Part shown: positions 1 through 64,000 of the stretch, one piece after another
How the letters are laid out: each line of letters opens with the position of its first letter
Position numbering within the stretch: the stretch's first letter is position 1
Source: an uncultured bacterium
Lineage (GTDB): Bacteria > Armatimonadota > Hebobacteria > CAIYQO01
Length of the DNA: 64,000 nt
Direction of reading: 5' to 3'
Assembly (NCBI GenBank): GCA_964472305.1
Contig: CAYYJR010000017.1
Span: forward strand, 27,975 to 91,974
Notes under the pieces: model-generated
Database searches by the model: none
Told to the model about the DNA's origin: nothing
What the model saw: only the letters and a program-made list of their open reading frames with translations
Position numbers and translations under genes: made by a program

Positions 1-1278
1 GACACCGGGGTCATCATCGGTTCGGTACATTATCTGTCACCCGAACAGGCGCGCGGTGAAGCGACCACGCCCGTCTCCGATCTCTACGCGCTGGGCGCGG
101 TGCTGTTCGAGATGCTCACCGCCCACACGGTATTCGAGGGCGAGAACGCGATGGCGGTGGCCTACAAGCAGATCCACAATCCGCCGCCGCACCCGCGCAC
201 GCTGCGGGCGGATATTCCCGCCGCGCTGGAGACGCTGGTGCTGCGCTGCCTGGAGAAGGATCCGCGCGCGCGTTTCCTGTCCGCCGCGGAGGTGAAGGCG
301 GCGCTGGCGCAGATCGCCAATCGGCTGGCGCAGGAAGAGACGGTGGTCATCGCCGCGCCAACGCAGCCGGCCGACGCCACGCTGATTTACCGCAAACCGG
401 CCAACGCCGCGCACGAGCAAGCCTACCCGCCGCAGGTCGGACCGGCGACCGAACCCGCCGCACCGCGCGGCGGGAGCGGGGGCGCCTGGGTGATCGCCAT
501 CTTGTTCCTGCTGCTCGCCGGCGCGGTGGGGTATGGCGGGTATAAGCTGCTCAACCCGGTTGTCATGCCGCCCCCACCGGACTCCCCCCTCACCGTACCC
601 AACCTGATCGGATTGGACGCGCAGAACGCCGAGATGCTGTTGAAGCGCCGCGGCGTGATCGGGCAGACCGGCGGTCATGAAAATAATGACATGGACCCGG
701 GCAAAGTGTGTCGCCAGGATCCGGCGCCGAACACCGCGATCGATCCGAAAACCCCGGTCTTTTACTACATCAGCGATGGCCCGGCCACCAAGCTGATGCC
801 CGATGTTTCGCAGATGTCGGAGCCGCGCGCGAAATCGGAAATCCGCACCGCCATGACCAATAATGCCTTTGTCTTTAACAAGCCGAAAACAGAGGCGTCC
901 GACACGGTGAACAAGGGATTCGTCATCCGCACCGAGCCCGCCGCCGGCGCGCAAGTCGATCGCCTGAAAGGCCGCGTGACGCTGGTGCTCTCTTCCGGAC
1001 CGCCGCAGAGCAATGATGTTTTGGTAACCTATCATCCCGGCGCGGCGCCCGACTTGGGCAATGACATGGTGTTCGTGCGCATCGAACTGGAACAACCCGC
1101 CGGCAGCGATCCGCAGACGGTGTTGGAGAAGACGTTCAAACCCGGCGACGCCATCCCCGACCAGCAGTTCCAGCGCAAGCCGGACCAGACGATCGTGGTG
1201 CGCCTGCTAGCCGCCAAGGATGAGAATTCGCCGCTCACCTCCTATGGCGAGGAAACCTTCGCGCCCACCACGCCGTAA
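1..1278 (+). CDS. Ser/Thr protein kinase, C-terminal part with TM segment and PASTA-like repeats (5' end lies outside the window)
   Basis: Frame 1 is open from base 1 (DTGVIIGSVHYLSPEQARGE...). Kinase motifs HYLSPEQ, DLYALGAVLFEMLT and CLEKDPRARF. TM segment WVIAILFLLLAGAVGYGGY. PASTA-like units VPNLIGLDAQNAEMLLKRRGV and MPDVSQMSEPRAKSEI. Confidence 0.85.
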   Translation, partial: DTGVIIGSVHYLSPEQARGEATTPVSDLYALGAVLFEMLTAHTVFEGENAMAVAYKQIHNPPPHPRTLRADIPAALETLVLRCLEKDPRARFLSAAEVKAALAQIANRLAQEETVVIAAPTQPADATLIYRKPANAAHEQAYPPQVGPATEPAAPRGGSGGAWVIAILFLLLAGAVGYGGYKLLNPVVMPPPPDSPLTVPNLIGLDAQNAEMLLKRRGVIGQTGGHENNDMDPGKVCRQDPAPNTAIDPKTPVFYYISDGPATKLMPDVSQMSEPRAKSEIRTAMTNNAFVFNKPKTEASDTVNKGFVIRTEPAAGAQVDRLKGRVTLVLSSGPPQSNDVLVTYHPGAAPDLGNDMVFVRIELEQPAGSDPQTVLEKTFKPGDAIPDQQFQRKPDQTIVVRLLAAKDENSPLTSYGEETFAPTTP

Positions 1279-1299
1279 CACGCGAACGCGCATTCACTA

Positions 1300-1339
1300 G
1301 CCGGATCAGTCCGCAATTGCGGACTGATCCGGCTTTTTT
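1300..1339 (+). terminator. Intrinsic terminator after the kinase gene
   Basis: Perfect 15-bp stem GCCGGATCAGTCCGC / GCGGACTGATCCGGC with loop AATT, followed by TTTTTT, 22 nt after the stop codon. Confidence 0.85.
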
Positions 1340-1692
1340 GTCTGCAAAGGTCCACCCTGCTGCTCCCTTTCCGGCCAGTACGGCTGCGCACAGCCCTCCT
1401 CGCGGCAGCTACCCCATTGTTTTCTCGCGTGTAGACAATCCGCCACATGCCTGCGCGCCTCGCGTGCACGGGGGCTTTTGACACTGCGGGCATAGTGGGA
1501 ATCACCGGAATGTATACACCAGTTCCGGCATGCCGCAGATGCATCGCGGGCGATCCAGCAGATGCTCATGCCGGCGCGGGCCGGTTTTGCTACCCCGCCA
1601 CCGTGATGGGCTGCGCATACAATGCTTCCGGCAAGCCCCACGCGTGCGCATCGCGGACGTCGCTGTGCCGTTGGCCTGCGAAGGAGGAAGAG

Positions 1693-3132
1693 ATGAAGCC
1701 GATTCACTTCGGGACTGATGGCTGGCGCGGTATCATCGCCGATGAATTCACCTTTGCACGCGTGGCCGCCGCCTGCATGGCGATCGGCGACTTTTTACAT
1801 GCGGAGGGTACCGCCGACCGCGGCGTAGCCGTCGGGTATGACAATCGCTTTGCTTCCGACGCCTTTGCCGCGCTGGCTGCCGGAGTGCTCACACGCCAGG
1901 GTATTCACGTGACGGCCTCGAGCGGATCGCTGCCTACCCCGGTGGTGTCGTATACCATCCGGCACCGCGAGATGGGTGGCGGGGTGATGATTACCGCCAG
2001 TCATAATCCACCGGCCTACAACGGCATCAAATTCAAACCCTGGTACGCGGGCTCGGCGTCGGAAGAAGCGACTCGCGCTATCGAACAGCGCGCCAACCAC
2101 CTGCTTGCCACACTGAACCTGGATCAAGTGCGCATGCGGGAACCGGTAGCCGCGCTGTTGCAGCAGGACGATTTCGTTCCCGACTATATTGCCCACGTGC
2201 TGACCTTTGTGGATCGCGACGCCATCCGCGATGCCCGACCGCGTCTGCTGGTCGACTCCCTCTACGGCTCGTCGCAAGGCGTACTCGACCGCGCATTGCA
2301 TGAAGCCGGCTGTGAGGTGATGTTGCTGCATGCCGAACACAATCCCGGTTTCGGCGGATTAAATCCGGAGCCGGTGCCGGAGATGCTGACGCAACTGGCG
2401 GCGGCGGTGCGGGCGGAACGCGTGCACGGCGCGGTGGCGTCCGACGGCGACGGCGACCGGCTGGCGGCAATGACCGGCGACGGCGAATACGTTTCGCCGC
2501 ATCATCTTTTCGCGTTGCTGCTCATCCATCTGGTAGAAGATCGCGGCTTGCACGGCGGCGTAGTCAAAACGGTTTCCACCACCACCATGATCGACCAGTT
2601 GACCGCGCGCTACCAACTGCCGCTGTATGAAACCCCCATCGGATTCAAGCACATCTGCCAGCTCATGCTCGAGCACGATATCCTCATCGGTGGCGAGGAA
2701 AGCGGCGGCATCGGCATCCGCAACCATATTCCCGAGCGCGATGCCACGCTGGCCGCGTTGTTGCTGGTCGATATGATGGCAACCCACCACACCGATCTGT
2801 CCGGATTACTGGCGCTGTTGCGTGAACGCGTGGGCGCCCATTACTACGATCGTGAAGACGTGCGGCTGCAGCATCCCGCCACCGCCGATCAATTCGCGGC
2901 GCTGCGCCGGCTATTGCCCGCGCGCCTGGAAGAGATGCCCGTCACACAGGTTTCCGAACGCGATGGCCTGAAACTGCTGCTGGCTGATGGGAGTTGGCTG
3001 TTGCTGCGCGCTTCCGGCACCGAACCGGTATTGCGCATTTATGCGGAGTCGGATCGGCCCGATAAAGTGAAAGCTTTGCTGCGCGAAGGCAGTGCGCTGG
3101 TGGCGGCGGGCGGCATCGCGCGGGCTGCGTAA
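1693..3132 (+). CDS. Phosphoglucomutase/phosphomannomutase family protein
   Basis: GTDGWRG; phosphoserine loop ITASHNPPAYNGIKF; metal loop ASDGDGDR; sugar loop GGEESGG. Start chosen at the ATG preceded by GAAGGAGGAAGAG; the track ORF begins earlier, at 1447. Confidence 0.9.
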   Translation: MKPIHFGTDGWRGIIADEFTFARVAAACMAIGDFLHAEGTADRGVAVGYDNRFASDAFAALAAGVLTRQGIHVTASSGSLPTPVVSYTIRHREMGGGVMITASHNPPAYNGIKFKPWYAGSASEEATRAIEQRANHLLATLNLDQVRMREPVAALLQQDDFVPDYIAHVLTFVDRDAIRDARPRLLVDSLYGSSQGVLDRALHEAGCEVMLLHAEHNPGFGGLNPEPVPEMLTQLAAAVRAERVHGAVASDGDGDRLAAMTGDGEYVSPHHLFALLLIHLVEDRGLHGGVVKTVSTTTMIDQLTARYQLPLYETPIGFKHICQLMLEHDILIGGEESGGIGIRNHIPERDATLAALLLVDMMATHHTDLSGLLALLRERVGAHYYDREDVRLQHPATADQFAALRRLLPARLEEMPVTQVSERDGLKLLLADGSWLLLRASGTEPVLRIYAESDRPDKVKALLREGSALVAAGGIARAA

Positions 3133-3266
3133 TGATGGGGTGAAAATAATGTGGGAAAATCGACGAATTTTCCTCCCGGCAACATGGCACAATAGCCCCA
3201 CTGCATCTTCACGTATTCACGTGGGATGCTCCGCCGGGGATAACCCGAAAGGAGGTTTCAACACCT

Positions 3267-4472
3267 ATGACATTTCCTTCGCAATCAATGCTCTCCCCCG
3301 CGCTGCGCGCGGTATTCATCAGCTCATTTGTCCCACGTGAGTGCGGATTGGCTACCTTCACGGAAGATGTCGTCACCGCGGTGGCGCCGTATGATGTGTC
3401 CTGTAAAGTGATCGCCATGAACCGTCCCGGGCAGCAACATGCCTACGACCGGCGGGTGATCGCCACCGTGCAGGAACATCGCCTGGCGGATTATCTGGCG
3501 GCGGCGGAGTTAATCAATCGTGGACGCTTCGACGTATTGAGCGTGCAGCATGAGTTCGGCATCTTCGGCGGCGAAGAATGCGACGACCTGGCGACGTTCC
3601 TCGCGTTGGTGGAGATTCCGGTGGTCACCACGTTTCACACCATTCTGCGCAAACCGTCGTCCGCCATGCGACGCCACCTGCGCGCGGTGGCAAAATGCTC
3701 CTCGGCTATCGTGGTGATGAACAGCCTGGCCGTCGATCTGCTGCGTGACGTTTACGGGCTTGATACGGACAACGTGTCCGTGCTGCACCATGGCGCGCCT
3801 GTAGTGCCCGCCGGACGGCGGCGCACCATCAAAGACGACTTCAACCTGCACGGGCGCAAGGTGATCTCCACCTTCGGCCTGCTGAGTTCCGGCAAAGGAT
3901 TGGAATACGCGGTTCAGGCCATGCCGTATATCGTCGCCTCCCATCCAGAGGCGGTCTATCTCATCCTCGGCCAGACCCATCCGGTGGTGAAGCAGCAGGA
4001 AGGCGAGCGGTATCGCGAATCGCTGCAGGCGCTGGCGGAGGCGGCGGGGGTGGCGGATCACGTCATCTTCGTGGACAAGTATTTCACCAAGGCCGAGTTG
4101 GTCGCCTACCTGCTGGCAACGGATATCTACCTGACACCGTATTTGAATCTGGAACAAGTCACCAGCGGTACGCTAGCCTATGCCATGGCCTGCGGGCGCC
4201 CGCTGGTCTCGACCCCCTACCTGTATGCCGAATTTCTGCTGGGCGACGACCGCGGACTGCTGGTGCCCCCGCGCGACCCGCGCGGCATCGCCGAGGCATG
4301 CCGGCACATCCTGGAGAACCCGGACCTGCAGGCGCGCATGGAGCGCACCAACTGGCTCTTCGGACAGAAGATGCTGTGGCCGCGCGTCGGCAAGGAATAT
4401 CAACGGCTCTTTCGGCAGTTAGCGACCGCCCATGTCCGCCCCGCCGCATATCTGCAAGCGCAGGCATCGTGA
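3267..4472 (+). CDS. Glycosyltransferase, GT4 (group 1) family
   Basis: 401 aa with a GT-B type C-terminal half (STFGLLSSGKGLEY..., TSGTLAYAMACGRPLVSTP). SD GAAAGGAGG lies upstream of the ATG. Confidence 0.75.
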   Translation: MTFPSQSMLSPALRAVFISSFVPRECGLATFTEDVVTAVAPYDVSCKVIAMNRPGQQHAYDRRVIATVQEHRLADYLAAAELINRGRFDVLSVQHEFGIFGGEECDDLATFLALVEIPVVTTFHTILRKPSSAMRRHLRAVAKCSSAIVVMNSLAVDLLRDVYGLDTDNVSVLHHGAPVVPAGRRRTIKDDFNLHGRKVISTFGLLSSGKGLEYAVQAMPYIVASHPEAVYLILGQTHPVVKQQEGERYRESLQALAEAAGVADHVIFVDKYFTKAELVAYLLATDIYLTPYLNLEQVTSGTLAYAMACGRPLVSTPYLYAEFLLGDDRGLLVPPRDPRGIAEACRHILENPDLQARMERTNWLFGQKMLWPRVGKEYQRLFRQLATAHVRPAAYLQAQAS

Positions 4473-4587
4473 ACAGCGCGACGGATGTTGCGGGAACTGC
4501 GCATATCTGTTCACTACTGATGGTAAGACATCATGTCCGGTATCGCCTCGTGACGGGCGGTATGGCGGACGGAGAGGATGGTGAGGC

Positions 4588-5727
4588 ATGTGTGAACGAA
4601 CATGGCCGCCACCGACATTGCTGCACCTGCGCCGGTTGACCGACGACTGCGGCATCATACAGCATGCAAAATACTGGGCGCCGGATTATTCCACCGGCTA
4701 TTGCGTGGACGACAACAGTCGCGCGCTGATCGTCGCCTGCCATCATTTTCGCCTGTTCGGCGACGAGCTGGCACATGAATTGATGGTGCGCTACCTGGCA
4801 TTCATCTTTTACGTGCAGCGCCGCGACGGCAAGGTGCGCAACTTCATCGACTACACGCGCAACTTCCTGGAGGATGAGGGTTCTCCTGACAGCCTGGGGC
4901 GCACCATCTGGGCGCTGGGGCACGTGGCGACGGTGGAGGAGGAATACCTGTCGATCCCCGCACGCGAGATGTTTCACCGCGCGCTGCCGCATCTGTTGCC
5001 CGGACTCGACCCACACGCGCTGGCCTACGGCACTCTCGGGTTGTGCGCCTACGGGACGCGCGCGGACTTGCGCGAGGAAGCGCAACGCCTGGTGCGCCCG
5101 CTGGTCGGCGCGCTGCTGGAACGCTGGCAACGCACACGCTCGGAGGAGTGGGAGTGGTTCCTGCCCACCCTCACCTACGACAACGGGCGCCTGTCGCAGG
5201 CGCTGCTGCGCGCCGGTCTGCTGCTCGACAGCGACGAGTTGATCGCCGCCGGCCTGCGCAGCCTTGATTTTCTCAACGGCGTCTGCTATCGCGACGGCTA
5301 TTTGTGCCCCGTCGGCTGTCATGGCTGGTATCCGCGCGGCGGGCACTGCGCGCTGTTCGATCAACAACCCATTGATGCGGCAGGCATGGTGGAGGTCAAC
5401 CTGTCCGCTTATCACCTCACGCGCCAGGGCGCGTATCTGGATTACGCCGGCATGGCGATGGACTGGTTCTACGGCGCCAACAGCCTGCATGTCCCGCTGT
5501 ATAATCCGCTCAGCGGCGGTTGTCACGACGGACTGCTGGTGAGTGGCGTCAATTGCAACCAGGGCGCCGAATCCACCATCGCCTACCTGATGGCGCAGTT
5601 GCACCTGTATGAAACGGCGCCGCACCTCTTCACTTGCCCGCTGCCCGAGCTGTCCGATGACTGCGATAACACTGGGAGCAAACTGTTTTCAGCCGCGCAT
5701 GGAAAGACCGCTCCCCCGCAGAGCTAA
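4588..5727 (+). CDS. Conserved hypothetical protein, possibly an (alpha/alpha)-barrel glycan-binding or hydrolase-like protein
   Basis: 379-aa ORF co-directional with the GT4 and GH13 genes. Codon usage looks coding (GC-rich third positions). No catalytic motif recognised. Confidence 0.55.
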   Translation: MCERTWPPPTLLHLRRLTDDCGIIQHAKYWAPDYSTGYCVDDNSRALIVACHHFRLFGDELAHELMVRYLAFIFYVQRRDGKVRNFIDYTRNFLEDEGSPDSLGRTIWALGHVATVEEEYLSIPAREMFHRALPHLLPGLDPHALAYGTLGLCAYGTRADLREEAQRLVRPLVGALLERWQRTRSEEWEWFLPTLTYDNGRLSQALLRAGLLLDSDELIAAGLRSLDFLNGVCYRDGYLCPVGCHGWYPRGGHCALFDQQPIDAAGMVEVNLSAYHLTRQGAYLDYAGMAMDWFYGANSLHVPLYNPLSGGCHDGLLVSGVNCNQGAESTIAYLMAQLHLYETAPHLFTCPLPELSDDCDNTGSKLFSAAHGKTAPPQS

Positions 5728-5809
5728 CAAACCGCGGGGTGCGGGATTATCCTGCTGAACGGCGGCGTGGCGGAACGGATCGGGCGGGTCCGCCTTCGGC
5801 AATTCTTGT

Positions 5810-5903
5810 GCAATACCTGGAAATGGACTTCCACATGTTGCATCCTACGTCCCGCCTGCGACGAGGGCATCAGAAATCCGGAAAAGCGGAATCGCACGGT
5901 GCA
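5810..5903 (+). repeat. Intergenic structured repeat, copy A (similar to 29016..29116)
   Basis: GCAATACCTGGAAATGGACTTCCACATGTTGC hairpin, a second hairpin, then the conserved tail AAAAGCGGAATCGCACGGTG. About 75% identical by eye to copy B, in the same orientation. An indel of several nt (about 7) rules out a shared reading frame. Confidence 0.7.
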
Positions 5904-6074
5904 TGATTACCTTAAGCAGCATGATGACGCTCGTTTGTACCTTCTCCGCGCTGGACACATGCCGCGAAGCCTGTTATCGTACGCAGGGAGATCGGACGCG
6001 GTTGCGCCCGCCTCTTCGTGTTCGCAGGTACGAAAGGACGCCGCGCAGTGAGTGAACAACAGCCCCGAGCGCGT

Positions 6075-9000
6075 ATGGAATTTCACGTCTCGCGCTTCGC
6101 GCGTGACCGCTATCAGTTCGATCAATCGCTGTTTTCCAGCAGCGGCAACGTCATCTTCGCCAATTTTCACGCCTCGCGGGTATTCGCGCAACGGATCAAC
6201 GAGAAGCGCGACCTTGCGCGCTACCCGGAGTTGGCGGTGCGCGCGGGCCAGGTGAACGCCATGGGATTGATCGACGAGATTCTCCACTATCTCGTCGATC
6301 TCTACCGGCAGCAGGCGAATCCGCGAGTGATGGCGCAGGCAATGACGTGGTTGACGGCGCAACTCGGCGCGACCGGCGTGGAGACAGCGCTGCGGCGCTT
6401 CACGGACGAATACCCGCCGCTGGCGGTCTATCAGCGGACGATCAGCCTGGATGAATATCTGACCGGCGAGACCGACGGCATTCCCAACCGCCAACTGGTG
6501 CTGGAAGAAATGCTCATGCTCTGGGTGGCGAACATGAATCCCGCGTTCGCCCCGTTTCTGGAGCTGTTCAATGATGACAGCCTGGAAAAAGAGACGTTGT
6601 ATCCCGCCGTCCTCGCCCACCTGCACGATTTTTTCGGCGAGCAACCCGTCTTCGGCCCTGACCACCAGCAGTTGATCGACATGTTGCGCGCGCCGGCCAT
6701 CGCCGTGCCGCATTCGCTGGCCGGTCAACTGGAATACATCCTGTCGCGCTGGGGCGCGCTGCTCGGTAAGTTCCGTTTCCGCCTGCTCAGCAGCCTCGAC
6801 CTCATCAAAGAAGAAGAGAAAGCCATCTTCAGCGGATCCGGACCCAACCTCGTCAACGACTACCGCGGCCTTGGGGATGAACCGGAAGCCTTCAGCGAAG
6901 ACAAGGACTGGATGCCGCGGGTGGTGATGATCGCGAAAAACACCTACGTGTGGCTTGATCAACTCTCGAAGAAGTATCAACGCCATATCTGGCGGCTGGA
7001 CCAGATTCCCGACGAAGAGCTGGATGCGCTGGCGCAGTGGGGCTTCACCGGATTGTGGCTGATCGGCCTGTGGGAGCGCAGCCCGGCATCGCAGCGCATC
7101 AAGCAGATGTGCGGTAATCCCGATGCCGTTGCCTCCGCCTACTCGGTGGCGGCTTACGACCCCGCCGGCGACCTGGGCGGCGACGAGGCGCTGAACAACC
7201 TGCGCGAGCGTGCGTGGCAGCGCGGCATCCGCCTGGCCAGCGACATGGTGCCCAACCACATGGGCATCGATTCGCGCTGGGTGATCGAGCATCCCGACTG
7301 GTTCGTCTCGCTGCCGTACAGTCCGTTTCCGTCCTACAGCTTCAACGGCGTCAACCATTCCGGCGACGAGCGCGTGGGCCTGTTCCTGGAAGACCATTAT
7401 TACAGCCGCTCCGACGCGGCGGTAGTGTTCAAGCGGGTGGATTTCCATACCGGCGACGAACGCTACATCTATCATGGCAACGACGGCACCAACATGCCGT
7501 GGAACGACACCGCGCAGTTGAATTACCTCCTCGCCGAAGTGCGTGAGGCGGTGATTCAAACGATCTTACACGTCGCACGCAACTTTCCCATCATTCGGTT
7601 CGACGCCGCGATGACGCTGGCGAAAAAGCATTACCAGCGGTTGTGGTTCCCCGAGCCGGGCAGCGGTGGGGCCATCCCCTCGCGCGCCGAGCACGGACTG
7701 CCCTGGCCGCAGTTCCACGCCGTCTTCCCGGTGGAATTCTGGCGCGAAGTGGTGGACCGCGTGGCGCGTGAGGCACCCGACACGCTGCTGCTGGCGGAGG
7801 CGTTCTGGCTGATGGAAGGCTATTTCGTGCGCACGCTGGGCATGCACCGGGTGTATAACAGCGCCTTCATGAACATGCTGCGCGACGAGGACAACGCCAA
7901 ATATCGCTCGGTGATGAAGAACACCATGGAGTTCGATCCGGAGATCCTCAAGCGCTTCGTGAATTTCATGAACAATCCCGACGAGCGCACCGCGGTGGAT
8001 CAATTCGGTAAGGGTGACAAGTATTTCGGCGTCTGCACGGTGATGGCGACCCTGCCCGGCTTGCCGATGTTCGGACACGGTCAACTCGAAGGCTTCACCG
8101 AAAAATACGGCATGGAATATCGCCGCGCCTACTGGGACGAACAGGTTGACCAGGGGCTGGTGGATCGGCACGCGGCGGAAATCTTCCCGCTGCTGCATCG
8201 CCGCCGCATCTTTTCCGGGGTGAGCAATTTCCAGCTCTACGACTTCTTCGCGCCGGAAGGCCATGTGAACGAGGACGTGTTCGCCTACTCCAACGGCGTG
8301 GGCAACGAGCGCGGGCTGGTGGTGTATCACAATAAATTCGCCCGCGCCTGCGGCTGGGTGCGCACCTCTGCCGCCTGCGCGGTGAAGGGGCCGGATGGCG
8401 TGAAAACGCTGGTGCAGCGCAGCCTGGGTGAAGGATTGGGACTGCACGCGGAGGACGGCTACTACACCATCTTCCGCGACCACCGCAGCGGACTGGAATT
8501 CATCCGCAGCAGCAAAGAGCTGTGCGAACGTGGATTATACGTGGAACTGGACGCCTACCAGTATCAGGTGTTCCTCGACTTCCGCGAGGTGAGCGATAAC
8601 GCGTGGCATCAATACGGCCACCTGGCGGCCTACCTGAATGGTCGCGGCGTGCCCGGCATCGAAGAAGCGCTGCGCGAAGTCTTCCTGCAGCCGGTGCATT
8701 ACCCGTTCAAGGAACTGGTGAACGCCGAGCTGTTCCGCCGACTGCTGGCGTCGCGCGAAACCCCGGACACCGGCGTGCTCGACGAGGCGGAAGGCAAGTT
8801 GCTGTCGTTGTTGCGCGAGATCAAACAATTCATCGGCGGCAGCGGCAACGAGGCGGCAGTGGCGCACGACGTGCGCGCCATGCTGGAGACCGCGTTGCGC
8901 CAACCCGCGTGCGACGATGACGACCCGGCGGTCTGGGGCGCGCTATTCGGCTGGCTGTGCCTGCACCGGCTGGGCGCAATGACCGGCGCCGCCGACCCCG

Positions 9001-9428
9001 CGGGGCAGGCGCGCAGTTGGATCGACGAATGGATGTTGGGCCGCCTGCTGGCCGGCGCGTTGCGCGACTTCGGACTGGACGACGGCGCCGCGCGCCGCGC
9101 GGTCGCGGTGGCACAGGTGCTGACCACCTATCAGCAGTGGCACGCCGGCGGCGCCGCGCTGCCCGACTGGCTGCGCGATCCCGACGTGCAGCAGTTCATC
9201 GGCGTCAATCGCCACCAGGACGCGCTGTGGTTCAACCGGGAATCGTTCGAGCAATTCCTGCGCTGGATGCACCTCGCCGCCACGCTGGCGCTCGACCCCG
9301 CCACGCCGGATTACGCGCAACAACAGCGAGCCATCGACGACGACATCGCCGCCCTGCAGCGCGCCAAAGAGGTCTCCGGCTACCGCGTGGAGCGCCTGCT
9401 GGAAGCGGCGCAGGCAGTGGCGGTGTAA
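6075..9428 (+). CDS. Large alpha-amylase family (GH13) protein
   Basis: GH13 conserved regions DMVPNHMG, IIRFDAAMTL, LLAEAFW and FMNNPDE, with long N- and C-terminal extensions. Start is uncertain: ATG 6075, GTG 6048 or 6018. Confidence 0.85.
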   Translation: MEFHVSRFARDRYQFDQSLFSSSGNVIFANFHASRVFAQRINEKRDLARYPELAVRAGQVNAMGLIDEILHYLVDLYRQQANPRVMAQAMTWLTAQLGATGVETALRRFTDEYPPLAVYQRTISLDEYLTGETDGIPNRQLVLEEMLMLWVANMNPAFAPFLELFNDDSLEKETLYPAVLAHLHDFFGEQPVFGPDHQQLIDMLRAPAIAVPHSLAGQLEYILSRWGALLGKFRFRLLSSLDLIKEEEKAIFSGSGPNLVNDYRGLGDEPEAFSEDKDWMPRVVMIAKNTYVWLDQLSKKYQRHIWRLDQIPDEELDALAQWGFTGLWLIGLWERSPASQRIKQMCGNPDAVASAYSVAAYDPAGDLGGDEALNNLRERAWQRGIRLASDMVPNHMGIDSRWVIEHPDWFVSLPYSPFPSYSFNGVNHSGDERVGLFLEDHYYSRSDAAVVFKRVDFHTGDERYIYHGNDGTNMPWNDTAQLNYLLAEVREAVIQTILHVARNFPIIRFDAAMTLAKKHYQRLWFPEPGSGGAIPSRAEHGLPWPQFHAVFPVEFWREVVDRVAREAPDTLLLAEAFWLMEGYFVRTLGMHRVYNSAFMNMLRDEDNAKYRSVMKNTMEFDPEILKRFVNFMNNPDERTAVDQFGKGDKYFGVCTVMATLPGLPMFGHGQLEGFTEKYGMEYRRAYWDEQVDQGLVDRHAAEIFPLLHRRRIFSGVSNFQLYDFFAPEGHVNEDVFAYSNGVGNERGLVVYHNKFARACGWVRTSAACAVKGPDGVKTLVQRSLGEGLGLHAEDGYYTIFRDHRSGLEFIRSSKELCERGLYVELDAYQYQVFLDFREVSDNAWHQYGHLAAYLNGRGVPGIEEALREVFLQPVHYPFKELVNAELFRRLLASRETPDTGVLDEAEGKLLSLLREIKQFIGGSGNEAAVAHDVRAMLETALRQPACDDDDPAVWGALFGWLCLHRLGAMTGAADPAGQARSWIDEWMLGRLLAGALRDFGLDDGAARRAVAVAQVLTTYQQWHAGGAALPDWLRDPDVQQFIGVNRHQDALWFNRESFEQFLRWMHLAATLALDPATPDYAQQQRAIDDDIAALQRAKEVSGYRVERLLEAAQAVAV

Positions 9429-9432
9429 CGCG

Positions 9433-9454
9433 GGGACGATCCGCGGATCGTCCC
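9433..9454 (+). terminator. Terminator-like palindrome after the GH13 gene
   Basis: GGGACGATCCG/CGGATCGTCCC palindrome 5 nt after the stop, followed by TTCCTT. Confidence 0.55.
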
Positions 9455-9536
9455 TTCCTTAGCCTGCCTTGGCATTCGCATGCATCCGGTGTATACTATT
9501 CCCGGTCCATGGCGTCCCGACCAGGAGGTGTGTCAC

Positions 9537-10925
9537 ATGGCGGCAGGTGCCCTCACGAAAGGCGAAAAGCGGCTCATCGTCGCGGTCTGCGCGTTCGTGC
9601 TGCTCATCGGCGGCGCGGCGTATTGGTGGAACTGGATGAATGCCATCCCCGCCATCGCCGTGCCGAAACCCCCGCCGTTGCCGAGTCCCAACGCGAAGGA
9701 TTACTTCGAGCAAGCGTATAACGTCCTTTTCTACAGTTCTAACTTACCGGCGTCGCGCACAGGGGCAAAAATAACCATTGAGCATGCAGAGAGATTTGAC
9801 CGATTTCGCTTTACGCCTCCGCCTGCACCAGGCAGCCCGCCCAATTATTCCTGGGATACACCTCCGCCCGGCGCCACCCTGGATGATTTCCGGGTCTTTG
9901 TCACGAAGAACGCGAAAACCTTCGCGCTGATCCGCCAGGGGTTGGCGTATGATTATGGCGAGATGGCGCCGCGCTCGTTCAATGCGCTGTTTCCGCATCT
10001 CGCACATCTTCGCCGCCTGGCGCGTTGCCTGGCTGCCGCCGGCAATGTCGCCGCCCTCGACGGAGACTGGACCGGTGCCACGGCCTATTACCTCGACGGC
10101 ATCGCCCTGGGTAAAAAAACGCAACAGGCTAATTCCGTCATAGGATTGCTGGTTAGTCTCGCGTTGGAGAACATCACTCGCCGGAATGCCTGGACGGTGG
10201 TCGATCACCTCGACGTCACCACCGCGCGCAACGCCACCCGGCGAATGGAAGCGCTCACTAACCCTACAATCGATTTCGCCACCATCCTTCAGGAAGAGAA
10301 ATGGGCCGGGCAGGCTTCATATCTGGAATTGATGTGCAAACCGGGATGGCAAGAGGTGTTGGTCGATGAGATGGGATGTGTAGATAGAACGCTTCAACTC
10401 AAACTATACCTCCGCACGATCAGCAAGCGTGCGATTATCGAAAATTACACCCGCTATATGGATGCTTGCATCGTCAACGCGAAATTGCCGTATACCGCGC
10501 TGAAAACGAAACCAGCCATCCCGCATGATCTCTTCAACAGGATGCTTTGTCACGATTTTGACAGCGAGCATCTGAAACTGGTGTATTCTGAAACGCAGGA
10601 TGCACTGCTGCTGGTCTCGTTCGCCCTGCGTGCCTACCGCCTGGAGCATGGCAGCTATCCGGCAACACTCACTGCCCTCGTGCCCGGTTATTTAAACGCC
10701 GTGCCGAATGATCCTTTCGCCTACAAAGGCTCACTGGGCTATGCGCGTAAAGGCTCTTCTTATATCCTTTACAGCGTTGGCCCGGACAGTCAGGACAACG
10801 GCGGCACGCCCAGCGCGGACGGCAGAATACCAATACGCCTGAATGGAGTGAAATTTTATACGTCAACCAATCCGTGTAATTCGAATTCCACCGGCGACAT
10901 CGTCGCGGGGGTGAATATCCGGTAA
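9537..10925 (+). CDS. Membrane-anchored hypothetical protein with a GspG/pseudopilin-like C-terminal domain
   Basis: Start ATG is preceded by AGGAGG (8-nt spacing). N-terminal TM LIVAVCAFVLLIGGAAYWW. C-terminus GSYPATLTALVPGYLNAVPNDPFAYKG...YILYSVGPDSQDNGG resembles T2SS protein G. No prepilin G/FTLIE leader. Confidence 0.6.
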   Translation: MAAGALTKGEKRLIVAVCAFVLLIGGAAYWWNWMNAIPAIAVPKPPPLPSPNAKDYFEQAYNVLFYSSNLPASRTGAKITIEHAERFDRFRFTPPPAPGSPPNYSWDTPPPGATLDDFRVFVTKNAKTFALIRQGLAYDYGEMAPRSFNALFPHLAHLRRLARCLAAAGNVAALDGDWTGATAYYLDGIALGKKTQQANSVIGLLVSLALENITRRNAWTVVDHLDVTTARNATRRMEALTNPTIDFATILQEEKWAGQASYLELMCKPGWQEVLVDEMGCVDRTLQLKLYLRTISKRAIIENYTRYMDACIVNAKLPYTALKTKPAIPHDLFNRMLCHDFDSEHLKLVYSETQDALLLVSFALRAYRLEHGSYPATLTALVPGYLNAVPNDPFAYKGSLGYARKGSSYILYSVGPDSQDNGGTPSADGRIPIRLNGVKFYTSTNPCNSNSTGDIVAGVNIR

Positions 10926-11043
10926 TATGCCCTTGCGCAGGCCTGTTCTTCCACCGGTACAGCCGCAGCGAACCGAGCAGCGACGCGCAAACCGGGAATC
11001 GTTCGTTCGGGTATTTTTCGGGTATACCACTCATGGATACCGT

Positions 11044-12777
11044 ATGATCGTCACCTTTTCGCTCCGCCGCTATCGCTGGTGGGTGCTGCTGGCCGGCGCC
11101 GTGATGTTCGTCGTCCTGGTGCGCGTGGTCTACTTCGCCTTGCTGCCGGCGGAGGGGTGGCTCACCCGCGGCTGGTATGCCATGCGCGACCGGCGGTATG
11201 ATATCGCCCTGACGTGCTTTCGCAACGCACAGCGCAACGATCCGCAAAGCGACCTGCCGCGACTGGCGCTCAACAGCGTCGCCAGGATTCATACCGTGCA
11301 TCCGCTGTCGCGTTTCGCCCCGTTCGCGGCTATTCCGTTTCTCGGCGACAGGTTGGTGGCCTGGGATGCCCTGATGCGGGAACGACGGTTCGCGCGGATC
11401 ACCGCGAATCCCGTGTGGATGGAAGCAACTTACGGCCCCTTCGGAGCGTCCAACGTTCCACCCGTCATTTTTGCCGGCTATTGGGGCGTGTCCTCGCGGG
11501 CCACCACGCTGCTCTTTACGGCCATGCGCGCCACGGCACAGGGACAATTCGCGCGGGCATGGCACGCCTTCCGGCAACTGGAACGGGATTCACCGTCGGC
11601 GTTCACCTACTTCCGCCAATCGTCAGGATACGTCTATCGGTACTACGCGTATGCCGCCGTATATTCCGGCCACCCGCGAGATGCCGAACGTATTCTCCTG
11701 ACGCTGCATTTGCCGGGACAGCCGTGCGATCTCGCGCTGTTGCACAACCTGCGAATGGGCTTCACCGACGGACCGCCGGCAGAGGCATGGGAATTCATCG
11801 GTTCCCTGCAAAGATCGGATTTCGCATGGTCGATTTCCAGGTCGCCGCTGATGCTGGCGCCGGGACGCGATGGCGCGCATTTACTGCCGGCCACACTCGC
11901 GGACACCGGGCAGCATTGGTGGCAATGGGACGGGCACTGGCGCGAACGCGCGAAGCAAGATCGCCGGCAACTGGCAGGAATGGCGCGGACGCTTTTCAGC
12001 AGGTCCTTACGCGACGAAACTTCCCAGCACGAAACGAAATTGGCGACGCTCGACTGTGCCTGGACGACAAATGCCGAGTTTCTCATCTTCAATCGTTTTT
12101 ACGACCGGCAAACCTACCACGGTCTCTGGCGCATCGACCACGGCGTGACGCCGCTGTCCGGTTACGACGCCGAGCAAGTACTCGGCGCGGGGAGCGACCT
12201 GTGGGTGCGCGGGATGCTCGATGTGACCCGCATCGCCGCGAACGACGAGGTGAGCGAGTATCGCGGGCGGCGGGGACAGGCGATCGGGGAGATTTTCACG
12301 CGGCCGCGCCCGTTGCCGCGGCCGGGAGTGGCGCTCGATCCCCACTGGACCCTGGCGCGCGATGGCGCGGAACGGTTATGGCTGGTGCGCTGGGACGGGC
12401 ACGAACTGGCACTGCGCGCGACGTGGGAGCAGGAGACGTTCCGTGCGCCGACTCCGAGCGAAACGGCGCGGGCGCGCGGCGGCTTTGTCGACAGCGCGGG
12501 GCGGTTGTGGCGGCCTGATGAACTGCCGGCGGGTTTTCGACGCGACGGCTGGCGGCACGCCCGCGGACTGCCGGCGTTCACCGGTCCGGCGGTATACGCG
12601 GTGGATGGCCGGCGCCGCGTGTGGGTGGTCCGCGGCGGGGTAGCCGCCTGCTGGGATGGTCGCTGGCGGAGCGTTGCCCATCGCCTGCCCAGCCTGCAAC
12701 CGCAATTCGTGACTGTCGTCGCCGCCGGCGACGGCGTGCTCATCGCGCTGCCGGCGCAGGTGTGTGCTCTGCAATAA
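11044..12777 (+). CDS. Hypothetical membrane protein (N-terminal TM, TPR-like region, repeat-rich C-terminus)
   Basis: ATG at 11044 gives MIVTFSLRRYRWWVLLAGAVMFVVLV (TM). Long ORF with coding-like codon bias. No enzymatic motif recognised. Confidence 0.55.
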   Translation: MIVTFSLRRYRWWVLLAGAVMFVVLVRVVYFALLPAEGWLTRGWYAMRDRRYDIALTCFRNAQRNDPQSDLPRLALNSVARIHTVHPLSRFAPFAAIPFLGDRLVAWDALMRERRFARITANPVWMEATYGPFGASNVPPVIFAGYWGVSSRATTLLFTAMRATAQGQFARAWHAFRQLERDSPSAFTYFRQSSGYVYRYYAYAAVYSGHPRDAERILLTLHLPGQPCDLALLHNLRMGFTDGPPAEAWEFIGSLQRSDFAWSISRSPLMLAPGRDGAHLLPATLADTGQHWWQWDGHWRERAKQDRRQLAGMARTLFSRSLRDETSQHETKLATLDCAWTTNAEFLIFNRFYDRQTYHGLWRIDHGVTPLSGYDAEQVLGAGSDLWVRGMLDVTRIAANDEVSEYRGRRGQAIGEIFTRPRPLPRPGVALDPHWTLARDGAERLWLVRWDGHELALRATWEQETFRAPTPSETARARGGFVDSAGRLWRPDELPAGFRRDGWRHARGLPAFTGPAVYAVDGRRRVWVVRGGVAACWDGRWRSVAHRLPSLQPQFVTVVAAGDGVLIALPAQVCALQ

Positions 12778-13077
12778 TATCCCTGCCGTCGATGCGCGTC
12801 GACGAGGTGGGGTGTCGCTTACACTCCCGTCGCGTTCTTCGCCGCCACCGGTCGCTTCTTCCCGCCGAAGCTGGCGACCACCCAATTTCAGTTCAGCGCC
12901 AGGTGGGTGATGACCAGCGCGGTAAACACCCACCCGCCCACCGGATGAATTTTCAGGAACGTCGCATCCGCAAGCTTGTCTGCGAAGATAGCCGCGACCT
13001 ACAGCCACCGCGCGAGCAGCAGCGGATTGATGAGGAGCCACCATCGATCGCGAATCAATGTGTCCTTTCGCGTCGCG

Positions 13078-13833
13078 CTAATCCGTGAGATAGAACCAGT
13101 TGTCCACGCCCGGCCCGAATTGTTGCGCCATCGCCGGCACAGGGGGGAAGCGAAATTCGTAGACCGACGATTTTGCAAAGCCGCGGGAACACCTGACCGA
13201 CAGACGCCAGGACTTGTCCGACGCGACGATATAGGTGAAACGGGGAAATGCCCATAGTCCCGTGGACGGGACACTGCGCAGGTAATCGGACTTCAGTGCG
13301 TCCAGGGAGGGCGGCAGCGTGTCGTTCTGTTCGAATTTATAGTGCATGATCGCGCTGATGACCGGCTTGCCGCTCGCAGCCACCTGCCGCAACGCCATTT
13401 GCCACACCGCATCTTCCTGGCGCGCCGTCGCCTGCATGATCGCGAAATAGCCGCCAAGCGTGCCGGCCAGCAGCAACCAGAGCAGCCCCAACACGCGCCA
13501 GTGGCGTCCACGACCGCCGATAAGCGCGATGAGCAGCCCGACCAGCGCGAGGATGTTGAGCAGCGCGAGCAGGAGCAACCCGTACCGTATGCCGGGTGCA
13601 TACGGTTGCTGGTGCAGCAGGTAATAGGCGCGCACGCCCAGCAGCACGACCCACCCCAGCGCGATCAGCGCGCTGGCGATCGGCGCGAACGGCGACAAGC
13701 GCGGCGCGGGCGGTTGTTCCGACGGCATCTCCATGGCAGCACCCATCCTTGCCCGTATCATACCACGCGAAAGCGGTCGGATAACAGTAGGCTTTCGGCG
13801 ATGAAGGATCGTCCCTGGTGGAGCGGGATGCAC
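13078..13833 (-). CDS. Hypothetical integral membrane protein
   Basis: Three or four hydrophobic helices (LSPFAPIASALIALGWVVLLGV, GLLLLALLNILALVGLLIALIGG, VLGLLWLLLAGTLGGYFAIM). Start uncertain: GTG 13833, or ATG 13759/13746. Confidence 0.55.
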   Translation of the reverse strand: MHPAPPGTILHRRKPTVIRPLSRGMIRARMGAAMEMPSEQPPAPRLSPFAPIASALIALGWVVLLGVRAYYLLHQQPYAPGIRYGLLLLALLNILALVGLLIALIGGRGRHWRVLGLLWLLLAGTLGGYFAIMQATARQEDAVWQMALRQVAASGKPVISAIMHYKFEQNDTLPPSLDALKSDYLRSVPSTGLWAFPRFTYIVASDKSWRLSVRCSRGFAKSSVYEFRFPPVPAMAQQFGPGVDNWFYLTD

Positions 13834-13848
13834 GGTTAAGGCACGTGT

Positions 13849-15051
13849 CTACTCATATCGGAGCGATTCAATCGGATCGAGGTTGGCGGCACGGCCCGCG
13901 GGCCACACGCCGAAGAACAGGCCGACGCCGACACTGACCACCAGCGCGATGACGATGGTGGTGGGGCTGAGGATGAACGTATTGAGAAAAGGCACGGTAG
14001 AGGCGATCAGCCAGAGCGTGAGGGCAGCGAGCACTACGCCGAAGCTGCCGCCGAAGAAGGTAAGCAGCATGGCCTCGATGAGGAACTGCAGGCGAATCTG
14101 CGCGGAGGTGGCGCCAATCGCCTTGCGCAACCCGATCTCGCGGGTGCGCTCGGTGACGGATACCAGCATGATATTCATGATGCCGATGCCGCCCACCAGC
14201 AACGAAAGGCCGGCCACCAACCCGAGGAATATTTGCAGGATGGACGTCACCGTACCGAGTACGTTTTGCAGCGATTCGACCGATTGCACCATAAAGATGC
14301 CCTTGCCGTAACGGCCTTCCATAATCCGTTTGGCGTGCTGCTCGACCACCTTGATGTCGTAGTGAGCGCGCACGCGCAGGATGGCATAATCGTATTCGCC
14401 GCGCCGGGTATCAGGGTGGTTGCGCCAGAGGAAATTGATGGGCATGTAGCCCATTGGCATGTCACCGCCGAACATGGCCGGCAGCGGCTCGATGACGCCC
14501 ACCACCGTCGCCTCCGCGCGCCCGCCATCGGGAAAATACAGGCGGATGCGCTTGCCCAGCGGGGCACCGGTGTTCCGCAGCAGCTCGCGCACCGCGCTGG
14601 GATTGAGTACCACGACCGGCTGGCCGATGCGTTCCTCGCTGATGGTGAAGTAGCGGCCTTTGGATAGGCGGATAGAGGGGTCGATCCGCCGCAGATCACC
14701 CAGCGTGCCGATGATCGACACCGTGCGCCGTTCGCCGGGCTTCTTCTCGTACTGGGTGGAGACTTGCAATTGCGGGTTGACCGATACCGGCAACCGCGCC
14801 AGCGCCTGCAGGTCACTCCCCTTCAACCGGCGCAGGTTCAACCCGGTGTTGTAATCTGGCTGCACGATAATGCTGCGGCTGGCCACCGACTCCAGCGACT
14901 TGTTGATGCCGGCGCTGGCCATCTGGCCCAGGCTGACCATGGCGGTGACGGCAAAGACGCCGATGACGATGCCGAGCAGCGCCAGGAAGGAGCGCATGCG
15001 ATTGGACCAGAGCGAATCCAGCGCTAGGCGGAAGTTGTCCAGCAGGCTCAC
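13849..15051 (-). CDS. macB: ABC transporter permease, MacB/FtsX family
   Basis: N-terminal [22 protein letters not shown], a large periplasmic domain and a C-terminal FtsX-type 3-TM bundle. The ATGA junction overlaps the upstream ATPase gene. Confidence 0.85.
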
Positions 15052-15776
15052 GGCTCGATCCTCCCGTCGCGCATGTGAATGATGCGCTTCGCGCGCGCCC
15101 CGATATCCGCTTCGTGCGTGACCATCACAATGGTCTTGCCTTCGCGGTGCAGCGCGTCGAACAGGTCCATGATCTCCGTGCTGGATTGCGTGTCCAGGTT
15201 GCCGGTCGGTTCGTCGGCGAGCAGGATATCCGGTTCCTGCACCAGCGCGCGGGCGATGGCGACCCGCTGTTTTTGCCCGCCGGACAGTTCGTTGGGATAG
15301 TGCTGCATGCGGTCATCGAGCCCCACCGCCGCCAGCGCAGCCTGTGCCCGTCGCCTGCGCTCGATCTGCTCCAGGCCGCGATAAATCAACGGTTGCTCGA
15401 CGTTCGTCAGCGCGGTGAAGCGCGGCAACAGGAAGAATGCCTGAAAGACGAAGCCGATGCGCCGGTTGCGCGTGCGCGCCAGCTCCTTCTCCACCATGCT
15501 GCTCACCTCCGCGCCGCCCAACCGATATGATCCCGCGGTGGGACGGTCGAGCAGGCCAATGATGTGCATGAGCGTCGATTTCCCCGATCCGCTCGGTCCC
15601 ATGATCGCCACGTAGTCCCCGGCATCAATCCGCAGGTCGATGCCGCATAACGCATGCACCTCCACCGGGCGATCCGCGCTGCCGGAAGAGTAGATTTTTG
15701 TCACCGCATGCATATCGACGAGAGCGGTCATATCTTGCACCTGATGCGAAGCAACGGGACGAACCGTGGATGACAC
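15048..15776 (-). CDS. ABC transporter ATP-binding protein (MacB/LolD-type)
   Basis: Walker [10 protein letters not shown], signature [15 protein letters not shown], Walker [13 protein letters not shown]. Start could instead be the internal ATG at 15731. Confidence 0.9.
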
Positions 15777-15830
15777 GGAGCGGGGCGTTGTCGTTTCGCG
15801 ATCGCTTCCCGCCGTGCGGTTCGTGCCCCG

Positions 15831-17069
15831 CTACTGCCGGTTCTCATCCTTCTCCCAGCCATACACCACGCGGGCGCCGTTTTTCAGGGTGTCGGCGGGC
15901 AAGGTGACCACATTCAAGCCGGGTGTCAATCCCTCGACCACCGCGTGGGTAAGGTTGCGCGCGGTGACGGTGATGGTTTTCTTCGCCACGGTGGCCACCG
16001 TCGGGCGTTTCGGTACGACTTTGCCCACCGGGGTGGCGATCCACACGGCATATTGCCGTGCGCCGTCCTTGCGCGATTCCACCAGTGCCTCCAACGGCAC
16101 CTGCACGGCGTTGGCGATGCGCCGGGTGACCACGCGCGCGGTGGCGGTGTAGCCGGAGCGGGCGCGGATATCTTCTTCGAGGAATCGAAACTTCACCGGC
16201 AGCGTGGCGCTGCCGCCTTCACCTTTCACGGTGGCGACCACGCCCAGCTCATCGACCACGGCCGCCAGCGGATGGTCGGGGTCGGCGTCCAGCTCGATGC
16301 GCGCGGGCATGCCGGGTGAAAGCAGCCACGCCTCTGCCTCCTGAATCTGCGCCTTCACGCGCAGCGTGTCGCGCTGCACCAGCTTGATACTGCCTTGCGC
16401 CGCCTCGCCGACGCGGAAATCCACCGTCGCGATGCGCCCCGCGACCGGGGCGCGCAGCGCCGACTCGCGCAGCGCCTGCGCGGTGCCCTGCATCTCGGCA
16501 TGGCGCGCGGCGATCTGCGCCAGCGTATCGTTGCGGCGGCTCTCCGCCGCAACCAGCAGCGTATTCAGGTCGGCTTGCATGCTGTTCACCTGGCGCTGCA
16601 AATCGCGCACCGCATCGGCGGATTCCGCCCCCGCCGCCAGCAGTTGCCGCGCCAGCCGCAGCTTGCGGCGGGCGTCGGCCAGGTCGGCGTTCAACTTGCG
16701 CTGGTCATTGCGCGTGGTAATCGCCTGCGCGCGCAGCGCGTCGTGCAGCGCGGCGATATTCGCCGTGGCGGCAGCCTGGCTCTCGCGCTCGCGGGACAGG
16801 TCCAGTTCGGCAAGCAAAGCGCCCGCCGCCACCGTATCCTGTTCGTGCACCATCACCCGCGCCACGCGGCCTGGGGTGGTGAAGCTGAGTGTGTAAATTT
16901 TCGCTTCCACGTTGCCGGTGCCGTTCACCTCGCGCACGAAGATGTCGCGCGTCACCGGTCCCACGGTCACCTGCGCCGGCGCGTGTTCCTTCGCGTATTT
17001 CGCCCAGATCGATCCGCCCACGATTAACACAGCCAGCAAGGCAATGGCTACGCCACAGCCGATCTTCAT
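15831..17069 (-). CDS. Efflux periplasmic adaptor (HlyD/MacA membrane-fusion family)
   Basis: Start MKIGCGVAIALLAVLIVGG (TM), long coiled-coil region and a beta-barrel C-terminus. The ATGA junction overlaps the stop of the upstream OMF gene. Confidence 0.8.
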   Translation of the reverse strand: MKIGCGVAIALLAVLIVGGSIWAKYAKEHAPAQVTVGPVTRDIFVREVNGTGNVEAKIYTLSFTTPGRVARVMVHEQDTVAAGALLAELDLSRERESQAAATANIAALHDALRAQAITTRNDQRKLNADLADARRKLRLARQLLAAGAESADAVRDLQRQVNSMQADLNTLLVAAESRRNDTLAQIAARHAEMQGTAQALRESALRAPVAGRIATVDFRVGEAAQGSIKLVQRDTLRVKAQIQEAEAWLLSPGMPARIELDADPDHPLAAVVDELGVVATVKGEGGSATLPVKFRFLEEDIRARSGYTATARVVTRRIANAVQVPLEALVESRKDGARQYAVWIATPVGKVVPKRPTVATVAKKTITVTARNLTHAVVEGLTPGLNVVTLPADTLKNGARVVYGWEKDENRQ

Positions 17070-18028
17070 GCCGCACCTCCCGCCGTCTGCCACAGGCCGA
17101 AAGACGCCAGCCACAGCTCAGCCAGAGCGCTCATGCACTGCGCCTGGCTATCGAGTTCCGCCACCTCGGCGTCAGCCAGCGCCAGCCGCGAGATGGCGCC
17201 GGTGCCGAAACGTTGTCGCGCCGTGTCCAGGCCGGCGACAGCCAGCGCGCGCGATTCCCGCGCCAGCCGCAGCTTCTCGCGCGCGGCTTGATAGCGCCGG
17301 ATGCCGGCGTCGAGTGCCTCATATTGCAGCCGCGTCACATCGCGCAGCGCGTCGACGGCGTTGTCATGTGCGCGTTGCGCGGCAGCCAGATCGAGCGGCG
17401 CGGTATCCGGCCCTCTCGCCAAATCGAGCGCCCGTTTCGCCTCGTTCGCCTGCTGCTGCGCCTGCACTACCCTGGGATGGCGGGTGACGGTCAGCACGGT
17501 GGGGTCGAGCGCGGGGGGATCGGCCAGCGGCTCGTCCGGCAACGGGCCATAAACATACAGTCGCGCCTGCGCGCCGGCCAGCGTGCGCGAATCCTCCGCC
17601 ACGGCGGCGTCGGCCCGCGCGGCGGTGTCACGTACCCGGTTGCGCTCCTGCGGCGCGATAGCCCCTGCCTGCAGCTTGATCTCGGCGGCGTGAAGCTGCA
17701 AGGCTGTTTGCGCGGCTTGCGCCGTGCTTAACGCCAACCGCTGCCGGGCTACCAGCACGTCGGTGAGCGCGATGTAGATTTTCAATTTCGCCGACGTTTC
17801 CGCCAGCGCCAGCGACGCGCCGGCTGTCGCCTGGCCATCCCGCGCGCGTGCGAGCGCCATCGGCGTTGCCTCCGGATCGGCTTTTGCCTTCGCCAGCGCG
17901 TCATCCGCGGTCGCCACCGCCCGCTGTGCTGCCAGGTAATCGGCGTCAGTGCGGTAGGCATCGAGCAATGCGGCACGCGCCGGCAGCGCCATCAATACCG
18001 CGACGACGATCGCTCCCAATCCTCTCAT
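17066..18028 (-). CDS. TolC-like outer membrane efflux protein, short (320 aa)
   Basis: Signal peptide MRGLGAIVVAVLMALPARA after SD GGAGGAACAACC. Ala/Leu/Gln-rich helical repeats typical of OMF proteins. Its ATG overlaps the stop of the preceding OMF gene (ATGA). Confidence 0.7.
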   Translation of the reverse strand: MRGLGAIVVAVLMALPARAALLDAYRTDADYLAAQRAVATADDALAKAKADPEATPMALARARDGQATAGASLALAETSAKLKIYIALTDVLVARQRLALSTAQAAQTALQLHAAEIKLQAGAIAPQERNRVRDTAARADAAVAEDSRTLAGAQARLYVYGPLPDEPLADPPALDPTVLTVTRHPRVVQAQQQANEAKRALDLARGPDTAPLDLAAAQRAHDNAVDALRDVTRLQYEALDAGIRRYQAAREKLRLARESRALAVAGLDTARQRFGTGAISRLALADAEVAELDSQAQCMSALAELWLASFGLWQTAGGAA

Positions 18029-19242
18029 GGTTGTTCCTCCCAGGCGCCGTTTGCCAGGGTCAGATAGGCGCCGACCGTCTGCACGTAGCCTTTCCATGCC
18101 AGCGCCAGCGCGACATCCGCTTTCGCCTGCACCTCGTCGGCCTCCAACACCGCCAACTCGCCGACGGCGCCGGCCGCGGCCTTTGCGCGCACGGCGGCGC
18201 TCTTGCGCGCGGCGAGCGTCACCCGCTCCTTCGCCAGTGCCAGACTCTCCCCCGCCGACTCCGCCGCGCGACGCGCCTGCGGCAGTTGCACCGCCAGTTG
18301 CCCGCGCTGGGTGGCCAGCCGCGACTGCGCCAGTGATTGCTCGGCGCGTGCGGTGCGAATGGACGTCCAGTTCAGCGGATCGATGGGCAGTTCGGCCTTC
18401 ACGGTGAAGGTCCACCCCGCGCCATACAGCAGGAAAGTGGGATCGTAGAGCGTGGGATAGCCGGCGGTAACCGCAAGGCCGGGACCGCGGGTGGTAAGCG
18501 AGGTGGAAACCTGCGATTTGCCCAGGTAGGAAGCGTCGAACACCAATGCCGGCAGCAGGTCGCGCTTGATCTTCTTCGCGCGCGCTTCCGCCAGTCGCAA
18601 CTCCCATGCGGATTCCTGATACGCGGGTACGTCGTCAACGGCAGCGTCGGGCAGCGTGAAAGTGAGTACGCCGGGCTCCGCCGCATCCACCAGCGCCAGC
18701 CGCTTAGCTTCCTCCTGCGCGGCCACCAGCGCTTTGTGCGCCTGTCGCAGGCTCAATTCGGCGTCGGCATGGTCGATGCGCGCCAACTCCAGGTCGAGTG
18801 CGGACAATCCGCCCACTTCGTGCTTGCGTGCCGCTTCGGCGGCGACCAGTTTCGCGTAGGCGGTGTGTTGCTCGGCGGCGTGTTGGCTCGCCTGGCAAGC
18901 CCACAACTCCGCGTGAGCGAGCAGGGCGGCGTTGGCATCGTCGCGCGCCTGCCGCGCCAACTCGCGCTTGGTAGTCTCGATCAAGCGCCGACTGTCCAGC
19001 AGGGCGACGGGGTTATGGCTGTAAGCCAGTGAAAGATTGTAGTTCGACTTGCCGTCAAGCGTGCCGGCGGAAACCGTACCCGCGGTGCCCAGCACGGTCG
19101 CCCGCGCCTGCGCCTGCACTGCCTCCAGCTTCAGCTTCAGTGCGACAACCTCCTTGCCGCGATACGACAGCGCCTCCCGCGGCCCGAAACCCAGGACCGG
19201 GGACAACGCCACCGCCAGCAGCAGGATGCACCACCGTCGCAC
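18025..19242 (-). CDS. TolC-like outer membrane efflux protein (about 405 aa)
   Basis: OMF-type helical repeats and beta segments (FDASYLGKSQVSTSLTT..., TFTVKAELPIDPLNW). Start set at GTG 19242, just before the hydrophobic WCILLLAVAL. The track ORF runs up to 19563, but that part would overlap the upstream gene. Confidence 0.65.
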   Translation of the reverse strand: MRRWCILLLAVALSPVLGFGPREALSYRGKEVVALKLKLEAVQAQARATVLGTAGTVSAGTLDGKSNYNLSLAYSHNPVALLDSRRLIETTKRELARQARDDANAALLAHAELWACQASQHAAEQHTAYAKLVAAEAARKHEVGGLSALDLELARIDHADAELSLRQAHKALVAAQEEAKRLALVDAAEPGVLTFTLPDAAVDDVPAYQESAWELRLAEARAKKIKRDLLPALVFDASYLGKSQVSTSLTTRGPGLAVTAGYPTLYDPTFLLYGAGWTFTVKAELPIDPLNWTSIRTARAEQSLAQSRLATQRGQLAVQLPQARRAAESAGESLALAKERVTLAARKSAAVRAKAAAGAVGELAVLEADEVQAKADVALALAWKGYVQTVGAYLTLANGAWEEQP

Positions 19243-19276
19243 GCTGAATACTATTCGCGCCCGGCACCGGGAACTC

Positions 19277-21064
19277 CTACATCCGTGCGGTATTTTCCCG
19301 GCAGGCGCCTGCGCTCCCAGGGGTGCAGCCATCAGGCACTTCCGCCACCGAGTGCATTTCCGGCAGCGGGCCGTCGGCATGCCAGCGCAACTCGCCGGTC
19401 TCGAAGTCGAAACCGGCGTCGAGTCGAGCCTGCGTGGAGTGGATGTCCAGGTTGAAATAGCGCTGCCACCCGTCGAGATTTTGCAGCGTACTCGGTGCGG
19501 GGTGGGCGAGTTGGAAGGCGCAATGGTCGTTGCCGGCATCATACAGGTTGCCGTCGCAGACATTCTCCTCGCGGCGACCCAGGTAGATGCGGTGTGGGCA
19601 GCGAAAGAAGACGTTGTTATAGGCGGCGTTGGCGTGGCACACCCCGGTGCGACCGTCGTGCCGGCGATCGGCCTGGTGGAGAGTGAACATCACCGCGTAA
19701 CCCTGCACGCGGCCGAAGAAGTTGTGCGCGACCACCAGCGACTCGTTGCAATCCGCGCGCACGGCGGCGCCGGCGCCCCAGTCGATGCTATCGGCGGCAT
19801 CAGGCAGGCGAATGTCCCAGAAGATGTTGTGGTCGATCAGGTTGCGGTCGTAATTCATCTCCATGTAGATGCCACCGGTCAGCGCGGCGATGTCGGTGAA
19901 GACGTTTCGGGTGATACGGTTGTTCACGTTGCTGCAATCGAGCCAGATGCCGCCGGCGTGAGTGAGCCGGCGGAAGGTGTTGCCGCGGATAAGCGAGTGC
20001 TCTGCCAGGTGGAACTTGATGCCGCCGCATTCCCACATGCGCTCGAGGTTATGACCGCCGATCTCCTCGAACACGTTGTCCTCGATCAGCGCGTGGTGCA
20101 CGCCCAGCCCGCCGGCCAGTCCGCAGATGCCGCAATGGCTGATATGATTGCCGCGGATGCAGTGGCCGCCGGTGGGGTTGGGAATGGTTGCTTCCCACGT
20201 TTGCGCGCCGATATCCATGCCACAACCGTTTGCCCAGGCGATGCGGTTGCGCTCAATGATCCAGTGATGACCGCGCATTGTGCTGACCGCGGCGCGCTGG
20301 GGCACGGGCAGTCCGTCCGCCGCGTGCTCGAAGACAAATCCGCTGACGCGCAGATAGCCCAGTCCGAACTCATACGGCGCGAAGATTTGCTCACGCGCCG
20401 ACACTTCCAGTTGGTGTCCGGCGGGGTCGGCGTCGTCGGGCAGGCGGAAATGCAGGCGTCGGCCGGGTTCCTCTACCCAGAATGCGCCGGCCTGCGCGGG
20501 CAATTCGTGCAGGTAATAGACCTGCCGCAGCGGTTGGCCGTCAACGAAAAGCGTCCCCCGGCGCAACAGCGCCCGCTTGATGAACTCCGGATCCTTGAGA
20601 TCGCCGTAGACGGGCAGGTATTCGTAGGCGTTGCGCAACAGGAAGGGATTGTACCCGTCGGAAAACGCTTCCGGCAGCTCTGCCATCCAGATCGTCGCGC
20701 CGTTCGCCGGCGGTGCCACGCCGTAACCCGCGGTGGGGCGGATGCGCGGCTGCCATTCCTCCGATCCCTTCACCACGACACACTCGCCGGGCGCGGCTTC
20801 ATAAGCGATCATCCGGTCGGGTCCGTCGCCGCCGCGCGCCGGGCGCACGCACTCCCGGTAGATCCCGGCATGCACGATCACCTTCTCGCCCGGCTGCAAC
20901 ACGCGCGCCGCCGCATTGATGGTGCGGAACGGTGCCTCCGCGGTGCCGGGATTCGCATCATCCGCCGCCGGATGTCCCTGCGCCACATGATAGACACGGG
21001 TGTAACCGGTCGCATCGTCCCAAAAGGCGAAGCGTTCGCCGGATGGCAGCATCTCGTAATTCAT
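19277..21064 (-). CDS. Right-handed parallel beta-helix repeat protein (pectate-lyase superfamily fold)
   Basis: MNYEMLPSG... then APFRTINAAARVLQPGEKVIVHAGIYRE (DUF1565-like N-terminus). Repeated xNxxxxNxF/I turns (IRGNHISHCG, IEDNVFEEIGG, IRGNTFRRL, ITRNVFTDI, IDHNIFWDI). Confidence 0.7.
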   Translation of the reverse strand: MNYEMLPSGERFAFWDDATGYTRVYHVAQGHPAADDANPGTAEAPFRTINAAARVLQPGEKVIVHAGIYRECVRPARGGDGPDRMIAYEAAPGECVVVKGSEEWQPRIRPTAGYGVAPPANGATIWMAELPEAFSDGYNPFLLRNAYEYLPVYGDLKDPEFIKRALLRRGTLFVDGQPLRQVYYLHELPAQAGAFWVEEPGRRLHFRLPDDADPAGHQLEVSAREQIFAPYEFGLGYLRVSGFVFEHAADGLPVPQRAAVSTMRGHHWIIERNRIAWANGCGMDIGAQTWEATIPNPTGGHCIRGNHISHCGICGLAGGLGVHHALIEDNVFEEIGGHNLERMWECGGIKFHLAEHSLIRGNTFRRLTHAGGIWLDCSNVNNRITRNVFTDIAALTGGIYMEMNYDRNLIDHNIFWDIRLPDAADSIDWGAGAAVRADCNESLVVAHNFFGRVQGYAVMFTLHQADRRHDGRTGVCHANAAYNNVFFRCPHRIYLGRREENVCDGNLYDAGNDHCAFQLAHPAPSTLQNLDGWQRYFNLDIHSTQARLDAGFDFETGELRWHADGPLPEMHSVAEVPDGCTPGSAGACRENTARM

Positions 21065-21216
21065 CGCAGGCTCCCTCAGCACGCGTCCCGGTCTCAACCA
21101 TCCATGACCGGGCTACCGTGAGACGCCGCCGGCATCCGGCGTTGCTTTCATGCGTCTTCCCAACCCGATGCATCGGGCGTTTACCAGTAGCCCCCTGGTT
21201 GACCAGGGGGATGGGG

Positions 21217-22395
21217 TTACGCCGGCGCGTCGCCCCAATCCGGCACCGCAAGAATTTCACCGTCGCGCAGCGCGGATTTATGTGCCATGACGCCGGCGGC
21301 CATGTACCGGACGGCTTCCCAGGCATTGATGACCGGCTGGCGACCATGAGCGATGGCATCGACGAATTCGTGCACCAGGTAGGCGTGCGATCCGCCGTGA
21401 CCGCCGTAGACGCCTTCGTTGCCGTCGATCTTGCTGAAGGCGTCGTATACCTCCGGCGGCAGCGGATCGCGCATCTCTTCGAGGGTAAGGGAGGTCGCCT
21501 TCTCCTTGGCGATCCAGGTGTCGTTCTCGAAGGCCGCCTCGGTGCCATAGACGCGGAAGGTTTCACGAATAAGTCCGCAGTGGCGATGCTCGCAAATGCG
21601 CATGGTGGAGCCATCGCTCATCTGGAAAAGCGCGGTTTCGTTGCTGAATGGGAAGAGATTTTCGGTGAAATATGGATCATTCGCGAAGACACGCGTGCCC
21701 CAGCAGCAGACTTTCGTCGCATGGGCGCCTGTCACGCAGATCGGACCGGAAGTGGAGTGGGTGGGATAATGCATCGGCCCGTCCTGGGCGCCGCGTGCGC
21801 GATACCCATCCAGGATACTTGCCCATTCCTGTCCCGCCGCACTGGCCCGACGACTTGCCATCACCTGGCGCAAGTCGCAGCAGGGACTGTCGTAACTGTG
21901 GTAATACTCACCTTCGCTATAGATGAAATGGCCGAATGCCCCCTCGCGCGCCCGCCGCCGGCAATACATCGCCCCGGCGTGGAAATAGGTGGTTTCGCCC
22001 AGCATGTAGCGCTGGCCGGTGCGGCGGCTAGTCTCCACGATGCGGTCGCACCACTCCAGCGTCTCGTCGTCATCGGGGATGCTGATCACCGGCACCGCGC
22101 TGTAGACGTGCTTGCCGCTCTCCATCGCCTGCACCGCCTGCGGGGCGTGCAGCCAGTGCTGCGTGATGATCACCAGCGCATCGAGATCGCTCTGACAAAT
22201 CTCGTCGAGTGAAGCGTAGGCGTCGCGCGCATTGAACTTCGCCTTGAACGATTCCCGGTTGGCGAAATTCGCTACACGCTCCGGCTCCCGGTCGCACAAC
22301 GCGACGCGGTCCACCAGCGGATGGCTGTTGAACAGTTCCGCGAACGCGCTCCCGAAGGAACCCAATCCCACTAATCCCACACTGATGCCCATCAT
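21217..22395 (-). CDS. Gfo/Idh/MocA family oxidoreductase
   Basis: N-terminal Rossmann GLVGLGSFGSAF and EKP-like region SAVPV. 392 aa, located upstream of the beta-helix gene. Confidence 0.8.
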   Translation of the reverse strand: MMGISVGLVGLGSFGSAFAELFNSHPLVDRVALCDREPERVANFANRESFKAKFNARDAYASLDEICQSDLDALVIITQHWLHAPQAVQAMESGKHVYSAVPVISIPDDDETLEWCDRIVETSRRTGQRYMLGETTYFHAGAMYCRRRAREGAFGHFIYSEGEYYHSYDSPCCDLRQVMASRRASAAGQEWASILDGYRARGAQDGPMHYPTHSTSGPICVTGAHATKVCCWGTRVFANDPYFTENLFPFSNETALFQMSDGSTMRICEHRHCGLIRETFRVYGTEAAFENDTWIAKEKATSLTLEEMRDPLPPEVYDAFSKIDGNEGVYGGHGGSHAYLVHEFVDAIAHGRQPVINAWEAVRYMAAGVMAHKSALRDGEILAVPDWGDAPA

Positions 22396-22505
22396 GCTCT
22401 CCTCACGCCGGCGCTGCCGGAGATATGCCAGTGACGCAATTCAGCGCGAAGGCAGCGAAATCCTGCCGGTGAGAAAAGAAGAGGGCGGCATGGGCAAACA
22501 GTGAA

Positions 22506-22566
22506 GGCGACGACCGAGGTCACCCACGAAACATGCCGTTGCATGTGGATTGCCTCGGTCGTTGCC
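22506..22566 (-). terminator. Long imperfect hairpin downstream of thiC (candidate terminator)
   Basis: GGCGACGACCGAGG ... CCTCGGTCGTTGCC (13/14 pairs) enclosing an inner ACATGC/GCATGT hairpin, about 100 nt after the thiC stop. The trailing U-run on the minus strand is weak. Confidence 0.4.
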
Positions 22567-22664
22567 GGAGAGGCGTACATACGCTGCATGATATCCTCAC
22601 AGCCTTGCGGTGGGATTTGGTCTGAGCGCGAGCACGACGCGGACGGCGTCTCGTTTTCCCTCGC

Positions 22665-23990
22665 TTACTCGACCGTTTCGCCTGCCAGCGCTTTCGACAT
22701 GCGCATCGAGCAGAATTTCGGTCCACACATGGAGCAGTAATCGGTGCTGCAGTTCAGGCCGAGGGTTGCGGCGCGGTATTCGCGGGCACGGTCGGGATCG
22801 AGAGCGAGGGCGAACTGTGCCTCCCAGTCGAAGGCGAAACGCGCGCGTGCCATGGCGTCGTCGCGGTCACGGGCGCCGGGCAAGCCACGTGCCACATCGG
22901 CAACGTGGGCGGCAAGCTTGGCGGCGATGATGCCCTGGCGCACGTCCTCCGCGTCGGGCAAGCCCAGGTGCTCCTTCGGCGTCACGTAGCAGATCATCGA
23001 CGCGCCATACATGCCGGCCAGCGCGCCGCCGATGGCGGTGGTGATATGGTCGTAGCCGGGCGCGATGTCGGTAACCAGCGGGCCAAGCACGTAGAAGGGC
23101 GCGCCGTGACACAGCTCGTGCTCCAGCTCCATGTTGCGTTGAATCTGGTCCATCGGCACGTGGCCCGGGCCTTCGATCATCACCTGCACGTCCTGCGCCC
23201 ACGCCTGCTGCGCCAGCTCGCCCAGCACCTTCAATTCGGCGAATTGCGCGTCGTCGCTGGCATCGTGCAGACAGCCGGGACGCAGCCCGTCACCCAGGCT
23301 GAGCGTCACGTCGTAGCGCCGACAGATCGCCAGCAAATCATCAAAGCGCTCGTACAATGGATTTTGCCGACCATGATGCTGCATCCACTGCGCCATCAGC
23401 GCCCCGCCGCGCGAGACGATCTTCGTCAGTCGCGACTCGACCATCGGCACGAACTCACGCAGCACGCCGACGTGCACGGTCATATAATCCACGCCTTGCT
23501 GCGCCTGGCGCTCGATGACGCCCAGCAAATCGTCGGCGGTCAGATCGAGTGCGCTCTCTACTCCCTCCACCGCTTCGTAGATGGGCACGGTGCCGACAGG
23601 GATGGGCGCGTGGCGGATGATCGCCTCGCGGAGGGTGTGAATCTGCCCGCCGGTGGAAAGATCCATCACCGTGTCGGCGCCGTAGCGCAGGCACACCGCC
23701 AGTTTGGCCAGCTCTTCTTCGGTGCTGCTGGACAGCGCGGAGTTGCCGATGTTGGCGTTAATCTTACAGCGCACCGCGCGGCCTACCGCCGCCGGCTCCA
23801 GCTCAGGGTGATGAATGTTGGCGGGAATGACCAGGCGACCGGCAGCCAGTTCATCGCGGATCAGTTCGGGAGGGAGAGATTCACGAGCGGCCACGAAGGC
23901 CATCTCTTCGGTGATGCGTCCCTGGCGCGCGTAATGCATCTGGGTGACGACGCCGGACCGGCCTCGCACCCAGCTTGTGCGTGGTGACAT
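22665..23990 (-). CDS. thiC: Phosphomethylpyrimidine synthase ThiC
   Basis: [26 protein letters not shown] and the C-terminal Fe-S motif [11 protein letters not shown]. Start ATG 23990 is preceded by AAGGAG. The track ORF extends to GTG 24098, inside the riboswitch expression platform. Confidence 0.92.
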
Positions 23991-24126
23991 GTGGCGGTGC
24001 GCTCCTTTCGATAATGTTGGCCTCAACTGCCGCCGCGCACCCGTTGGCGAACCCGTACCCTGAACGCCGGCGCGCGACCGCTGTGACTGCTGAGCCACGG
24101 TGGGAAGACACGGAGAGGAGATGTCT

Positions 24127-24212
24127 GCACGTCCCTACGCCGGCATGACCCGGATCAGGTGCGGAGGGTCTCCCGACAGGTCGGGACTCTCAGCCAACGG
24201 CTCCCCTCGTGC
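24127..24212 (-). promoter_or_regulatory. TPP (THI-box) riboswitch in the thiC leader
   Basis: Minus-strand read: GCACGAGGGGAGCCGTTGGCTGAGAGTCCCGACCTGTCGGGAGACCCTCCGCACCTGATCCGGGTCATGCCGGCGTAGGGACGTGC. It contains the GGGGAGC...CTGAGA...ACCTGATCCGG.TCATGCCGGCGTAGGGA core with P1 GCACG/CGTGC. A downstream CUCCUCUCC could mask the AAGGAG SD. Confidence 0.9.
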
Positions 24213-24222
24213 TTCCGCTTGC

Positions 24223-24251
24223 AGTGTACCCCGTCGCCGGAGTGGTGTCAA
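24223..24251 (-). promoter_or_regulatory. Sigma-70-type promoter for the thiC leader
   Basis: Minus strand TTGACA-N17-TACACT, about 10 nt upstream of riboswitch P1. Confidence 0.6.
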
Positions 24252-24548
24252 ACGCCGGATGTGACAAGTGATGCGAAGTGGTGTGAAGGGATCGTCACTG
24301 TATGCAACAAGGCGAGAGTCCGGCCCGAAAACACTACCCCCGCACAGCGCTTCCTCGACGTGCGATAAAGTGGGTCATCCTACCAGGGAAATCCAATACA
24401 TGGCCGAAACATACGAAATCGTCCGTCATGTCAACGATCACAACACCCACCGCGGGTTTCTCATTCACGTATGCCATACTTGCGCCGATTGGAATCGAAC
24501 CATAGCCCGGCGGTCAACCGCCGGAACGAGGGACCGCCAGGATGCGGA

Positions 24549-25928
24549 TCATTCCGCCAGCATCTCGACGATCAGCTCCATGCGCATGGCGCGGGAACCT
24601 TTGACCAGCACCACGTCGCCGGGCTTGAGTTGCGTGAGGGCGGTGTGGGCGGCGGAGGCGTGGTCGGCGAACCACTGCGCGCGGGGATCGGCGGCGCCTT
24701 CCACGTAATCCCGTCCTAATTCGCCCACCGCGATGAGCGCATCTACCCCAAGGGTGACGGCATAGCGCCCGATGTCGCGGTGGATGGCATGCTCGGTGGG
24801 ACCCAACTCGCGCATGTCACCCAGAATGGCCATCTTGCGACCGCCGGGCACCTGGCAAAGGAATTCGAGCGTGGCGCGCATGGCGGCGGGATTGGCGTTG
24901 TAGGTGTCGTCGATGATAGTGAAGCCGCCTGCGGCGTGCACCGATTGCATGCGCCCTTTCAGCGAGCGATACGCGCGCAGGCCTCCCTGCACCTGCGCCG
25001 GTGTGGCGCCCGCGGCCAGCGCGGCGGCAGCGGCGGCCAGCGCGTTCCACACCTGATGCCCGCCCGGCGCGCCCAGCGTGATGGGCAACTCACCGCCGGG
25101 GTTGCATAATGTGAAGCGTAAACATCCATCCTCGCCCAATGCGACATGCGTCACCCAGTAATCGCAGGTTTCGTCCTCGCCGATCGTCACCACCGGGCCG
25201 CGCGCATGCTCGCACAGCAGCGCGTAAAACGGATCGCGTGCGGGAAGCACGGCAACGGCGCCCACCGGCATCTCGTCCAGCAGTTCCGCCTTCGCCAGCG
25301 CGATCTCCTGCTGCGAACCGAGCAGCTCAAGATGGGTAAGACCGATATTGGTAATGACGCCCACCGTGGGCCGTGCCAGCGACGCCAGGTAGCCGATCTG
25401 TCCGCGCCCGCGCATGCCGAACTCCAGCACTACCGCCTGGTGCTCTTCGTGCAGCGTGAACAACGTCAATGGCAGCCCCACCTCGTTATTGAAGTTACCC
25501 TGCGATTTCAGCACCGCGTGCCCCTGCTCCAGGATGGCCGCGGTCATCTCCTTGGTGGTGGTTTTGCCGGCGCTGCCGGTGATGCCGACCATCGGCACGG
25601 AGAAACGCCGTCGATGGTACTGCGCCAACTGGCCTAGCGCGTAGAGCGTGTCGGTGACTTCGATGACGTTCCAATCGCCGTGTTTCAGATAACCGCGATG
25701 AGTGCCGGACACCTGCTCCATCACCACCGCGCCGGCGGCGCCCTTTTCACGCGCCAGCGACAGGAAATCATGCCCATTGAAGCGCTCGCCGCGGATAGCG
25801 ACAAACAACTCGCCGGATTGCAGCGTGCGGGTGTCGATCGACACGCCGCTGAACCGCCGCTCCGGCCCGCTCAACAACAATTGCCCGCGCGTGGCGAGAA
25901 GAACTTGTTCCAGGGTATACGACGCCAT
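24549..25928 (-). CDS. murF: UDP-N-acetylmuramoyl-tripeptide--D-alanyl-D-alanine ligase
   Basis: SIDTRTLQSGELFVAIRGERFNGHDF, P-loop GITGSAGKTTTKEM, and a Mur ligase middle and C-terminal domain pattern. Confidence 0.9.
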   Translation of the reverse strand: MASYTLEQVLLATRGQLLLSGPERRFSGVSIDTRTLQSGELFVAIRGERFNGHDFLSLAREKGAAGAVVMEQVSGTHRGYLKHGDWNVIEVTDTLYALGQLAQYHRRRFSVPMVGITGSAGKTTTKEMTAAILEQGHAVLKSQGNFNNEVGLPLTLFTLHEEHQAVVLEFGMRGRGQIGYLASLARPTVGVITNIGLTHLELLGSQQEIALAKAELLDEMPVGAVAVLPARDPFYALLCEHARGPVVTIGEDETCDYWVTHVALGEDGCLRFTLCNPGGELPITLGAPGGHQVWNALAAAAAALAAGATPAQVQGGLRAYRSLKGRMQSVHAAGGFTIIDDTYNANPAAMRATLEFLCQVPGGRKMAILGDMRELGPTEHAIHRDIGRYAVTLGVDALIAVGELGRDYVEGAADPRAQWFADHASAAHTALTQLKPGDVVLVKGSRAMRMELIVEMLAE

Positions 25929-26052
25929 GATGCTCCCCAGGGTGAAATTACGACAACGTATTTTACCACGGACGGCCGAATTTCCCCTGCCGCCCCGGTT
26001 TTGCCCATTTGACAGCGCAGGCGCATCCGGCTATAATCTCTCCGTCAAATCC

Positions 26053-26127
26053 GGGCGCTTAGTTCAGTAGTAGAACACCTCGTTGACACCGAGGAGGTCA
26101 TAGGTGCGATCCCTATAGCGCCCACCA
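26053..26127 (+). tRNA. tRNA-Val (anticodon GAC), CCA encoded
   Basis: Cloverleaf folded by hand: acceptor GGGCGCT/AGCGCCC, D stem GTTC/GAAC, anticodon arm CCTCG-TTGACAC-CGAGG, T arm ATAGG-TGCGATC-CCTAT, discriminator A plus CCA. The T-loop reads TGC (G at position 55), not TTC. Confidence 0.9.
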
Positions 26128-26241
26128 CTTCCCCCATTATCGTTTCCCCGCGATGCAGGCATGTACGCACGACCACCATTCTTCATTATAAAAGCCGTGC
26201 CGTCGTTAGCTGCCAGATGAATCCGGCTTTTTCTTATTCCA

Positions 26242-26742
26242 CTATCGCCGCCGTTTCTTGCCCGCCTGTTCGCGTGCGTCCCGCGCCTGCTGCAGCTTGC
26301 GCGGTTCGGTGCGCATGTTAATCGGGTCAAGGGCGATGGCACGCTCGTAAGCGGCGATCGCGTCGTCATACTGCGCGTGCACCATGTAGGCGTCGCCCAG
26401 CGCGGCATGGGCGGCGGCGTTGTTCGCGTCACGCTCCAACAGGCGCCGGCAGCGGATGATATCCTCCGACGCCATCGCCTTCCGGGTGTTCCGCTCGTGG
26501 TAAATCCCCAGCAACGGCGTGAATGCGATGAAGAGCAGGAACAGCACGGAGTAAGCCAGTCCGAGAAACGGCGCCCCGGTGGCGAGGATGAAGAAAATCA
26601 CCCCGTGCGCGGCCAGCGCGCTGAGGGCCAGCGGCGTGCTTAGCAGGCGATCCTCCAGCCATACGCGGAGCAACCAGACCAGCGGCACAATAAGGCCCAG
26701 TGACAACAGGCCGATGACGAGCAGCAGACTTCCGGTGATCAA
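26242..26742 (-). CDS. Small membrane protein with C-terminal TPR-like repeat
   Basis: Three TM helices (ITGSLLLVIGLLSLGLIVPLVWLL...) then AHAALGDAYMVHAQYDDAIAAYERAIALDP (TPR). Start is uncertain. TTG 26742 (AAGGA 9 nt upstream) is preferred because longer versions (ATG 26877, track 27015) would overlap the thrS promoter and leader. Confidence 0.5.
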   Translation of the reverse strand: MITGSLLLVIGLLSLGLIVPLVWLLRVWLEDRLLSTPLALSALAAHGVIFFILATGAPFLGLAYSVLFLLFIAFTPLLGIYHERNTRKAMASEDIIRCRRLLERDANNAAAHAALGDAYMVHAQYDDAIAAYERAIALDPINMRTEPRKLQQARDAREQAGKKRRR

Positions 26743-26821
26743 CGTCCGTGTTCCTTGCAAAGGGAGTCTCTTGACTATACGGGCGGCGGCGGGAACTGTC
26801 AAATCGCACGACACGGCGTAT

Positions 26822-26850
26822 TTGACAAGCAGGCAGGCGGGCCCTATACT
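26822..26850 (+). promoter_or_regulatory. Near-consensus sigma-70 promoter for the thrS leader
   Basis: TTGACA-N17-TATACT. Predicted TSS is near 26856-26858, about 155 nt upstream of the thrS ATG. Confidence 0.7.
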
Positions 26851-26901
26851 TTGTACGTGATAAATGGTCGCAGGCATGCTGCCCGCTGTGAGGCTGAGCT
26901 C

Positions 26902-26925
26902 GTGACGACTACCCGGAGACGATAG
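26902..26925 (+). CDS. Candidate thrS leader peptide M-T-T-T-R-R-R (GTG start); a longer in-frame version could start at GTG 26857
   Basis: GTG ACG ACT ACC CGG AGA CGA TAG. GAGG lies 8 nt upstream of the GTG. Three consecutive Thr codons sit immediately 5' of the antiterminator arm. Confidence 0.35.
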   Translation: MTTTRRR

Positions 26926-26956
26926 CGCGCATCCGGGATTTTGCCCTGTCAATACC

Positions 26957-26987
26957 AAACCCCTCCCGGATGCGGAGGGGTTTTTTT
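26957..26987 (+). terminator. Intrinsic terminator (attenuator) inside the thrS leader
   Basis: AAACCCCTCC-CGGATGC-GGAGGGGTTTTTTT ends 27 nt before the thrS ATG. An 11-bp alternative helix (26928-26938 CGCATCCGGGA with 26964-26974 TCCCGGATGCG) excludes the terminator stem. Confidence 0.75.
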
Positions 26988-27013
26988 GTGCTGATTTTTG
27001 AACGGAGGTATCC

Positions 27014-28954
<1,941 letters not shown>

Positions 28955-29015
28955 GGAACGAAACGCCGTTCAGGCGCGAACACCCACCCCATCAGCCCCG
29001 TCTCCCGAGTCTAAT

Positions 29016-29116
29016 GCAACACGTGGAAATGGACTTCCACGTGTTGCACCCCGCGTCCTGCCAACGACGGGGCCACCGCCACCAGGAACCTGGCAAAAGC
29101 GGAATCACATGGTGAA
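29016..29116 (+). repeat. Intergenic structured repeat, copy B (similar to 5810..5903)
   Basis: Perfect 13-bp hairpin GCAACACGTGGAA-ATGGAC-TTCCACGTGTTGC 62 nt after the thrS stop, a second hairpin CCCCGCGTC...GACGGGG, CCAGG-AAC-CTGG, then AAAAGCGGAATCACATGGTG. Confidence 0.7.
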
Positions 29117-29291
29117 GATGTGCACTGAGAGATGGCGCTGTTGAATGCGAACGCAACATGATACCGTTGGAAACGGGGCTCGGGTGAAGACTCCTCCTTG
29201 CAGCCGGCCTTATTCAAAGCGATGACAGTTCCTCTGGTGCAGTTACGATCTGTCAGTCATTCAGCCGGATACACTGATCCGCCACCTTTCC

Positions 29292-29319
29292 TTGACATCC
29301 CTCCCACCCATGGTACAAT
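29292..29319 (+). promoter_or_regulatory. Sigma-70-type promoter upstream of the channel gene
   Basis: TTGACA-N16-TACAAT. The -10 box overlaps the ATG at 29318, which argues for the downstream ATG at 29336 as the start. Confidence 0.55.
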
Positions 29320-29335
29320 GCAGACACCGGACCAA

Positions 29336-30385
29336 ATGCGCCCCGACATTAACATCATGATCTATCAACGGCTGTTACGAGTTGCGATATCGTTGTTCCT
29401 GATTGTCGCCGCCGGCGTGGTGGGTTATCGCGTCATCGAGCACCAGCACTACTCCCTCTTCGACGCCCTCTATATGACGGTCATCACCATTGCTTCGGTC
29501 GGATTCATGGAGGTGCATCCACTGTCCTGGGCGGGGCGCGTCTTCACCATTTGCCTGATTCTGGTCGGATGCAGCGTGCTGGTATATGCCGTTTCTACCG
29601 TGACGGCGTTCATTGTCGAAGGCGATCTCAGCGATGTGTTGCGGAGGCGAAAAATGCAGAAAAAGATCGATCAGATGCGCCACCACTACCTGATCTGCGG
29701 CGCGGCGCAAACCGGCGAGCACGTTATCGACGAGTTGTATAAGACGCACAAAGCCTTCGTGGTCATCGATTGCGACGAAGAGAAGGTGGCCAACCTGCAC
29801 GAACGCGGTATCCCGGCCATTTGCGGCGATGCCACCCGCGACGCCGTGCTGCTGCAGGCGGGAGTGGCGCGCGCGCGCGGACTGATCACCACGCTGCAGA
29901 CGGACGCGGACAACCTGTTCGTGACCTTCACCGCCCGGCACCTGAATCCGGCGCTGCGTATCATTACCAAAGCGACAGCCGCGGAATCCGAACCCAAGCT
30001 GCGCCAGGCCGGTGCCGACGGCGTGGTGATGACGAACTTCATCGGTGGCCTGCGCATGGCCAGCGAACTCATCCGCCCGTCGGTTGTCAGCTTCCTCGAC
30101 ATCATGCTGCGCTCGAAGGACGAAACGATTCGCGTTGAAGAGATCGCGCTGCATCCCACCTCGCCGGTAGTGGGCAAAACACTGGCAGCGACCGGCTTGA
30201 TGGACCGCGAAGGCGTTTCGGTGGTGGCGCTGATGGTGCAAGGGGGGGGAGAATACCTGTTCAATCCCGCGCGCCACCTGGTGCTGCAGCCGGAGCACGT
30301 GCTCATCGTGATGGGCAACGTCGCCTGCATCGACGAAATCCGCCAGCATCTCGCGCCGCACGGCCTCATTGTGCACGAAACGTGA
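29336..30385 (+). CDS. Two-TM cation channel with cytoplasmic RCK (TrkA-N/TrkA-C) domains
   Basis: Pore region LFDALYMTVITIASVGFMEVHP, Rossmann HYLICGAAQTGEHV, and a C-terminal TrkA-C-like domain. The track ORF starts at 29198; start re-assigned (see promoter). Confidence 0.75.
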   Translation: MRPDINIMIYQRLLRVAISLFLIVAAGVVGYRVIEHQHYSLFDALYMTVITIASVGFMEVHPLSWAGRVFTICLILVGCSVLVYAVSTVTAFIVEGDLSDVLRRRKMQKKIDQMRHHYLICGAAQTGEHVIDELYKTHKAFVVIDCDEEKVANLHERGIPAICGDATRDAVLLQAGVARARGLITTLQTDADNLFVTFTARHLNPALRIITKATAAESEPKLRQAGADGVVMTNFIGGLRMASELIRPSVVSFLDIMLRSKDETIRVEEIALHPTSPVVGKTLAATGLMDREGVSVVALMVQGGGEYLFNPARHLVLQPEHVLIVMGNVACIDEIRQHLAPHGLIVHET

Positions 30386-31580
30386 AGCGCATCGGGTAAT
30401 TCGAACCCGATTGCGGCATCGCCGTCAACGTCAGCGTGCGCCGTTCGCCGGCGGCCAGCGAGACGCCCGTGAGCCGCACCACCCGTCCGGGCAGCAACGT
30501 GCCCGTCTCGCGCCAGTCGCCGCCGAAAGAATAGACCAGCCGGCCCGGCCCTCCCGCGGCATTGACCGCCACCTCGATCACCGCTTTGCGCGACGTGGCA
30601 TTGACCAGCGCCACCGTATAGCGATGCCACACCCCATAACCGCCATCCAGATCCTGTCCAGGCCGCTCCGCCGGGATGGGCGTTTCACCCATCGGCAGCG
30701 ACAGCGGCACGCCCCCCACCGCGAAGTCGGCGCGGAAGGTCAGGCAGGTGGTGGCGAACTGGAAATCGCCGTAGATGGACGACGGGTTGTAACGCGAAAG
30801 CGGAGCGGTGGCATAACCCTCGTTGGGCAGGTGTGCGCGCACGCGCACGATCAGCGTACCCGCCGGGGTGAGCACCCGCAAGCGCGCCAACCCGCTGACA
30901 ATGGTGTGCGGCGGAAACCCGGTGCGGATGATGGCGGTGGCGGTGGCAGGCGCCAGCGTGATGACAACGCCGGCGTTCCGTCCCTCACGCTCGGCATACT
31001 GCAGCGCGGCGCGATGCCCCGCCTCGTTCTCGCGCAACGCCGGTCCCTCACCGGCATCGATAATCTGCACCCGCACCGGCACGGTCGACGGATTGATCAG
31101 CTCTACCATGAACGCCAGCGCGGTGTCGGAATCGTTGAGGTGGTGATAGAGCAGGCGCGTTACCGCCGTGGCATCGACCCGAGCTTCGCACAACGCGCGC
31201 GGACGCGCCACCCGTTCCGGCACATTGCTCACCAGCAACCGGCTGGCCGGCACGTCGGCCACATCCAGCCGCGTGACGCGTACCGGCAGTGCGAACGTCG
31301 GCAGGCTGCCCACGCCCAGAGTCGCCACCGCCCACGCGCTCTTGCCTGCCCGCGGCTCGCCGGACGGCAGCACGACGCTCCGCAGGCGACAATCGGCGTC
31401 CACGCATGCCGGCGGCGAAGGAAGTGTCAGCTTGAAGGCGCGTGCGATGGCGTAATCATACGGCGGTTGACCGGTGACGGTCACGGCAAAGGGAGAGGCG
31501 GCGCGCGAATGGCCCAGCGGCAGCACGACCAGCAACCAGACAACGAGCAGGCAGTGACGATGCAACGACGTAACCTCCAT
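30366..31580 (-). CDS. Hypothetical secreted protein
   Basis: Start MEVTSLHRHCLLVVWLLVVLPLGHSRAASP (signal peptide). 404 aa, beta-rich, no motif recognised. Its 3' end overlaps the channel gene by 20 nt (convergent). Confidence 0.5.
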   Translation of the reverse strand: MEVTSLHRHCLLVVWLLVVLPLGHSRAASPFAVTVTGQPPYDYAIARAFKLTLPSPPACVDADCRLRSVVLPSGEPRAGKSAWAVATLGVGSLPTFALPVRVTRLDVADVPASRLLVSNVPERVARPRALCEARVDATAVTRLLYHHLNDSDTALAFMVELINPSTVPVRVQIIDAGEGPALRENEAGHRAALQYAEREGRNAGVVITLAPATATAIIRTGFPPHTIVSGLARLRVLTPAGTLIVRVRAHLPNEGYATAPLSRYNPSSIYGDFQFATTCLTFRADFAVGGVPLSLPMGETPIPAERPGQDLDGGYGVWHRYTVALVNATSRKAVIEVAVNAAGGPGRLVYSFGGDWRETGTLLPGRVVRLTGVSLAAGERRTLTLTAMPQSGSNYPMRFTFRAQ

Positions 31581-31737
31581 CCTGACGGTTCCGGTTACAG
31601 CGTTCCCATGGATGCGACGCGGGATGGCGCGAAGAGCACACAGGTGAGGAGAAAGCGACGGGATGGCACGATGATCCTGAACAGGCGTGGGCATGTAGCC
31701 GCGCCCTAGGAAGAACGGGGAATAGACCAACGCAAAC

Positions 31738-31774
31738 GGGGTGTCTCCGTTACCCGGGGGAATGGAGACACCCC
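31738..31774 (-). terminator. Terminator hairpin after rpsT
   Basis: Perfect 11-bp stem GGGGTGTCTCC/GGAGACACCCC, 34 nt after the rpsT stop, followed on the minus strand by GTTTGCGTT. Confidence 0.6.
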
Positions 31775-31807
31775 TGAAACGTAGCCGGCACGCAGTGGGC
31801 CAGGACG

Positions 31808-32077
31808 TTACGCCTTGGCAGCGGCGGCGTTAGCCCGCTTCATCAAGCGAGATTTCCGTCGTGCGGCGGTATTTTTATGGATGACGCCCTTGGTGGCGGC
31901 GCTGTCGAAGGCCTTCAGCGCCAATTTCACCGCGTCTTCGCTGGTGGCGACGGCGGTCGTAATGGCCGCGACCGCTTTCGTGCGCAGGGTTTTCAGGCGG
32001 GATTTCACCGACTGATTGCGCAGACGATTCCGTCGATTGGTCAACAAATCTTTTTTCGCCGATTTGGTGTTGGGCAC
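31808..32077 (-). CDS. rpsT: 30S ribosomal protein S20
   Basis: MPNTKSAKKDLLTNRRNRLRNQSVKSRLKT...; 89 aa, highly basic. GTG start 7 nt after GGGAGGA. Confidence 0.92.
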   Translation of the reverse strand: MPNTKSAKKDLLTNRRNRLRNQSVKSRLKTLRTKAVAAITTAVATSEDAVKLALKAFDSAATKGVIHKNTAARRKSRLMKRANAAAAKA

Positions 32078-32117
32078 AGTTTATTCCTCCCGGTGCGTTA
32101 GCAGGCTACGGCGAGAC

Positions 32118-32146
32118 ATTATAACAGAGCGAAGCGGGAGGTGCAA
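32118..32146 (-). promoter_or_regulatory. rpsT promoter
   Basis: Minus strand TTGCAC-N17-TATAAT, about 40 nt upstream of the rpsT start. Confidence 0.65.
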
Positions 32147-32404
32147 GAGCATGCATAATTTATTTCGCGACAAGCACGGCGTCCCGTATTTTTCTTCCGC
32201 CATTCCCCTCGATTTCCCTTCCGCCAGAAACCTCTGTGTGCTATAATATGAAGTCACCCCCCTGCGTAGTGCGAGCAGGATGCCATCCCCGCGCGTCGAA
32301 TAATCAGGGAGAGTAGAGTAAGCGCTGTGTTTGGTTGACCATACTGATTTGGCCGCGCCATCGCCTTCTCGTGCGGTGGCGTTGATGTGACAAAAGGAGA
32401 TTCG

Positions 32405-34912
32405 ATGCCCGACGAAAAACAGATCGCCCATACGATTACGGACGTATCCATTGTCGACGAGATGAAAGATTCCTACCTCCGGTTCGCGATGAGCGTGATC
32501 ATCAGTCGCGCGCTGCCGGATGTGCGCGACGGCTTGAAGCCGTCGCAGCGCCGCGTACTGTTCGCGATGAACGAACTGAATCTTTCCCCCGGCAGCAACA
32601 CCCGCAAGTGCGCCGCCATCGTGGGTGAGTGTATGGGTAAATACCACCCGCACGGCGACGCGTCGATTTACGATACGCTGGTGCGCATGGCGCAAGACTG
32701 GAATTCGCGCTATCCGCTGGTGCACCCCAAGGGGAACTTTGGCTCCATCGACGGCGACCCCCCCGCGGCGATGCGCTATACCGAGGCAAAATTGACCCCG
32801 CTGGGCGCGGAGTTGTTGGCGGATATCGATCAGGATACGGTGGATTTCATCCCGAACTTCGATGAAACTACCAAGGAGCCCTCGGTATTGCCGGCGGCTT
32901 TTCCGAACCTGGTGTGCAACGGCACCAGCGGCATCGCGGTAGGCATGGCGACAGAAATCGCCCCGCATAACCTGAACGAGGTGATTGACGCCTGTTCGCT
33001 GTTGATCGACCGCAACTACAGTGTTACCGTCGACGAACTGCTGGAAGTACTGCCTGGCCCCGACTTCCCCACTGGCGGGTTGATTCTGGGCACCGGGGGC
33101 ATTCGCGACGCCTACGCCACCGGCAACGGCGCGTGCACCATGCAGGCCCGCACCCACATCGAGCCGGCGGAGAGCGGCAAGATGGCGATTATCGTCACCG
33201 AACTGCCCTATCAGGTGAACAAAGCGCGGTTGGTCGAGCAGATCGCCGAACTGGTGAAGGATAAAAAGATCCAGGGCATCGCCGACCTGCGCGACGAGTC
33301 CGACCGCGTGGGCATGAAGCTGGTCATCGAACTGAAGCGCGACGCCAACCCGCACGTGCTGCTCAACCAATTGTATAAGCATACGCCGCTGCGCAAGCGC
33401 TTCAACTTCAATATGGTCGGCATCATTCAGGTGAACGGCAAGCCGGAGCCGCGCACGCTGACCATGATCGACCTGCTTAAGGAATTCCTCGAACATCGTC
33501 GCGTGGTGGTCACCCGCCGCGTGAAACATGAATTGAAGCAACAGCGCGACCGCGCCCACATCCTGGAAGGGTATCGCATCGCGTTGCTCAACCTGGATGC
33601 GGTCATCAAGCTCATCCGCGAGAGCCGCACGCCGACCATGGCCCGTGAAGGCTTGATGCAGAGCTTCGCCATGAGCGAGCGACAGGCGCAGGCGGTCCTC
33701 GACCTGCAACTGCATCGCCTCACTTCCCTCGAAATCGAAAAGATCGAGAAGGAATACAAAGAGGTGATCATGCGCATCGCCTATCTGGAAGACTTGCTGT
33801 CGAATGTGCGCAAGCTGATGGGCGTGGTCAAGGAAGAACTGTTGGACATGAAGAAGCGCCATGGCGACGCGCGCCGCACGCGCATCCGCCAGGAAGAAGC
33901 CGCCGAGTTGTCCATCGAAGACCTGATCGATGAAGAAGATGTTATCATCACCATGACCCGCGACGGCTACGTGAAGCGAGTGCCGGTGGATACTTACCGC
34001 ACCCAGGGCCGCGGCGGCAAAGGCATCGTCGGATTGACCGCCAAAGAAGAAGACAACGTCGAGCACCTCTTCATCGCCAACACCCACAGCTACCTGCTGG
34101 TCTTCACCGACAAAGGCAAGGTGTATCGCTTGCGCACGCACGAGGTGCCGGCCTCCAGCCGCACCGCCCGCGGCGCGAACATCATCAACCTGATCAATAT
34201 CGAACCGGGCGAGCAAGTCACCGCGGTACTGAACGTGAAAGACTTCCCGGAGAATAAATACCTCTTCATGGTCACCGAGCAAGGCGTCGTGAAAAAGACC
34301 GCGATGTCGGAATTCTCCAACGTCTTCGCCGCCGGCAAGATCGCCATTACCATGAAGAACGACACCGACACGCTGCATTGGGTGAAGGTGACCGACGGAC
34401 ACCGCCACATCGTGCTGGCCACCCATAACGGCATGTCCATCCGCTTCTCAGAGGAAGACGTCCGCCCGACAGGCCGTTCCTCACAGGGAGTCGGCGGCAT
34501 CCAGTTCAAGGCCGACGAGGACAAGGTGGTCGGCGTGGCCCTGGTGAAACCCGGTCAGGACCTGCTGGCGGTTACCGAACGCGGCTACGGCAAACGCACG
34601 CCGTTGACCGAATACCGGCTGCAAGGCCGCAACGGCATGGGCATCAAAACCGTGCAGATTACCGAGAAGAACGGCCCGCTGGTCGATTGTAAGGTGGTGG
34701 ACGAAAAGGACGAAGTGCTGATCATCTCCACCGGCGGCCAGATCATTCGTTCCAAGGTGAGCGAAATCCGCGAGACGGGCCGCTCCGCGCAGGGCGTGCG
34801 CTTGATGCGCATCAACGAAGACATCCAGGTCGCCTGCGTCGCGGTCGTGGTGAAGCGCGAAGAGCCCGCCAGCGAGGAAGATGCCGCTGACGCCGTTCCC
34901 GCCGAAGTGTAG
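32405..34912 (+). CDS. gyrA: DNA gyrase subunit A
   Basis: AMSVIISRALPDVRDGLKPSQRRVLFAM, active-site AAMRYTEAKL, and C-terminal beta-pinwheel repeats. ATG is preceded by AAAGGAG. Confidence 0.95.
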   Translation: MPDEKQIAHTITDVSIVDEMKDSYLRFAMSVIISRALPDVRDGLKPSQRRVLFAMNELNLSPGSNTRKCAAIVGECMGKYHPHGDASIYDTLVRMAQDWNSRYPLVHPKGNFGSIDGDPPAAMRYTEAKLTPLGAELLADIDQDTVDFIPNFDETTKEPSVLPAAFPNLVCNGTSGIAVGMATEIAPHNLNEVIDACSLLIDRNYSVTVDELLEVLPGPDFPTGGLILGTGGIRDAYATGNGACTMQARTHIEPAESGKMAIIVTELPYQVNKARLVEQIAELVKDKKIQGIADLRDESDRVGMKLVIELKRDANPHVLLNQLYKHTPLRKRFNFNMVGIIQVNGKPEPRTLTMIDLLKEFLEHRRVVVTRRVKHELKQQRDRAHILEGYRIALLNLDAVIKLIRESRTPTMAREGLMQSFAMSERQAQAVLDLQLHRLTSLEIEKIEKEYKEVIMRIAYLEDLLSNVRKLMGVVKEELLDMKKRHGDARRTRIRQEEAAELSIEDLIDEEDVIITMTRDGYVKRVPVDTYRTQGRGGKGIVGLTAKEEDNVEHLFIANTHSYLLVFTDKGKVYRLRTHEVPASSRTARGANIINLINIEPGEQVTAVLNVKDFPENKYLFMVTEQGVVKKTAMSEFSNVFAAGKIAITMKNDTDTLHWVKVTDGHRHIVLATHNGMSIRFSEEDVRPTGRSSQGVGGIQFKADEDKVVGVALVKPGQDLLAVTERGYGKRTPLTEYRLQGRNGMGIKTVQITEKNGPLVDCKVVDEKDEVLIISTGGQIIRSKVSEIRETGRSAQGVRLMRINEDIQVACVAVVVKREEPASEEDAADAVPAEV

Positions 34913-34929
34913 CCCGCGACCTCGGGCAG

Positions 34930-34971
34930 ACGGCATCGGCCCGGGAGCAACTGCTCCCGGGCCGATGCCGT
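34930..34971. terminator. Perfect 19-bp hairpin between convergent gyrA and the oxidoreductase gene (candidate bidirectional terminator, no U-tract)
   Basis: ACGGCATCGGCCCGGGAGC-AACT-GCTCCCGGGCCGATGCCGT, 18 nt after the gyrA stop and 32 nt from the stop of the minus-strand gene. Confidence 0.6.
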
Positions 34972-35002
34972 TCAAGCATTGCCCACGCGCCGCAATGAAC
35001 CT

Positions 35003-36112
35003 TCAGGCGGTGGAGGCATGGAGCGCCGAATTCTGCCGGTGGCAATCCTCGATCACGGCGATCTGCCGGCGTACTTGCGGAATCGTCACGAGCAGATCAC
35101 TGCCGTGCAGCAGCACGTCGCGGATATTGCGATAAAACCGTTCGGTTCCCACCGAAAACGATCGCAGCGTGTAACCCGAAGCGGATTTAGCGCATTCTTC
35201 ATCGATATTCCACGAGTTCTCCACCCAGGGTAAGTCTTCCCGCGGATATGCGCGATCCACTGACCACTGCGACCAGAACGACTGTTTCGGCGCTTGTTGC
35301 GCATCATAATACTTCCACTTCAACTCCGTGGCGTGCCCGGTCAGCCCGCCCCGCGTGCCGGAGATGTTATACATGTCACCTTGCGGATAGGCCAGGTATG
35401 CCGTGAGCAAGATCTCGACCAGCGGCATGTTGGGGCCATGCAAGGTCACGGCACAAAGATCGTCCGCGTCACCGCCCAGTTCGTGATGACAACTCATCCG
35501 GCAGAATACCTGGGGATCCTTATCCCAGCCGATCAGGGTCAGCGCCTGGTCAATGGCATGCGGTCCCGTGTTGAACAGCACTCCGCCCAGATTGCGCTGC
35601 AAGGTCTGCCAGTCCCACCGGCGACTGAAGCCACCCCAGTGGCTGCGGATGACCAGAATCTCCCCCAAAACACCGGACTGCACAATCTCTTGGATCTTCT
35701 CAAAGAATGGCTGGAAGCGATTATTCTGAAACGGCGCCAACATGCGTCCCGCTTCGACCGCCGCCTCATACATCCGGTCGACATCGGCGACGCTGCCCGC
35801 CAGGGGTTTCTCGCTGACCACATGATAACCCCCGCGCAAAGCTTCAATTGTCGCGGGAGCATGCAGTGGCGTCGGCAGGGCATTGACAAACAGGTCGAAT
35901 CCCCCGGCGCGAAGCATTTCGGTATAATCCGCATACGCCGTTGCGCCAAATTCTCGCTCCGCGTCCTGCCGCCGTTCCGGCAACTGATCCGCCACCGCCA
36001 CGATGCGAAACTCCTCGTGTGCCTGATGCAGCCATGTCCCATGGATGCCGTAACCACTCCGCCCTTGCCCGGCGATGGCTACCTTGATGATCCCCTCTGC
36101 CTGTGACCTCAT
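35003..36112 (-). CDS. Gfo/Idh/MocA family oxidoreductase
   Basis: KVAIAGQGRSGYGIHG Rossmann N-terminus, VVSEKPLAG (EKP motif). 369 aa. SD GGAAGGA. Confidence 0.8.
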   Translation of the reverse strand: MRSQAEGIIKVAIAGQGRSGYGIHGTWLHQAHEEFRIVAVADQLPERRQDAEREFGATAYADYTEMLRAGGFDLFVNALPTPLHAPATIEALRGGYHVVSEKPLAGSVADVDRMYEAAVEAGRMLAPFQNNRFQPFFEKIQEIVQSGVLGEILVIRSHWGGFSRRWDWQTLQRNLGGVLFNTGPHAIDQALTLIGWDKDPQVFCRMSCHHELGGDADDLCAVTLHGPNMPLVEILLTAYLAYPQGDMYNISGTRGGLTGHATELKWKYYDAQQAPKQSFWSQWSVDRAYPREDLPWVENSWNIDEECAKSASGYTLRSFSVGTERFYRNIRDVLLHGSDLLVTIPQVRRQIAVIEDCHRQNSALHASTA

Positions 36113-36211
36113 ACTTTGTTCCTTCCATCAGCAGTGATGCCGTAGCAACATCGCAAATTCTTCGACCCCCGCTATTGCACTCCTTCTTTTCCCGGCTGTC
36201 CGCGTGTGTTT

Positions 36212-36391
36212 TTAGAAACAGTCTCCGGCAGGAAAAAATACATCAACGAAGCAAGCAAGGAGAACAGGATGATTGAACCTGAGCGCAGGGGCAAGCCGCG
36301 CAGGAACCCACCCATCACGGCGGGCCGGGTGGGTGACGCCTGTTCGGATCGTCTGCGCCAGTTCGTCGTTACCGGCGGTCTTCGTTGTCAC
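36212..36391 (-). CDS. Possible 59-aa small ORF between the beta-helix and oxidoreductase genes
   Basis: GTG start 4 nt after AAGGAG and 17 nt after the upstream stop: MTTKTAGNDELAQTIRTGVTHPARRDGW... GC3 is high only in the first half. Just below the apparent length floor of the supplied ORF track (shortest listed ORFs are 60 aa). Confidence 0.25.
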   Translation of the reverse strand: MTTKTAGNDELAQTIRTGVTHPARRDGWVPARLAPALRFNHPVLLACFVDVFFPAGDCF

Positions 36392-36407
36392 CTCGCTCCT
36401 TGCAGAA

Positions 36408-37496
36408 TCATGATTGCACGCCGGCGACCAGGCAACCGATGTTGTCCCGAATCACTGTGGCCTCATCATGTCCGCCTTCATCCAGAATCAACTGTTGCGT
36501 GGCGGCGTTGTGCAGGGCGTTGGCCATAATGACACTGCTGTGCAGCCCCTTGAGCACCATGGCATGACAGGGAGAAACCCGACCTGTGCCGTCGTCATTA
36601 TTGCCGAAGCACATTGTGTTGCCCGTACAGGCAATGCCTACCGCATGCTCCAGCCAGAGGTGGCTGGATTCAGGCGTGCCCGGCTCCGCATGCGCCCCGC
36701 TGCGGTTGAAAATGTTGCCCGTGATGGCGCTGGTGCCCGGCAACCAGCGCTGGTCATCGGCCTTCGGATCGCCACGCAGCACGAGGGCCGGCCCACCAGA
36801 GCGGTCAACGAAGTTGCCGACGATATTGTAATGGTTGCCGTTCTCCAACAGAATCCCGCCGTCGTGATTCCACTCGATGCGGTTGCCGGTGATGGTCACC
36901 GACGCTGTCGGTACGCGGCCACCGAGACCGAACTTGCCGTTGCCGATCATGATATTGTCGTGGATCCAACCGTCATAATGGCTCATCATCACCCCGTCAC
37001 CGGCGTTATGGTGAAAGAGGCTGTCGCGCACGGTAAAGCCCCAGGCATGCTCCAGGTGCGCACCATCGCCGGAAAATGACGCCACCCGGCAGTTCTCGAT
37101 GACCAGAGTGTCTTCCGTCGTGTGGCCCGCACCGTTGATATAGATTCCGTGGATGTCATGTCCCAGATCGCCCCCGTCGAGGGCAAGGCCGGAGACGCGC
37201 GCACCCACCGTGCCGCACAGGTTCACGAGACAACTCGCCTGCGGATCGTTCAACCGCAATACAGTGCCCCCGTGCCGTCGATACGCCCACGTCGGCGATC
37301 CCGCCAGGGCCACATGCGTCCGCAGTTGCAGCATGCCGCAGCGATATTGGCCCGGCGGAAACCAAACCGTCCCCTGCACTTCGCCGGCGGCATCAATCGC
37401 GCGCTGGATCGCGGCGGTGTCATCGGTCGCGTCGTCGCCGAGTGCGCCGAAACGTCGAACATTGAATGCTGATTCCATCATCTGGTTCTCCACCAT
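36408..37496 (-). CDS. Pectate-lyase-superfamily beta-helix protein (Pectate_lyase_3 / GH28-related)
   Basis: FNVRRFGALGDDATDDTAAIQRAIDAAGEVQGTVWFPPGQY N-terminal signature, followed by parallel beta-helix repeats. Start ATG 37496 follows GGGGAGAG; the track ORF extends further upstream. Confidence 0.75.
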   Translation of the reverse strand: MVENQMMESAFNVRRFGALGDDATDDTAAIQRAIDAAGEVQGTVWFPPGQYRCGMLQLRTHVALAGSPTWAYRRHGGTVLRLNDPQASCLVNLCGTVGARVSGLALDGGDLGHDIHGIYINGAGHTTEDTLVIENCRVASFSGDGAHLEHAWGFTVRDSLFHHNAGDGVMMSHYDGWIHDNIMIGNGKFGLGGRVPTASVTITGNRIEWNHDGGILLENGNHYNIVGNFVDRSGGPALVLRGDPKADDQRWLPGTSAITGNIFNRSGAHAEPGTPESSHLWLEHAVGIACTGNTMCFGNNDDGTGRVSPCHAMVLKGLHSSVIMANALHNAATQQLILDEGGHDEATVIRDNIGCLVAGVQS

Positions 37497-37866
37497 CAGT
37501 AAACTCTCCCCTTCCCAGGTAGTTCCTCTTTCTCGAAGAACTTGGCAATTTCCTTGTACCAGGCGCGCAGACGGCGGCTGATGTGGTACTCGCCATGCGG
37601 CTGCCGCCGTTCCCACTGAACCGCACAGTCCGGCGGCACGCGCGGCAGGTCGCTCAACCGCCCCATCTCGGGAATTCCGCCATTGGTCTTGCCGGCAAAG
37701 CCGTGACACAGCGCAACTTCTGGCCGCCAGGACGGATTGCGACCCTGGCGAAACACGGGAAGTCCGCGAACCGCTGCACAGCGACCTCAAGCGTCATCAC
37801 CGGCTGTCGGGAGCGGGCAACCTTCACGGAGCGCCGGGGCATGCCCTTATCCTCCCTGCCATCCAT
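37497..37866 (-). pseudogene. Small gene apparently split by a frameshift (62-aa and 86-aa overlapping frames)
   Basis: ATG 37842 after GGGAGGA gives MPRRSVKVARSRQPVMTLEVAVQRFADFP... with high GC3. A second frame (37496..37756) carries ...GFAGKTNGGIPEMGRLSDLPRVPPDCAVQWERRQPHGEYHISRRLRAWYKEIAKFF, also with high GC3. Confidence 0.3.
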
Positions 37867-37955
37867 TATTCCACTAAGCCGAAGCGGAAGCCCCTGCTGT
37901 TGCCGCAGCGGTCAACGCGCACAAGAGAAAAGAATTATAACAGCAAATACCGTCG

Positions 37956-40775
37956 CTACTCAAACAACAGGATATCACCGTCCTCCATTGTGGGCACCAC
38001 TACCTGCACGCCGGTCGGCGTGCGGGTCCACGGCACCTCCTGGTCCAAGGCAGCCGAACGGACCTTGGTAAATTCGCCGATACCGCGGATATTCACCGTC
38101 AGATTCGCTCGCGGTTCAAAAAGCCAATCCATCAGGAAGACGGCAGACTTGCCGCTCTTATTATTGCGCACCAGCACGCCTTCTACTTTGGGGGAGGCGG
38201 CGTCAACGACGGGTTGAATCCCCGCGGCCAGTAGTGGAGCGGTGATGAAACTCCGTTTATCGCTGGAAAACACCCGCCAGTTCATCGTATCGATGCCATA
38301 TTCCAATCCCGCGTAAAAGGCGGCCAGCACCGCCGTGCCTTTGCCGTAGCGGTGCCGGATGAGCGCGGGTGTGCCGTCGCCGAATCTCGCCAGCACTTCC
38401 GTATTCGGCAGGACGGTGAGGATTTCCCGACCGACCTCCGGCTGGAAGGAGCCGGTGACAACAGACTCGGCGGTGATGCGCGCGGTTTCCGGGGGAGTCT
38501 GTGTTTTGATGATCCCCTGGAGTTTGGTGGCACCATACATCGGCACATCCGCCCACCGGACCGGCATGGGGCGCATGTCACCTTGCACGCCGAAGACCGG
38601 CAGCAGCATGGAAAGCGGGATATTGGACTCATCGCGCCGCAGGCCACCCCCGCAAGTGTAGAGCAATCCGCCCGCTTCAACCCATTGCATCAGCTTTTGC
38701 GCGACATCCCGGCGTAAATTGGAGCCGCTGACGACGATTGCCTTGTAACGGGAGAGATCTTCCGACATCAACAGGCCTTCATCGAGCGCATCGACGGGGA
38801 TGTGCGCATGCTGGAGCGCGGTGTAAACCCACTTGCCGTTCTCCCAGTTGGCCGCGTCGCCGAATATCTCCGCGGTGCGCGGGCGCACCAGCGCCACCTC
38901 CGCGGGTACCGCCCAACTCGCATCATAGGTGACCGCTTCCGCCCGCGCTAACATATGGGATACGCGACCGACTTTCTCAATTGCTTCCGGCTGCGCGGCA
39001 AAGGAATCGCCTTTATACCATTCGGGGCCATACACATACCAGTAGATCATGCGCGCGCCGCGCGCCGCCGCGGTCAGCGCGCGCTGGATGGGCGCGCCGC
39101 GGTGCGGCTTCACGTAGATGCCCAACGGTTTGCCCATGAACCGGGACACGCTGCGGCCCACGTCGCACAGGTAGCTGTCCCAGTTCCAGACCCGCGAGTC
39201 GCGGTTCGAAGTCTCGTAGACGAATCCGTTATCCGCGTAGCGGTAGAAGTCGAAGAAATCGAGGCTGCCACCGCCCATCAGGAAGGTATTGCCACGCAGC
39301 GCATAGCTGTAAACCCAGGGTTGCCGGGCAGCCGGCGAGTTCAGGTCTCCTCGCTTCAACGCCTGGCGCTTCTGCTCGTTTTCCACGGCCAGCGCTTTTT
39401 GCACCGGCTCGAAGAGTTGGGCCGATGCTTCATTGTCAAAGCGCGCCGAATAGTACCACAACAGGTCGCGGCCTGCCCCCGGCAGCGGGATATCCGGCGT
39501 TTTTTTGGGCGGCGGTGACGCAGCCGGTTTGCCATCCGGCGTGGGATTCAATTGATCGACCACCGCCGCATCCTTCCGTGCCTCCGCCGCCAGTTCTTCG
39601 GGGGTCCAGTAGCCATAAGTCGGACGGATATCGTCCCAACTCTTCGCGCCGAAATTCTGCAAGGTGCAGCCGTCTTTGCGGACGAACTCCCGGAAGGCTT
39701 CTCGACAGAACGGGCACAGACCCATGTGCGCCTTGCCACCCGGCGCGCTACCAAAGTAAGAGCCGATCTCGTCGACCGTCAGCGCCCAGATTTCTTCGTA
39801 TGGCATGGTGCGGTTTGCGTCCATCAGGCGCGCCACGGAGTCCTCGATGCGGTCGGACATCGCCTCACGATTTTTAGGATCATACGGGCATCCCTGTGCC
39901 GGATACCCGATTACGCCCGCAATAGCGATACGAGAGAATTCAGGGCCGATGCCGGTCTTTGTCCGAATCGCCTCCTGCACAAAGGGAGGAATAGCACGGA
40001 ATCCGTTCATGCCCATCGCGTGCAGCGTCCGGCATTCGGCCAGGATGGTTTGCGGATCAGTGGTGCGGATGCCGTAATTGGCACCTTCACCGTACCCCCC
40101 ACAGTCGGCGACCATCCCATAGAATTGCGGGCCCGGCTGTTTCGCCCAGGGATACTGTTCGACCACCTCGGCGCGGTGCGTGGCATAATCGCGCAGCGAA
40201 CCGAGCTCGCGGGTAAACGCCTCGGTGAGCATGCCGTCTTTGGCCAGCAGGCTCCATGGGGCATACAGGCCGAAGGTTGGGCCGTTCGGGCCGTCGATCG
40301 TGAAGGTCTTCACCAGCCGGCCGGCAAACGAAACCTCGCATTCGATCTGTGTGTCACGCAGTTTGGTGCCGTCGTTAAGGCCTTCCATGGTCAGGGTGAC
40401 GAGTGAGGTGCGCCACCGGGTGATCGCATCGGACAACGAAGCCGGCTCGGTCCAGGCGCCTGGCTGAAGATAATGATAATCGACGTGGTTGCGCCGGACG
40501 ATGACGCGATCCGCGGGCTGGGTGGCATCCGGCGTGGTGGCGGGTGCAACCGAGTCCGGGGTTTGCTGCGTCAATTCCCCGCGGGAGACACCCCCACCCA
40601 GTCCTTCACCGCCCCAGCGCCAGAAGATGCGCACGGGTTGCTCAGGGGTGAGCTTGAGCACCCGCACACGCAGCACATACCCCCGCGGCTTGTCCGCAGC
40701 ATGCGACATTACCGCCGTTGCAGCGATCAGCAGGCAACATAAGATCATTGATACGCTGGTGTAGGCGTTTTTCAT
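37956..40775 (-). CDS. Large secreted GH42-like (beta-galactosidase-fold) protein, paralog 1
   Basis: Signal peptide MKNAYTSVSMILCCLLIAATAVMSHA. Cys motif CPFCREAF. GH42-trimerisation/GATase1-like segment LSRYKAIVVSGSNLRRDVAQKLMQWVEAGGLLYT. Shares long motifs with 42476..45562. Confidence 0.65.
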   Translation of the reverse strand: MKNAYTSVSMILCCLLIAATAVMSHAADKPRGYVLRVRVLKLTPEQPVRIFWRWGGEGLGGGVSRGELTQQTPDSVAPATTPDATQPADRVIVRRNHVDYHYLQPGAWTEPASLSDAITRWRTSLVTLTMEGLNDGTKLRDTQIECEVSFAGRLVKTFTIDGPNGPTFGLYAPWSLLAKDGMLTEAFTRELGSLRDYATHRAEVVEQYPWAKQPGPQFYGMVADCGGYGEGANYGIRTTDPQTILAECRTLHAMGMNGFRAIPPFVQEAIRTKTGIGPEFSRIAIAGVIGYPAQGCPYDPKNREAMSDRIEDSVARLMDANRTMPYEEIWALTVDEIGSYFGSAPGGKAHMGLCPFCREAFREFVRKDGCTLQNFGAKSWDDIRPTYGYWTPEELAAEARKDAAVVDQLNPTPDGKPAASPPPKKTPDIPLPGAGRDLLWYYSARFDNEASAQLFEPVQKALAVENEQKRQALKRGDLNSPAARQPWVYSYALRGNTFLMGGGSLDFFDFYRYADNGFVYETSNRDSRVWNWDSYLCDVGRSVSRFMGKPLGIYVKPHRGAPIQRALTAAARGARMIYWYVYGPEWYKGDSFAAQPEAIEKVGRVSHMLARAEAVTYDASWAVPAEVALVRPRTAEIFGDAANWENGKWVYTALQHAHIPVDALDEGLLMSEDLSRYKAIVVSGSNLRRDVAQKLMQWVEAGGLLYTCGGGLRRDESNIPLSMLLPVFGVQGDMRPMPVRWADVPMYGATKLQGIIKTQTPPETARITAESVVTGSFQPEVGREILTVLPNTEVLARFGDGTPALIRHRYGKGTAVLAAFYAGLEYGIDTMNWRVFSSDKRSFITAPLLAAGIQPVVDAASPKVEGVLVRNNKSGKSAVFLMDWLFEPRANLTVNIRGIGEFTKVRSAALDQEVPWTRTPTGVQVVVPTMEDGDILLFE

Positions 40776-41483
40776 GTACCCCCCCCCCGTTGATATGCGT
40801 TTTTCTGCTCGCTGCAGTTGGACGATGATGCTGTTGGTCATGCTGCCATACTGTTTAATCGGCATGCCTTCACCGGCGGCATCGCTGTCACCAGCAGGAT
40901 GGCGACCAGCATCCCCCATCCCGAATGGATTCGCCGCTATTGCAGTTGCATCACCCCTTCGAAGATTTGCCACCCGGATTTCGACGTGCCAGATCGCTCC
41001 AGGTGATTGCCATACCGCTGACTGAATGCCCGGCCGTCGCCGTTATGGCAGGCGTGTATAGACTTCGGTGTAGCCTGCGTACGCAGTAACAACCTGACGA
41101 AGGTAACCATCATGACCGAAACCATGCACGCGAGGAACATGCCGACGGCTAATGGCAGCAAGCCGTTGCGCACAGCCCCCGCACCGGCAACTCGAAAGAC
41201 GACCGAACGGATGATCCATGCCACGAAGCATGGCGAGCAGACATAGATGGCAAAGAGCTGGTCGCGAGCCGTAACCGATGGGGAGAAGCGGGAACCAGGA
41301 CAGCAAACTGCGGAGCGGTGCCATTAATGCCTGTGCGGATCGTCTGAGCTGGTCCGCCGTTATAAACATTGACCTGCATACCTCGCTGAAGATCACCCAC
41401 AGGGTAGCAGAAAACCGGCGACATCAGCGTGTCATACGGATGCTGCCGGAACCAGACTCGACGTGTCAGGCGATGGTAGCGCA

Positions 41484-41527
41484 TTACCATGCCAGCACAA
41501 GCTGTATTATAATCTGATCCGCATCAG
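41484..41527 (+). promoter_or_regulatory. Promoter-operator cassette (site a): TTACCA-N18-TATAAT then CTGATCCGCATCAG
   Basis: Same -10/operator fusion as sites b and f. Operator at 41514..41527. No plus-strand gene lies downstream; it reads antisense into the PIG-L gene. Confidence 0.5.
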
Positions 41528-41603
41528 TATGGTATCAACCACCTCCGGGCTTGTCAATAGCGTGCACAGGATACCCTGCGGTATCTACCTGGCAAAATTC
41601 GCG

Positions 41604-42455
41604 TTAGGAGCGATACAGACGCCGGTCCTCCGGCAGAGCTTGCACGAAATCGGGTGGACCAGCCCAGGGATTGGCCGAAGCTCCGCTTGCCTGCCGGAAC
41701 GGTTCGGCATATTCGACCCCGATCAACTGTCCGTATGCCCGTGCCCGGTCGGCGGCAAAGGTGCCGACCAGTCCCGACGGGAACTGGCTCCGATAGCAAT
41801 CGATCGCCGCCTGTTTGCTGGCGATATCATCCCCGGTCAGTTCTACGAAGCAGTTAGGCGCGAATCCGGCGATCGGTCCCCAACTGCCCGGCTCCCAGAA
41901 ATACAGGTCGATCGCCTCACCACGGGCCTGGCGCTCACTGATGACCAACTCGATGAAACGCGCAACCGCGTAATGATCGGGATGACGGTCGTCGGGTGAA
42001 TGCGTGAACACCACGCGTGGCATCCATTCATCCAGCAAGCGCGTGAGCCGATCACGGCAGACCGGAAAGCGATCTGCGTTGGCCACCGGCGGCAATCCAC
42101 GAAAGATGGCGGGGCTCATCTCCTCCAGCAAAGCCAGATAGCTGTCGAATGCCGGATAAATGCGTCCCTTGGGTTCCGGCGTGCTGAAGTAATAACTCTT
42201 GAATCCCAGCCACTCCACGCGGGCAGCCCCGATACGGGTCGACGCCTGTGTCGTCTCATGGTGCTGCGTCGCAAGCGCCTCCGCGGAGTTCGCCACTGAA
42301 AAGTGCGCCCCCGTGTAATCGTTTTGCGCCATAACGACCCAGCAGCCGCGCTTGCCTTCCCGCGTCAGGCGGGCGAAGGTGCCGGCGCAACGCAGGTCGA
42401 TGTCGTCGCAATGGGCACCGATCGCCATGAAAGTCTGGATATCCGCGAATGGCAT
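41604..42455 (-). CDS. PIG-L/LmbE family N-acetylglucosaminyl deacetylase
   Basis: AIGAHCDDIDLRCAGT (AHPDD-like), HSPDDRHPDHYAV (HPDH). 283 aa. SD GGAGGAG. Confidence 0.8.
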   Translation of the reverse strand: MPFADIQTFMAIGAHCDDIDLRCAGTFARLTREGKRGCWVVMAQNDYTGAHFSVANSAEALATQHHETTQASTRIGAARVEWLGFKSYYFSTPEPKGRIYPAFDSYLALLEEMSPAIFRGLPPVANADRFPVCRDRLTRLLDEWMPRVVFTHSPDDRHPDHYAVARFIELVISERQARGEAIDLYFWEPGSWGPIAGFAPNCFVELTGDDIASKQAAIDCYRSQFPSGLVGTFAADRARAYGQLIGVEYAEPFRQASGASANPWAGPPDFVQALPEDRRLYRS

Positions 42456-42475
42456 AGGCTCCTCCGGACGTCCTA

Positions 42476-45400
42476 TCAGTGAATCAGCAGGACATCGCCG
42501 TCATCGAGCTTCTTTAGCGTCACGATAACGTCTGCGCCATCGCGCATCACCGGCAACACGGTGTCCAGCGCCACGGATGTGACCTGCGTAACCTGTCCGG
42601 AATCGCGCAGGCGGATAGTCACATTCGTCTGCGGTACCAGCGCGCCGCCTTGATACGCCCAATTCATCAGCGTCACCGCCTGGCGCCCGGTCTCCCTATT
42701 CTGTAACCGGATACCTTCAATCAGCGGGTGTGAGGCATCGACCACCGGATACACCCCGGCTGCCTGCAGCGGGTTGGTCACGAATCGGCGTTTCTCCGCC
42801 TGGTAATCGGTGGCCATGTTATACGTGCCCTTCATGTTATCTACCGCATACTCAAGTCCTGCGTAGAAACCGACAACGTAGACGGCACCTTTGCCATGCG
42901 GGTGGCGCGTCACCGCCGCCCCACCGTCGGGATAGCGGGCCAGCACCTCGGTGCCAGGCGCCGGGTCCAGCACCTCGCGCCCAAACACCAGCGGCACCTT
43001 CTCGCCCGTCACCCCCGACGGTGCCATCCAGGTGACTGCCGCGGTATTGGCCGGCGAATCCTTCACCTTCCGCGGCCCACCCAGGCCGACGGCACCGTAG
43101 CGCCCGCTGTCGGCCCACACATCCACCGTGCCGCGACTCTTCAATCCGAACACCGGCAGCAGCGCAGTGAGCGGTTCAGCGGCTTCATCACGGGCCAGGC
43201 CGCCGCCATTCGTATACAGGATACCGCCCGCCGCCACCCATTGTGCCAGACGCGCCGCGACGTCCCGTCTGAGGTGAGAGCCGCTGAGGTAGATCACTTT
43301 GTAGCGTGACAGATTTTCGCTCATCAGAAAGCCTTCGTCCAGCGGATCGACCGGGATGTGTGCATGCTGGAGGGCGGTATAGATCCATTTCCCATTCTCC
43401 CAGGAATCGTTGTTTTCATAATACTCCGACGTCAGGGGGCGCACCACCGCGACTTCGGCCGGCCGTGCCCAGTCGGCATCGTAGATGACATCTTCCGCGG
43501 CCCCGATAAGCCGTGCCGCCCGGCTGCAACTCTTCAGCACGTCTAGATTGCCGCCAAAGCTGTCACCCTTATACCATTCCGGCCCGTAGGTATACCAGTA
43601 GATCAGTGTGCAACGGCGACTGACCGCCGCCAACGCGCGTTGCACGGGAGCGCCGCGATGCGGCTTGACGTAAATGCCAAAGCGGTGGCCAAGTTTCGCG
43701 TTCAGGATGCGGCCTACGTCGCACAGGTAACTGTCCCACTGCCAGATGCGCGGATCGCGATTGGACGTTTCATACATGAATCCGTTATCGGCATGACGAT
43801 AGAAATCGAAGAAGTCCAGGCTGTGTCCACCCAACAGAAAGGTGTTGCCACGTAACGCATACATGTAGAGCCAGGGGTGTTGCGCTTCCGGCGCATCGAG
43901 GCGTCCCTCGACCAGTGCCCGGCGCTTCTTCTCGTTTTCCCGATTAAGGGCATCGCGCGTGTTGCAGTATCGTTGCGCCGTCACCTCGTTATTGAAACGG
44001 CGCGAGTAATAATATAGCAGGTTCCAGCCGCGTTCGGAGAGCCGGTGTCGGGATTTCGTCGGTTCCACGGATTTGGTGGGCGATGTGACTGGCTGAGTCG
44101 TGTCGTTTTCGGCTTCCTTATCGGTCTGATCGATCGCCGTGATCTCCGGATCGAGCGGGAGCATTGTACCGCCTTCCACCGGCATCACCCCGTTTTTCAG
44201 CATCTCGGGATCGAGCGACTGCTCATACGCTTCCCAGGCGTCTGTTCTCTCCTGCTGCTGCTGGCTCCAGGTTTTCGCAAAGTAGCCGTAGGTGCAGCGG
44301 ATGTCATCCCAACTCGGCGCGCCGAAGTCGTCCAGTGTCAGGCCGAAACTTTTCACATAGTCCTGGAAGGCTTTCCGGCAGTAGGGGCAGCAGCCCATAT
44401 GTTCCTTGCCTTCCGGCGCGCCATCAAACACCGAGCCGATCTCATCCGCGGTGAGCGCCCAGATCTCGTCCACCCCCTCTGACCGAACCTTCTGTATGAA
44501 TTGGTCAACTTCGGCCTGGGCTGCCGCCGCACGCTGCTCGACCGGGAAATAAGTCGGACACCCACCGCCCGGTGGCACAGTTAAAATTTTACGGGTGAGC
44601 GGTTCGCGCTGCAGCGGGACGATGGGATAGCCTCCCAGGCCGCCGGTCAGTGATGCACGGTTGAATTGCAAACCAAGCCCTTCCCGCTGGTTAACCAGGT
44701 CATTGATGAAGCTGGGGATGGCCCGAAAACCGTTACAACCGATCTGCCGCAAAATTTGCGCTTCCGCAAGCATCGTGTCCCGGCTCGTTGTACGTATCCC
44801 ATACCCACTACCGACGCCATAACCGCCACAGTCCGTGACGAAGGCAAATTTCTTCGGCAAGGGTTGATGAGCCCAGGGCACCTGCGCCAATACATCGACT
44901 TTGCGCTGGGCATATTGTTGCAATCCGCCCAGCGCATTAATAAAGTATTCCGACGGACTGCCGTCTTTATTCAATCCCCACATCGGTATCACGATGCCGA
45001 TGGTCGGGCCATCCGTGCCAGCCTCGGTGAATCGTTTGATGACAGTGCCCGCATAACTGAATTCAAATTCAACCAGCAGGTTGCGGAGGGGTTGCGGCGC
45101 CGTTGTCGGCTTGATGGGTTTCCCGTCAATCATCACCGTAAGGAAGAGAAAACGGCTATTCTTGAACGTGGAAATCGGCACCACGGGCGACCAGGCTCCC
45201 GGTGTCAACCAGTAGTAATCGAGGAGTCTAGCTTTATCATGTTCAATCATCACGCCGGGATCCGGGGGGGGCGCATCATCGCGTAACATATCGTCTCCCA
45301 GCGAATCTTCCGGGACATCAGGCTCCTGCACTGGCACCGCGGTGAGTTCACCGCGCACCGGATTGCCGCCCATCCCTTCACCACCCCAGCGCCAAAAAAT

Positions 45401-45562
45401 GCGTACCTGGTAGTTGGCGGGGGTCATCTGCACCACTCGTGCGCGCATGGTGACTTGCGCGCCGGTGGCGGTCGCCGGCAGACCGCTGGTGAATCCGAGC
45501 AGTAGCACGGCGATCCCGCACCAGATCAGTTTTAGCCTGCTCAAGAGTAGCTGCATGCGCAT
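42476..45562 (-). CDS. Large secreted GH42-like protein, paralog 2
   Basis: Signal or TM segment LIWCGIAVLLLGFTSGLPATATG. Motifs shared with paralog 1: VRIFWRWGGEGMGG, CPYCRKAF, WYTYGPEWYKGDSF, ALQHAHIPVDPLDEGFLMSENLSRYK. Confidence 0.65.
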   Translation of the reverse strand: MRMQLLLSRLKLIWCGIAVLLLGFTSGLPATATGAQVTMRARVVQMTPANYQVRIFWRWGGEGMGGNPVRGELTAVPVQEPDVPEDSLGDDMLRDDAPPPDPGVMIEHDKARLLDYYWLTPGAWSPVVPISTFKNSRFLFLTVMIDGKPIKPTTAPQPLRNLLVEFEFSYAGTVIKRFTEAGTDGPTIGIVIPMWGLNKDGSPSEYFINALGGLQQYAQRKVDVLAQVPWAHQPLPKKFAFVTDCGGYGVGSGYGIRTTSRDTMLAEAQILRQIGCNGFRAIPSFINDLVNQREGLGLQFNRASLTGGLGGYPIVPLQREPLTRKILTVPPGGGCPTYFPVEQRAAAAQAEVDQFIQKVRSEGVDEIWALTADEIGSVFDGAPEGKEHMGCCPYCRKAFQDYVKSFGLTLDDFGAPSWDDIRCTYGYFAKTWSQQQQERTDAWEAYEQSLDPEMLKNGVMPVEGGTMLPLDPEITAIDQTDKEAENDTTQPVTSPTKSVEPTKSRHRLSERGWNLLYYYSRRFNNEVTAQRYCNTRDALNRENEKKRRALVEGRLDAPEAQHPWLYMYALRGNTFLLGGHSLDFFDFYRHADNGFMYETSNRDPRIWQWDSYLCDVGRILNAKLGHRFGIYVKPHRGAPVQRALAAVSRRCTLIYWYTYGPEWYKGDSFGGNLDVLKSCSRAARLIGAAEDVIYDADWARPAEVAVVRPLTSEYYENNDSWENGKWIYTALQHAHIPVDPLDEGFLMSENLSRYKVIYLSGSHLRRDVAARLAQWVAAGGILYTNGGGLARDEAAEPLTALLPVFGLKSRGTVDVWADSGRYGAVGLGGPRKVKDSPANTAAVTWMAPSGVTGEKVPLVFGREVLDPAPGTEVLARYPDGGAAVTRHPHGKGAVYVVGFYAGLEYAVDNMKGTYNMATDYQAEKRRFVTNPLQAAGVYPVVDASHPLIEGIRLQNRETGRQAVTLMNWAYQGGALVPQTNVTIRLRDSGQVTQVTSVALDTVLPVMRDGADVIVTLKKLDDGDVLLIH

Positions 45563-45602
45563 TTCGATCTCTCCAGAACTGCCACCAAACGCACCGGCAT
45601 TA

Positions 45603-48026
45603 TCAAGCGGTGCCGTTCACTGTTTCGTCTTGCGGGACGCTTGCCGGCACCGGCATCGCTGCCAGAGCATACGAATAGAGATGCATCAACTCACCGAGAG
45701 AACAAACGATTTTCGCCCGCTGGGTGCTGTTCAACGCCAGATGGCGCGGTACGTCGAGGGGACCATCACCACCGATCTCCTCCAACTCCGCCCAGGGAAC
45801 CGTGTAAGCGAGTACTCTGGCGACTGCCTCGCGGTAGCACGGCATGCCTGTCCAACGCCAGGTGCAGGCGGCGAATGGGAGTGCGCCAAACAGATCTGGC
45901 GGATGCGGCGATGTTGGCGGCTCTCCCAGCAGGCTCAGGCACAGGTCGACATGCCGCTGGATCGCCTGTTTCAAAGGAGTATCATCCAGCAACTCGGCCA
46001 CCTCGACCATAGTCTGCTGCGCGCCGAACAGGTAGAAGAAGAAATACAGTCCTTCCATCGTCTGGTCATCCAGGATGGGTTCCCCTTCGCCGGTGGCGAT
46101 ATTGATGTGCACCGACCGCACGATATGCCCGTCCTCGCGCACGCCCCGCGCGAAGACATCGGCCATATTGCGCAGCACCCGAAGATCCTCCACATCCCCC
46201 GTCAACTCGTATTTCACCATCACGCCGGTGAAGGACGAACTCATTGAGGGCGCGGTGCCGTTGGTACGGTCATAACTCTGATAGACGTCCACCGTATTCA
46301 TGATGACTTCGCGCGTCCACGGGTCGCCGGTCAGATAATACTGTAAGCGCTTCACCAGCGGCATGCTGACGCGCCATTCCTTGTCGCGGCATCCCCAGTG
46401 GTTGACGTTGTGGCGTGTGCCGCAGCCGCGGAAGTTGCCGCGATGATACATATCAATATCCCGATTATGCCGCGTCATCTCGATGCAGGCATTCACCCAG
46501 TCGGTCCGTCCATGCCGCAACGCCATCAGCCACAATCCCCAGTCGGGCAGGCATTCGGTGTTCAGCCAGGCGTAGCCGCCGTGATCGAATCCCCAGCGGT
46601 CCCATTCCCGGTAATAGGACATCTGCAGATCGCCGAAGTGCATCAATCCATACCAGCCGCGCACCTCGCGCTCGTGAATGAGGAAGTCGGCCAGCCGGCA
46701 CAACAGCGCCTCCTGTGCCGTTTCCGTCGGGGCGCCGATGGGACCCAGCGCCTTGCTGGCAACCAGGTGCGCCGGTGCGGTGATGCACCGCGCCGGGTGA
46801 GCGAAGGCCTGTCCAACTTCCGCCGCGCGGGTGTCGCCGGCGGGGTGGAAATAGAGCATCAGTTCACTGGTCTTGGCGATGCCGGTCGCCCCTTTCGCCT
46901 GCGCCTCGAAAGTCATGCCGGATTCACCGTATTCATACATGGCGCTGCCATAGACGATCGGCGAGTAGCGGCGCAGGTCGAGTGGTTCCGCCTCGGGCGG
47001 GATGAGGCCGAAGGTCAGGTTGCCTGTGTCGGTGTCCAGCGATAACGCGCGCGGGTACTCCTGCCAGAAATACCGCATGCCGGCAGTCAGGCCACCTTGA
47101 TCCGTGCCCAGGTGGCACCACCCCGTGGCGCGCTGCCCCTCCCTGGCTTTCGTCCAGGACGCCGCGTCGCACGTGCGTTTCTCGGTGCGGTAAAACGTAG
47201 AGCCCAATTGCACCTGGCGGGCCTGCGGCCAGCACGGCCCACCCTCATACGGCAGCACCACATCCCAGTACCCCGGTCCACGATCGTTGGCAAATCCATA
47301 GCGGGCGCCTTCGCCATGGAAGGTGCCATGCGCGGTGAGGGTGAGCTCGGTCACCAGGTCATGATCAGGATCACCCAGGTAGATGAAGACCGGCTCGATG
47401 CCGATGCGGCGAGATTCCCGCAGCACTTCGATGAAGACCACCAATTCGGCAACAAGCCGGTCGCCTTCGACGAAACGGCCGGGCAAGCGGAGCACGGCGC
47501 GGTTGGAGGAGAGCGTGACTACCTGCACCTGCGCGGGATCGAAGGTCCACGCCACCGCCGGACGCGCCGGTCCGCCGGGTTCGGTGAGGCGCAGGATCGC
47601 CGTCAGGCCCGGACCATGCAACAACGAGTCCGTGCCGTCTCGGACATCGAGCACGCGGTCGGGGTTCGCCATCACCTGCACGGTCAACGCACCGCCGGTG
47701 ATCGTCACGCTGCCGTGGTCTCTCGCCGCCTGCAGACCGGATGCCGGCTCCATGGGGGTGGGAGCGAGCAGCAGATCATTCCGCCGGCCGCCGGCAAGGT
47801 TCACCGTCCCGCACAGGTGCAGCCATTTCACCGAACCGTCGGGCCAGTAGGCAGCAGGCACGCCTTCCCAGAGCGCGCTTCCCCCCGTTTCGTCCAGCAC
47901 GGTGAACCAACCGCGCGCATGGATCGCGCCGCGAGGCAGCGGCATGCCGCCCACCACCGGCTCAGCCGCGCGATCAATCCCGCTGGTCTCCTCGATCCAG
48001 AAACGGATCGGTGAAAATGCACTCAT
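45603..48026 (-). CDS. Conserved hypothetical 807-aa protein (beta-sandwich N-terminus plus helical toroid; possibly a YetA-like polysaccharide lyase or hydrolase)
   Basis: WPDGSVKWLHLCG, RYFWQEYPRAL, GWYGLMHFGDLQMSY, NTECLPDWGLWLMALRHG. First gene of an operon with 42476..45562 and PIG-L. The function call is tentative. Confidence 0.5.
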   Translation of the reverse strand: MSAFSPIRFWIEETSGIDRAAEPVVGGMPLPRGAIHARGWFTVLDETGGSALWEGVPAAYWPDGSVKWLHLCGTVNLAGGRRNDLLLAPTPMEPASGLQAARDHGSVTITGGALTVQVMANPDRVLDVRDGTDSLLHGPGLTAILRLTEPGGPARPAVAWTFDPAQVQVVTLSSNRAVLRLPGRFVEGDRLVAELVVFIEVLRESRRIGIEPVFIYLGDPDHDLVTELTLTAHGTFHGEGARYGFANDRGPGYWDVVLPYEGGPCWPQARQVQLGSTFYRTEKRTCDAASWTKAREGQRATGWCHLGTDQGGLTAGMRYFWQEYPRALSLDTDTGNLTFGLIPPEAEPLDLRRYSPIVYGSAMYEYGESGMTFEAQAKGATGIAKTSELMLYFHPAGDTRAAEVGQAFAHPARCITAPAHLVASKALGPIGAPTETAQEALLCRLADFLIHEREVRGWYGLMHFGDLQMSYYREWDRWGFDHGGYAWLNTECLPDWGLWLMALRHGRTDWVNACIEMTRHNRDIDMYHRGNFRGCGTRHNVNHWGCRDKEWRVSMPLVKRLQYYLTGDPWTREVIMNTVDVYQSYDRTNGTAPSMSSSFTGVMVKYELTGDVEDLRVLRNMADVFARGVREDGHIVRSVHINIATGEGEPILDDQTMEGLYFFFYLFGAQQTMVEVAELLDDTPLKQAIQRHVDLCLSLLGEPPTSPHPPDLFGALPFAACTWRWTGMPCYREAVARVLAYTVPWAELEEIGGDGPLDVPRHLALNSTQRAKIVCSLGELMHLYSYALAAMPVPASVPQDETVNGTA

Positions 48027-48080
48027 CTGTCACCCTCTGGTCCAGCTTTGCCATACCCGACGTCCGATTCCGGCGCTTGT

Positions 48081-48124
48081 CTGATACGCGTCAGAATAGT
48101 ATCGCTTCACTCTGTGACTGTCAA
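48081..48124 (-). promoter_or_regulatory. Promoter-operator cassette (site f): minus strand TTGACA-N17-TACTAT-T-CTGACGCGTATCAG
   Basis: Operator at 48081..48094. About 60 nt upstream of the ATG at 48026. Confidence 0.7.
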
Positions 48125-48334
48125 GAGGTTTGGGCGTGAGTAGCGGTTCACCGTTGTCAGTGCTCGATTCTCGGTTATTAGATCCGGCGCAACCGTGAAC
48201 TATGTCGGACAGATTCAGTGCAACCGACCTGTGCCGGGCCATTCCACCGGCGGCGAATCGTGATGATCGCCAAGGTGGTGGGTGCCCACCGACACATTGC
48301 CGGTAAGGTGTACCGGGCAGGAGGCTGCACGGCA

Positions 48335-49396
48335 TCACCAGACGCGCTTGATCAATTTGGGCGCGGGACCCTGGGATCTCCGTTTGACGATAGTGCAGGG
48401 GAGAATAAAATCCCGCTGCTCTGACTCGTCATCCTCGTCGACGCGGTGTGCGAGTATGCGCTGTACTACCTCGACGATCTGGTGTGTGGGAATTTCGATG
48501 GTGGTCAGCGGAACGCAGGCATACTCGCCCGAGTCAATGCCTTCGAATCCCACAACAGTGATGTCCTCCGGCACCCGGACGCCGGCGTTCGTCAAGGCAT
48601 AGATCAAGCCGATCGCCTTCATGTCATCCGGCATCATGATCGCGGTACAGGCGTGGTCCTGCATCAGCATCATCACCTGGGACAACAACTGGGCGCCGCG
48701 CGCATAGCCGTTATCGGTGGTCAGCCCGGTTTCATCAATGGACAGCAGCGTGACGGCGCGTTCGTCCTCGGCCATCTCCCCGAAGTGGCGTCCCTTCACA
48801 TAATCGGTAATGGCAACGACGCGATGGCCGGAGTGGAGGAGATGGCGCAGCATGTTATGGAGCGCGCCATGGCGATCGAACCCGATGCGGTAGCAACGGG
48901 GGAAGGAGACGTCGGGCAGCTGATACACGCCAAACAGGTAGTCAATCAGGAAGAGGCGTCGACCGCGCATCATCGTAGAAAACTGGGGGGTGGACAGGCA
49001 GGCGTTGATCAAGTTGTTGCCCAGCACGATTACGTCGTTGACTTTCCGTCCTAGCAGGTTGCGCACCCCGGGCAGAAAGGAGTGCAGATCAACAGCCTGG
49101 AAGACCGGCATGATCTCGGTCTCATACAGCATCTTCAGCAGCAGGAAATACATCGTGTGCTGGCTTTCTGTCAAGGCGTTGGATTCATTGCTGATGAGAA
49201 TACCCACCTGGTCTGTTCGCCCGGCGGCCACCCGGGAGGCGTTCAGATCCTTGACGTAACCGTGTTTCTCGGCATACGCCAGGATACGCGCCTGCGTCGC
49301 CTTGGAGATGCCGTAGCGATCAGCCTTGCCGTTCAAGGTTACCGAAACGGTGGTATAAGATATCTTCAAATCGTGGGCAATATCCACTAAACGCAT
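48335..49396 (-). CDS. LacI family transcriptional regulator
   Basis: N-terminal HTH MRLVDIAHDLKISYTTVSVTLNGK...SKATQARILAYAEKHGY, followed by a periplasmic-binding-protein-like sugar-binding core. 353 aa. Confidence 0.88.
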   Translation of the reverse strand: MRLVDIAHDLKISYTTVSVTLNGKADRYGISKATQARILAYAEKHGYVKDLNASRVAAGRTDQVGILISNESNALTESQHTMYFLLLKMLYETEIMPVFQAVDLHSFLPGVRNLLGRKVNDVIVLGNNLINACLSTPQFSTMMRGRRLFLIDYLFGVYQLPDVSFPRCYRIGFDRHGALHNMLRHLLHSGHRVVAITDYVKGRHFGEMAEDERAVTLLSIDETGLTTDNGYARGAQLLSQVMMLMQDHACTAIMMPDDMKAIGLIYALTNAGVRVPEDITVVGFEGIDSGEYACVPLTTIEIPTHQIVEVVQRILAHRVDEDDESEQRDFILPCTIVKRRSQGPAPKLIKRVW

Positions 49397-49405
49397 ACGC
49401 GTCAG
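49392..49405 (-). promoter_or_regulatory. Operator-like site g overlapping the regulator's own SD/start codon
   Basis: Minus strand AAAAGGAGT-CTGACGCGTATGCG-TTTAGTG. 12/14 identical to site f; the ATG of the LacI gene lies inside it. Confidence 0.5.
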
Positions 49406-49878
49406 ACTCCTTTTCTGCGCCAGTCATCTGACAGGCAACAGGTAGTACCCGTTTTATGGCACTAACGATATATATGTCACAAGTTTTTAGCGATTTTGTC
49501 AAGTCGAACAATTATTCAATCTCGATTAAAACAGTCAATGACATGCTCTTTTTAGTATTTCTACCAGCATATTACCGTGGGTGGCGTATTCTGGTGCCAA
49601 CGATACCGTACGCGTCGCAAATACCGGCTTTTCGGTGCTTAGACCACCGCTGCCCGTGTTGACGCTCCTTACATGGCTACTCTGCGCAACTTTCGGCGCC
49701 AGGTATTTGCTGCGAGTCGAGTGTTGACATTCCATCCAACATACAGAATCGTCCCTTCGGCGATATAGCTACGCTGCTGTTGCGCTCGTCTCCGAACAAG
49801 TGATTCGCGAAGCGGATTCCTGTTGATCCTATCCTCGGCAGAGTCGCCGGCGTGCGGAACGATATCCTGACCGGAGGA

Positions 49879-49921
49879 TTGACAAGAGGGGGAACCTGCG
49901 GTATAATCTGATGCGGGTCAG
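49879..49921 (+). promoter_or_regulatory. Promoter-operator cassette (site b): TTGACA-N17-TATAAT-CTGATGCGGGTCAG
   Basis: Consensus -35 and -10 boxes. Operator at 49908..49921 covers the predicted TSS. Drives the 50102..52432 gene through a 5' UTR of about 190 nt. Confidence 0.75.
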
Positions 49922-50101
49922 ATACCGATGAAATGATCTGGGATCAAGGAGCAGCCCGGAGTTGGCGGTACCCGCCTGGAAGGTATGAGCGAGACATAGG
50001 CCGGGAACAGGACAGGCCCTTGATCGACACAGCGGTGTTGGGAGCGCATGGCGTTTTGCCGCTGGCATGCTTCGCGGATCAGGCCTATCTTAAGGATCAT
50101 A

Positions 50102-52432
50102 ATGAATGAAATTAATTATGATGTGTGCGAATCGCACACTGCTTTACCCCACTTGGGGCGCGTCAACCTGATGCGGCTGGGCGACGAGGAACCTGCCGGC
50201 TTATGGATCACCTCACTGCCGGTGCCGCCCGGGGCCGACTACGCAATGAGCCTGAACGGTCGCTCCACCTATGTTGAACCCCTCGGAGCCTGGCCGGGAC
50301 GGACTACTACATCTCCGCGCCGTCTGCTGCTGGTGGCAGATGGCGAAGAAACCGCTCCACCGACGCTTGCCCTCGCCCATGCGGGCGCCGCACCGGCAAC
50401 CCCGACTCCAACGACGGAAATGGAGCTCATCGCGCGTGCGCCACGCAAATTCTTCATCTGGGAACAGCACGGCCTGCGGATCGACTGGGGGGATCAGTCG
50501 GTACTCCTCGCACTCGGAATGCACGTGGACGACACGGTGCACTGGTGGGAGAACTGCCGACTCGTTACCGTGGCGGAGTCGCCCGTCTGCCGTACCGTCA
50601 TGATGTCCGGCGCCATTCCATCTCACAAGGTGAATCTGGATCATTTCAGCCGACATCACGGGTATACGGACCCGTTCCTCCATCAGCATAACTGGATCTA
50701 CGGGCAGATTTATGCCCGCCTGTATGCCAATGGCGTCTGTGAAATTTTTGCCCGGCATATCAACAGCCGGTATGTCGATCTCGGTCAGGATCTCACGAAC
50801 GCTGTGCCGGTCTTCGGCCTGCGCACCCCGGACAGCATGGCCGACATGGACGCGCTGTCCGGGCGCTGGGATGGAACACGCACTGCGCTCACTCTGGGCG
50901 GCGTCCGCTTCGACGTCACCGACATCGCGCACCTGGCTACGCCTGAACAACCCGGGCAGATGGCGGTAGTGGACGGCATACTCGCCTGGCAACCGTATCT
51001 GGGGATGGAGCTCTTCGGCGGTGTGGCACCGGAGCAGATTACCGGCGATGCCTTCATCATTCACGCCGAAGATCGGACGATCCCTCGCGGCATGGCCCGC
51101 AGCCTGCGCTGCTCGCTCAGTCTGAATCCTGCCCGCTCCCCGCGCGTGGCGCGCTACCTGGCGCCGGCATGGTGGTACGGCTTGTGCGAAGAGCTTTCTC
51201 CCGCGCCCCTGTTGCCGGTTGACAACGCATTTTCGCCCTATCTGGACCAACATCGCCAGTGGTTCCGCGCGTGCACGCAGCAGCAAGGATTTGAAGACGG
51301 CTGTGTCCCGCGCCAAGCAGCGATTGGGCAGGCACGACGTCCCGAGCCCGGCTGGGAAGGCGAAGTGCCCGGCGCCATGTTCCTCTGCGCATGGCGCACC
51401 GGCGATGCACTCGACTACGACCTGGCTATGCGGGCGTCCTACGCCTTTACCGACATTTATGTGAACCATGCCGATAAGGGCGTGCGCATGCACGGGCAGG
51501 CGCCGCCGGCGATTTCGCTGCCGATGGCGCGCGTTCACGGCTGCGTGCTTGCGTACCTGGAGACAGGAGACCCGTACCTGCTCGATACGGCGCGGGCAGT
51601 CATCGAGAATAGCTACTGGCTGCATAAGAACGCCTGGCCCCGATTGTCTATCGGTCGCGACGCCTGCTTTGTGCGCGGGGCGGTGTTGCTTTACCGCTAC
51701 CTGAACGAGACACATTTCCTGGAGATCGCCCGGGAGTGCATCCGGACGATCGGCCAATCGCAATTCCCCGATGGCAGCTTTGGCGATCAGGGCGGCGGCA
51801 CCGGCATCCACGGCAGCAACTCCTATGTGGTTAAACCCTGGATGGGCAGCATGGCCGTCGGACCGGTTATCGACTACCTGGAGCTCTACCCGGAGGATAC
51901 AGCGGCGCGCGCCATCGTGCTGAAATTTGCCGATTGGTTGCTTCGTGAACGCGTCGAGCATGCACCGGGCATCCGCTCCTGGTCCTATCAGCATTTTTAT
52001 GCCGGCATGCGCGAGCATTTCCGCCCTAATACCGGCCAATATATTATCCTGCCCGACAGGATCCCCTGGTGTGGCGATTATTTGGCGCGCATCCTGCCAT
52101 TCTGCTCCCTGATCACCGGCAATCCGGCCTACTTCGATGCCTGGGCGGAAGCCTTCAACGGCAAACTACATGCCAGCAAGAAGACACGTCTGGAAGGCGG
52201 CGACCATGCCACCGCGCAGGCCTGGCAATACATCCCCTGGGTACAGCAGCGTATCTGGCAAGCCACGCAAACCCCGGAAGGCGTGCAAATCGCCCCAACC
52301 TTTTTCAGCCCCAGCACCCCGCGTGAGGGCACCGTGCTAACCCCCGACGGTCCGGTGGAGGTTACCTGGAATGGCTCTGACATCGAGATGCTGGTCGCCA
52401 CGGATCCGGAGCAACACCCGGCGCCCACCTGA
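50102..52432 (+). CDS. Conserved hypothetical 776-aa protein (beta-rich N-terminus plus (alpha/alpha)-toroid-like C-terminus)
   Basis: Start ATG 50102 follows AAGGA. Helical-repeat C-terminal half (GDPYLLDTARAVIENSYW, RGAVLLYRYLNETHFLEIAREC, DGSFGDQGGG). No signal peptide. Confidence 0.5.
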   Translation: MNEINYDVCESHTALPHLGRVNLMRLGDEEPAGLWITSLPVPPGADYAMSLNGRSTYVEPLGAWPGRTTTSPRRLLLVADGEETAPPTLALAHAGAAPATPTPTTEMELIARAPRKFFIWEQHGLRIDWGDQSVLLALGMHVDDTVHWWENCRLVTVAESPVCRTVMMSGAIPSHKVNLDHFSRHHGYTDPFLHQHNWIYGQIYARLYANGVCEIFARHINSRYVDLGQDLTNAVPVFGLRTPDSMADMDALSGRWDGTRTALTLGGVRFDVTDIAHLATPEQPGQMAVVDGILAWQPYLGMELFGGVAPEQITGDAFIIHAEDRTIPRGMARSLRCSLSLNPARSPRVARYLAPAWWYGLCEELSPAPLLPVDNAFSPYLDQHRQWFRACTQQQGFEDGCVPRQAAIGQARRPEPGWEGEVPGAMFLCAWRTGDALDYDLAMRASYAFTDIYVNHADKGVRMHGQAPPAISLPMARVHGCVLAYLETGDPYLLDTARAVIENSYWLHKNAWPRLSIGRDACFVRGAVLLYRYLNETHFLEIARECIRTIGQSQFPDGSFGDQGGGTGIHGSNSYVVKPWMGSMAVGPVIDYLELYPEDTAARAIVLKFADWLLRERVEHAPGIRSWSYQHFYAGMREHFRPNTGQYIILPDRIPWCGDYLARILPFCSLITGNPAYFDAWAEAFNGKLHASKKTRLEGGDHATAQAWQYIPWVQQRIWQATQTPEGVQIAPTFFSPSTPREGTVLTPDGPVEVTWNGSDIEMLVATDPEQHPAPT

Positions 52433-52441
52433 TCCGGGATC

Positions 52442-52489
52442 ATCACGACGGTCGAGCGTGCGTCGAGACACCCCCCCGACCGTCGTGAT
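52442..52489. terminator. Perfect 13-bp inverted repeat between convergent genes (candidate bidirectional terminator)
   Basis: ATCACGACGGTCG-(22 nt)-CGACCGTCGTGAT, starting 10 nt after the stop at 52432. Confidence 0.5.
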
Positions 52490-52571
52490 TGCGCTCCAAG
52501 GCACTGAAGGACTGCGAAACATCTTGGAACTCCGGTGGTACATTCACCGCAGAAAAGCGGCACCGACTTGA

Positions 52572-53861
52572 TCACTCACAGGATGTGCCGACCATGCCGC
52601 GGACAACCGCCGTCAACCGCGGCAAGTCCGATGGAGTCGCCTGCCCGCCCGGCGCCGCCCAGGAGACGCCTTGTTGCGACGGGAAGCGACCGGTGCCGAT
52701 AAAGGTCAGGGCGATCTCGGTGAGACCGTCGATTCCGGTCGTATGAATCTCTGGATGCTGTGCCATTTGCTCTATCTTACACGCTGACCCCGGCACGGAG
52801 ACAATGCGCCCGGCTGCCACGTAAGCCAGGTTGTTGAGCAGCACGAAAGGTCGCGTGTCGTCCAGGCGGATAAGCGGACGGTTTGCCTCACCGCGAAGAT
52901 AGGCAAAATATTGCCGGATATTCGCGCTCAAACGATGCTCGACCGCCACCGGGATGCGCTCACATCGCCCATCATTCCACTGCACCGTGAATACTTTATT
53001 CGGGTGACCGTCCGGCCCGGATTCTTGTTGTCCGGTAATCGTCGCGTGCTCGCACTCCACCCACTCCTGGTCATACGGCGTCCCGTTGCATGCGTGCGAC
53101 ATCGCCAGCAACACCTCTGGTCCATTTTCCAGCGCCGCGCGGACGAAGATGGTATCAGTGCCTTCAATGGAGTTCGCCCGATAGAGTTCCGCCGTGACGT
53201 CATTGATCTGTCCCCACTGCCAGTCTCCATGCAGGCCTCCCCAGAACAGCGCACTGTTGACGGCGTGGGCCATCGCATTGCCCATCACGGAATCCAGCAC
53301 CAGGCGTTCATCGAGCATCAGCCGTCCCGCCCAGGCAGCACGGGCATAATACGAGGACGGCCGTGGTGACATCCCCACCATGCTGATCCGCCGTATCGCA
53401 CCGAACTCTCCCGCAACCAGGCGCTGCTTCAACGCCAGTCGCGCTCCCTCGCCAATGTAACTGAATCCGACCATGGTGTCGCGCGTTGCCGTCGCCTCCA
53501 CGGCCAGCATGCGGAGCAATTCGTGATAATCAAGCGTCGGCGGTTTCTCGAGGTAGACGGGCAGTTTCCGCGTGACGCACGCCTGGTGCATCGGCGCATG
53601 CAATGGAATCGGGGTTGGTATGGTCACCACATCCAACGAATCTCGATATGCATCGAGCATGACCAGGTAATCGGTAAACAGGCCTATGCCGCGCTCGGTA
53701 AAGCGCAACGCGCACTGCCGCTCGCTAAATGTCTCCATATTGGGATCGCAGGCGCATACCAGGCGGCACGCGCCTTCCGCCTCCAAGGCGAGAATGGTGT
53801 CATGGTGATATCCGGCAAATCCACCCATGCCGATGATGCCGATGCGTATGGGATCAGACAT
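52572..53861 (-). CDS. Gfo/Idh/MocA family oxidoreductase
   Basis: IRIGIIGMGGFAGYHH Rossmann N-terminus, YLEKPP (EKP motif). 429 aa, 28 nt downstream of the CRTAC1-like gene. Confidence 0.8.
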   Translation of the reverse strand: MSDPIRIGIIGMGGFAGYHHDTILALEAEGACRLVCACDPNMETFSERQCALRFTERGIGLFTDYLVMLDAYRDSLDVVTIPTPIPLHAPMHQACVTRKLPVYLEKPPTLDYHELLRMLAVEATATRDTMVGFSYIGEGARLALKQRLVAGEFGAIRRISMVGMSPRPSSYYARAAWAGRLMLDERLVLDSVMGNAMAHAVNSALFWGGLHGDWQWGQINDVTAELYRANSIEGTDTIFVRAALENGPEVLLAMSHACNGTPYDQEWVECEHATITGQQESGPDGHPNKVFTVQWNDGRCERIPVAVEHRLSANIRQYFAYLRGEANRPLIRLDDTRPFVLLNNLAYVAAGRIVSVPGSACKIEQMAQHPEIHTTGIDGLTEIALTFIGTGRFPSQQGVSWAAPGGQATPSDLPRLTAVVRGMVGTSCE

Positions 53862-53889
53862 TCGCTACTCCTTCACGAACTCAAATATC

Positions 53890-55512
53890 TCAATCTGCTG
53901 TCACCCTGGAGTCCAGTGACGGCACCGGACCAAATTCCACCAGTAACTGCTGGTTCACCTTTACCTGTGGCAGCACCTTCTGCTGTCCCTGCCAGGTTAC
54001 CACCAGATCGCACGCGGTGACGGCACCCAATCCCAGGTGCGCCAGCGCCTCTTCCCCGGTGGCATACCCGTTGCCGATAGACAGGTCATACCGCGCGAGA
54101 AGCGCGGTGGCTTGCCCGGCCTGCCCGGTCCGATAGGCGCGGATAATGGCCCCGATACCCATGGGATTGAAGCCCGGCCGCGTCCCTTTCACATGTACCT
54201 GCAACCAGTTGCCGCCGGGGGTCATGTTGCGCAAAGCCAGGTTGGCGGTCTCATCGAACCAGGCGGGCAAGATCAGGTCCAGCCGTCCGTCCCGTTCCAG
54301 GTCGACTACGGCGCCGGGGGCGTAATAACACAGGATGCGCTCGACGGGGGGCACCGCGAACTGCGGCACACCGGCGGGATTGTTGCCCAGATTGCGCAAG
54401 ATAAACGGGCATGACCGATCATTCTGATCCGCATACAGCATACTCAGCGCGACATCCAGTCGACCGTCGTTATCCATATCGCGGAGCGCCACTTGCGCAC
54501 CTTTTATGATGCTGCGCGTAATGGGGCTGGTCGGCGGAAAGACCACCCGTCGAATCTCTGTGAACTGCGGCACGCCGTCTTGGATGCCCCGGTTCTGATA
54601 AATGAAGATCATGCCGGGTTGCCCATGCACGGTAATAACCAGGTCAAGTAAATCGTCACCGTTCAGATCGCCAAATACTGCACCGCAGGGCCACCATTCG
54701 CCTTGTGCCTTTGGCAACACCAGTTGCCAGCGGTTCTCTGCCGAACGGTACTGACCGGTTGGCCCACTAACAAAGAGACGGTTCGCATGCGCGACGAAAA
54801 TATCCAGCGTACCATCATTGTTGACATCGGCAAGTGCGAGTCCCAGCGCCGTGGTATCCTCGAGCGGAAAGCCTAATGTCTCGGTGACATCGGTAAACGT
54901 CCAGTTTCCTTCATTGCGTAGAATATGCAGCCGATTCTTGAGTGGATCGCGATAGGCGCCATCGGAGAAAATCAGGTCCAGCAGTCCATCGCGGTTGAAA
55001 TCCAGTACCGCGATATTGCGCGTGGAAACGGTGGTCAACCAATCAGGCGGTTGCGGCGTTGCATCTCGAAATCGTCCCTGCCCCAGATTTTCGAACAGCA
55101 TACTCCGACAAGTTTGCCGATTCACATGGTTGCCCACTACCAAATCCAGGCGCCCGTCGTTATTCAAATCAACGAAAAGCGCCATCGTGGTGCGTGCCTT
55201 TTTTCCGATCAGGAAGGTAGTGTCATCCGGTGAAAGCGTAAAGCGTCCGGCGGTGTTGAGAAACAACATGTTCGGTAGTGGAGCGCCAGGTTGCTTGAAT
55301 AGCGGACGGTCAGCGAAGGCGCCCAAATACAGGTCGGGCAAGCCATCGCCCGTGCAATCGCCCACCGCGATGCCGTGGGCTGTCCGCCATGCCTGCAAAG
55401 GCTCGGATAATCCGAGTTGACGCGTGACATCTTCAAAGATGAATTGTGCTTGCGCCAGTGACGCGAGCAGCAGGATACCCAGCCAGCTACACAATCGGTA
55501 TTTCACCCGCAT
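53890..55512 (-). CDS. CRTAC1/ASPIC-UnbV family protein with FG-GAP/VCBS repeats, secreted
   Basis: Signal peptide MRVKYRLCSWLGILLLASLAQA. Repeats NNDGRLDLVVGNH, NRDGLLDLIFSDG, NNDGTLDIFVAHA, NGDDLLDLVITVHG, DNDGRLDVALS, ERDGRLDLILPAW. UnbV_ASPIC-like C-terminus. The GTG at 55506 (7 nt after AAGGAG) is an alternative start. Confidence 0.8.
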   Translation of the reverse strand: MRVKYRLCSWLGILLLASLAQAQFIFEDVTRQLGLSEPLQAWRTAHGIAVGDCTGDGLPDLYLGAFADRPLFKQPGAPLPNMLFLNTAGRFTLSPDDTTFLIGKKARTTMALFVDLNNDGRLDLVVGNHVNRQTCRSMLFENLGQGRFRDATPQPPDWLTTVSTRNIAVLDFNRDGLLDLIFSDGAYRDPLKNRLHILRNEGNWTFTDVTETLGFPLEDTTALGLALADVNNDGTLDIFVAHANRLFVSGPTGQYRSAENRWQLVLPKAQGEWWPCGAVFGDLNGDDLLDLVITVHGQPGMIFIYQNRGIQDGVPQFTEIRRVVFPPTSPITRSIIKGAQVALRDMDNDGRLDVALSMLYADQNDRSCPFILRNLGNNPAGVPQFAVPPVERILCYYAPGAVVDLERDGRLDLILPAWFDETANLALRNMTPGGNWLQVHVKGTRPGFNPMGIGAIIRAYRTGQAGQATALLARYDLSIGNGYATGEEALAHLGLGAVTACDLVVTWQGQQKVLPQVKVNQQLLVEFGPVPSLDSRVTAD

Positions 55513-55548
55513 GCTCCTTTCTGATCGGCACACTGATCTGGATTGCCG

Positions 55549-55999
55549 TCATCCTCTTTTCCCAGATCGATCACGATGGTCGTTTTCTCCGCGAGACTGC
55601 CCGGGGCATGGGACCGTCAAACCGCCAGGATATTCGCACCGGGATGCACGGTATTGGTCACGTCGCCAGGAACGTGCCGGTCCACTCGGTGCGGGGACGG
55701 TTGTTGGGTCCGTTCGCCAGCCGGTTGTTGCGATAGACCATGGCATCGGAAGGCAGCACGGAGAAGTACACCGCAATGCGCCCGTGCTGCTCCGGTACGG
55801 TAAAGGCGCACAGAATCGCGGGCAGCGACTGATTGGTGGTGGGCGGCGTGGTGTAATCCGCGCAGGCGTAGAAAGTCGGCACCGAGTCGGGGAGACTTTG
55901 GCCACTTCGGTGGAACTGGCGACCAGGCTTGCGGTGGGTTTCAACGTATTGTCCTCGCTGGTGAGGCTGGCTGCCAGGAATACAGGACAGGATCACCAT
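55549..55999 (-). pseudogene. Decayed pseudopilin-like (DUF1559 / H-X9-DG type) gene remnant
   Basis: The 113-aa frame has very high GC3 (...SLPAILCAFTVPEQHGRIAVYFSVLPSDAMVYRNNRLANGPNNRPRTEWTGTFLAT*). It continues in other frames as ...VHPGANILAV* and FDG..., that is, an H-X9-DG-like motif broken by frameshifts. No prepilin N-terminus. Confidence 0.4.
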
Positions 56000-56004
56000 A
56001 AAAT

Positions 56005-56046
56005 CTGACGCGTATCATATTAGCACTGGATCCCCCCATTATGCAA
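56005..56046 (-). promoter_or_regulatory. Promoter-operator cassette (site e): minus strand TTGCAT-N18-TAATAT overlapping operator (plus-strand read CTGACGCGTATCAT)
   Basis: Operator at 56005..56018. Would drive the remnant, CRTAC1 and oxidoreductase unit. Confidence 0.55.
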
Positions 56047-56117
56047 TCCTGTGGATAAATAAACTGCCGCCGGTTTACCAACAAGGAGATACCACGACCG
56101 ACGAAGAATCATGTAAC

Positions 56118-56131
56118 CTGATGCGCATCAC
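56118..56131 (+). promoter_or_regulatory. Operator site d (CTGATGCGCATCAC), 21 nt upstream of the MatB-like start
   Basis: 13/14 match to the palindrome consensus. No strong -35/-10 pair was recognised upstream. Confidence 0.55.
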
Positions 56132-56151
56132 GCGGACAGGGGGAGCAGGTC

Positions 56152-57684
56152 GTGAATCAGAATCTGTACCAGCGGTTCGCCGGACAATTCACACCGGTGA
56201 TGAAAAAAGTCGTACTCACCACGGAAACCGATGAGCGCTACACGTACCACATGCTGCACACCCGCAGTGCGCAATACGCCGGCTACTTGTTCCGGTGCGG
56301 CATCCAACCCGGTGACCGGGTGATGGTTCAGGTTGAGAAATCGGCGGAGAACCTGTTTTGCTATCTTGGCTGCCTGCGGGTTGGCGCGGTATATGTCCCG
56401 CTCAATACCGCATATCACCCCAATGAGGTGGCCTATTTCATCCGGGATGCTGCGCCGTCCCTGCTGATCTGCGATCCGGCGAGGGCCGCGGAGATGCGGG
56501 TGCTGGGAACTGAGCATGGCGACATCCCCGTCGAGACGCTGGATCGCCAGGGCCGCGGCTCGCTCTATACCCACAGCCTTAGCGAGGATGGCGACTGGGC
56601 GGACGTCCCCCGTGCCGTCGACGACACGGCTGTCATCCTCTATACGTCCGGTACGACCGGCAAGCCGAAAGGCGCTATGCTTACCCATGGGAATCTTGCG
56701 ACCAACGGCGCTACCCTCCAGCAGTGCTGGGCTTTCTCAGCCGACGATGTCTTGCTCCACATGCTGCCGCTTTTCCACGTGCACGGCCTGTTCTTCGCCT
56801 GCCATTGCGTGCTGCTCAGCGCGGCCAGCATGATCTTCCTACCGAAATTCACCGTGGATTACACCCTGCAGTATCTGCCTGCCGCCACGGTGATGATGGG
56901 CGTGCCCACCTATTATACGCGGTTGCTGGACGACAGTTGCTTTACCCGGCTGTGCGGTGACCATATCCGCCTGTTTATCTCCGGCTCGGCGCCGCTGCAG
57001 CCGCAGACTTTCACCGCGTTCGCCGACCGAACCGGCCAATGCATCCTTGAGCGATACGGGATGACGGAAACCGGAATCAATACCGCAAATCCGCTGCAGG
57101 GGATACGCAAGCCCGGTACGGTCGGCCTGCCGCTGCCCGGCGTCACCGTGCGCATCGCCGATGCCGAAGACCGACCACTCGCACAAGGCGAGATCGGCCA
57201 GATACAGATTCGCGGATCCAATGTCTTCGCGGGATACTGGAATAATCCGGCGAAAACTGCACAGGATTTCACCGCCGAGGGGTTCTTCCGTACGGGCGAT
57301 ATCGGCAGCGTCGATGAGGATGGCTATCTCACGATTAGTGGACGTGCAAAAGACTTGATTATCACCGGCGGATTGAATGTCTACCCCAAAGAAATCGAAT
57401 TGTGCCTCGACAGTCTTGACGGTGTTGTGGAGTCCGCTGTGATCGGCCTTCCGCACCATGATTTCGGTGAAGCCGTGACCGCGGTGGTCTGCACACAACC
57501 GGATTGTCACATCAACGAAGCCGAGATTATTGAGATATTGCGCGGACAGTTCGCGCACTTCAAAGTGCCGAAAAAAATTCTCTTCATCACTGCACTCCCG
57601 AAAAACACGATGGGGAAAGTGCAAAAAAATCTGCTGCGCGACCAGTTCTACGACCTGTACCAGACCAGCAATTTACTGGTCTGA
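56152..57684 (+). CDS. matB: Malonyl-CoA synthetase-like acyl-CoA ligase (AMP-binding family)
   Basis: VQVEKSAENLFCYLGCLRVGAVYVPLNTAY closely resembles the rhizobial MatB N-terminal block as I recall it. AMP motif YTSGTTGKPKGAMLTHGNL. GRAKDLIITGGLNVYPKEIE. GTG start after GGGGGAG. Confidence 0.7.
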   Translation: MNQNLYQRFAGQFTPVMKKVVLTTETDERYTYHMLHTRSAQYAGYLFRCGIQPGDRVMVQVEKSAENLFCYLGCLRVGAVYVPLNTAYHPNEVAYFIRDAAPSLLICDPARAAEMRVLGTEHGDIPVETLDRQGRGSLYTHSLSEDGDWADVPRAVDDTAVILYTSGTTGKPKGAMLTHGNLATNGATLQQCWAFSADDVLLHMLPLFHVHGLFFACHCVLLSAASMIFLPKFTVDYTLQYLPAATVMMGVPTYYTRLLDDSCFTRLCGDHIRLFISGSAPLQPQTFTAFADRTGQCILERYGMTETGINTANPLQGIRKPGTVGLPLPGVTVRIADAEDRPLAQGEIGQIQIRGSNVFAGYWNNPAKTAQDFTAEGFFRTGDIGSVDEDGYLTISGRAKDLIITGGLNVYPKEIELCLDSLDGVVESAVIGLPHHDFGEAVTAVVCTQPDCHINEAEIIEILRGQFAHFKVPKKILFITALPKNTMGKVQKNLLRDQFYDLYQTSNLLV

Positions 57685-57804
57685 ACAGGGTAGACCGGCA
57701 ACTTCCGCAGATGAAGATCAAGCTGTAAACGAAGAGCCTGCTCCGCAGGCCAGCATGACGTGTTCCGTGGTGCAGAGCTGCCCCCGCTTCTTTCCCAGGA
57801 GCTA

Positions 57805-57855
57805 TTGACAGCTATCGGCACGATGGATAAACTATTATTATCTGATGCGTATCAG
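57805..57855 (+). promoter_or_regulatory. Promoter-operator cassette (site c): TTGACA-N17-TAAACT, operator CTGATGCGTATCAG 8 nt downstream
   Basis: Operator at 57842..57855 (13/14 palindromic). About 160 nt upstream of the BNR_4 gene. Confidence 0.65.
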
Positions 57856-58013
57856 GGATCATGCCTGTTACGGATTGAAGCAGCGGCGGAGATAATGCGC
57901 CCTTAACATTGCGATGTGCTGGTAATCGTCGTTATGAACCTGATGTGACCAGTCAATGATCGCGGTAGAGTTTCAGTAACCAATGAGCGCATCGGTAACC
58001 GAATCGGAGGGAT

Positions 58014-59426
58014 GTGATGAGTTTTCCACAGAGCCGGTTTCGCGGCAGGTGTTGTGTTGCGGCCATGCTGTCGCTGGTCGCGTTGTGCGCAGGAGCGAGC
58101 TGGGGAGCGACGACGCTGACTCCCGGCGTCACCCTGGTGCCTGTTGCAGAGGGGTATAGCCGGGCGAACCTGAGCACCAACGGCTACATCTGCAGTTCGC
58201 TGGTTACCTTCGGCAACACGCAATACATCGTCTTCTACAAGGATGCAGGCGTGCACCTGATGCTGGGCAAGCGAACACTGGGCACGACCGCCTGGACATT
58301 CAACGACACCGGCCTGACGCCGTACAACAACACGGATGGGCACAACACCATCTCCATGGGCGTGGATGGCGAGGGCGTGGTGCATCTGGCCTGGGGCGTG
58401 CACAATAATCCGGGCAACTATGCGCGAGGAACAGCCCCGGGAGCGCTGACCGTCACGAAACAGCCGCTTCCGTTCGCCGATCGGGAGATCACCTATCCGC
58501 GATTTACCCATTTGCCGAATGGCGACCTGCTGTTCGATTACCGCGCAGGCGGTGGGTCGGGCAATGCGAACCACTATCTCAACTACTGGTCGCTGGCTAC
58601 GCATACCTGGACGCCGGTGAACGGCAACGGCGTGCCGTTTATTAAAGGCCAGACCCCCGGAATGAACAGTCCTAACGGCAACACCCGGAATCCATATCTC
58701 AACTACCTGGTGTTGGACTCGAAAAACAACCTGATCTGCACATTCAACTGGTGCGAGGACTACACGAGCGTGGACTGGCGACATGACGAGTTGTATGCCC
58801 GCTCGCCGGACTATGGCAAGACATGGCTGAAGATGAACGGCACACCCTATACACTGCCCATTACCGTCGATACCGCGGAGAAGGTGTGGGAGATCCCCAT
58901 CAACATGGTATTGATCAACCAGGCGGGCGGCGCGGTAGACATGAACGACCACCCCTACATCGCCACCTGGTGGGCGCCGAAGGGCACCGGCACGCCGGTT
59001 CAGCTCTTCGTGCTCTGGCATGACGGCAAGACCTGGCAGGCCAAGCAGCTCACCAACCGGATCACCAACACGACCGGCATGGGCGCCGATATCGCCAAAT
59101 GGCCCAGTCGGCCGATCATCGTGTGTGACAAAAAGAATAACCTGTTCGTGGTATCACACGACCTGGAATGGGGCGGCAAACCGCAACTGTTCTGGTGCAC
59201 GGATCCGGCGCGGCAGGCGTGGCAACAGACCGAACTGACTTCGGACAACCTGGGCAGCTTCCCGAATTGGGAGCCGACATTCGATCCGACATTGTGGCAG
59301 CGCGAGAACAAGCTGAACCTGTTTTATCAGAAATGCATTACTGGCACCGATACGTCGCCAATCTCGGTGCTGGAATTCGATCCGGCCGTGTTCCTGCAAG
59401 CTCCCCCGGCGAGAACACCGCGCTGA
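58014..59426 (+). CDS. BNR_4 (BNR repeat-containing family member) protein, secreted
   Basis: Signal peptide CCVAAMLSLVALCAGASWG. DGHNTISMGVDGEGVVHLAWGVHNN, GDLLFDYRAGGGSGNANHYLNYWS and DYGKTW fit the BNR_4 family pattern. Confidence 0.65.
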   Translation: MMSFPQSRFRGRCCVAAMLSLVALCAGASWGATTLTPGVTLVPVAEGYSRANLSTNGYICSSLVTFGNTQYIVFYKDAGVHLMLGKRTLGTTAWTFNDTGLTPYNNTDGHNTISMGVDGEGVVHLAWGVHNNPGNYARGTAPGALTVTKQPLPFADREITYPRFTHLPNGDLLFDYRAGGGSGNANHYLNYWSLATHTWTPVNGNGVPFIKGQTPGMNSPNGNTRNPYLNYLVLDSKNNLICTFNWCEDYTSVDWRHDELYARSPDYGKTWLKMNGTPYTLPITVDTAEKVWEIPINMVLINQAGGAVDMNDHPYIATWWAPKGTGTPVQLFVLWHDGKTWQAKQLTNRITNTTGMGADIAKWPSRPIIVCDKKNNLFVVSHDLEWGGKPQLFWCTDPARQAWQQTELTSDNLGSFPNWEPTFDPTLWQRENKLNLFYQKCITGTDTSPISVLEFDPAVFLQAPPARTPR

Positions 59427-59596
59427 TGGTCACCCGGGCATCGAAGCCGGTATCTCGTCAGACACACCTTCTGGCAGGCACCGCCATTCAGGCGGAGCCT
59501 GCCAGAAGTACGGAAAGGCATACGGGCGGCATTGGATAACGCGCTGCATTCGCGCATGGATGAATCACTGGCTTTGATCACACAAGGAAGGTCAAC

Positions 59597-60667
59597 ATGC
59601 GGTCCAAAGCATCCTGGATGAGCAACGGTAAATTCGGCCTCATGGTCCATTGGATTCCCCCGGGGCCTTTGCCACAATATGGCGAGCACATCACGGACCT
59701 GAATACTGCGGTTGATCGGTTTGATCTCGACCTGTTTCTGCGCCAGTTCGTGGAGACCGGAGCGGACTGGCTGATCTTCACACTCGGCCAGAACACCGGC
59801 CGCTATATCGGACCGAACCGTGTGCTCGATCGCCTGGCTGGCCCGGGTCGCTGCTCGTCTCGCGACCTGGCACTGGAGATAGCACAGGCCGTGAAGGCCA
59901 TGGGCCGACGGTTCATCGCGTATTTCACCTACGAGGTGGCTGGACAATCGGCGGAAATCAAGCGGGCTTTTCAGTGGACTGAAGAAGGAGGCACGGCGCA
60001 GGAGAAGTTTCAACCGCTGTTCTGCGAGTTCATCGCGGAGTATGCGCAACGGTTTGGGTCACTGCTCGATGGCTGGTGGATTGACGGCACCTTCCCCGGA
60101 AAGGCTTTCGGCGAAAAGGGATTGCCGTTGTTCGACAACACTCGGATTGATGCCGCCCTGCTGTGGAGTGCCTTGCGGGCTGGCAATCCGCAGGCCTGTG
60201 CCGCCTTCAACGACGGCTCTTTCTGCTGCGGGTATACCAATGTAGTCGTGCCGGGTCAGGACTATCTGGCCGGAGAGACGGAGGTGCTCATCAATGGCAA
60301 GGTGCGGTATGGCGGCCGAAGGGGAGCGCCCGCGCCATTGCTGGACATCGCCACGCACTCTCCCCAGCCGCCGGCGAGTTGCCTCTGGCACGCACTGGTG
60401 CCCATCGACTGCATGTGGGCTCACGGCAACCGGGGTGCGGACTGGCAATGCTTGCCGTTCACCATTCCGATCACCAAGCCCGGAGCAATGGAGCCGCCGC
60501 TGTATTCCGTATCCGAACTGGAGACCCTTGTGCGGGAATTCAAGACGGCTGGCGGCGGTGTCACCTTCAATGCCGGCATCTTCCAGGAAGGTGGACTGGG
60601 ACCGGGGACCGTGGAGCAACTGGCAGAACTGGCCGGGTGCGTGCGTTATGAGCGAGCTAAAAAATAA
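59597..60667 (+). CDS. Putative glycoside hydrolase, GH29-like / DUF4434-like TIM barrel
   Basis: KFGLMVHW..., FDLDLFLRQFVETGADWLIFTLGQNTG and DGWWIDG resemble the fucosidase-type N-terminal barrel. The assignment is weak. Confidence 0.45.
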   Translation: MRSKASWMSNGKFGLMVHWIPPGPLPQYGEHITDLNTAVDRFDLDLFLRQFVETGADWLIFTLGQNTGRYIGPNRVLDRLAGPGRCSSRDLALEIAQAVKAMGRRFIAYFTYEVAGQSAEIKRAFQWTEEGGTAQEKFQPLFCEFIAEYAQRFGSLLDGWWIDGTFPGKAFGEKGLPLFDNTRIDAALLWSALRAGNPQACAAFNDGSFCCGYTNVVVPGQDYLAGETEVLINGKVRYGGRRGAPAPLLDIATHSPQPPASCLWHALVPIDCMWAHGNRGADWQCLPFTIPITKPGAMEPPLYSVSELETLVREFKTAGGGVTFNAGIFQEGGLGPGTVEQLAELAGCVRYERAKK

Positions 60668-61185
60668 GCTCAACAAGGATGCCGCGCTGGCAAGACGGAG
60701 TTCCGAGAGTGGGCCGTAGGCCTACATGTCATGAACTCCAACGCGGCCAGGCGCGAAAAGGACCCGCGAGACGGCTGCAAGCACTTTGAAAACAGTTTTA
60801 AGCGCGCCCTGAGGATCCGACGGATATAATGCGGCGGCAGACCCGCTGCACGCACGGCAAAAGGATGAGATCAGAACTGGCTGAAGCCAGATGACATCTG
60901 ATAGCGTTATGCCGATGACCGCTGGGCATGCCTGTGTTTGCTGTGGCAGGCATCACCCTCCCGCGGTTGTCGTGACGAGAGGCACCACCGCGGAATCAGG
61001 AGCGCGGCATGAGCGCAGAGCCGGGTATCACCGATCCCTGCCTGGCACACGCTCCCACCCCTACCCCATCAGACCGGCGCGGGCTCTGCACGTTCTGCAC
61101 GCCGGTTTTCGCACCGGATGGTGAGAGTGCATTCAGGGAACACCATACCGAAATCCTGCAATACGGCTCGCAATACGGTGTCTCC

Positions 61186-62445
61186 TCATCGCTGTTCTTT
61201 CACTTCCGCCAGCCGGCTCGCGGTTTCGTCATCCAGCATGCGCAGCAATAGGCAGATGCTGATACCACTAAGCGGAGCCATGTGATCTGGGAAGAGCGGG
61301 ATCGGCACCACCGCGTCGGGCAGTGCCCAGCTCTGCTCGATGTGGGCCAGCCTTTTGGGCAAATTTTGCTCATGCTCGGGGGCGGGGGCGTAGCTGGTGA
61401 TCAGGTCGGCGCCTGATTGGACAAAAAATTCAGCATAGGGACGGTAGGGGGTATCCATGCCGGCGTAGGTCATCCAGACGACCAGCGCACCGGGACCGAC
61501 TTGCTGGTCGAACAGTGCTTTCATATCGCCCCGCGGCAGGAAGGCGTTCCACGGCGTCCGGTGGTCACGTCGTATCTCGTCCTTGATCAGGTGGCCACTG
61601 CCGGTCATCGCGATGGGCTTGCCGGCACCAATCCGCTGGCTGATCAACTCGGCAGCGGCAGTCACCTGCTGTTGAATGCGCGCTGACACGCATTCAACAG
61701 TCAGTTGTTCCACACGTGCCAGGTAGTTCTCGGCCAACTCGCCGGCAGGGAGGGCTTTCGCGCAGGGTAATAGCAGGCGACGGCCTTCAGGCACCTGGTA
61801 TTTCGCGTTATGCTCTTTCGCACCCGGCATGATGTTGCTATACAGGATCGCGGGGAATTGGCCATCCCGCGAGAGCGCAGCGCAGTATTCACACTGCCAC
61901 ATCCACGCCAGCGTGACGTTCGCGAGCACATTGATGCGCCCCAGCGCGGCGGCGGGGGAAGCCGCTCCGTTATCAATGACGCAGTCGGCTTCCAGCTCCG
62001 GCGGGCAACCAGCCGCGGACGCGAACACGACCACCGTCCAGCCAAGGTCACGGTATGCCTTCACGCGCCGCAGCATGACGTCCCGCTGCTGCTCCCACGA
62101 ACGCACGGAGAGCAGCACCGTGCTGCATTTGGGCGGTAAATCGCCTTGCGGAGTTGGTTCGGTGGCGGAGATCATTGCTAATCCGCCGGCGCGATTAATC
62201 ATCTCCTCGCAGAAGGAAACCTGTTCGCGCGACGGCACGCTCAACAGCGCGGCCGGCTGTGCCAACCGCGCCGCCGCGGCCTGCTTAGCCGATGCGGCCA
62301 GGGTAGCAATTTGCGTGCGCAGCACCGGTAGGCGCGACTGAAATTCCTGCAGTGCGGGCTGCACCACGCCGGCCGCCGGTTGCTGGCATGACACCAGCAC
62401 CAGGACCAGTACCGCCAGCGCCACAGTATGGCGGGAGCAACGCAT
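61186..62445 (-). CDS. Hypothetical lipoprotein
   Basis: MRCSRHTVALAVLVLVLVSCQQ (lipobox LVSC). 419 aa, directly downstream of the DUF4838-like gene. No motif recognised. Confidence 0.5.
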   Translation of the reverse strand: MRCSRHTVALAVLVLVLVSCQQPAAGVVQPALQEFQSRLPVLRTQIATLAASAKQAAAARLAQPAALLSVPSREQVSFCEEMINRAGGLAMISATEPTPQGDLPPKCSTVLLSVRSWEQQRDVMLRRVKAYRDLGWTVVVFASAAGCPPELEADCVIDNGAASPAAALGRINVLANVTLAWMWQCEYCAALSRDGQFPAILYSNIMPGAKEHNAKYQVPEGRRLLLPCAKALPAGELAENYLARVEQLTVECVSARIQQQVTAAAELISQRIGAGKPIAMTGSGHLIKDEIRRDHRTPWNAFLPRGDMKALFDQQVGPGALVVWMTYAGMDTPYRPYAEFFVQSGADLITSYAPAPEHEQNLPKRLAHIEQSWALPDAVVPIPLFPDHMAPLSGISICLLLRMLDDETASRLAEVKEQR

Positions 62446-62521
62446 ATCCTCTCCTCTTTTACCCGAAAGGTCGTAACTATCACATCGACTGTGCCTGGAT
62501 TAGAGAAGCGCCTTTCCGTCA

Positions 62522-64000
62522 CTACCGCAGTTCGAGCACCGCGATGGCTTTACTCGTCAGGGTGCCCGGGACGTTCGGACGGCGGATGGCCAGTACGTTG
62601 TCGCCGGGGCGCACGGTGGCGGTGATGTCGGCCAGGAAGGTGATATTCAAATCGCTCTTCGGCCGATCGTTCGGCCCACTCGCCAGCTGACCGTTGACAT
62701 AGATCAGCGCATCGTGATGGAGCTCGGTGCAGACGAGTACGATGCGCCCATTCGCGCCCGGCAGGATGAACCGGCTTCGATACCAGCGGAATTGTCCACT
62801 CGGCAACACGGCCAGATCCCCGCTAAGGGTAGACGCTTTCGCCTGGTAGCAAACGGCCATCGCCCAACCGGTGTCGTCGAAGCCAGTCTCCTGGAACCCC
62901 TTGTTCACGCCGGAGCCATCAACATCCAGGGTGCTCTTCCACGCCGCCGGCAATACGGCGAGTACCTTGTTCGGTGGTGCAATGGCGGTGAGACGGAGCA
63001 GATCCTTGCCGGCGGTGACGGCGTGCCGGAAGAAATCGAGCGTATAGTGATTGGTCAATCCCGCTTTCACCAGCGCGTCGTTGCGCGCAATGATTTTATC
63101 ATGCACCACCATCGCCTGGCTGATTTGCTTGCGGTTGATATCGCCAAGCAGTTGCGCGTATTGCTCAGCGTTCTGCAAGCCTTCACTGATCATGGCGACA
63201 CGCGCGCTATATTGTTCATTGCCTCTCACTGCCGCGGCGGCTTGCGCCAGCAGGCTGCGCTGATGCGCCAGGAAAGCGGGGGTGTAGATGGCGGCAAGAC
63301 TGTCAATGCCGCGTGCCCCCTTGGCCGGATCGCATTTCAGACTCACCACCGCTTTGTCCAGGCCGAGAAAATACTGTTTCACTAACGGCCCGGCGGCGGG
63401 ACCATAAAACTTCATGAAGTAATCGTCGAGAATCGCAGCGGCATTGGCGGTCGGAGTATACGCCAGCCGCGCAAACAGATAGATGTGCGGCCCATAAATC
63501 ATCCAACACGGCAGCGTTTCCATGTCCATGCCAAGGTGGCCGGTTTTATACAGATACGGCAGATCCTGCTGCCAGACGGTCAACTTGGCATACGGCAGCG
63601 TGCAATCGTCGACGTTGTAATTATTACTGCGGTAGCCGAATTTGCTGACGTGCTTCGCCCAACCAGCCAGTATCGTTTTCACCCGCTGGCGCGAGGCGCA
63701 CAGCGGGTTACCGAAGCCATGCAACGCGCACACGCTGTTCGGTTTCACGTAGGCGCAGAGGTTGGCGGGCAGCGGCGTGGTGGTCGTGGGGGGCAGTGTA
63801 TAATCATCAGTGGCGGAGAACGTCAATATGGCGTTCGGGCATGCCTGCGCAACTTCGGTCGCCACAGCGCGGTAAAATTCCGTATAGCGGTTGCTCTTCG
63901 ACACTACGCCGTTCGCTTCCAACGATTTGGGATTGTCCAGCGCGGTGCACCGTGGGCATTGGCAATGCCCACGTCCGTCCGGGGGGGGCGAAAGGCACTG
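62522..64000 (-). CDS. DUF4838-like glycan-active protein (5' end lies outside the window)
   Basis: The frame stays open to base 64000 (…GRGHCQCPRCTALDNPKSLEANGVV…), so the M at 63922 in the track is internal. The CxCxxC segment and C-terminal beta-sandwich are typical of DUF4838 proteins. Confidence 0.6.
   Translation of the reverse strand, partial: QCLSPPPDGRGHCQCPRCTALDNPKSLEANGVVSKSNRYTEFYRAVATEVAQACPNAILTFSATDDYTLPPTTTTPLPANLCAYVKPNSVCALHGFGNPLCASRQRVKTILAGWAKHVSKFGYRSNNYNVDDCTLPYAKLTVWQQDLPYLYKTGHLGMDMETLPCWMIYGPHIYLFARLAYTPTANAAAILDDYFMKFYGPAAGPLVKQYFLGLDKAVVSLKCDPAKGARGIDSLAAIYTPAFLAHQRSLLAQAAAAVRGNEQYSARVAMISEGLQNAEQYAQLLGDINRKQISQAMVVHDKIIARNDALVKAGLTNHYTLDFFRHAVTAGKDLLRLTAIAPPNKVLAVLPAAWKSTLDVDGSGVNKGFQETGFDDTGWAMAVCYQAKASTLSGDLAVLPSGQFRWYRSRFILPGANGRIVLVCTELHHDALIYVNGQLASGPNDRPKSDLNITFLADITATVRPGDNVLAIRRPNVPGTLTSKAIAVLELR

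Follow-up and report, generated by a model that had tools for sequence, protein, structure and literature searches.

How transcription of the threonine-tRNA ligase gene could follow the supply of charged tRNA-Thr is the question raised by a thrS locus of an uncultured Armatimonadota bacterium, in which a promoter, a short reading frame with three consecutive threonine codons and a terminator precede the gene. An earlier note on this DNA proposed that the position of a translating ribosome relative to the Thr codons decides whether an antiterminator or a terminator forms ahead of thrS. Comparative evidence from 13 leaders supports this proposal: with a probability of about 0.8, the thrS leader would act as a transcription attenuator of the classical ribosome-mediated type and make thrS transcription depend on the supply of charged tRNA-Thr. 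The window (i.e., the whole stretch of 64,000 nucleotides that was analysed) contains the following elements, all on the forward strand.

26822..26850, forward strand: sigma-70-type promoter (TTGACA 26822-26827, 17-nt spacer, TATACT 26845-26850)
26857..26925, forward strand: long leader ORF of 22 codons plus stop, with a GTG start 6 nt after the -10 box
26890..26898, forward strand: invariant block GAGGCTGAG, Glu-Ala-Glu in the leader frame, including GAGG
26902..26904, forward strand: possible second start, an internal in-frame GTG, giving the 7-codon ORF M-T-T-T-R-R-R
26905..26913, forward strand: regulatory codons ACG ACT ACC (Thr-Thr-Thr)
26912..26921, forward strand: region 1 (CCCGGA 26912-26917 and CG 26920-26921), pairing with region 2
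26923..26925, forward strand: leader stop TAG, within the 1:2 hairpin loop
26928..26938, forward strand: region 2, CGCATCCGGGA, pairing with region 1 or region 3
26957..26987, forward strand: intrinsic terminator AAACCCCTCC / GGAGGGGTTT (3:4; hairpin 26957-26983; 10 pairs in the terminator scan) with T7 at 26981-26987
26964..26974, forward strand: region 3, TCCCGGATGCG, forming the 11-bp antiterminator with region 2 and overlapping the terminator 5' arm and loop
27004..27008, forward strand: thrS Shine-Dalgarno sequence GGAGG, 5 nt 5' of the ATG and outside all leader helices
27014..28954, forward strand: thrS, threonine-tRNA ligase of 646 aa (TIGR00418)

The product of the gene scores 725 bits against TIGR00418 (cut-off 384), and its closest homologues are Armatimonadota ThrRS. 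The leader was compared with 12 related thrS leaders from Armatimonadota contigs, with ThrS 67-87% identical (13 leaders including that of the window). The promoter, whose coordinates agree with those of the earlier note, is near consensus (11/12 in the promoter scan), and TTGACA-N17/18-TATA[AC]T occurs at the equivalent relative position in 12/12 related leaders. All 12 keep, besides the promoter, GAGGCTGAG, GT[GA], three Thr codons, and an in-frame stop, as well as the mutually exclusive helices 1:2, 2:3, and 3:4 with a U-tract. Conservation of this whole arrangement at 12 related loci constitutes the strongest evidence against chance. A covariance model of the leader detected no second copy in the window (best other match 12.8 bits, E = 0.5). 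ThrS-guided scans of genome and metagenome contigs were dominated by universally conserved ThrRS peptides; apart from one 5'-truncated Armatimonadota contig (L001), they yielded only relatives of at most 62% identity.

The helices follow the classical 1:2 / 2:3 / 3:4 scheme. The mutually exclusive 11-bp antiterminator (26928-26938 with 26964-26974) and terminator, described in the earlier note as two competing helices, are both real, and each folds beyond its dinucleotide shuffles: the 2:3 antiterminator reaches -20.3 kcal/mol (z = -2.86), while the 3:4 terminator, with its core of CCCCTCC (26960-26966) and GGAGGGG (26974-26980), is weaker at -16.7 kcal/mol (z = -3.09). That description had overlooked a third helix, in which CCCGGA (26912-26917) is paired with UCCGGG (26932-26937). 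This 1:2 hairpin (26912-26937; -13.5 kcal/mol, z = -3.15 vs dinucleotide shuffles) is present in the minimum-energy fold of 13/13 leaders, its inner pairs covary, and its presence makes the scheme complete. A terminator hairpin of -13 to -24 kcal/mol with a U-run was likewise found in every one of the 13 leaders, and only two strong hairpin and U-run terminators occur in the 64-kb window, that of the thrS leader among them. Folded as a single molecule, the 141-nt leader is unexceptional (z = -0.82), as expected for helices that compete with one another.

The pairing scheme is conserved beyond its sequence. In L168 and L169, the window-type helix sequences CCCGGA / CAUCCGGG / CCCGGAUG are fully replaced (by CCUGUAUA / UAUACAGGAG / CUCCUGU and CCAGUAUA / UAUACUAGGGGAG / ACUCCC), and all three alternative pairings are kept. 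In the Infernal alignment, 10 pairs have both sides changed, a number reached by 0/500 shuffles; this covariation is modest, since few sequences, all of them related, were available and the terminators are out of register in the alignment (in the two multi-pair helices, 70-81% of cells are paired). Because both MAFFT and Infernal alignments mis-register terminators of unequal stem length, formal covariation understates the structure, and per-sequence constrained folds and duplex-energy nulls were used instead. In 13/13 leaders, the duplex energies of 1:2 and 2:3 rank among the best 0.1-8% of values for random 20-nt windows of that locus.

For the constrained folds, leaders were cut before region 4 and the positions under the ribosome were masked, its boundary being set 16 nt 3' of the first P-site base. 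With the ribosome placed on the Thr codons, the 2:3 helix forms in silico in all 13 leaders (-11 to -16 kcal/mol); with the ribosome at the stop codon, it is lost in all 13, and only -1 to -6 kcal/mol is left. The comparison of the two conformers by folding, suggested in the earlier note, thus gave a z of about -3 for each and a choice between exclusive structures that depends in silico on ribosome position. In the complete leader with a Thr-stalled ribosome, the equilibrium fold still favours the terminator in 12/13 cases, so that the attenuator model relies on co-transcriptional kinetics.

The position of the terminator bears on what is being controlled. The ATG of thrS (27014) lies 26 nt beyond the end of the T-run, and the spacing between terminator and ATG ranges from 18 to 199 nt among relatives, which argues that control is not exerted on the ribosome-binding site. 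Judging from this layout, thrS expression would depend on read-through of the leader terminator. Alternatively, promoter, ORF, and terminator might constitute an independent gene for a small protein or small RNA, with thrS expressed from elsewhere or by constitutive leak-through. The strong promoter and strong terminator of its own and the conserved peptide core E-A-E-x-V-T-T-T would suit such a gene, as would the capacity of terminated attenuator RNAs to act in trans, as in the case of rnTrpL (PMC6614838). However, the short distance between the U-run and the thrS ATG in the window, matched by a terminator within 27 nt of the ATG in 9/13 leaders, leaves no room for a promoter, and no second promoter-like site was found by the promoter scan in the three long terminator-thrS spacers either. 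The leader moreover always accompanies thrS, although the flanking genes differ between loci, and a conserved helix competing with the terminator would be senseless if the latter were a plain one. An independent gene is therefore very improbable.

Under the attenuator reading, the codons of the leader have to be read by a ribosome, and the ORF shows signs of being translated. Variation in its Thr and Val codons is confined to third positions, the start codon lies 21, 24, 30 or 33 nt from GAGGCTGAG, a multiple of 3 every time, and the two remaining frames are closed within the conserved block by TGA or TAA. Two starts in one frame come into consideration. A promoter-proximal ORF of 18-23 codons beginning with ATG or GTG is present in 11/13 leaders, and in 10/12 relatives its in-frame ATG is located 6-9 nt past the -10 box. 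The version in the window encodes M-I-N-G-R-R-H-A-A-R-C-E-A-E-L-V-T-T-T-R-R-R. The internal GTG (26902), on the other hand, is preceded at a distance of 8 nt by the Shine-Dalgarno-like GAGG (26890-26893). It is retained in 9/13 leaders and replaced by GTA in the other four (L166, L174, L171, and L172), a change that is synonymous (Val) within the long ORF. The earlier note had given the leader ORF as the 7-codon GAGG-GTG version, with a 22-codon alternative; its coordinates and three Thr codons hold, while the short version was dropped as a universal leader on account of these four GTA codons. At least one plausible in-frame start exists in 13/13 leaders: the four that lack the GTG all carry a leaderless ATG, and the two without a leaderless start both carry the GTG with its Shine-Dalgarno sequence. 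The true leader ORF is thus most likely the promoter-proximal one, with GTG 26857 as its putative start in the window, and a leaderless or nearly leaderless mRNA is predicted. GTG is a weak leaderless initiator in E. coli, which counts against such a start in the window. A mini-ORF in the +1 frame (NTG AGG CTG AGN NNN TGA, M-R-L-S-x) has a start-like codon in only 9/12 distinct leaders and is taken as a by-product of the conserved block.

The Thr run is kept in 13/13 leaders, as T-T-T in 11 of them and as T-Q-T-T in L168 and L169. Its codons are conserved at positions 1 and 2 and vary in the third (ACG/ACC/ACT, then ACT, then ACC/ACT/ACA), so that the check proposed earlier, i.e., whether relatives that keep the hairpins also keep the run, gave an in-frame run with wobble variation in every case. 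An in-frame stop follows 3-4 codons past the run, and region 2, the antiterminator 5' arm, begins 1-5 nt after that stop, again in all 13 leaders. The leader holds only three Thr codons, an observation that counts against an attenuator; E. coli trpL functions with two Trp codons, whereas enterobacterial thrL carries eight Thr and four Ile codons.

In the window, the Thr codons are followed by the Arg codons CGG AGA CGA (26914-26922), and a leader-peptide attenuator might accordingly report translation stress in general, or more than one amino acid (Thr and Arg), instead of Thr specifically. AGA (2%) and CGA (6%) are rare Arg codons, and from the coordinates a ribosome stalled at CGG would still free region 2. 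Yet the codons after the Thr run differ from leader to leader (RRR, RWR, RTG, RRP, PGP, NRKL, WKR, RRQ, GTP, CIK, and SIF), the Thr codons alone are shared by all 13, and the gene under control is thrS. The CGG of the window is explained by the pairing sequence of region 1 (CCCGG). Both halves of the Thr-then-Arg run described in the earlier note are thus present in the window, but the Arg half was rejected as a co-signal, being not conserved and derived from region 1, and sensing of anything broader than Thr appears very improbable.

A part of the leader is more constrained than its coding role would require. GAGGCTGAG is identical in 13/13 leaders, without synonymous variation, and the middle Thr codon ACT is likewise invariant at the nucleotide level, even though no Ala codon is rarer than GCT (6%) and no Thr codon rarer than ACT (8%) in the genes of the window. 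The block remains unchanged even where the downstream GTG, its putative Shine-Dalgarno target, is GTA. Part of the coding-like conservation therefore reflects a constraint at the RNA or DNA level, and a different sensor could bind in the GAGGCTGAG/ACT region. Pairing of GAGG with CCUC of the terminator 5' arm comprises only 3-4 bp and is not conserved (CCUU in L162, L163, and L164), while the block resembles an ops element or a consensus pause element too weakly for any argument to be built on it.

This invariance is also the main support for a trans-acting factor (ThrRS, uncharged tRNA-Thr, or another protein) that would bind GAGGCUGAG...GU(G/A)AC and set the choice of helix, the ORF being incidental; in E. 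coli, ThrRS is an established regulator of its own gene via the leader. Several known forms of such control were searched for. No Rfam family matched the window at its gathering score, and the T-box (RF00230) gave no match in the window, at gathering or at E <= 10, nor in the 11 related loci scanned, while the more distant thrS of L083 served as a positive control with a T-box of 105 bits. The antiterminator helix is perfect and lacks the bulge to which the acceptor end of a tRNA would bind, and there is no conserved hairpin with an anticodon-like loop. The candidate anticodon-arm mimic CUCGUGA (CGU 26901-26903) corresponds to CACGUGA, AACGUGA or AAGUAAC in relatives; it lacks a conserved flanking stem, and its position 33 is not U in relatives. 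An E. coli-type operator hairpin (UNGU loop 5' of the thrS Shine-Dalgarno sequence) is absent from 26988-27013, which comprises 26 nt and no hairpin. The earlier view that the leader represents neither a T-box nor an operator mimic is hence borne out. A trans factor would furthermore leave unexplained why the Thr codons vary only in the wobble position, why the in-frame starts lie at variable distances that are multiples of 3, and why the stop just before region 2 is fixed, and it is quite improbable as the determinant of helix choice.

A contribution of the block in addition to attenuation is somewhat less remote, albeit still doubtful: GAGGCUGAG, with GU[G/A]AC and the rare ACU, may represent a second functional layer that is absent from classical attenuators. 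It could be an internal anti-Shine-Dalgarno-binding site at which the ribosome is held while its P and A sites occupy the Val and Thr codons 8-11 nt further 3', so that three codons would be enough to give a sharp response. Other candidate roles are a target to which ThrRS or some other factor binds, and the seed of a terminated leader RNA that acts in trans.

For the attenuator, we infer the following course from these elements. Transcription would start about 7 nt after TATACT, near 26857, and the leader would be translated from the 5'-terminal GTG 26857, the Shine-Dalgarno-led GTG 26902, or both. When Thr-tRNA-Thr is plentiful, the ribosome would reach the TAG at 26923-26925 and cover the 5' part of region 2; the 3:4 terminator would then form, and RNA polymerase would stop at U7, 26 nt before thrS. 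When Thr-tRNA-Thr is scarce, owing to Thr starvation or too little ThrRS, the ribosome would stall on ACG-ACT-ACC, covering region 1 and freeing region 2, so that 2:3 would form before region 4 is made and the polymerase would continue into thrS. If the leader is not translated at all, the 1:2 hairpin should form, and hence the terminator too.

The leader combines the start signal, cognate codon cluster, terminator, exclusive helices, and, in silico, the ribosome geometry of classical attenuators. The pheST (pheM) system of E. coli is built in the same way, with a synthetase operon, a short ORF rich in cognate codons, a competing antiterminator and terminator, and feedback through tRNA charging. 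The pheST leader senses Phe codons, is Shine-Dalgarno-led, and comprises 14 codons, whereas the thrS leader is probably leaderless, has 18-23 codons, and contains the extra invariant GAGGCUGAG; there is no sequence similarity between the two, which come from different phyla. The pheST attenuator is cited as a model in PMC1262725.

The earlier note regarded a leader-peptide attenuator on thrS as unusual, which remains appropriate for the gene and for a little-studied phylum, but precedents exist in Streptomyces (PMC8079986, PMC1262725). In S. lividans, a leaderless thrL encoding the peptide MKRVRPFLETTPGFVPAR is reported upstream of thrS (PMC8079986). Leaders of alaS, trpS, and leuS are named alongside thrL-thrS in that organism, with those of trpS and leuS reported as classical attenuators in Streptomyces (PMC1262725), and a further precedent for the attenuation logic is available (PMC2965389). 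In both thrS systems, the short ORF is leaderless (here predicted) and carries neighbouring Thr codons towards its distal end. In the Streptomyces thrL, however, the authors saw just two Thr codons and no evident U-rich terminator (PMC8079986), as opposed to three Thr codons, the full 1:2 / 2:3 / 3:4 set, and U6-U8 in the leaders described here. There is no evident sequence relationship between the actinomycetotal and the armatimonadotal leader; as far as the peptides were compared, that of S. lividans has at most E..TT in common with E-A-E-x-V-T-T-T, and the resemblance is one of function.

Other known systems share single features with the leader. In the enterobacterial thrL (RF00506), Thr codons of a leader peptide control an intrinsic terminator as well, but of the biosynthetic thrABC operon and not of a synthetase; Thr_leader RF00506 found no match in the window even at E <= 10, and the only Rfam match, Leu_leader, was sub-threshold (22.9 bits vs gathering 50) and derived mostly from the terminator. 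In the T-box of Bacillota thrS, uncharged tRNA-Thr also causes read-through of a leader terminator before thrS, though there the tRNA is bound directly by a leader some 220-290 nt long; the leader described here measures about 130 nt and has neither a specifier loop nor the T-box sequence. The E. coli thrS operator likewise acts through the 5' leader of the gene, but at the level of translation, with ThrRS bound next to the Shine-Dalgarno sequence, whereas the window has 26 unstructured nt between terminator and ATG and no mimic hairpin.

The type of switch is thus already known, and the thrS leader, judged from its sequence, would be a new and unusually clear case of it that has no match in Rfam. 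It provides a clear example, backed by comparison, of an aminoacyl-tRNA synthetase gene under amino-acid-specific attenuation by a leader peptide in Armatimonadota, a phylum for which no published description of such regulation was found. Evolution has arrived at several ways of regulating thrS (translational operator, T-box, attenuator), and even related Armatimonadota lineages seem to use different thrS controls, with an attenuator in one clade and a possible anticodon-arm mimic in a sister clade. If confirmed, the GAGGCUGAG layer and leaderless initiation would define a mechanistically distinct attenuator subtype specific to this Armatimonadota clade, and together they raise the question of how a three-codon sensor becomes sensitive. 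As a compact family (about 130 nt, 18-23 codons), the leader could join RNA family databases and improve the annotation of MAGs.

A mimic-like hairpin was also observed in the sister Armatimonadota clade (L081 and L082), where it was compared with the E. coli leader.

The open reading frame (ORF) 3' of the leader at 26822-26987 (+ strand) encodes threonine-tRNA ligase (TIGR00418, 725 bits versus a cut-off of 384), and the leader itself is, with a probability of roughly 80%, a ribosome-mediated, threonine-responsive transcription attenuator. Reading of the sequence between 26500 and 27300 confirmed the observation of an earlier note, recovering each element that it had described (promoter, GAGG-GTG, Thr and Arg codons, TAG, 11-bp helix, terminator, and thrS):

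26822-26850, + strand: promoter, TTGACA (26822-26827), 17-nt spacer, TATACT (26845-26850); promoter scan 11/12
26890-26893, + strand: GAGG, 8 nt 5' of GTG 26902
26905-26913, + strand: Thr codons ACG ACT ACC
26914-26922, + strand: Arg codons CGG AGA CGA
26923-26925, + strand: leader stop codon TAG
26912-26917 with 26932-26937, + strand: 1:2 helix, CCCGGA with UCCGGG, and two inner pairs (26920-21 / 26928-29)
26928-26938, + strand: region 2, CGCATCCGGGA, perfect complement of region 3, TCCCGGATGCG (26964-26974)
26960-26966 and 26974-26980, + strand: terminator arms CCCCTCC and GGAGGGG, then T7 (26981-26987)
27014, + strand: thrS start codon ATG, with its own GGAGG at 27004-27008

The competition between antiterminator and terminator stands as originally proposed, while a third helix had been overlooked: pairing of 26912-26917 with 26932-26937 completes the 1:2 (hairpin), 2:3 (antiterminator), and 3:4 (terminator) set of a classical attenuator. 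Folded alone, these helices reach -13.5, -20.3, and -16.7 kcal/mol (z = -3.15, -2.86, and -3.09 versus dinucleotide shuffles), respectively, 2:3 being stronger than 3:4. The entire leader as a single fold is unremarkable (z = -0.82), which is what competing helices would be expected to give. A custom scan of the 64 kb yielded only two strong terminators with a hairpin and U-run, that of the thrS leader and one after the ORF at ~1334.

The nearest ThrRS proteins all come from Armatimonadota MAGs. Some 35 protein clusters share 67-87% identity with the window ThrRS, and the following group (~63% identical, 581 aa) lacks the N-terminal 65 residues. Exact-protein look-ups provided 12 further leaders from related thrS loci (L161-L164, L166, and L168-L174; L165 and L167 are duplicates); two large collection scans with ThrS returned almost exclusively distant relatives. 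The genes neighboring thrS change among the 13 loci, and the leader always accompanies thrS. Aligned upstream of thrS, all 13 leaders contain the promoter (TTGACA-N17/18-TATA[AC]T), an invariant GAGGCTGAG followed by one variable codon and GT[GA], three in-frame Thr codons (T-T-T in 11, T-Q-T-T in L168 and L169), three or four codons before an in-frame stop, and a hairpin with a U-run. Variation of the Thr codons is confined to third positions (ACG/ACC/ACT, then ACT, then ACC/ACT/ACA). Between the Thr run and the stop, the codons show no conservation (RRR, RWR, RTG, RRP, PGP, NRKL, WKR, RRQ, GTP, CIK, and SIF); the Arg run of the window, which the earlier note had listed beside the Thr codons, is thus a by-product of region 1 (CCCGG) and is rejected as part of the signal.

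The 1:2 hairpin, holding the stop codon in its loop, is present in the minimum-energy fold of every leader, with covariation at the inner pairs (GCG/CGC, CGG/CCG, GGC/GCC, GCGAU/AUCGC, CAAU/GUUG, and GCU/AGU). All helix sequences are replaced in L168 (arms CCUGUAUA / UAUACAGGAG / CUCCUGU.UAU / ACAGGAGC) and L169 (CCAGUAUA / UAUACUAGGGGAG / ACUCCCGUA), with the same three mutually exclusive pairings retained. Compared with 1000 random 20-nt windows of the same locus, the 1:2 and 2:3 duplex energies of each leader rank in the top 0.1-8%. A covariance model derived from the aligned leaders finds 13/13 of them at 50-93 bits, with no other match in the window; in its alignment, 10 pairs have changed on both sides, a count reached by 0/500 shuffles, and the covariation score is 0.239 versus 0.172 for shuffles. 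One limitation applies to this alignment: terminators whose stems differ in length are out of register, so just 70-81% of cells are paired in the two multi-pair helices. Per-sequence analyses were weighted above alignment-wide pair counts.

The effect of ribosome position was assessed by constrained folds, in which the leader was cut just 5' of region 4 and masked up to a boundary 16 nt 3' of the P site (counted from its first base). When the ribosome occupies the Thr codons, the 2:3 antiterminator forms at -11 to -16 kcal/mol in all 13 leaders, whereas just -1 to -6 kcal/mol is left with a ribosome at the stop codon, which lies 1-5 nt before the antiterminator 5' arm in each of them. In silico, the alternative folds thus depend on ribosome position. 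In the complete leader with a stalled ribosome, equilibrium folding favors the terminator in 12/13 cases, so the decision must be kinetic in such a model: as in other attenuators, 2:3 would form before region 4 is transcribed.

The Thr codons are in frame with the stop codon, as first described, while the proposed 7-codon, Shine-Dalgarno (SD)-led ORF from GTG 26902 cannot be the universal leader, since this position reads GTA in L166, L174, L171, and L172. An in-frame ATG lies 6-9 nt 3' of the -10 box in 10/12 relatives; its window counterpart is GTG 26857, 6 nt past the -10 box. This start yields peptides of 18-23 codons, M-x(6-10)-E-A-E-x-V-T-T-T-x(3-4), with an unconserved N-terminal stretch, and its distance to GAGGCTGAG (21, 24, 30, or 33 nt) is always divisible by three. 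In the long frame, the exchange of GTG for GTA is silent, both encoding Val. The two starts complement each other: L162 and L164 are devoid of the promoter-proximal in-frame start and carry the SD-GTG, and all four leaders without GTG possess the leaderless ATG, so every leader has at least one same-frame route of the ribosome onto the Thr codons. The remaining frames are closed within the conserved block (TGA in GCTGAG; TGA or TAA in GT[GA]A). A start so near the -10 box implies a putative leaderless or nearly leaderless mRNA; a leaderless thrL ahead of thrS was reported for Streptomyces lividans (PMC8079986).

The GAGGCTGAG block (26890-26898), which occurs once in the window, shows no synonymous variation in the 13 leaders and is just as invariant in those without the following GTG. 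Among the Ala codons of window genes, GCT is the least used (6%), and Glu is encoded by GAA and GAG equally often. ACT, in the middle of the Thr run, is fixed in 11/13 leaders and is likewise the rarest for its amino acid (8%). Invariance despite rare codon choice indicates an additional role of the RNA or DNA itself, superimposed on coding; this could be an SD-like site within the ORF that keeps the ribosome on the Val and Thr codons 8-11 nt further 3', a signal for pausing, a binding site for some factor, or a seed acting in trans.

Terminator and ribosome-binding site are 18 to 199 nt apart, and no leader helix ever includes the SD, which argues for control of transcription, not translation. 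In the window, 26 nt separate the U-run from the thrS ATG (≤27 nt in 9/13 leaders), and no further promoter-like site was found in the three long spacers (147-199 nt; L162, L163, and L170); judging from this arrangement, thrS would depend on read-through. From the predicted transcription start, ample Thr-tRNA-Thr would let the translating ribosome reach the stop codon and mask region 2, so that the terminator forms and a transcript of ~125-130 nt is released. With scarce Thr-tRNA-Thr, a ribosome stalled on the Thr codons would cover region 1, allowing 2:3 to form and transcription to continue into thrS; without translation, both 1:2 and 3:4 would form. The loop would be homeostatic because the ThrRS level itself sets tRNA-Thr charging.

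Other known regulators of thrS find no match in the window leader, which gave negative results for a T-box, an E. coli-type operator, and the Rfam Thr_leader. At gathering score, Rfam 15 reports only a TPP riboswitch and a tRNA-Val in the window, in agreement with the initial claim that no T-box is present, and a permissive search of 26600-27200 returns a sub-threshold Leu_leader alone (22.9 bits versus 50), derived mostly from the terminator. As a positive control, a T-box (RF00230) scores 105 bits at 2082-2369 of L083, the thrS locus of a more distant, 59%-identical relative. Leader-peptide attenuators of synthetases are known or predicted for pheST in γ-proteobacteria and trpS and leuS in Streptomyces (PMC1262725), hisS paralogues in bacilli (PMC2965389), and, from RNA-seq, alaS, thrS, trpS, and leuS in S. 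lividans (PMC8079986). The S. lividans thrS leader contains two Thr codons but lacks a clear terminator (PMC8079986), whereas the window leader has three and a terminator. A literature search found no thrS case beyond S. lividans and no such regulation described for Armatimonadota. Conservation of elements and helices in 13/13 leaders supports the original interpretation, with the leader ORF revised, the Arg codons dropped, and the third helix added. Having every sequence-level feature of a classical attenuator, the thrS leader is best called an unusually clean example of an already known type, which makes for a sound annotation and a good model for experiments without introducing a new principle.

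A sister Armatimonadota ThrS clade (581 aa, ~60-62% identical; L081 ~2420-2500 and L082 ~700-790) has no attenuator. Its short 5' UTR hairpin, CAACGCC-GUUCGUA(C/A)A-GGCGUUG, lies ~9 nt 5' of the SD, and the loop UUCGUA resembles both the anticodon loop of tRNA-Thr(CGU) and the operator loop of E. coli thrS, CUUUCGUGUG; this hairpin is a possible translational operator of the E. coli kind in a distant phylum. Together with the L083 T-box, three leader types thus occur among ThrS relatives within ~60% identity: attenuator, possible anticodon mimic, and T-box. In a Chthonomonadaceae MAG (L012 ~2760-2990), the thrS leader combines a terminator (GCGCCGCCTTC...GGAAGGCGGCG-T5) and competing GGGCGGCGC helices with a 25-codon ORF containing only two, separated Thr codons; its geometry departs from the classical scheme.

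Within the window, the TPP riboswitch (24115-24217, - strand, 73.5 bits) precedes thiC (22665-24098, - strand) in an ordinary arrangement, and tRNA-Val(GAC) (26053-26127, + strand) is preceded by a separate promoter with a full 12/12 score (TTGACA-17-TATAAT, 26009-26037). A divergent promoter (TTGACA-17-TATAGT, 26774-26802, - strand), back-to-back with that of the leader, presumably drives an unannotated membrane-protein-like ORF at the end of the upstream region (26429-26809, - strand) with no NCBIfam match. A 13-bp perfect hairpin without a U-run, GCAACACGTGGAA-ATGGAC-TTCCACGTGTTGC (29017-29048, + strand), 63 nt past the thrS stop, may form the 3' end of thrS or take part in processing. Among the relatives, tandem GATTG[CT][GA] heptamers directly 3' of the leader terminator in two long-spacer loci (L162 2347-2380, L163 2338-2375) and a long near-perfect inverted repeat with arms >50 bp, 5' of the promoter in L161 (~2150-2290), look like inserted repeat elements.

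Follow-up and report, generated by a model that had tools for sequence, protein, structure and literature searches.

The window analyzed here, a 64-kb stretch of DNA from an uncultured bacterium placed in Armatimonadota through ThrRS homologs, encodes on its minus strand a 353-aa LacI-family regulator (48335..49396) whose DNA-binding domain resembles that of Cra/FruR and whose effector domain resembles periplasmic binding proteins. Pfam searches of all substantial open reading frames (ORFs) of the window detected no other DNA-binding regulator, in agreement with a preliminary description that had named this gene as the only regulator here. The surrounding genes fall into several putative transcription units. 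On the minus strand, operon 1 (41604..48026) comprises a PcRGLX-like (PL26-like) gene (45603-48026), a gene for a 1028-aa GH42M-like protein (42476-45562), and a PIG-L deacetylase gene (41604-42455). A second minus-strand operon is predicted at 35003..40973, with genes for a 1005-aa GH42M-like protein (37956-40973; true start probably near 40775), a beta-helix/rhamnogalacturonase-like protein (36408-37790), and a GFO/IDH/MocA oxidoreductase (35003-36112). Operon 3 (52572..55533, minus strand) contains an FG-GAP/ASPIC gene (53890-55533) and a further GFO/IDH/MocA gene (52572-53861). The plus strand carries a 794-aa ORF with no Pfam family (50048..52432), whose start we place at 50102 because the database entry is 776 aa long; the 776-aa family occurs across Armatimonadota and the PVC phyla. 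Downstream on the same strand lie a gene assigned by Pfam as AMP-binding (acyl/aryl-CoA ligase-like; 56152..57684) and a unit at 58014..60667 in which a BNR_4 gene (GH145/PL42-like; 58014-59426) and a gene for a 356-aa protein without assigned function (59597-60667) are probably cotranscribed.

A 14-bp even palindrome with the consensus half-site CTGAYRC and an invariant central CpG recurs in this region. Seven copies (a to g) had been reported previously, and we confirmed the coordinates and strands of all seven sequences. As a motif, however, the set reduces to six strong sites (a to f), all of them intergenic, whereas site g is weak and has one good half-site. The exact pattern CTGAYGCGNATCAG matched three times in the 64-kb window, compared to 0.01 matches expected. 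With up to two mismatches allowed, CTGAYGCGNATCAG gave 18 strand-hits (expected, 4.9 ± 2.2), a count reached in none of 100 shuffles. For scoring, we used a symmetrized position weight matrix (PWM) built from the six sites a to f, with leave-one-out matrices for ranking. The strong sites scored 18.9 to 23.6 bits and took leave-one-out ranks 1 to 6 among ∼64,000 positions. First-order Markov simulations predicted 0.09 matches of at least 18 bits per 64 kb, where six were observed. Intergenic DNA makes up 11.8% of the window and holds 6/6 strong sites. The C7-G8 center within a 14-bp palindrome was present in all six as well as in most of the orthologous sites described below. An unbiased repeat search returned the block of -10 hexamer plus palindrome at sites a, b, and c as its top direct-repeat family and sites f and e as a top inverted pair; the resemblance among repeat copies ends after ∼29 nt.

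At five of the strong sites (a, b, c, e, and f), the start of the palindrome is offset by -2 to +8 nt from the last position of a -10 hexamer, bearing out the earlier statement that five sites lie on or within 8 nt of a -10 box. Site b (CTGATGCGGGTCAG, 49908..49921, plus strand; 20.1 bits, leave-one-out rank 5) directly abuts the -10 hexamer of the 776/794-aa gene promoter, TTGACA-N17-TATAAT (49879..49907, plus strand), which matches the consensus at 12/12 positions. Site f (CTGACGCGTATCAG, 48081..48094, minus strand; 21.7 bits) follows the PcRGLX-operon promoter, TTGACA-N17-TACTAT (48096..48124, minus strand), after a single T. Both arrangements had been described correctly. Site a (CTGATGCGGATCAG, 41514..41527, minus strand; 22.0 bits) lies 1 nt (A) past the minus-strand -10 hexamer of a TTGACA-N17-TACCAT promoter (41529..41557, minus strand) directed at the 1005-aa, beta-helix, and oxidoreductase genes. 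A plus-strand TATAAT also abuts this site. Site c (CTGATGCGTATCAG, 57842..57855, plus strand; 23.6 bits) is located 8 nt past the -10 hexamer of the BNR_4 gene promoter, TTGACA-N17-TAAACT (57805..57833, plus strand). Site e (ATGATACGCGTCAG, 56005..56018, minus strand; 18.9 bits) faces the FG-GAP and oxidoreductase genes and overlaps by 2 nt a possible -10 hexamer, TAATAT (56017-56022), whose -35 element, TTGCAT (56041-56046), is poor and separated by an 18-nt spacer. The end of site d (CTGATGCGCATCAC, 56118..56131, plus strand; 20.5 bits) lies 20 nt ahead of the GTG of the AMP-binding gene; since no recognizable promoter abuts it, this site is probably a roadblock. A perfect TTGACA-N17 -35 element was present at four of the five promoters (those of a, b, c, and f). 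Among nine promoter-like matches in 17 kb, five abut sites a, b, c, and f, including the sole 12/12 consensus promoter. With start sites predicted, the palindromes thus fall within the region of about -10 to +20 of a sigma-70-type promoter in which steric hindrance would be expected.

Sites a and e are separated from the probable start codons of their genes by ∼745 and ∼500 nt, respectively, of apparently noncoding DNA, and their targets are therefore less securely assigned. For each of the two leaders, the longest ORF searched (41043-41396 and 55549-55944, respectively) gave no Pfam match, and the other short ORFs were judged noncoding by eye. The two leaders matched no Rfam family at E values up to 1 and bore no similarity to N_methyl/DUF1559 genes or other operator-controlled genes of the orthologous loci.

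In the regulator's own leader, two weaker sequences were detected. Site g (CTGACGCGTATGCG, 49392..49405, minus strand) had been proposed to place the motif on the start of the regulator gene. It does overlap the ATG, but only one of its half-sites is good, its leave-one-out score is 8.4 bits (rank 16), and it is not kept in L001, the closest orthologous locus. The conserved autoregulatory counterpart is instead a degenerate sequence at 49428..49441 (CTGTTGCCTGTCAG, minus strand; 8.4 bits), which corresponds to the autoregulatory site CTGTTGCGCGTCAG of the L001 locus. The weaker look-alike noted previously at 22382..22395 (ATGATGGGCATCAG, minus strand) exists as placed and overlaps the start codon of a GFO/IDH/MocA gene (21217-22395) followed by a beta-helix gene (19277-21097). 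With a CC center, a score of 15.6 bits by the six-site PWM, and ∼0.2 to 0.5 such matches expected per 64 kb, its status is uncertain. Two other candidates were rejected: a 16-bit match at 24145-24158 because it lies inside a TPP riboswitch, and the palindrome TTGATGCGCATCAA at 34802, which lies inside gyrA and, at 12.3 bits, a level at which ∼1.2 chance matches are expected, was taken as a chance match.

The regulator matched PF13377 (Peripla_BP_3) at 69.7 bits, consistent with a type I effector domain, and the LacI helix-turn-helix family PF00356 at a marginal 27.7 bits (cutoff, 27). Over its full length, its best solved relative is CcpA of Bacillus (PDB 3oqo and 1rzr), to which it aligned over residues 3-341 (E = 1e-15); the effector core aligned with the cores of CcpA and PurR up to residues 341-346. 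For the DNA-binding domain, the closest solved structure is instead that of Cra/FruR from Enterobacteria and Vibrio (PDB 8jff, 7x7h, and 1uxc): residues 1-71 aligned without gaps (E = 5e-8), including a three-residue GKAxxY insertion after the recognition helix that both proteins share, whereas the CcpA DNA-binding domain differs by a 3-residue indel. The regulator is not a full-length ortholog of Cra/FruR, as Cra structures matched residues 1-74 only and the core fits CcpA/PurR better. In these alignments, Val56 occupies the position of the Leu in CcpA ...ARGLAS... and in Cra ...AAGLRAG..., and this residue is V, I, or M throughout the clade. By this alignment, Val56 is the putative hydrophobic hinge "lever" residue and would contact the central base pairs, as a hydrophobic hinge residue lies over the central CG in CcpA. 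Unlike the window regulator, CcpA is a global regulator that requires the HPr-Ser-P corepressor. The cre box of CcpA is TGWAANCGNTNWCA, in which TG stands one base further from the center than in the window motif.

The Cra/FruR box, RSTGAAWC/SNTHHW (PMC5829826), has the same half-site register as the window motif, reading C/G-T-G-A from -7 to -4 and ending in C at -1; positions -3 and -2 are A-W in Cra/FruR but Y-R here (sTGAAWC versus CTGAYRC). The targets also differ, being the fru operon and central metabolism for Cra/FruR and glycan-degrading enzymes in the window, and we saw no sign of an activator role for the 48335-49396 protein. The earlier claim that the motif departs from the classical LacI/GalR/PurR box therefore holds with respect to the cre/GalR/PurR type of register but not with respect to Cra/FruR. 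Given this shared register and the closest DNA-binding domain, we regard the motif as a variant inside known LacI-family diversity. According to the available text of Ravcheev et al. 2014 (PMC4052901), LacI-family operators are as a rule even palindromes with CG at the center, and members of the family normally regulate themselves and control sugar genes locally. The palindrome described here is even and has a central CG. As in the local sugar repressors treated in that text, the regulator combines a helix-turn-helix, a hinge, and a type I periplasmic-binding-protein fold, sites lie near carbohydrate-utilization promoters, and the regulator is encoded inside the regulon; autoregulation, given there for 72% of the family, is probable here too. 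Operators in the same text are mostly 16 to 22 bp, compared to a 14-bp conserved core here, and Armatimonadota are not among the lineages that it names (Firmicutes and Proteobacteria). The 48335-49396 regulator further differs from such local repressors in belonging to a small, divergent, metagenome-only clade with Val or Leu in place of the Arg of the ...VSR... recognition helix.

Orthologs of the regulator were rare and metagenomic, with 32 to 63% identity. A scan of 185,579 species genomes recovered no regulator ortholog, returning distant LacI proteins (∼25% identity) and Bacteroidota proteins that share the DNA-binding domain only (residues 3-73, ∼41%). Eight cluster representatives at 34 to 63% identity were found among 5.8 billion database clusters, and five further copies (∼32 to 50%) were found on fetched contigs only; all other proteins were at or below 33%. 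In 10 distinct loci on 12 fetched contigs, with two pairs representing the same locus in different samples, orthologous regulators adjoin orthologous targets (71% identity for the 79x-aa protein and 66% for the PcRGLX-like gene). Orthologs of operon 1 were found in L003, L005, L006, and L051.

Conservation upstream of orthologous genes had been suggested as a check on the motif, and the palindrome proved to be kept at the same place in the orthologous loci while covarying with the regulator. At 15 sites, its start is offset by -2 to +13 nt from the end of a -10 hexamer in a TTGACA-N17/18 promoter; these promoters keep the -35 element, the -10 hexamer, and the palindrome, and their spacers drift. 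The locus with the closest regulator (L001/L002, 63% identity) carries CTGATGCGCATCAG 4 nt past TTGACG-17-TAATAT. In L005, L006, L007, L011, L051, and L053 (∼48 to 50% identity), CTAAYSCGNGTTAG stands ahead of the 79x-aa, PcRGLX, and regulator orthologs, and in L008/L009, L010, and L039 (34 to 42%), CTAAAYCGYATTAG stands ahead of the regulator. Neither palindrome type was found in the other clade's loci. Recognition-helix residue 19 is Val where the site reads CTGA...TCAG and Leu where it reads CTAA...TTAG, and position 5 of the site is T/C where residue 14 is Tyr and A where it is Gln; these correlations are few and confounded by phylogeny. In the fetched DNA of L003/L004 (55% identity) and L040/L041 (32%), no site was found and neither motif type was enriched; for L003 this DNA amounted to 21 kb, and the convergent target operon of that locus has its promoters beyond this stretch. 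Because the palindrome covaries with the recognition helix, it appears tied to the 48335-49396 protein rather than to an unlinked factor.

Taking enrichment, promoter geometry, regulator domain content, synteny, and operator/regulator covariation together, we propose that the LacI-family repressor gene at 48335-49396 very probably encodes the protein for which the 14-bp palindrome serves as operator. These data support the original suggestion of a LacI-family regulon with stereotyped promoter-operator cassettes. Alternatively, the operator could be real but bound by a different factor encoded outside the window, with the LacI-family gene merely another of the regulated genes. We consider this unlikely. 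Several ORFs of the window lack a Pfam family, binding by the 48335-49396 protein is deduced from sequence, and the locus of the 55% ortholog provides a motif-free stretch. However, the motif and the LacI ortholog co-occur on short independent contigs from many samples, with the palindrome in the regulator's own promoter in at least eight distinct loci, and a change of motif type goes with a change in this protein's recognition helix. Moreover, the even palindrome, central CG, and register fit a Cra-like DNA-binding domain (PMC5829826 and the available text of PMC4052901).

Less probable still is an RNA-level role, in which a small 5'-leader hairpin would affect stability or translation and no protein would bind the DNA element. 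Any palindrome can fold as a hairpin, the G-to-A and C-to-T changes between clades keep pairing, and probable transcripts include sites c and d, but folding predictions gave marginal hairpins (0 to -3.6 kcal/mol). At sites b, a, f, and e, and likewise at L005a, L006a, L039, and L010, sigma-70 promoter geometry puts the expected start inside a palindrome that abuts or overlaps the -10 hexamer, so that the 5' arm would go untranscribed. In addition, the would-be loop, the central CG, is the most conserved part, and within one genome the sites conserve sequence, not pairing alone. The least credible reading is that there is no dedicated regulator and that the sites arose by duplication or movement of a promoter cassette, or by chance: the -10 hexamer and palindrome do recur jointly as a 29-nt direct-repeat family, but likeness stops at ∼29 nt with unrelated spacers and flanks, orthologous promoters of diverged genomes retain the same three elements while spacers drift, and pattern counts, shuffles, and Markov simulations exclude chance.

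Under the proposed repressor-operator model, a dimer would bind with one helix-turn-helix per half-site, and Val56, the counterpart of the hinge leucine in CcpA and Cra, would be positioned above the central CpG. In four to five of the units, where the operator starts at -2 to +8 nt from the -10 end, the bound dimer would cover the transcription start and would block open-complex formation or promoter escape. Site d, beside the ribosome-binding site, would act as a roadblock, and the two weak sites in the regulator leader may provide mild autoregulation. The effector is presumably a carbohydrate, probably a breakdown product of a rhamnose/uronic-acid-containing glycan, whose binding by the C-terminal sugar-binding fold would free the repressor from DNA. 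Release would induce ∼13 genes in six units, among them those for PL26-like, GH145/PL42-like, beta-helix, GH42M-like, PIG-L deacetylase, GFO/IDH/MocA, and 776-aa family proteins. The presence of PL26-like and GH145/PL42-like enzymes among the targets suggests that the regulon serves a rhamnose/uronic-acid glycan.

These analyses define a testable regulon of one repressor, six operators, and ∼13 genes for an uncultured Armatimonadota lineage. In the literature searched, the motif was not found in any paper, and no LacI regulon was described for Armatimonadota. The gene switch itself is of an ordinary kind and leaves the general understanding of LacI-family regulation unchanged. The regulon ties the 776-aa family and the two ∼1000-aa GH42M-like proteins to a pathway with PL26-like and GH145/PL42-like enzymes, which act on rhamnose-uronic acid linkages, and thereby narrows the biochemical hypotheses for these unassigned enzymes. 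From the covarying operators, two residues in a Cra-like DNA-binding domain also emerge as candidate specificity determinants, which could help in engineering orthogonal LacI-type switches.

The L052 contig, which comes from the sample that also yielded the intermediate regulator P0003 (...VAVTLN...), carries a hybrid site, CTGATGCGTGTTAG; the link between L052 and L003 is this shared sample. We tentatively raise the possibility, at present the less likely case, that the clade preserves a stepwise specificity switch, from Val19 with CTGA, through P0003 with the hybrid CTGA/CTAA operator of L052, to Leu19 with CTAA; residue 14 (Tyr/Gln) would be a second determinant and would read position 5. 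If so, the clade would offer a naturally available minimal system in which to study the evolution of LacI-type specificity under uninterrupted regulation, and would flag an uncharacterized pathway for a rhamnose/uronate glycan, with the widespread 776-aa protein, which has no assigned family, as one member.

All seven palindromes listed in the preliminary description were located in the window, with agreement in position and strand (7/7): sites a (41514-41527), b (49908-49921), c (57842-57855), d (56118-56131), e (56005-56018), f (48081-48094), and g (49392-49405). Exact CTGAYGCGNATCAG occurred three times in the window against 0.01 expected. Allowing up to two mismatches, we observed 18 strand-hits (4.9 expected), a count reached in 0 of 100 shuffles. 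With a symmetrised position weight matrix (PWM), sites a to f scored 18.9 to 23.6 bits and held leave-one-out ranks 1 to 6 among ~64,000 positions; first-order Markov simulations predicted 0.09 matches of at least 18 bits per 64 kb. All six strong sites were intergenic, a class comprising 11.8% of the window by our own gene calls, and each carried the centre C7-G8 with the half-site CTGAYRC. Site g fell far below these, at 8.4 bits and rank 16 in leave-one-out scoring and with a single good half-site, and the proposed set is thus confirmed for a to f and only weakly for g. In an unbiased repeat search covering 41.0 to 58.2 kb, the top direct-repeat family was the −10 plus palindrome block shared by a, b, and c, and the pair f/e came second among the inverted repeats. 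Repeat similarity stopped after ~29 nt, so these blocks do not represent copies of some larger mobile element.

Promoters were called independently of the operators with a sigma-70-type scan over 40.9 to 58.1 kb, in which five of the nine promoter-like sites abutted operators. The sole 12/12 match, TTGACA-17-TATAAT, directly adjoins site b (gap, 0 nt), and TTGACA-17-TACTAT lies 1 nt from site f, as had been described for these two cassettes. The promoters at a (TTGACA-17-TACCAT, minus strand) and c (TTGACA-17-TAAACT) are separated from their operators by 1 and 8 nt, respectively. Site e shares 2 nt with a TAATAT (its −35 is poor), so the earlier count of five sites on, or at most 8 nt from, a −10 box was correct. 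Site d lacks an adjoining promoter; its end is 20 nt upstream of the AMP-binding gene's GTG. Given this operator-promoter spacing, transcription would be expected to start within the palindrome or at its edge, which would be the classical layout for repression by occlusion. Operator a has −10-like hexamers on both sides, TACCAT (minus strand) 1 nt away and TATAAT (41508-41513, plus strand) abutting; the latter ends a second promoter-like sequence, TTACCA-18-TATAAT (gap, 0 nt), which is antisense to the genes and would send transcription into the PIG-L gene (41604-42455).

The LacI-family gene at 48335-49396 had been named the only regulator encoded here, and no further DNA-binding regulator emerged from Pfam scans of every substantial ORF in the window. 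Its product combines a Peripla_BP_3 domain (69.7 bits) with a LacI HTH match that is marginal (27.7 bits versus a cut-off of 27), and residues 3-341 align to CcpA structures (E = 1e-15). The best match for the DNA-binding domain alone was Cra/FruR: residues 1-71 align without gaps, including a three-residue GKAxxY insertion after the recognition helix. The match to Cra is confined to residues 1-74, so the regulator is not its orthologue. Val56 fills the hinge-leucine position of CcpA and Cra, and Val19 stands where the CcpA recognition helix (...VSR...) has arginine. ThrRS homologues placed the host in Armatimonadota. Many Bacteroidota MAGs (L013-L037) encode a protein matching only regulator residues 3-73 (~41% identity), so the Cra-like HTH and its GKAxxY insertion extend to these genomes as well, probably joined to another type of effector domain.

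The regulator clade is small, with eight other database clusters at 34 to 63% identity and all others at ≤33%. Loci were collected from the contigs of these clusters, a metagenome scan, and orthologues of the neighbouring gene for a 776/794-aa protein (50048-52432, plus strand; here the 79x-aa gene). The 12 fetched contigs with sites represent 10 distinct orthologue loci, because L001/L002 and L006/L007 are each one locus from different samples; L003/L004 and L040/L041 had no site in the parts available. Conservation upstream of orthologous genes, proposed earlier as a check on the motif, was borne out by operators in these 10 loci. Synteny around the regulator is also conserved: in orthologous loci the 79x-aa protein keeps 71% identity, with its gene again divergent from the regulator, and the PcRGLX-like (45603-48026) and 1028-aa (42476-45562) proteins each keep 66%. 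In L001/L002 (regulator identity, 63%), a perfect CTGATGCGCATCAG lies 4 nt after TTGACG-17-TAATAT, CTGATGCGAGTCAG follows TTGACA-17-ATATAT, and CTGTTGCGCGTCAG is in the regulator's own leader. In L005, L006, L007, L011, L051, and L053 (48 to 50%), CTAAYSCGNGTTAG lies 0 to 13 nt after the −10 box of TTGACA-N17/18 promoters, ahead of the 79x-aa, PcRGLX, N_methyl, and regulator genes. In L008/L009, L010, and L039 (34 to 42%), CTAAAYCGYATTAG takes the same position after the −10, before the regulator. Prepilin-type N_methyl/DUF1559 (SBP_bac_10) genes lie behind operators at L001 1786-3111, L005 11677-14579, and L051 12734-15698; the window's regulon region has no such homologue, indicating that regulon content varies between lineages.

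Operator sequence covaried with the recognition helix. Val at residue 19 accompanies CTGA arms and Leu accompanies CTAA arms; at residue 14, Tyr goes with T/C at operator position 5 and Gln with A. CTAA-type strand-hits numbered 8 in L005 (0.08 expected) and 6 in L006 (0.04 expected), and neither the CTGA nor the CTAA type was present in the other clade's DNA. A hybrid, CTGATGCGTGTTAG, was found in contig L052, 1 nt after TTGACA-17-TAGACT and before the 79x-aa orthologue; an intermediate regulator, P0003 (...VAVTLN...), comes from the same sample and may be linked to it. This covariation ties the site to this regulator and supports the prediction that the palindrome is the operator of the locally encoded LacI-family repressor. 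Binding by an unlinked factor is disfavoured by the same covariation and by the linkage of regulator and sites. Action as an RNA hairpin is likewise disfavoured: stabilities are marginal (0 to −3.6 kcal/mol), start sites would be expected inside the palindrome, and the would-be "loop" is conserved. A mobile cassette or chance is excluded by the short extent of block similarity, the simulated scarcity of strong matches, and the recurrence of the promoter-operator arrangement in orthologous loci. L052 also contains ~5 tandem copies of a ~75- to 80-nt unit upstream of the FG-GAP orthologue (11365-11800) and, downstream of the 781-aa gene (9485-9600), a series of GTGAGTA-like heptamers.

Two weak sites, each scoring 8.4 bits, occur in the window's regulator leader: g is on the start codon, and the other, at 49428-49441, aligns with CTGTTGCGCGTCAG of L001. 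Regulator-proximal sites with a CC/GG centre in place of the otherwise invariant CG occur in five loci (window 49428-49441, L005 9937, L006 1917, L011 64, and L051 9807), a pattern consistent with deliberately weaker, conserved self-repression.

A survey of 1,303 LacI-family regulators (PMC4052901) describes motifs that are almost all even palindromes with a central CG, 72% autoregulation, and ~90% local sugar regulators, a picture that the window regulon fits. The motif had been said to depart from the TGnAAnCGnTTnCA type; this holds for its register. The Cra box, RSTGAAWC|SNTHHW (PMC5829826), however, shares the register of CTGAYRC|G, and the regulator binds DNA through a predicted domain of Cra-like type. 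The motif strings were not found in the searchable literature. Together, the results support a predicted local LacI-family repressor regulon with operators overlapping the promoter. Its interest lies mainly in the natural series of operator/recognition-helix covariation and in the uncharacterised enzymes grouped by the regulon.

Within the regulon, the BNR_4 protein behind site c (58014-59426) shares homology with GH145 structures (5muk, E = 9e-73) and with the PL42 L-Rha-alpha-1,4-GlcA lyase (7esk), and for the PcRGLX-like protein behind site f the match was 5xqo, a PL26 exo-rhamnogalacturonan lyase. The regulon further includes a rhamnogalacturonase-like beta-helix protein, two GH42M-like proteins of ~1000 aa, a PIG-L deacetylase, two GFO/IDH/MocA oxidoreductases, an FG-GAP/ASPIC protein, and an AMP-binding enzyme. 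A rhamnose/uronic-acid-containing glycan is the probable substrate, and one of its breakdown products the probable effector. The 776/794-aa protein represents a widespread family that Pfam does not cover and for which sequence comparison gave no solved relative; it has >200 homologues at E ≤1e-20 in Armatimonadota, Kiritimatiellia, Lentisphaeria, Planctomycetota, Verrucomicrobiae, and Clostridiales, and this uncharacterised family probably acts on glycans.

The longest-ORF starts of 37956-40973, 50048-52432, and 53890-55533 are probably too far upstream, with signal-peptide-like N-termini and orthologues suggesting true starts near 40775, 50102, and 55512. With these probable starts, sites a and e lie ~745 and ~500 nt from the start codon. 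No ORF, Pfam, or Rfam match in the intervening stretches (40776-41513 and 55513-56004) was convincing, and nothing in them resembled genes from the orthologous loci; long leaders, decayed genes, and unrecognised RNAs are possible identities for these stretches.

Elsewhere in the window, a site at 22382 (15.6 bits, centre CC) on the start codon of the second oxidoreductase/beta-helix pair may be a weak outlying operator or a chance match, as 0.2 to 0.5 such matches are expected. A 16-bit PWM match at 24145-24158 was rejected as coincidental because it lies inside a TPP riboswitch (24115-24217, minus strand, 73.5 bits) upstream of thiC (22665-24098). The gyrA coding sequence contains a perfect palindrome, TTGATGCGCATCAA (34802-34815, 12.3 bits; ~1 such match expected by chance), and a tRNA gene (26053-26124, plus strand, 67.5 bits) separates murC from a TPR-protein gene.
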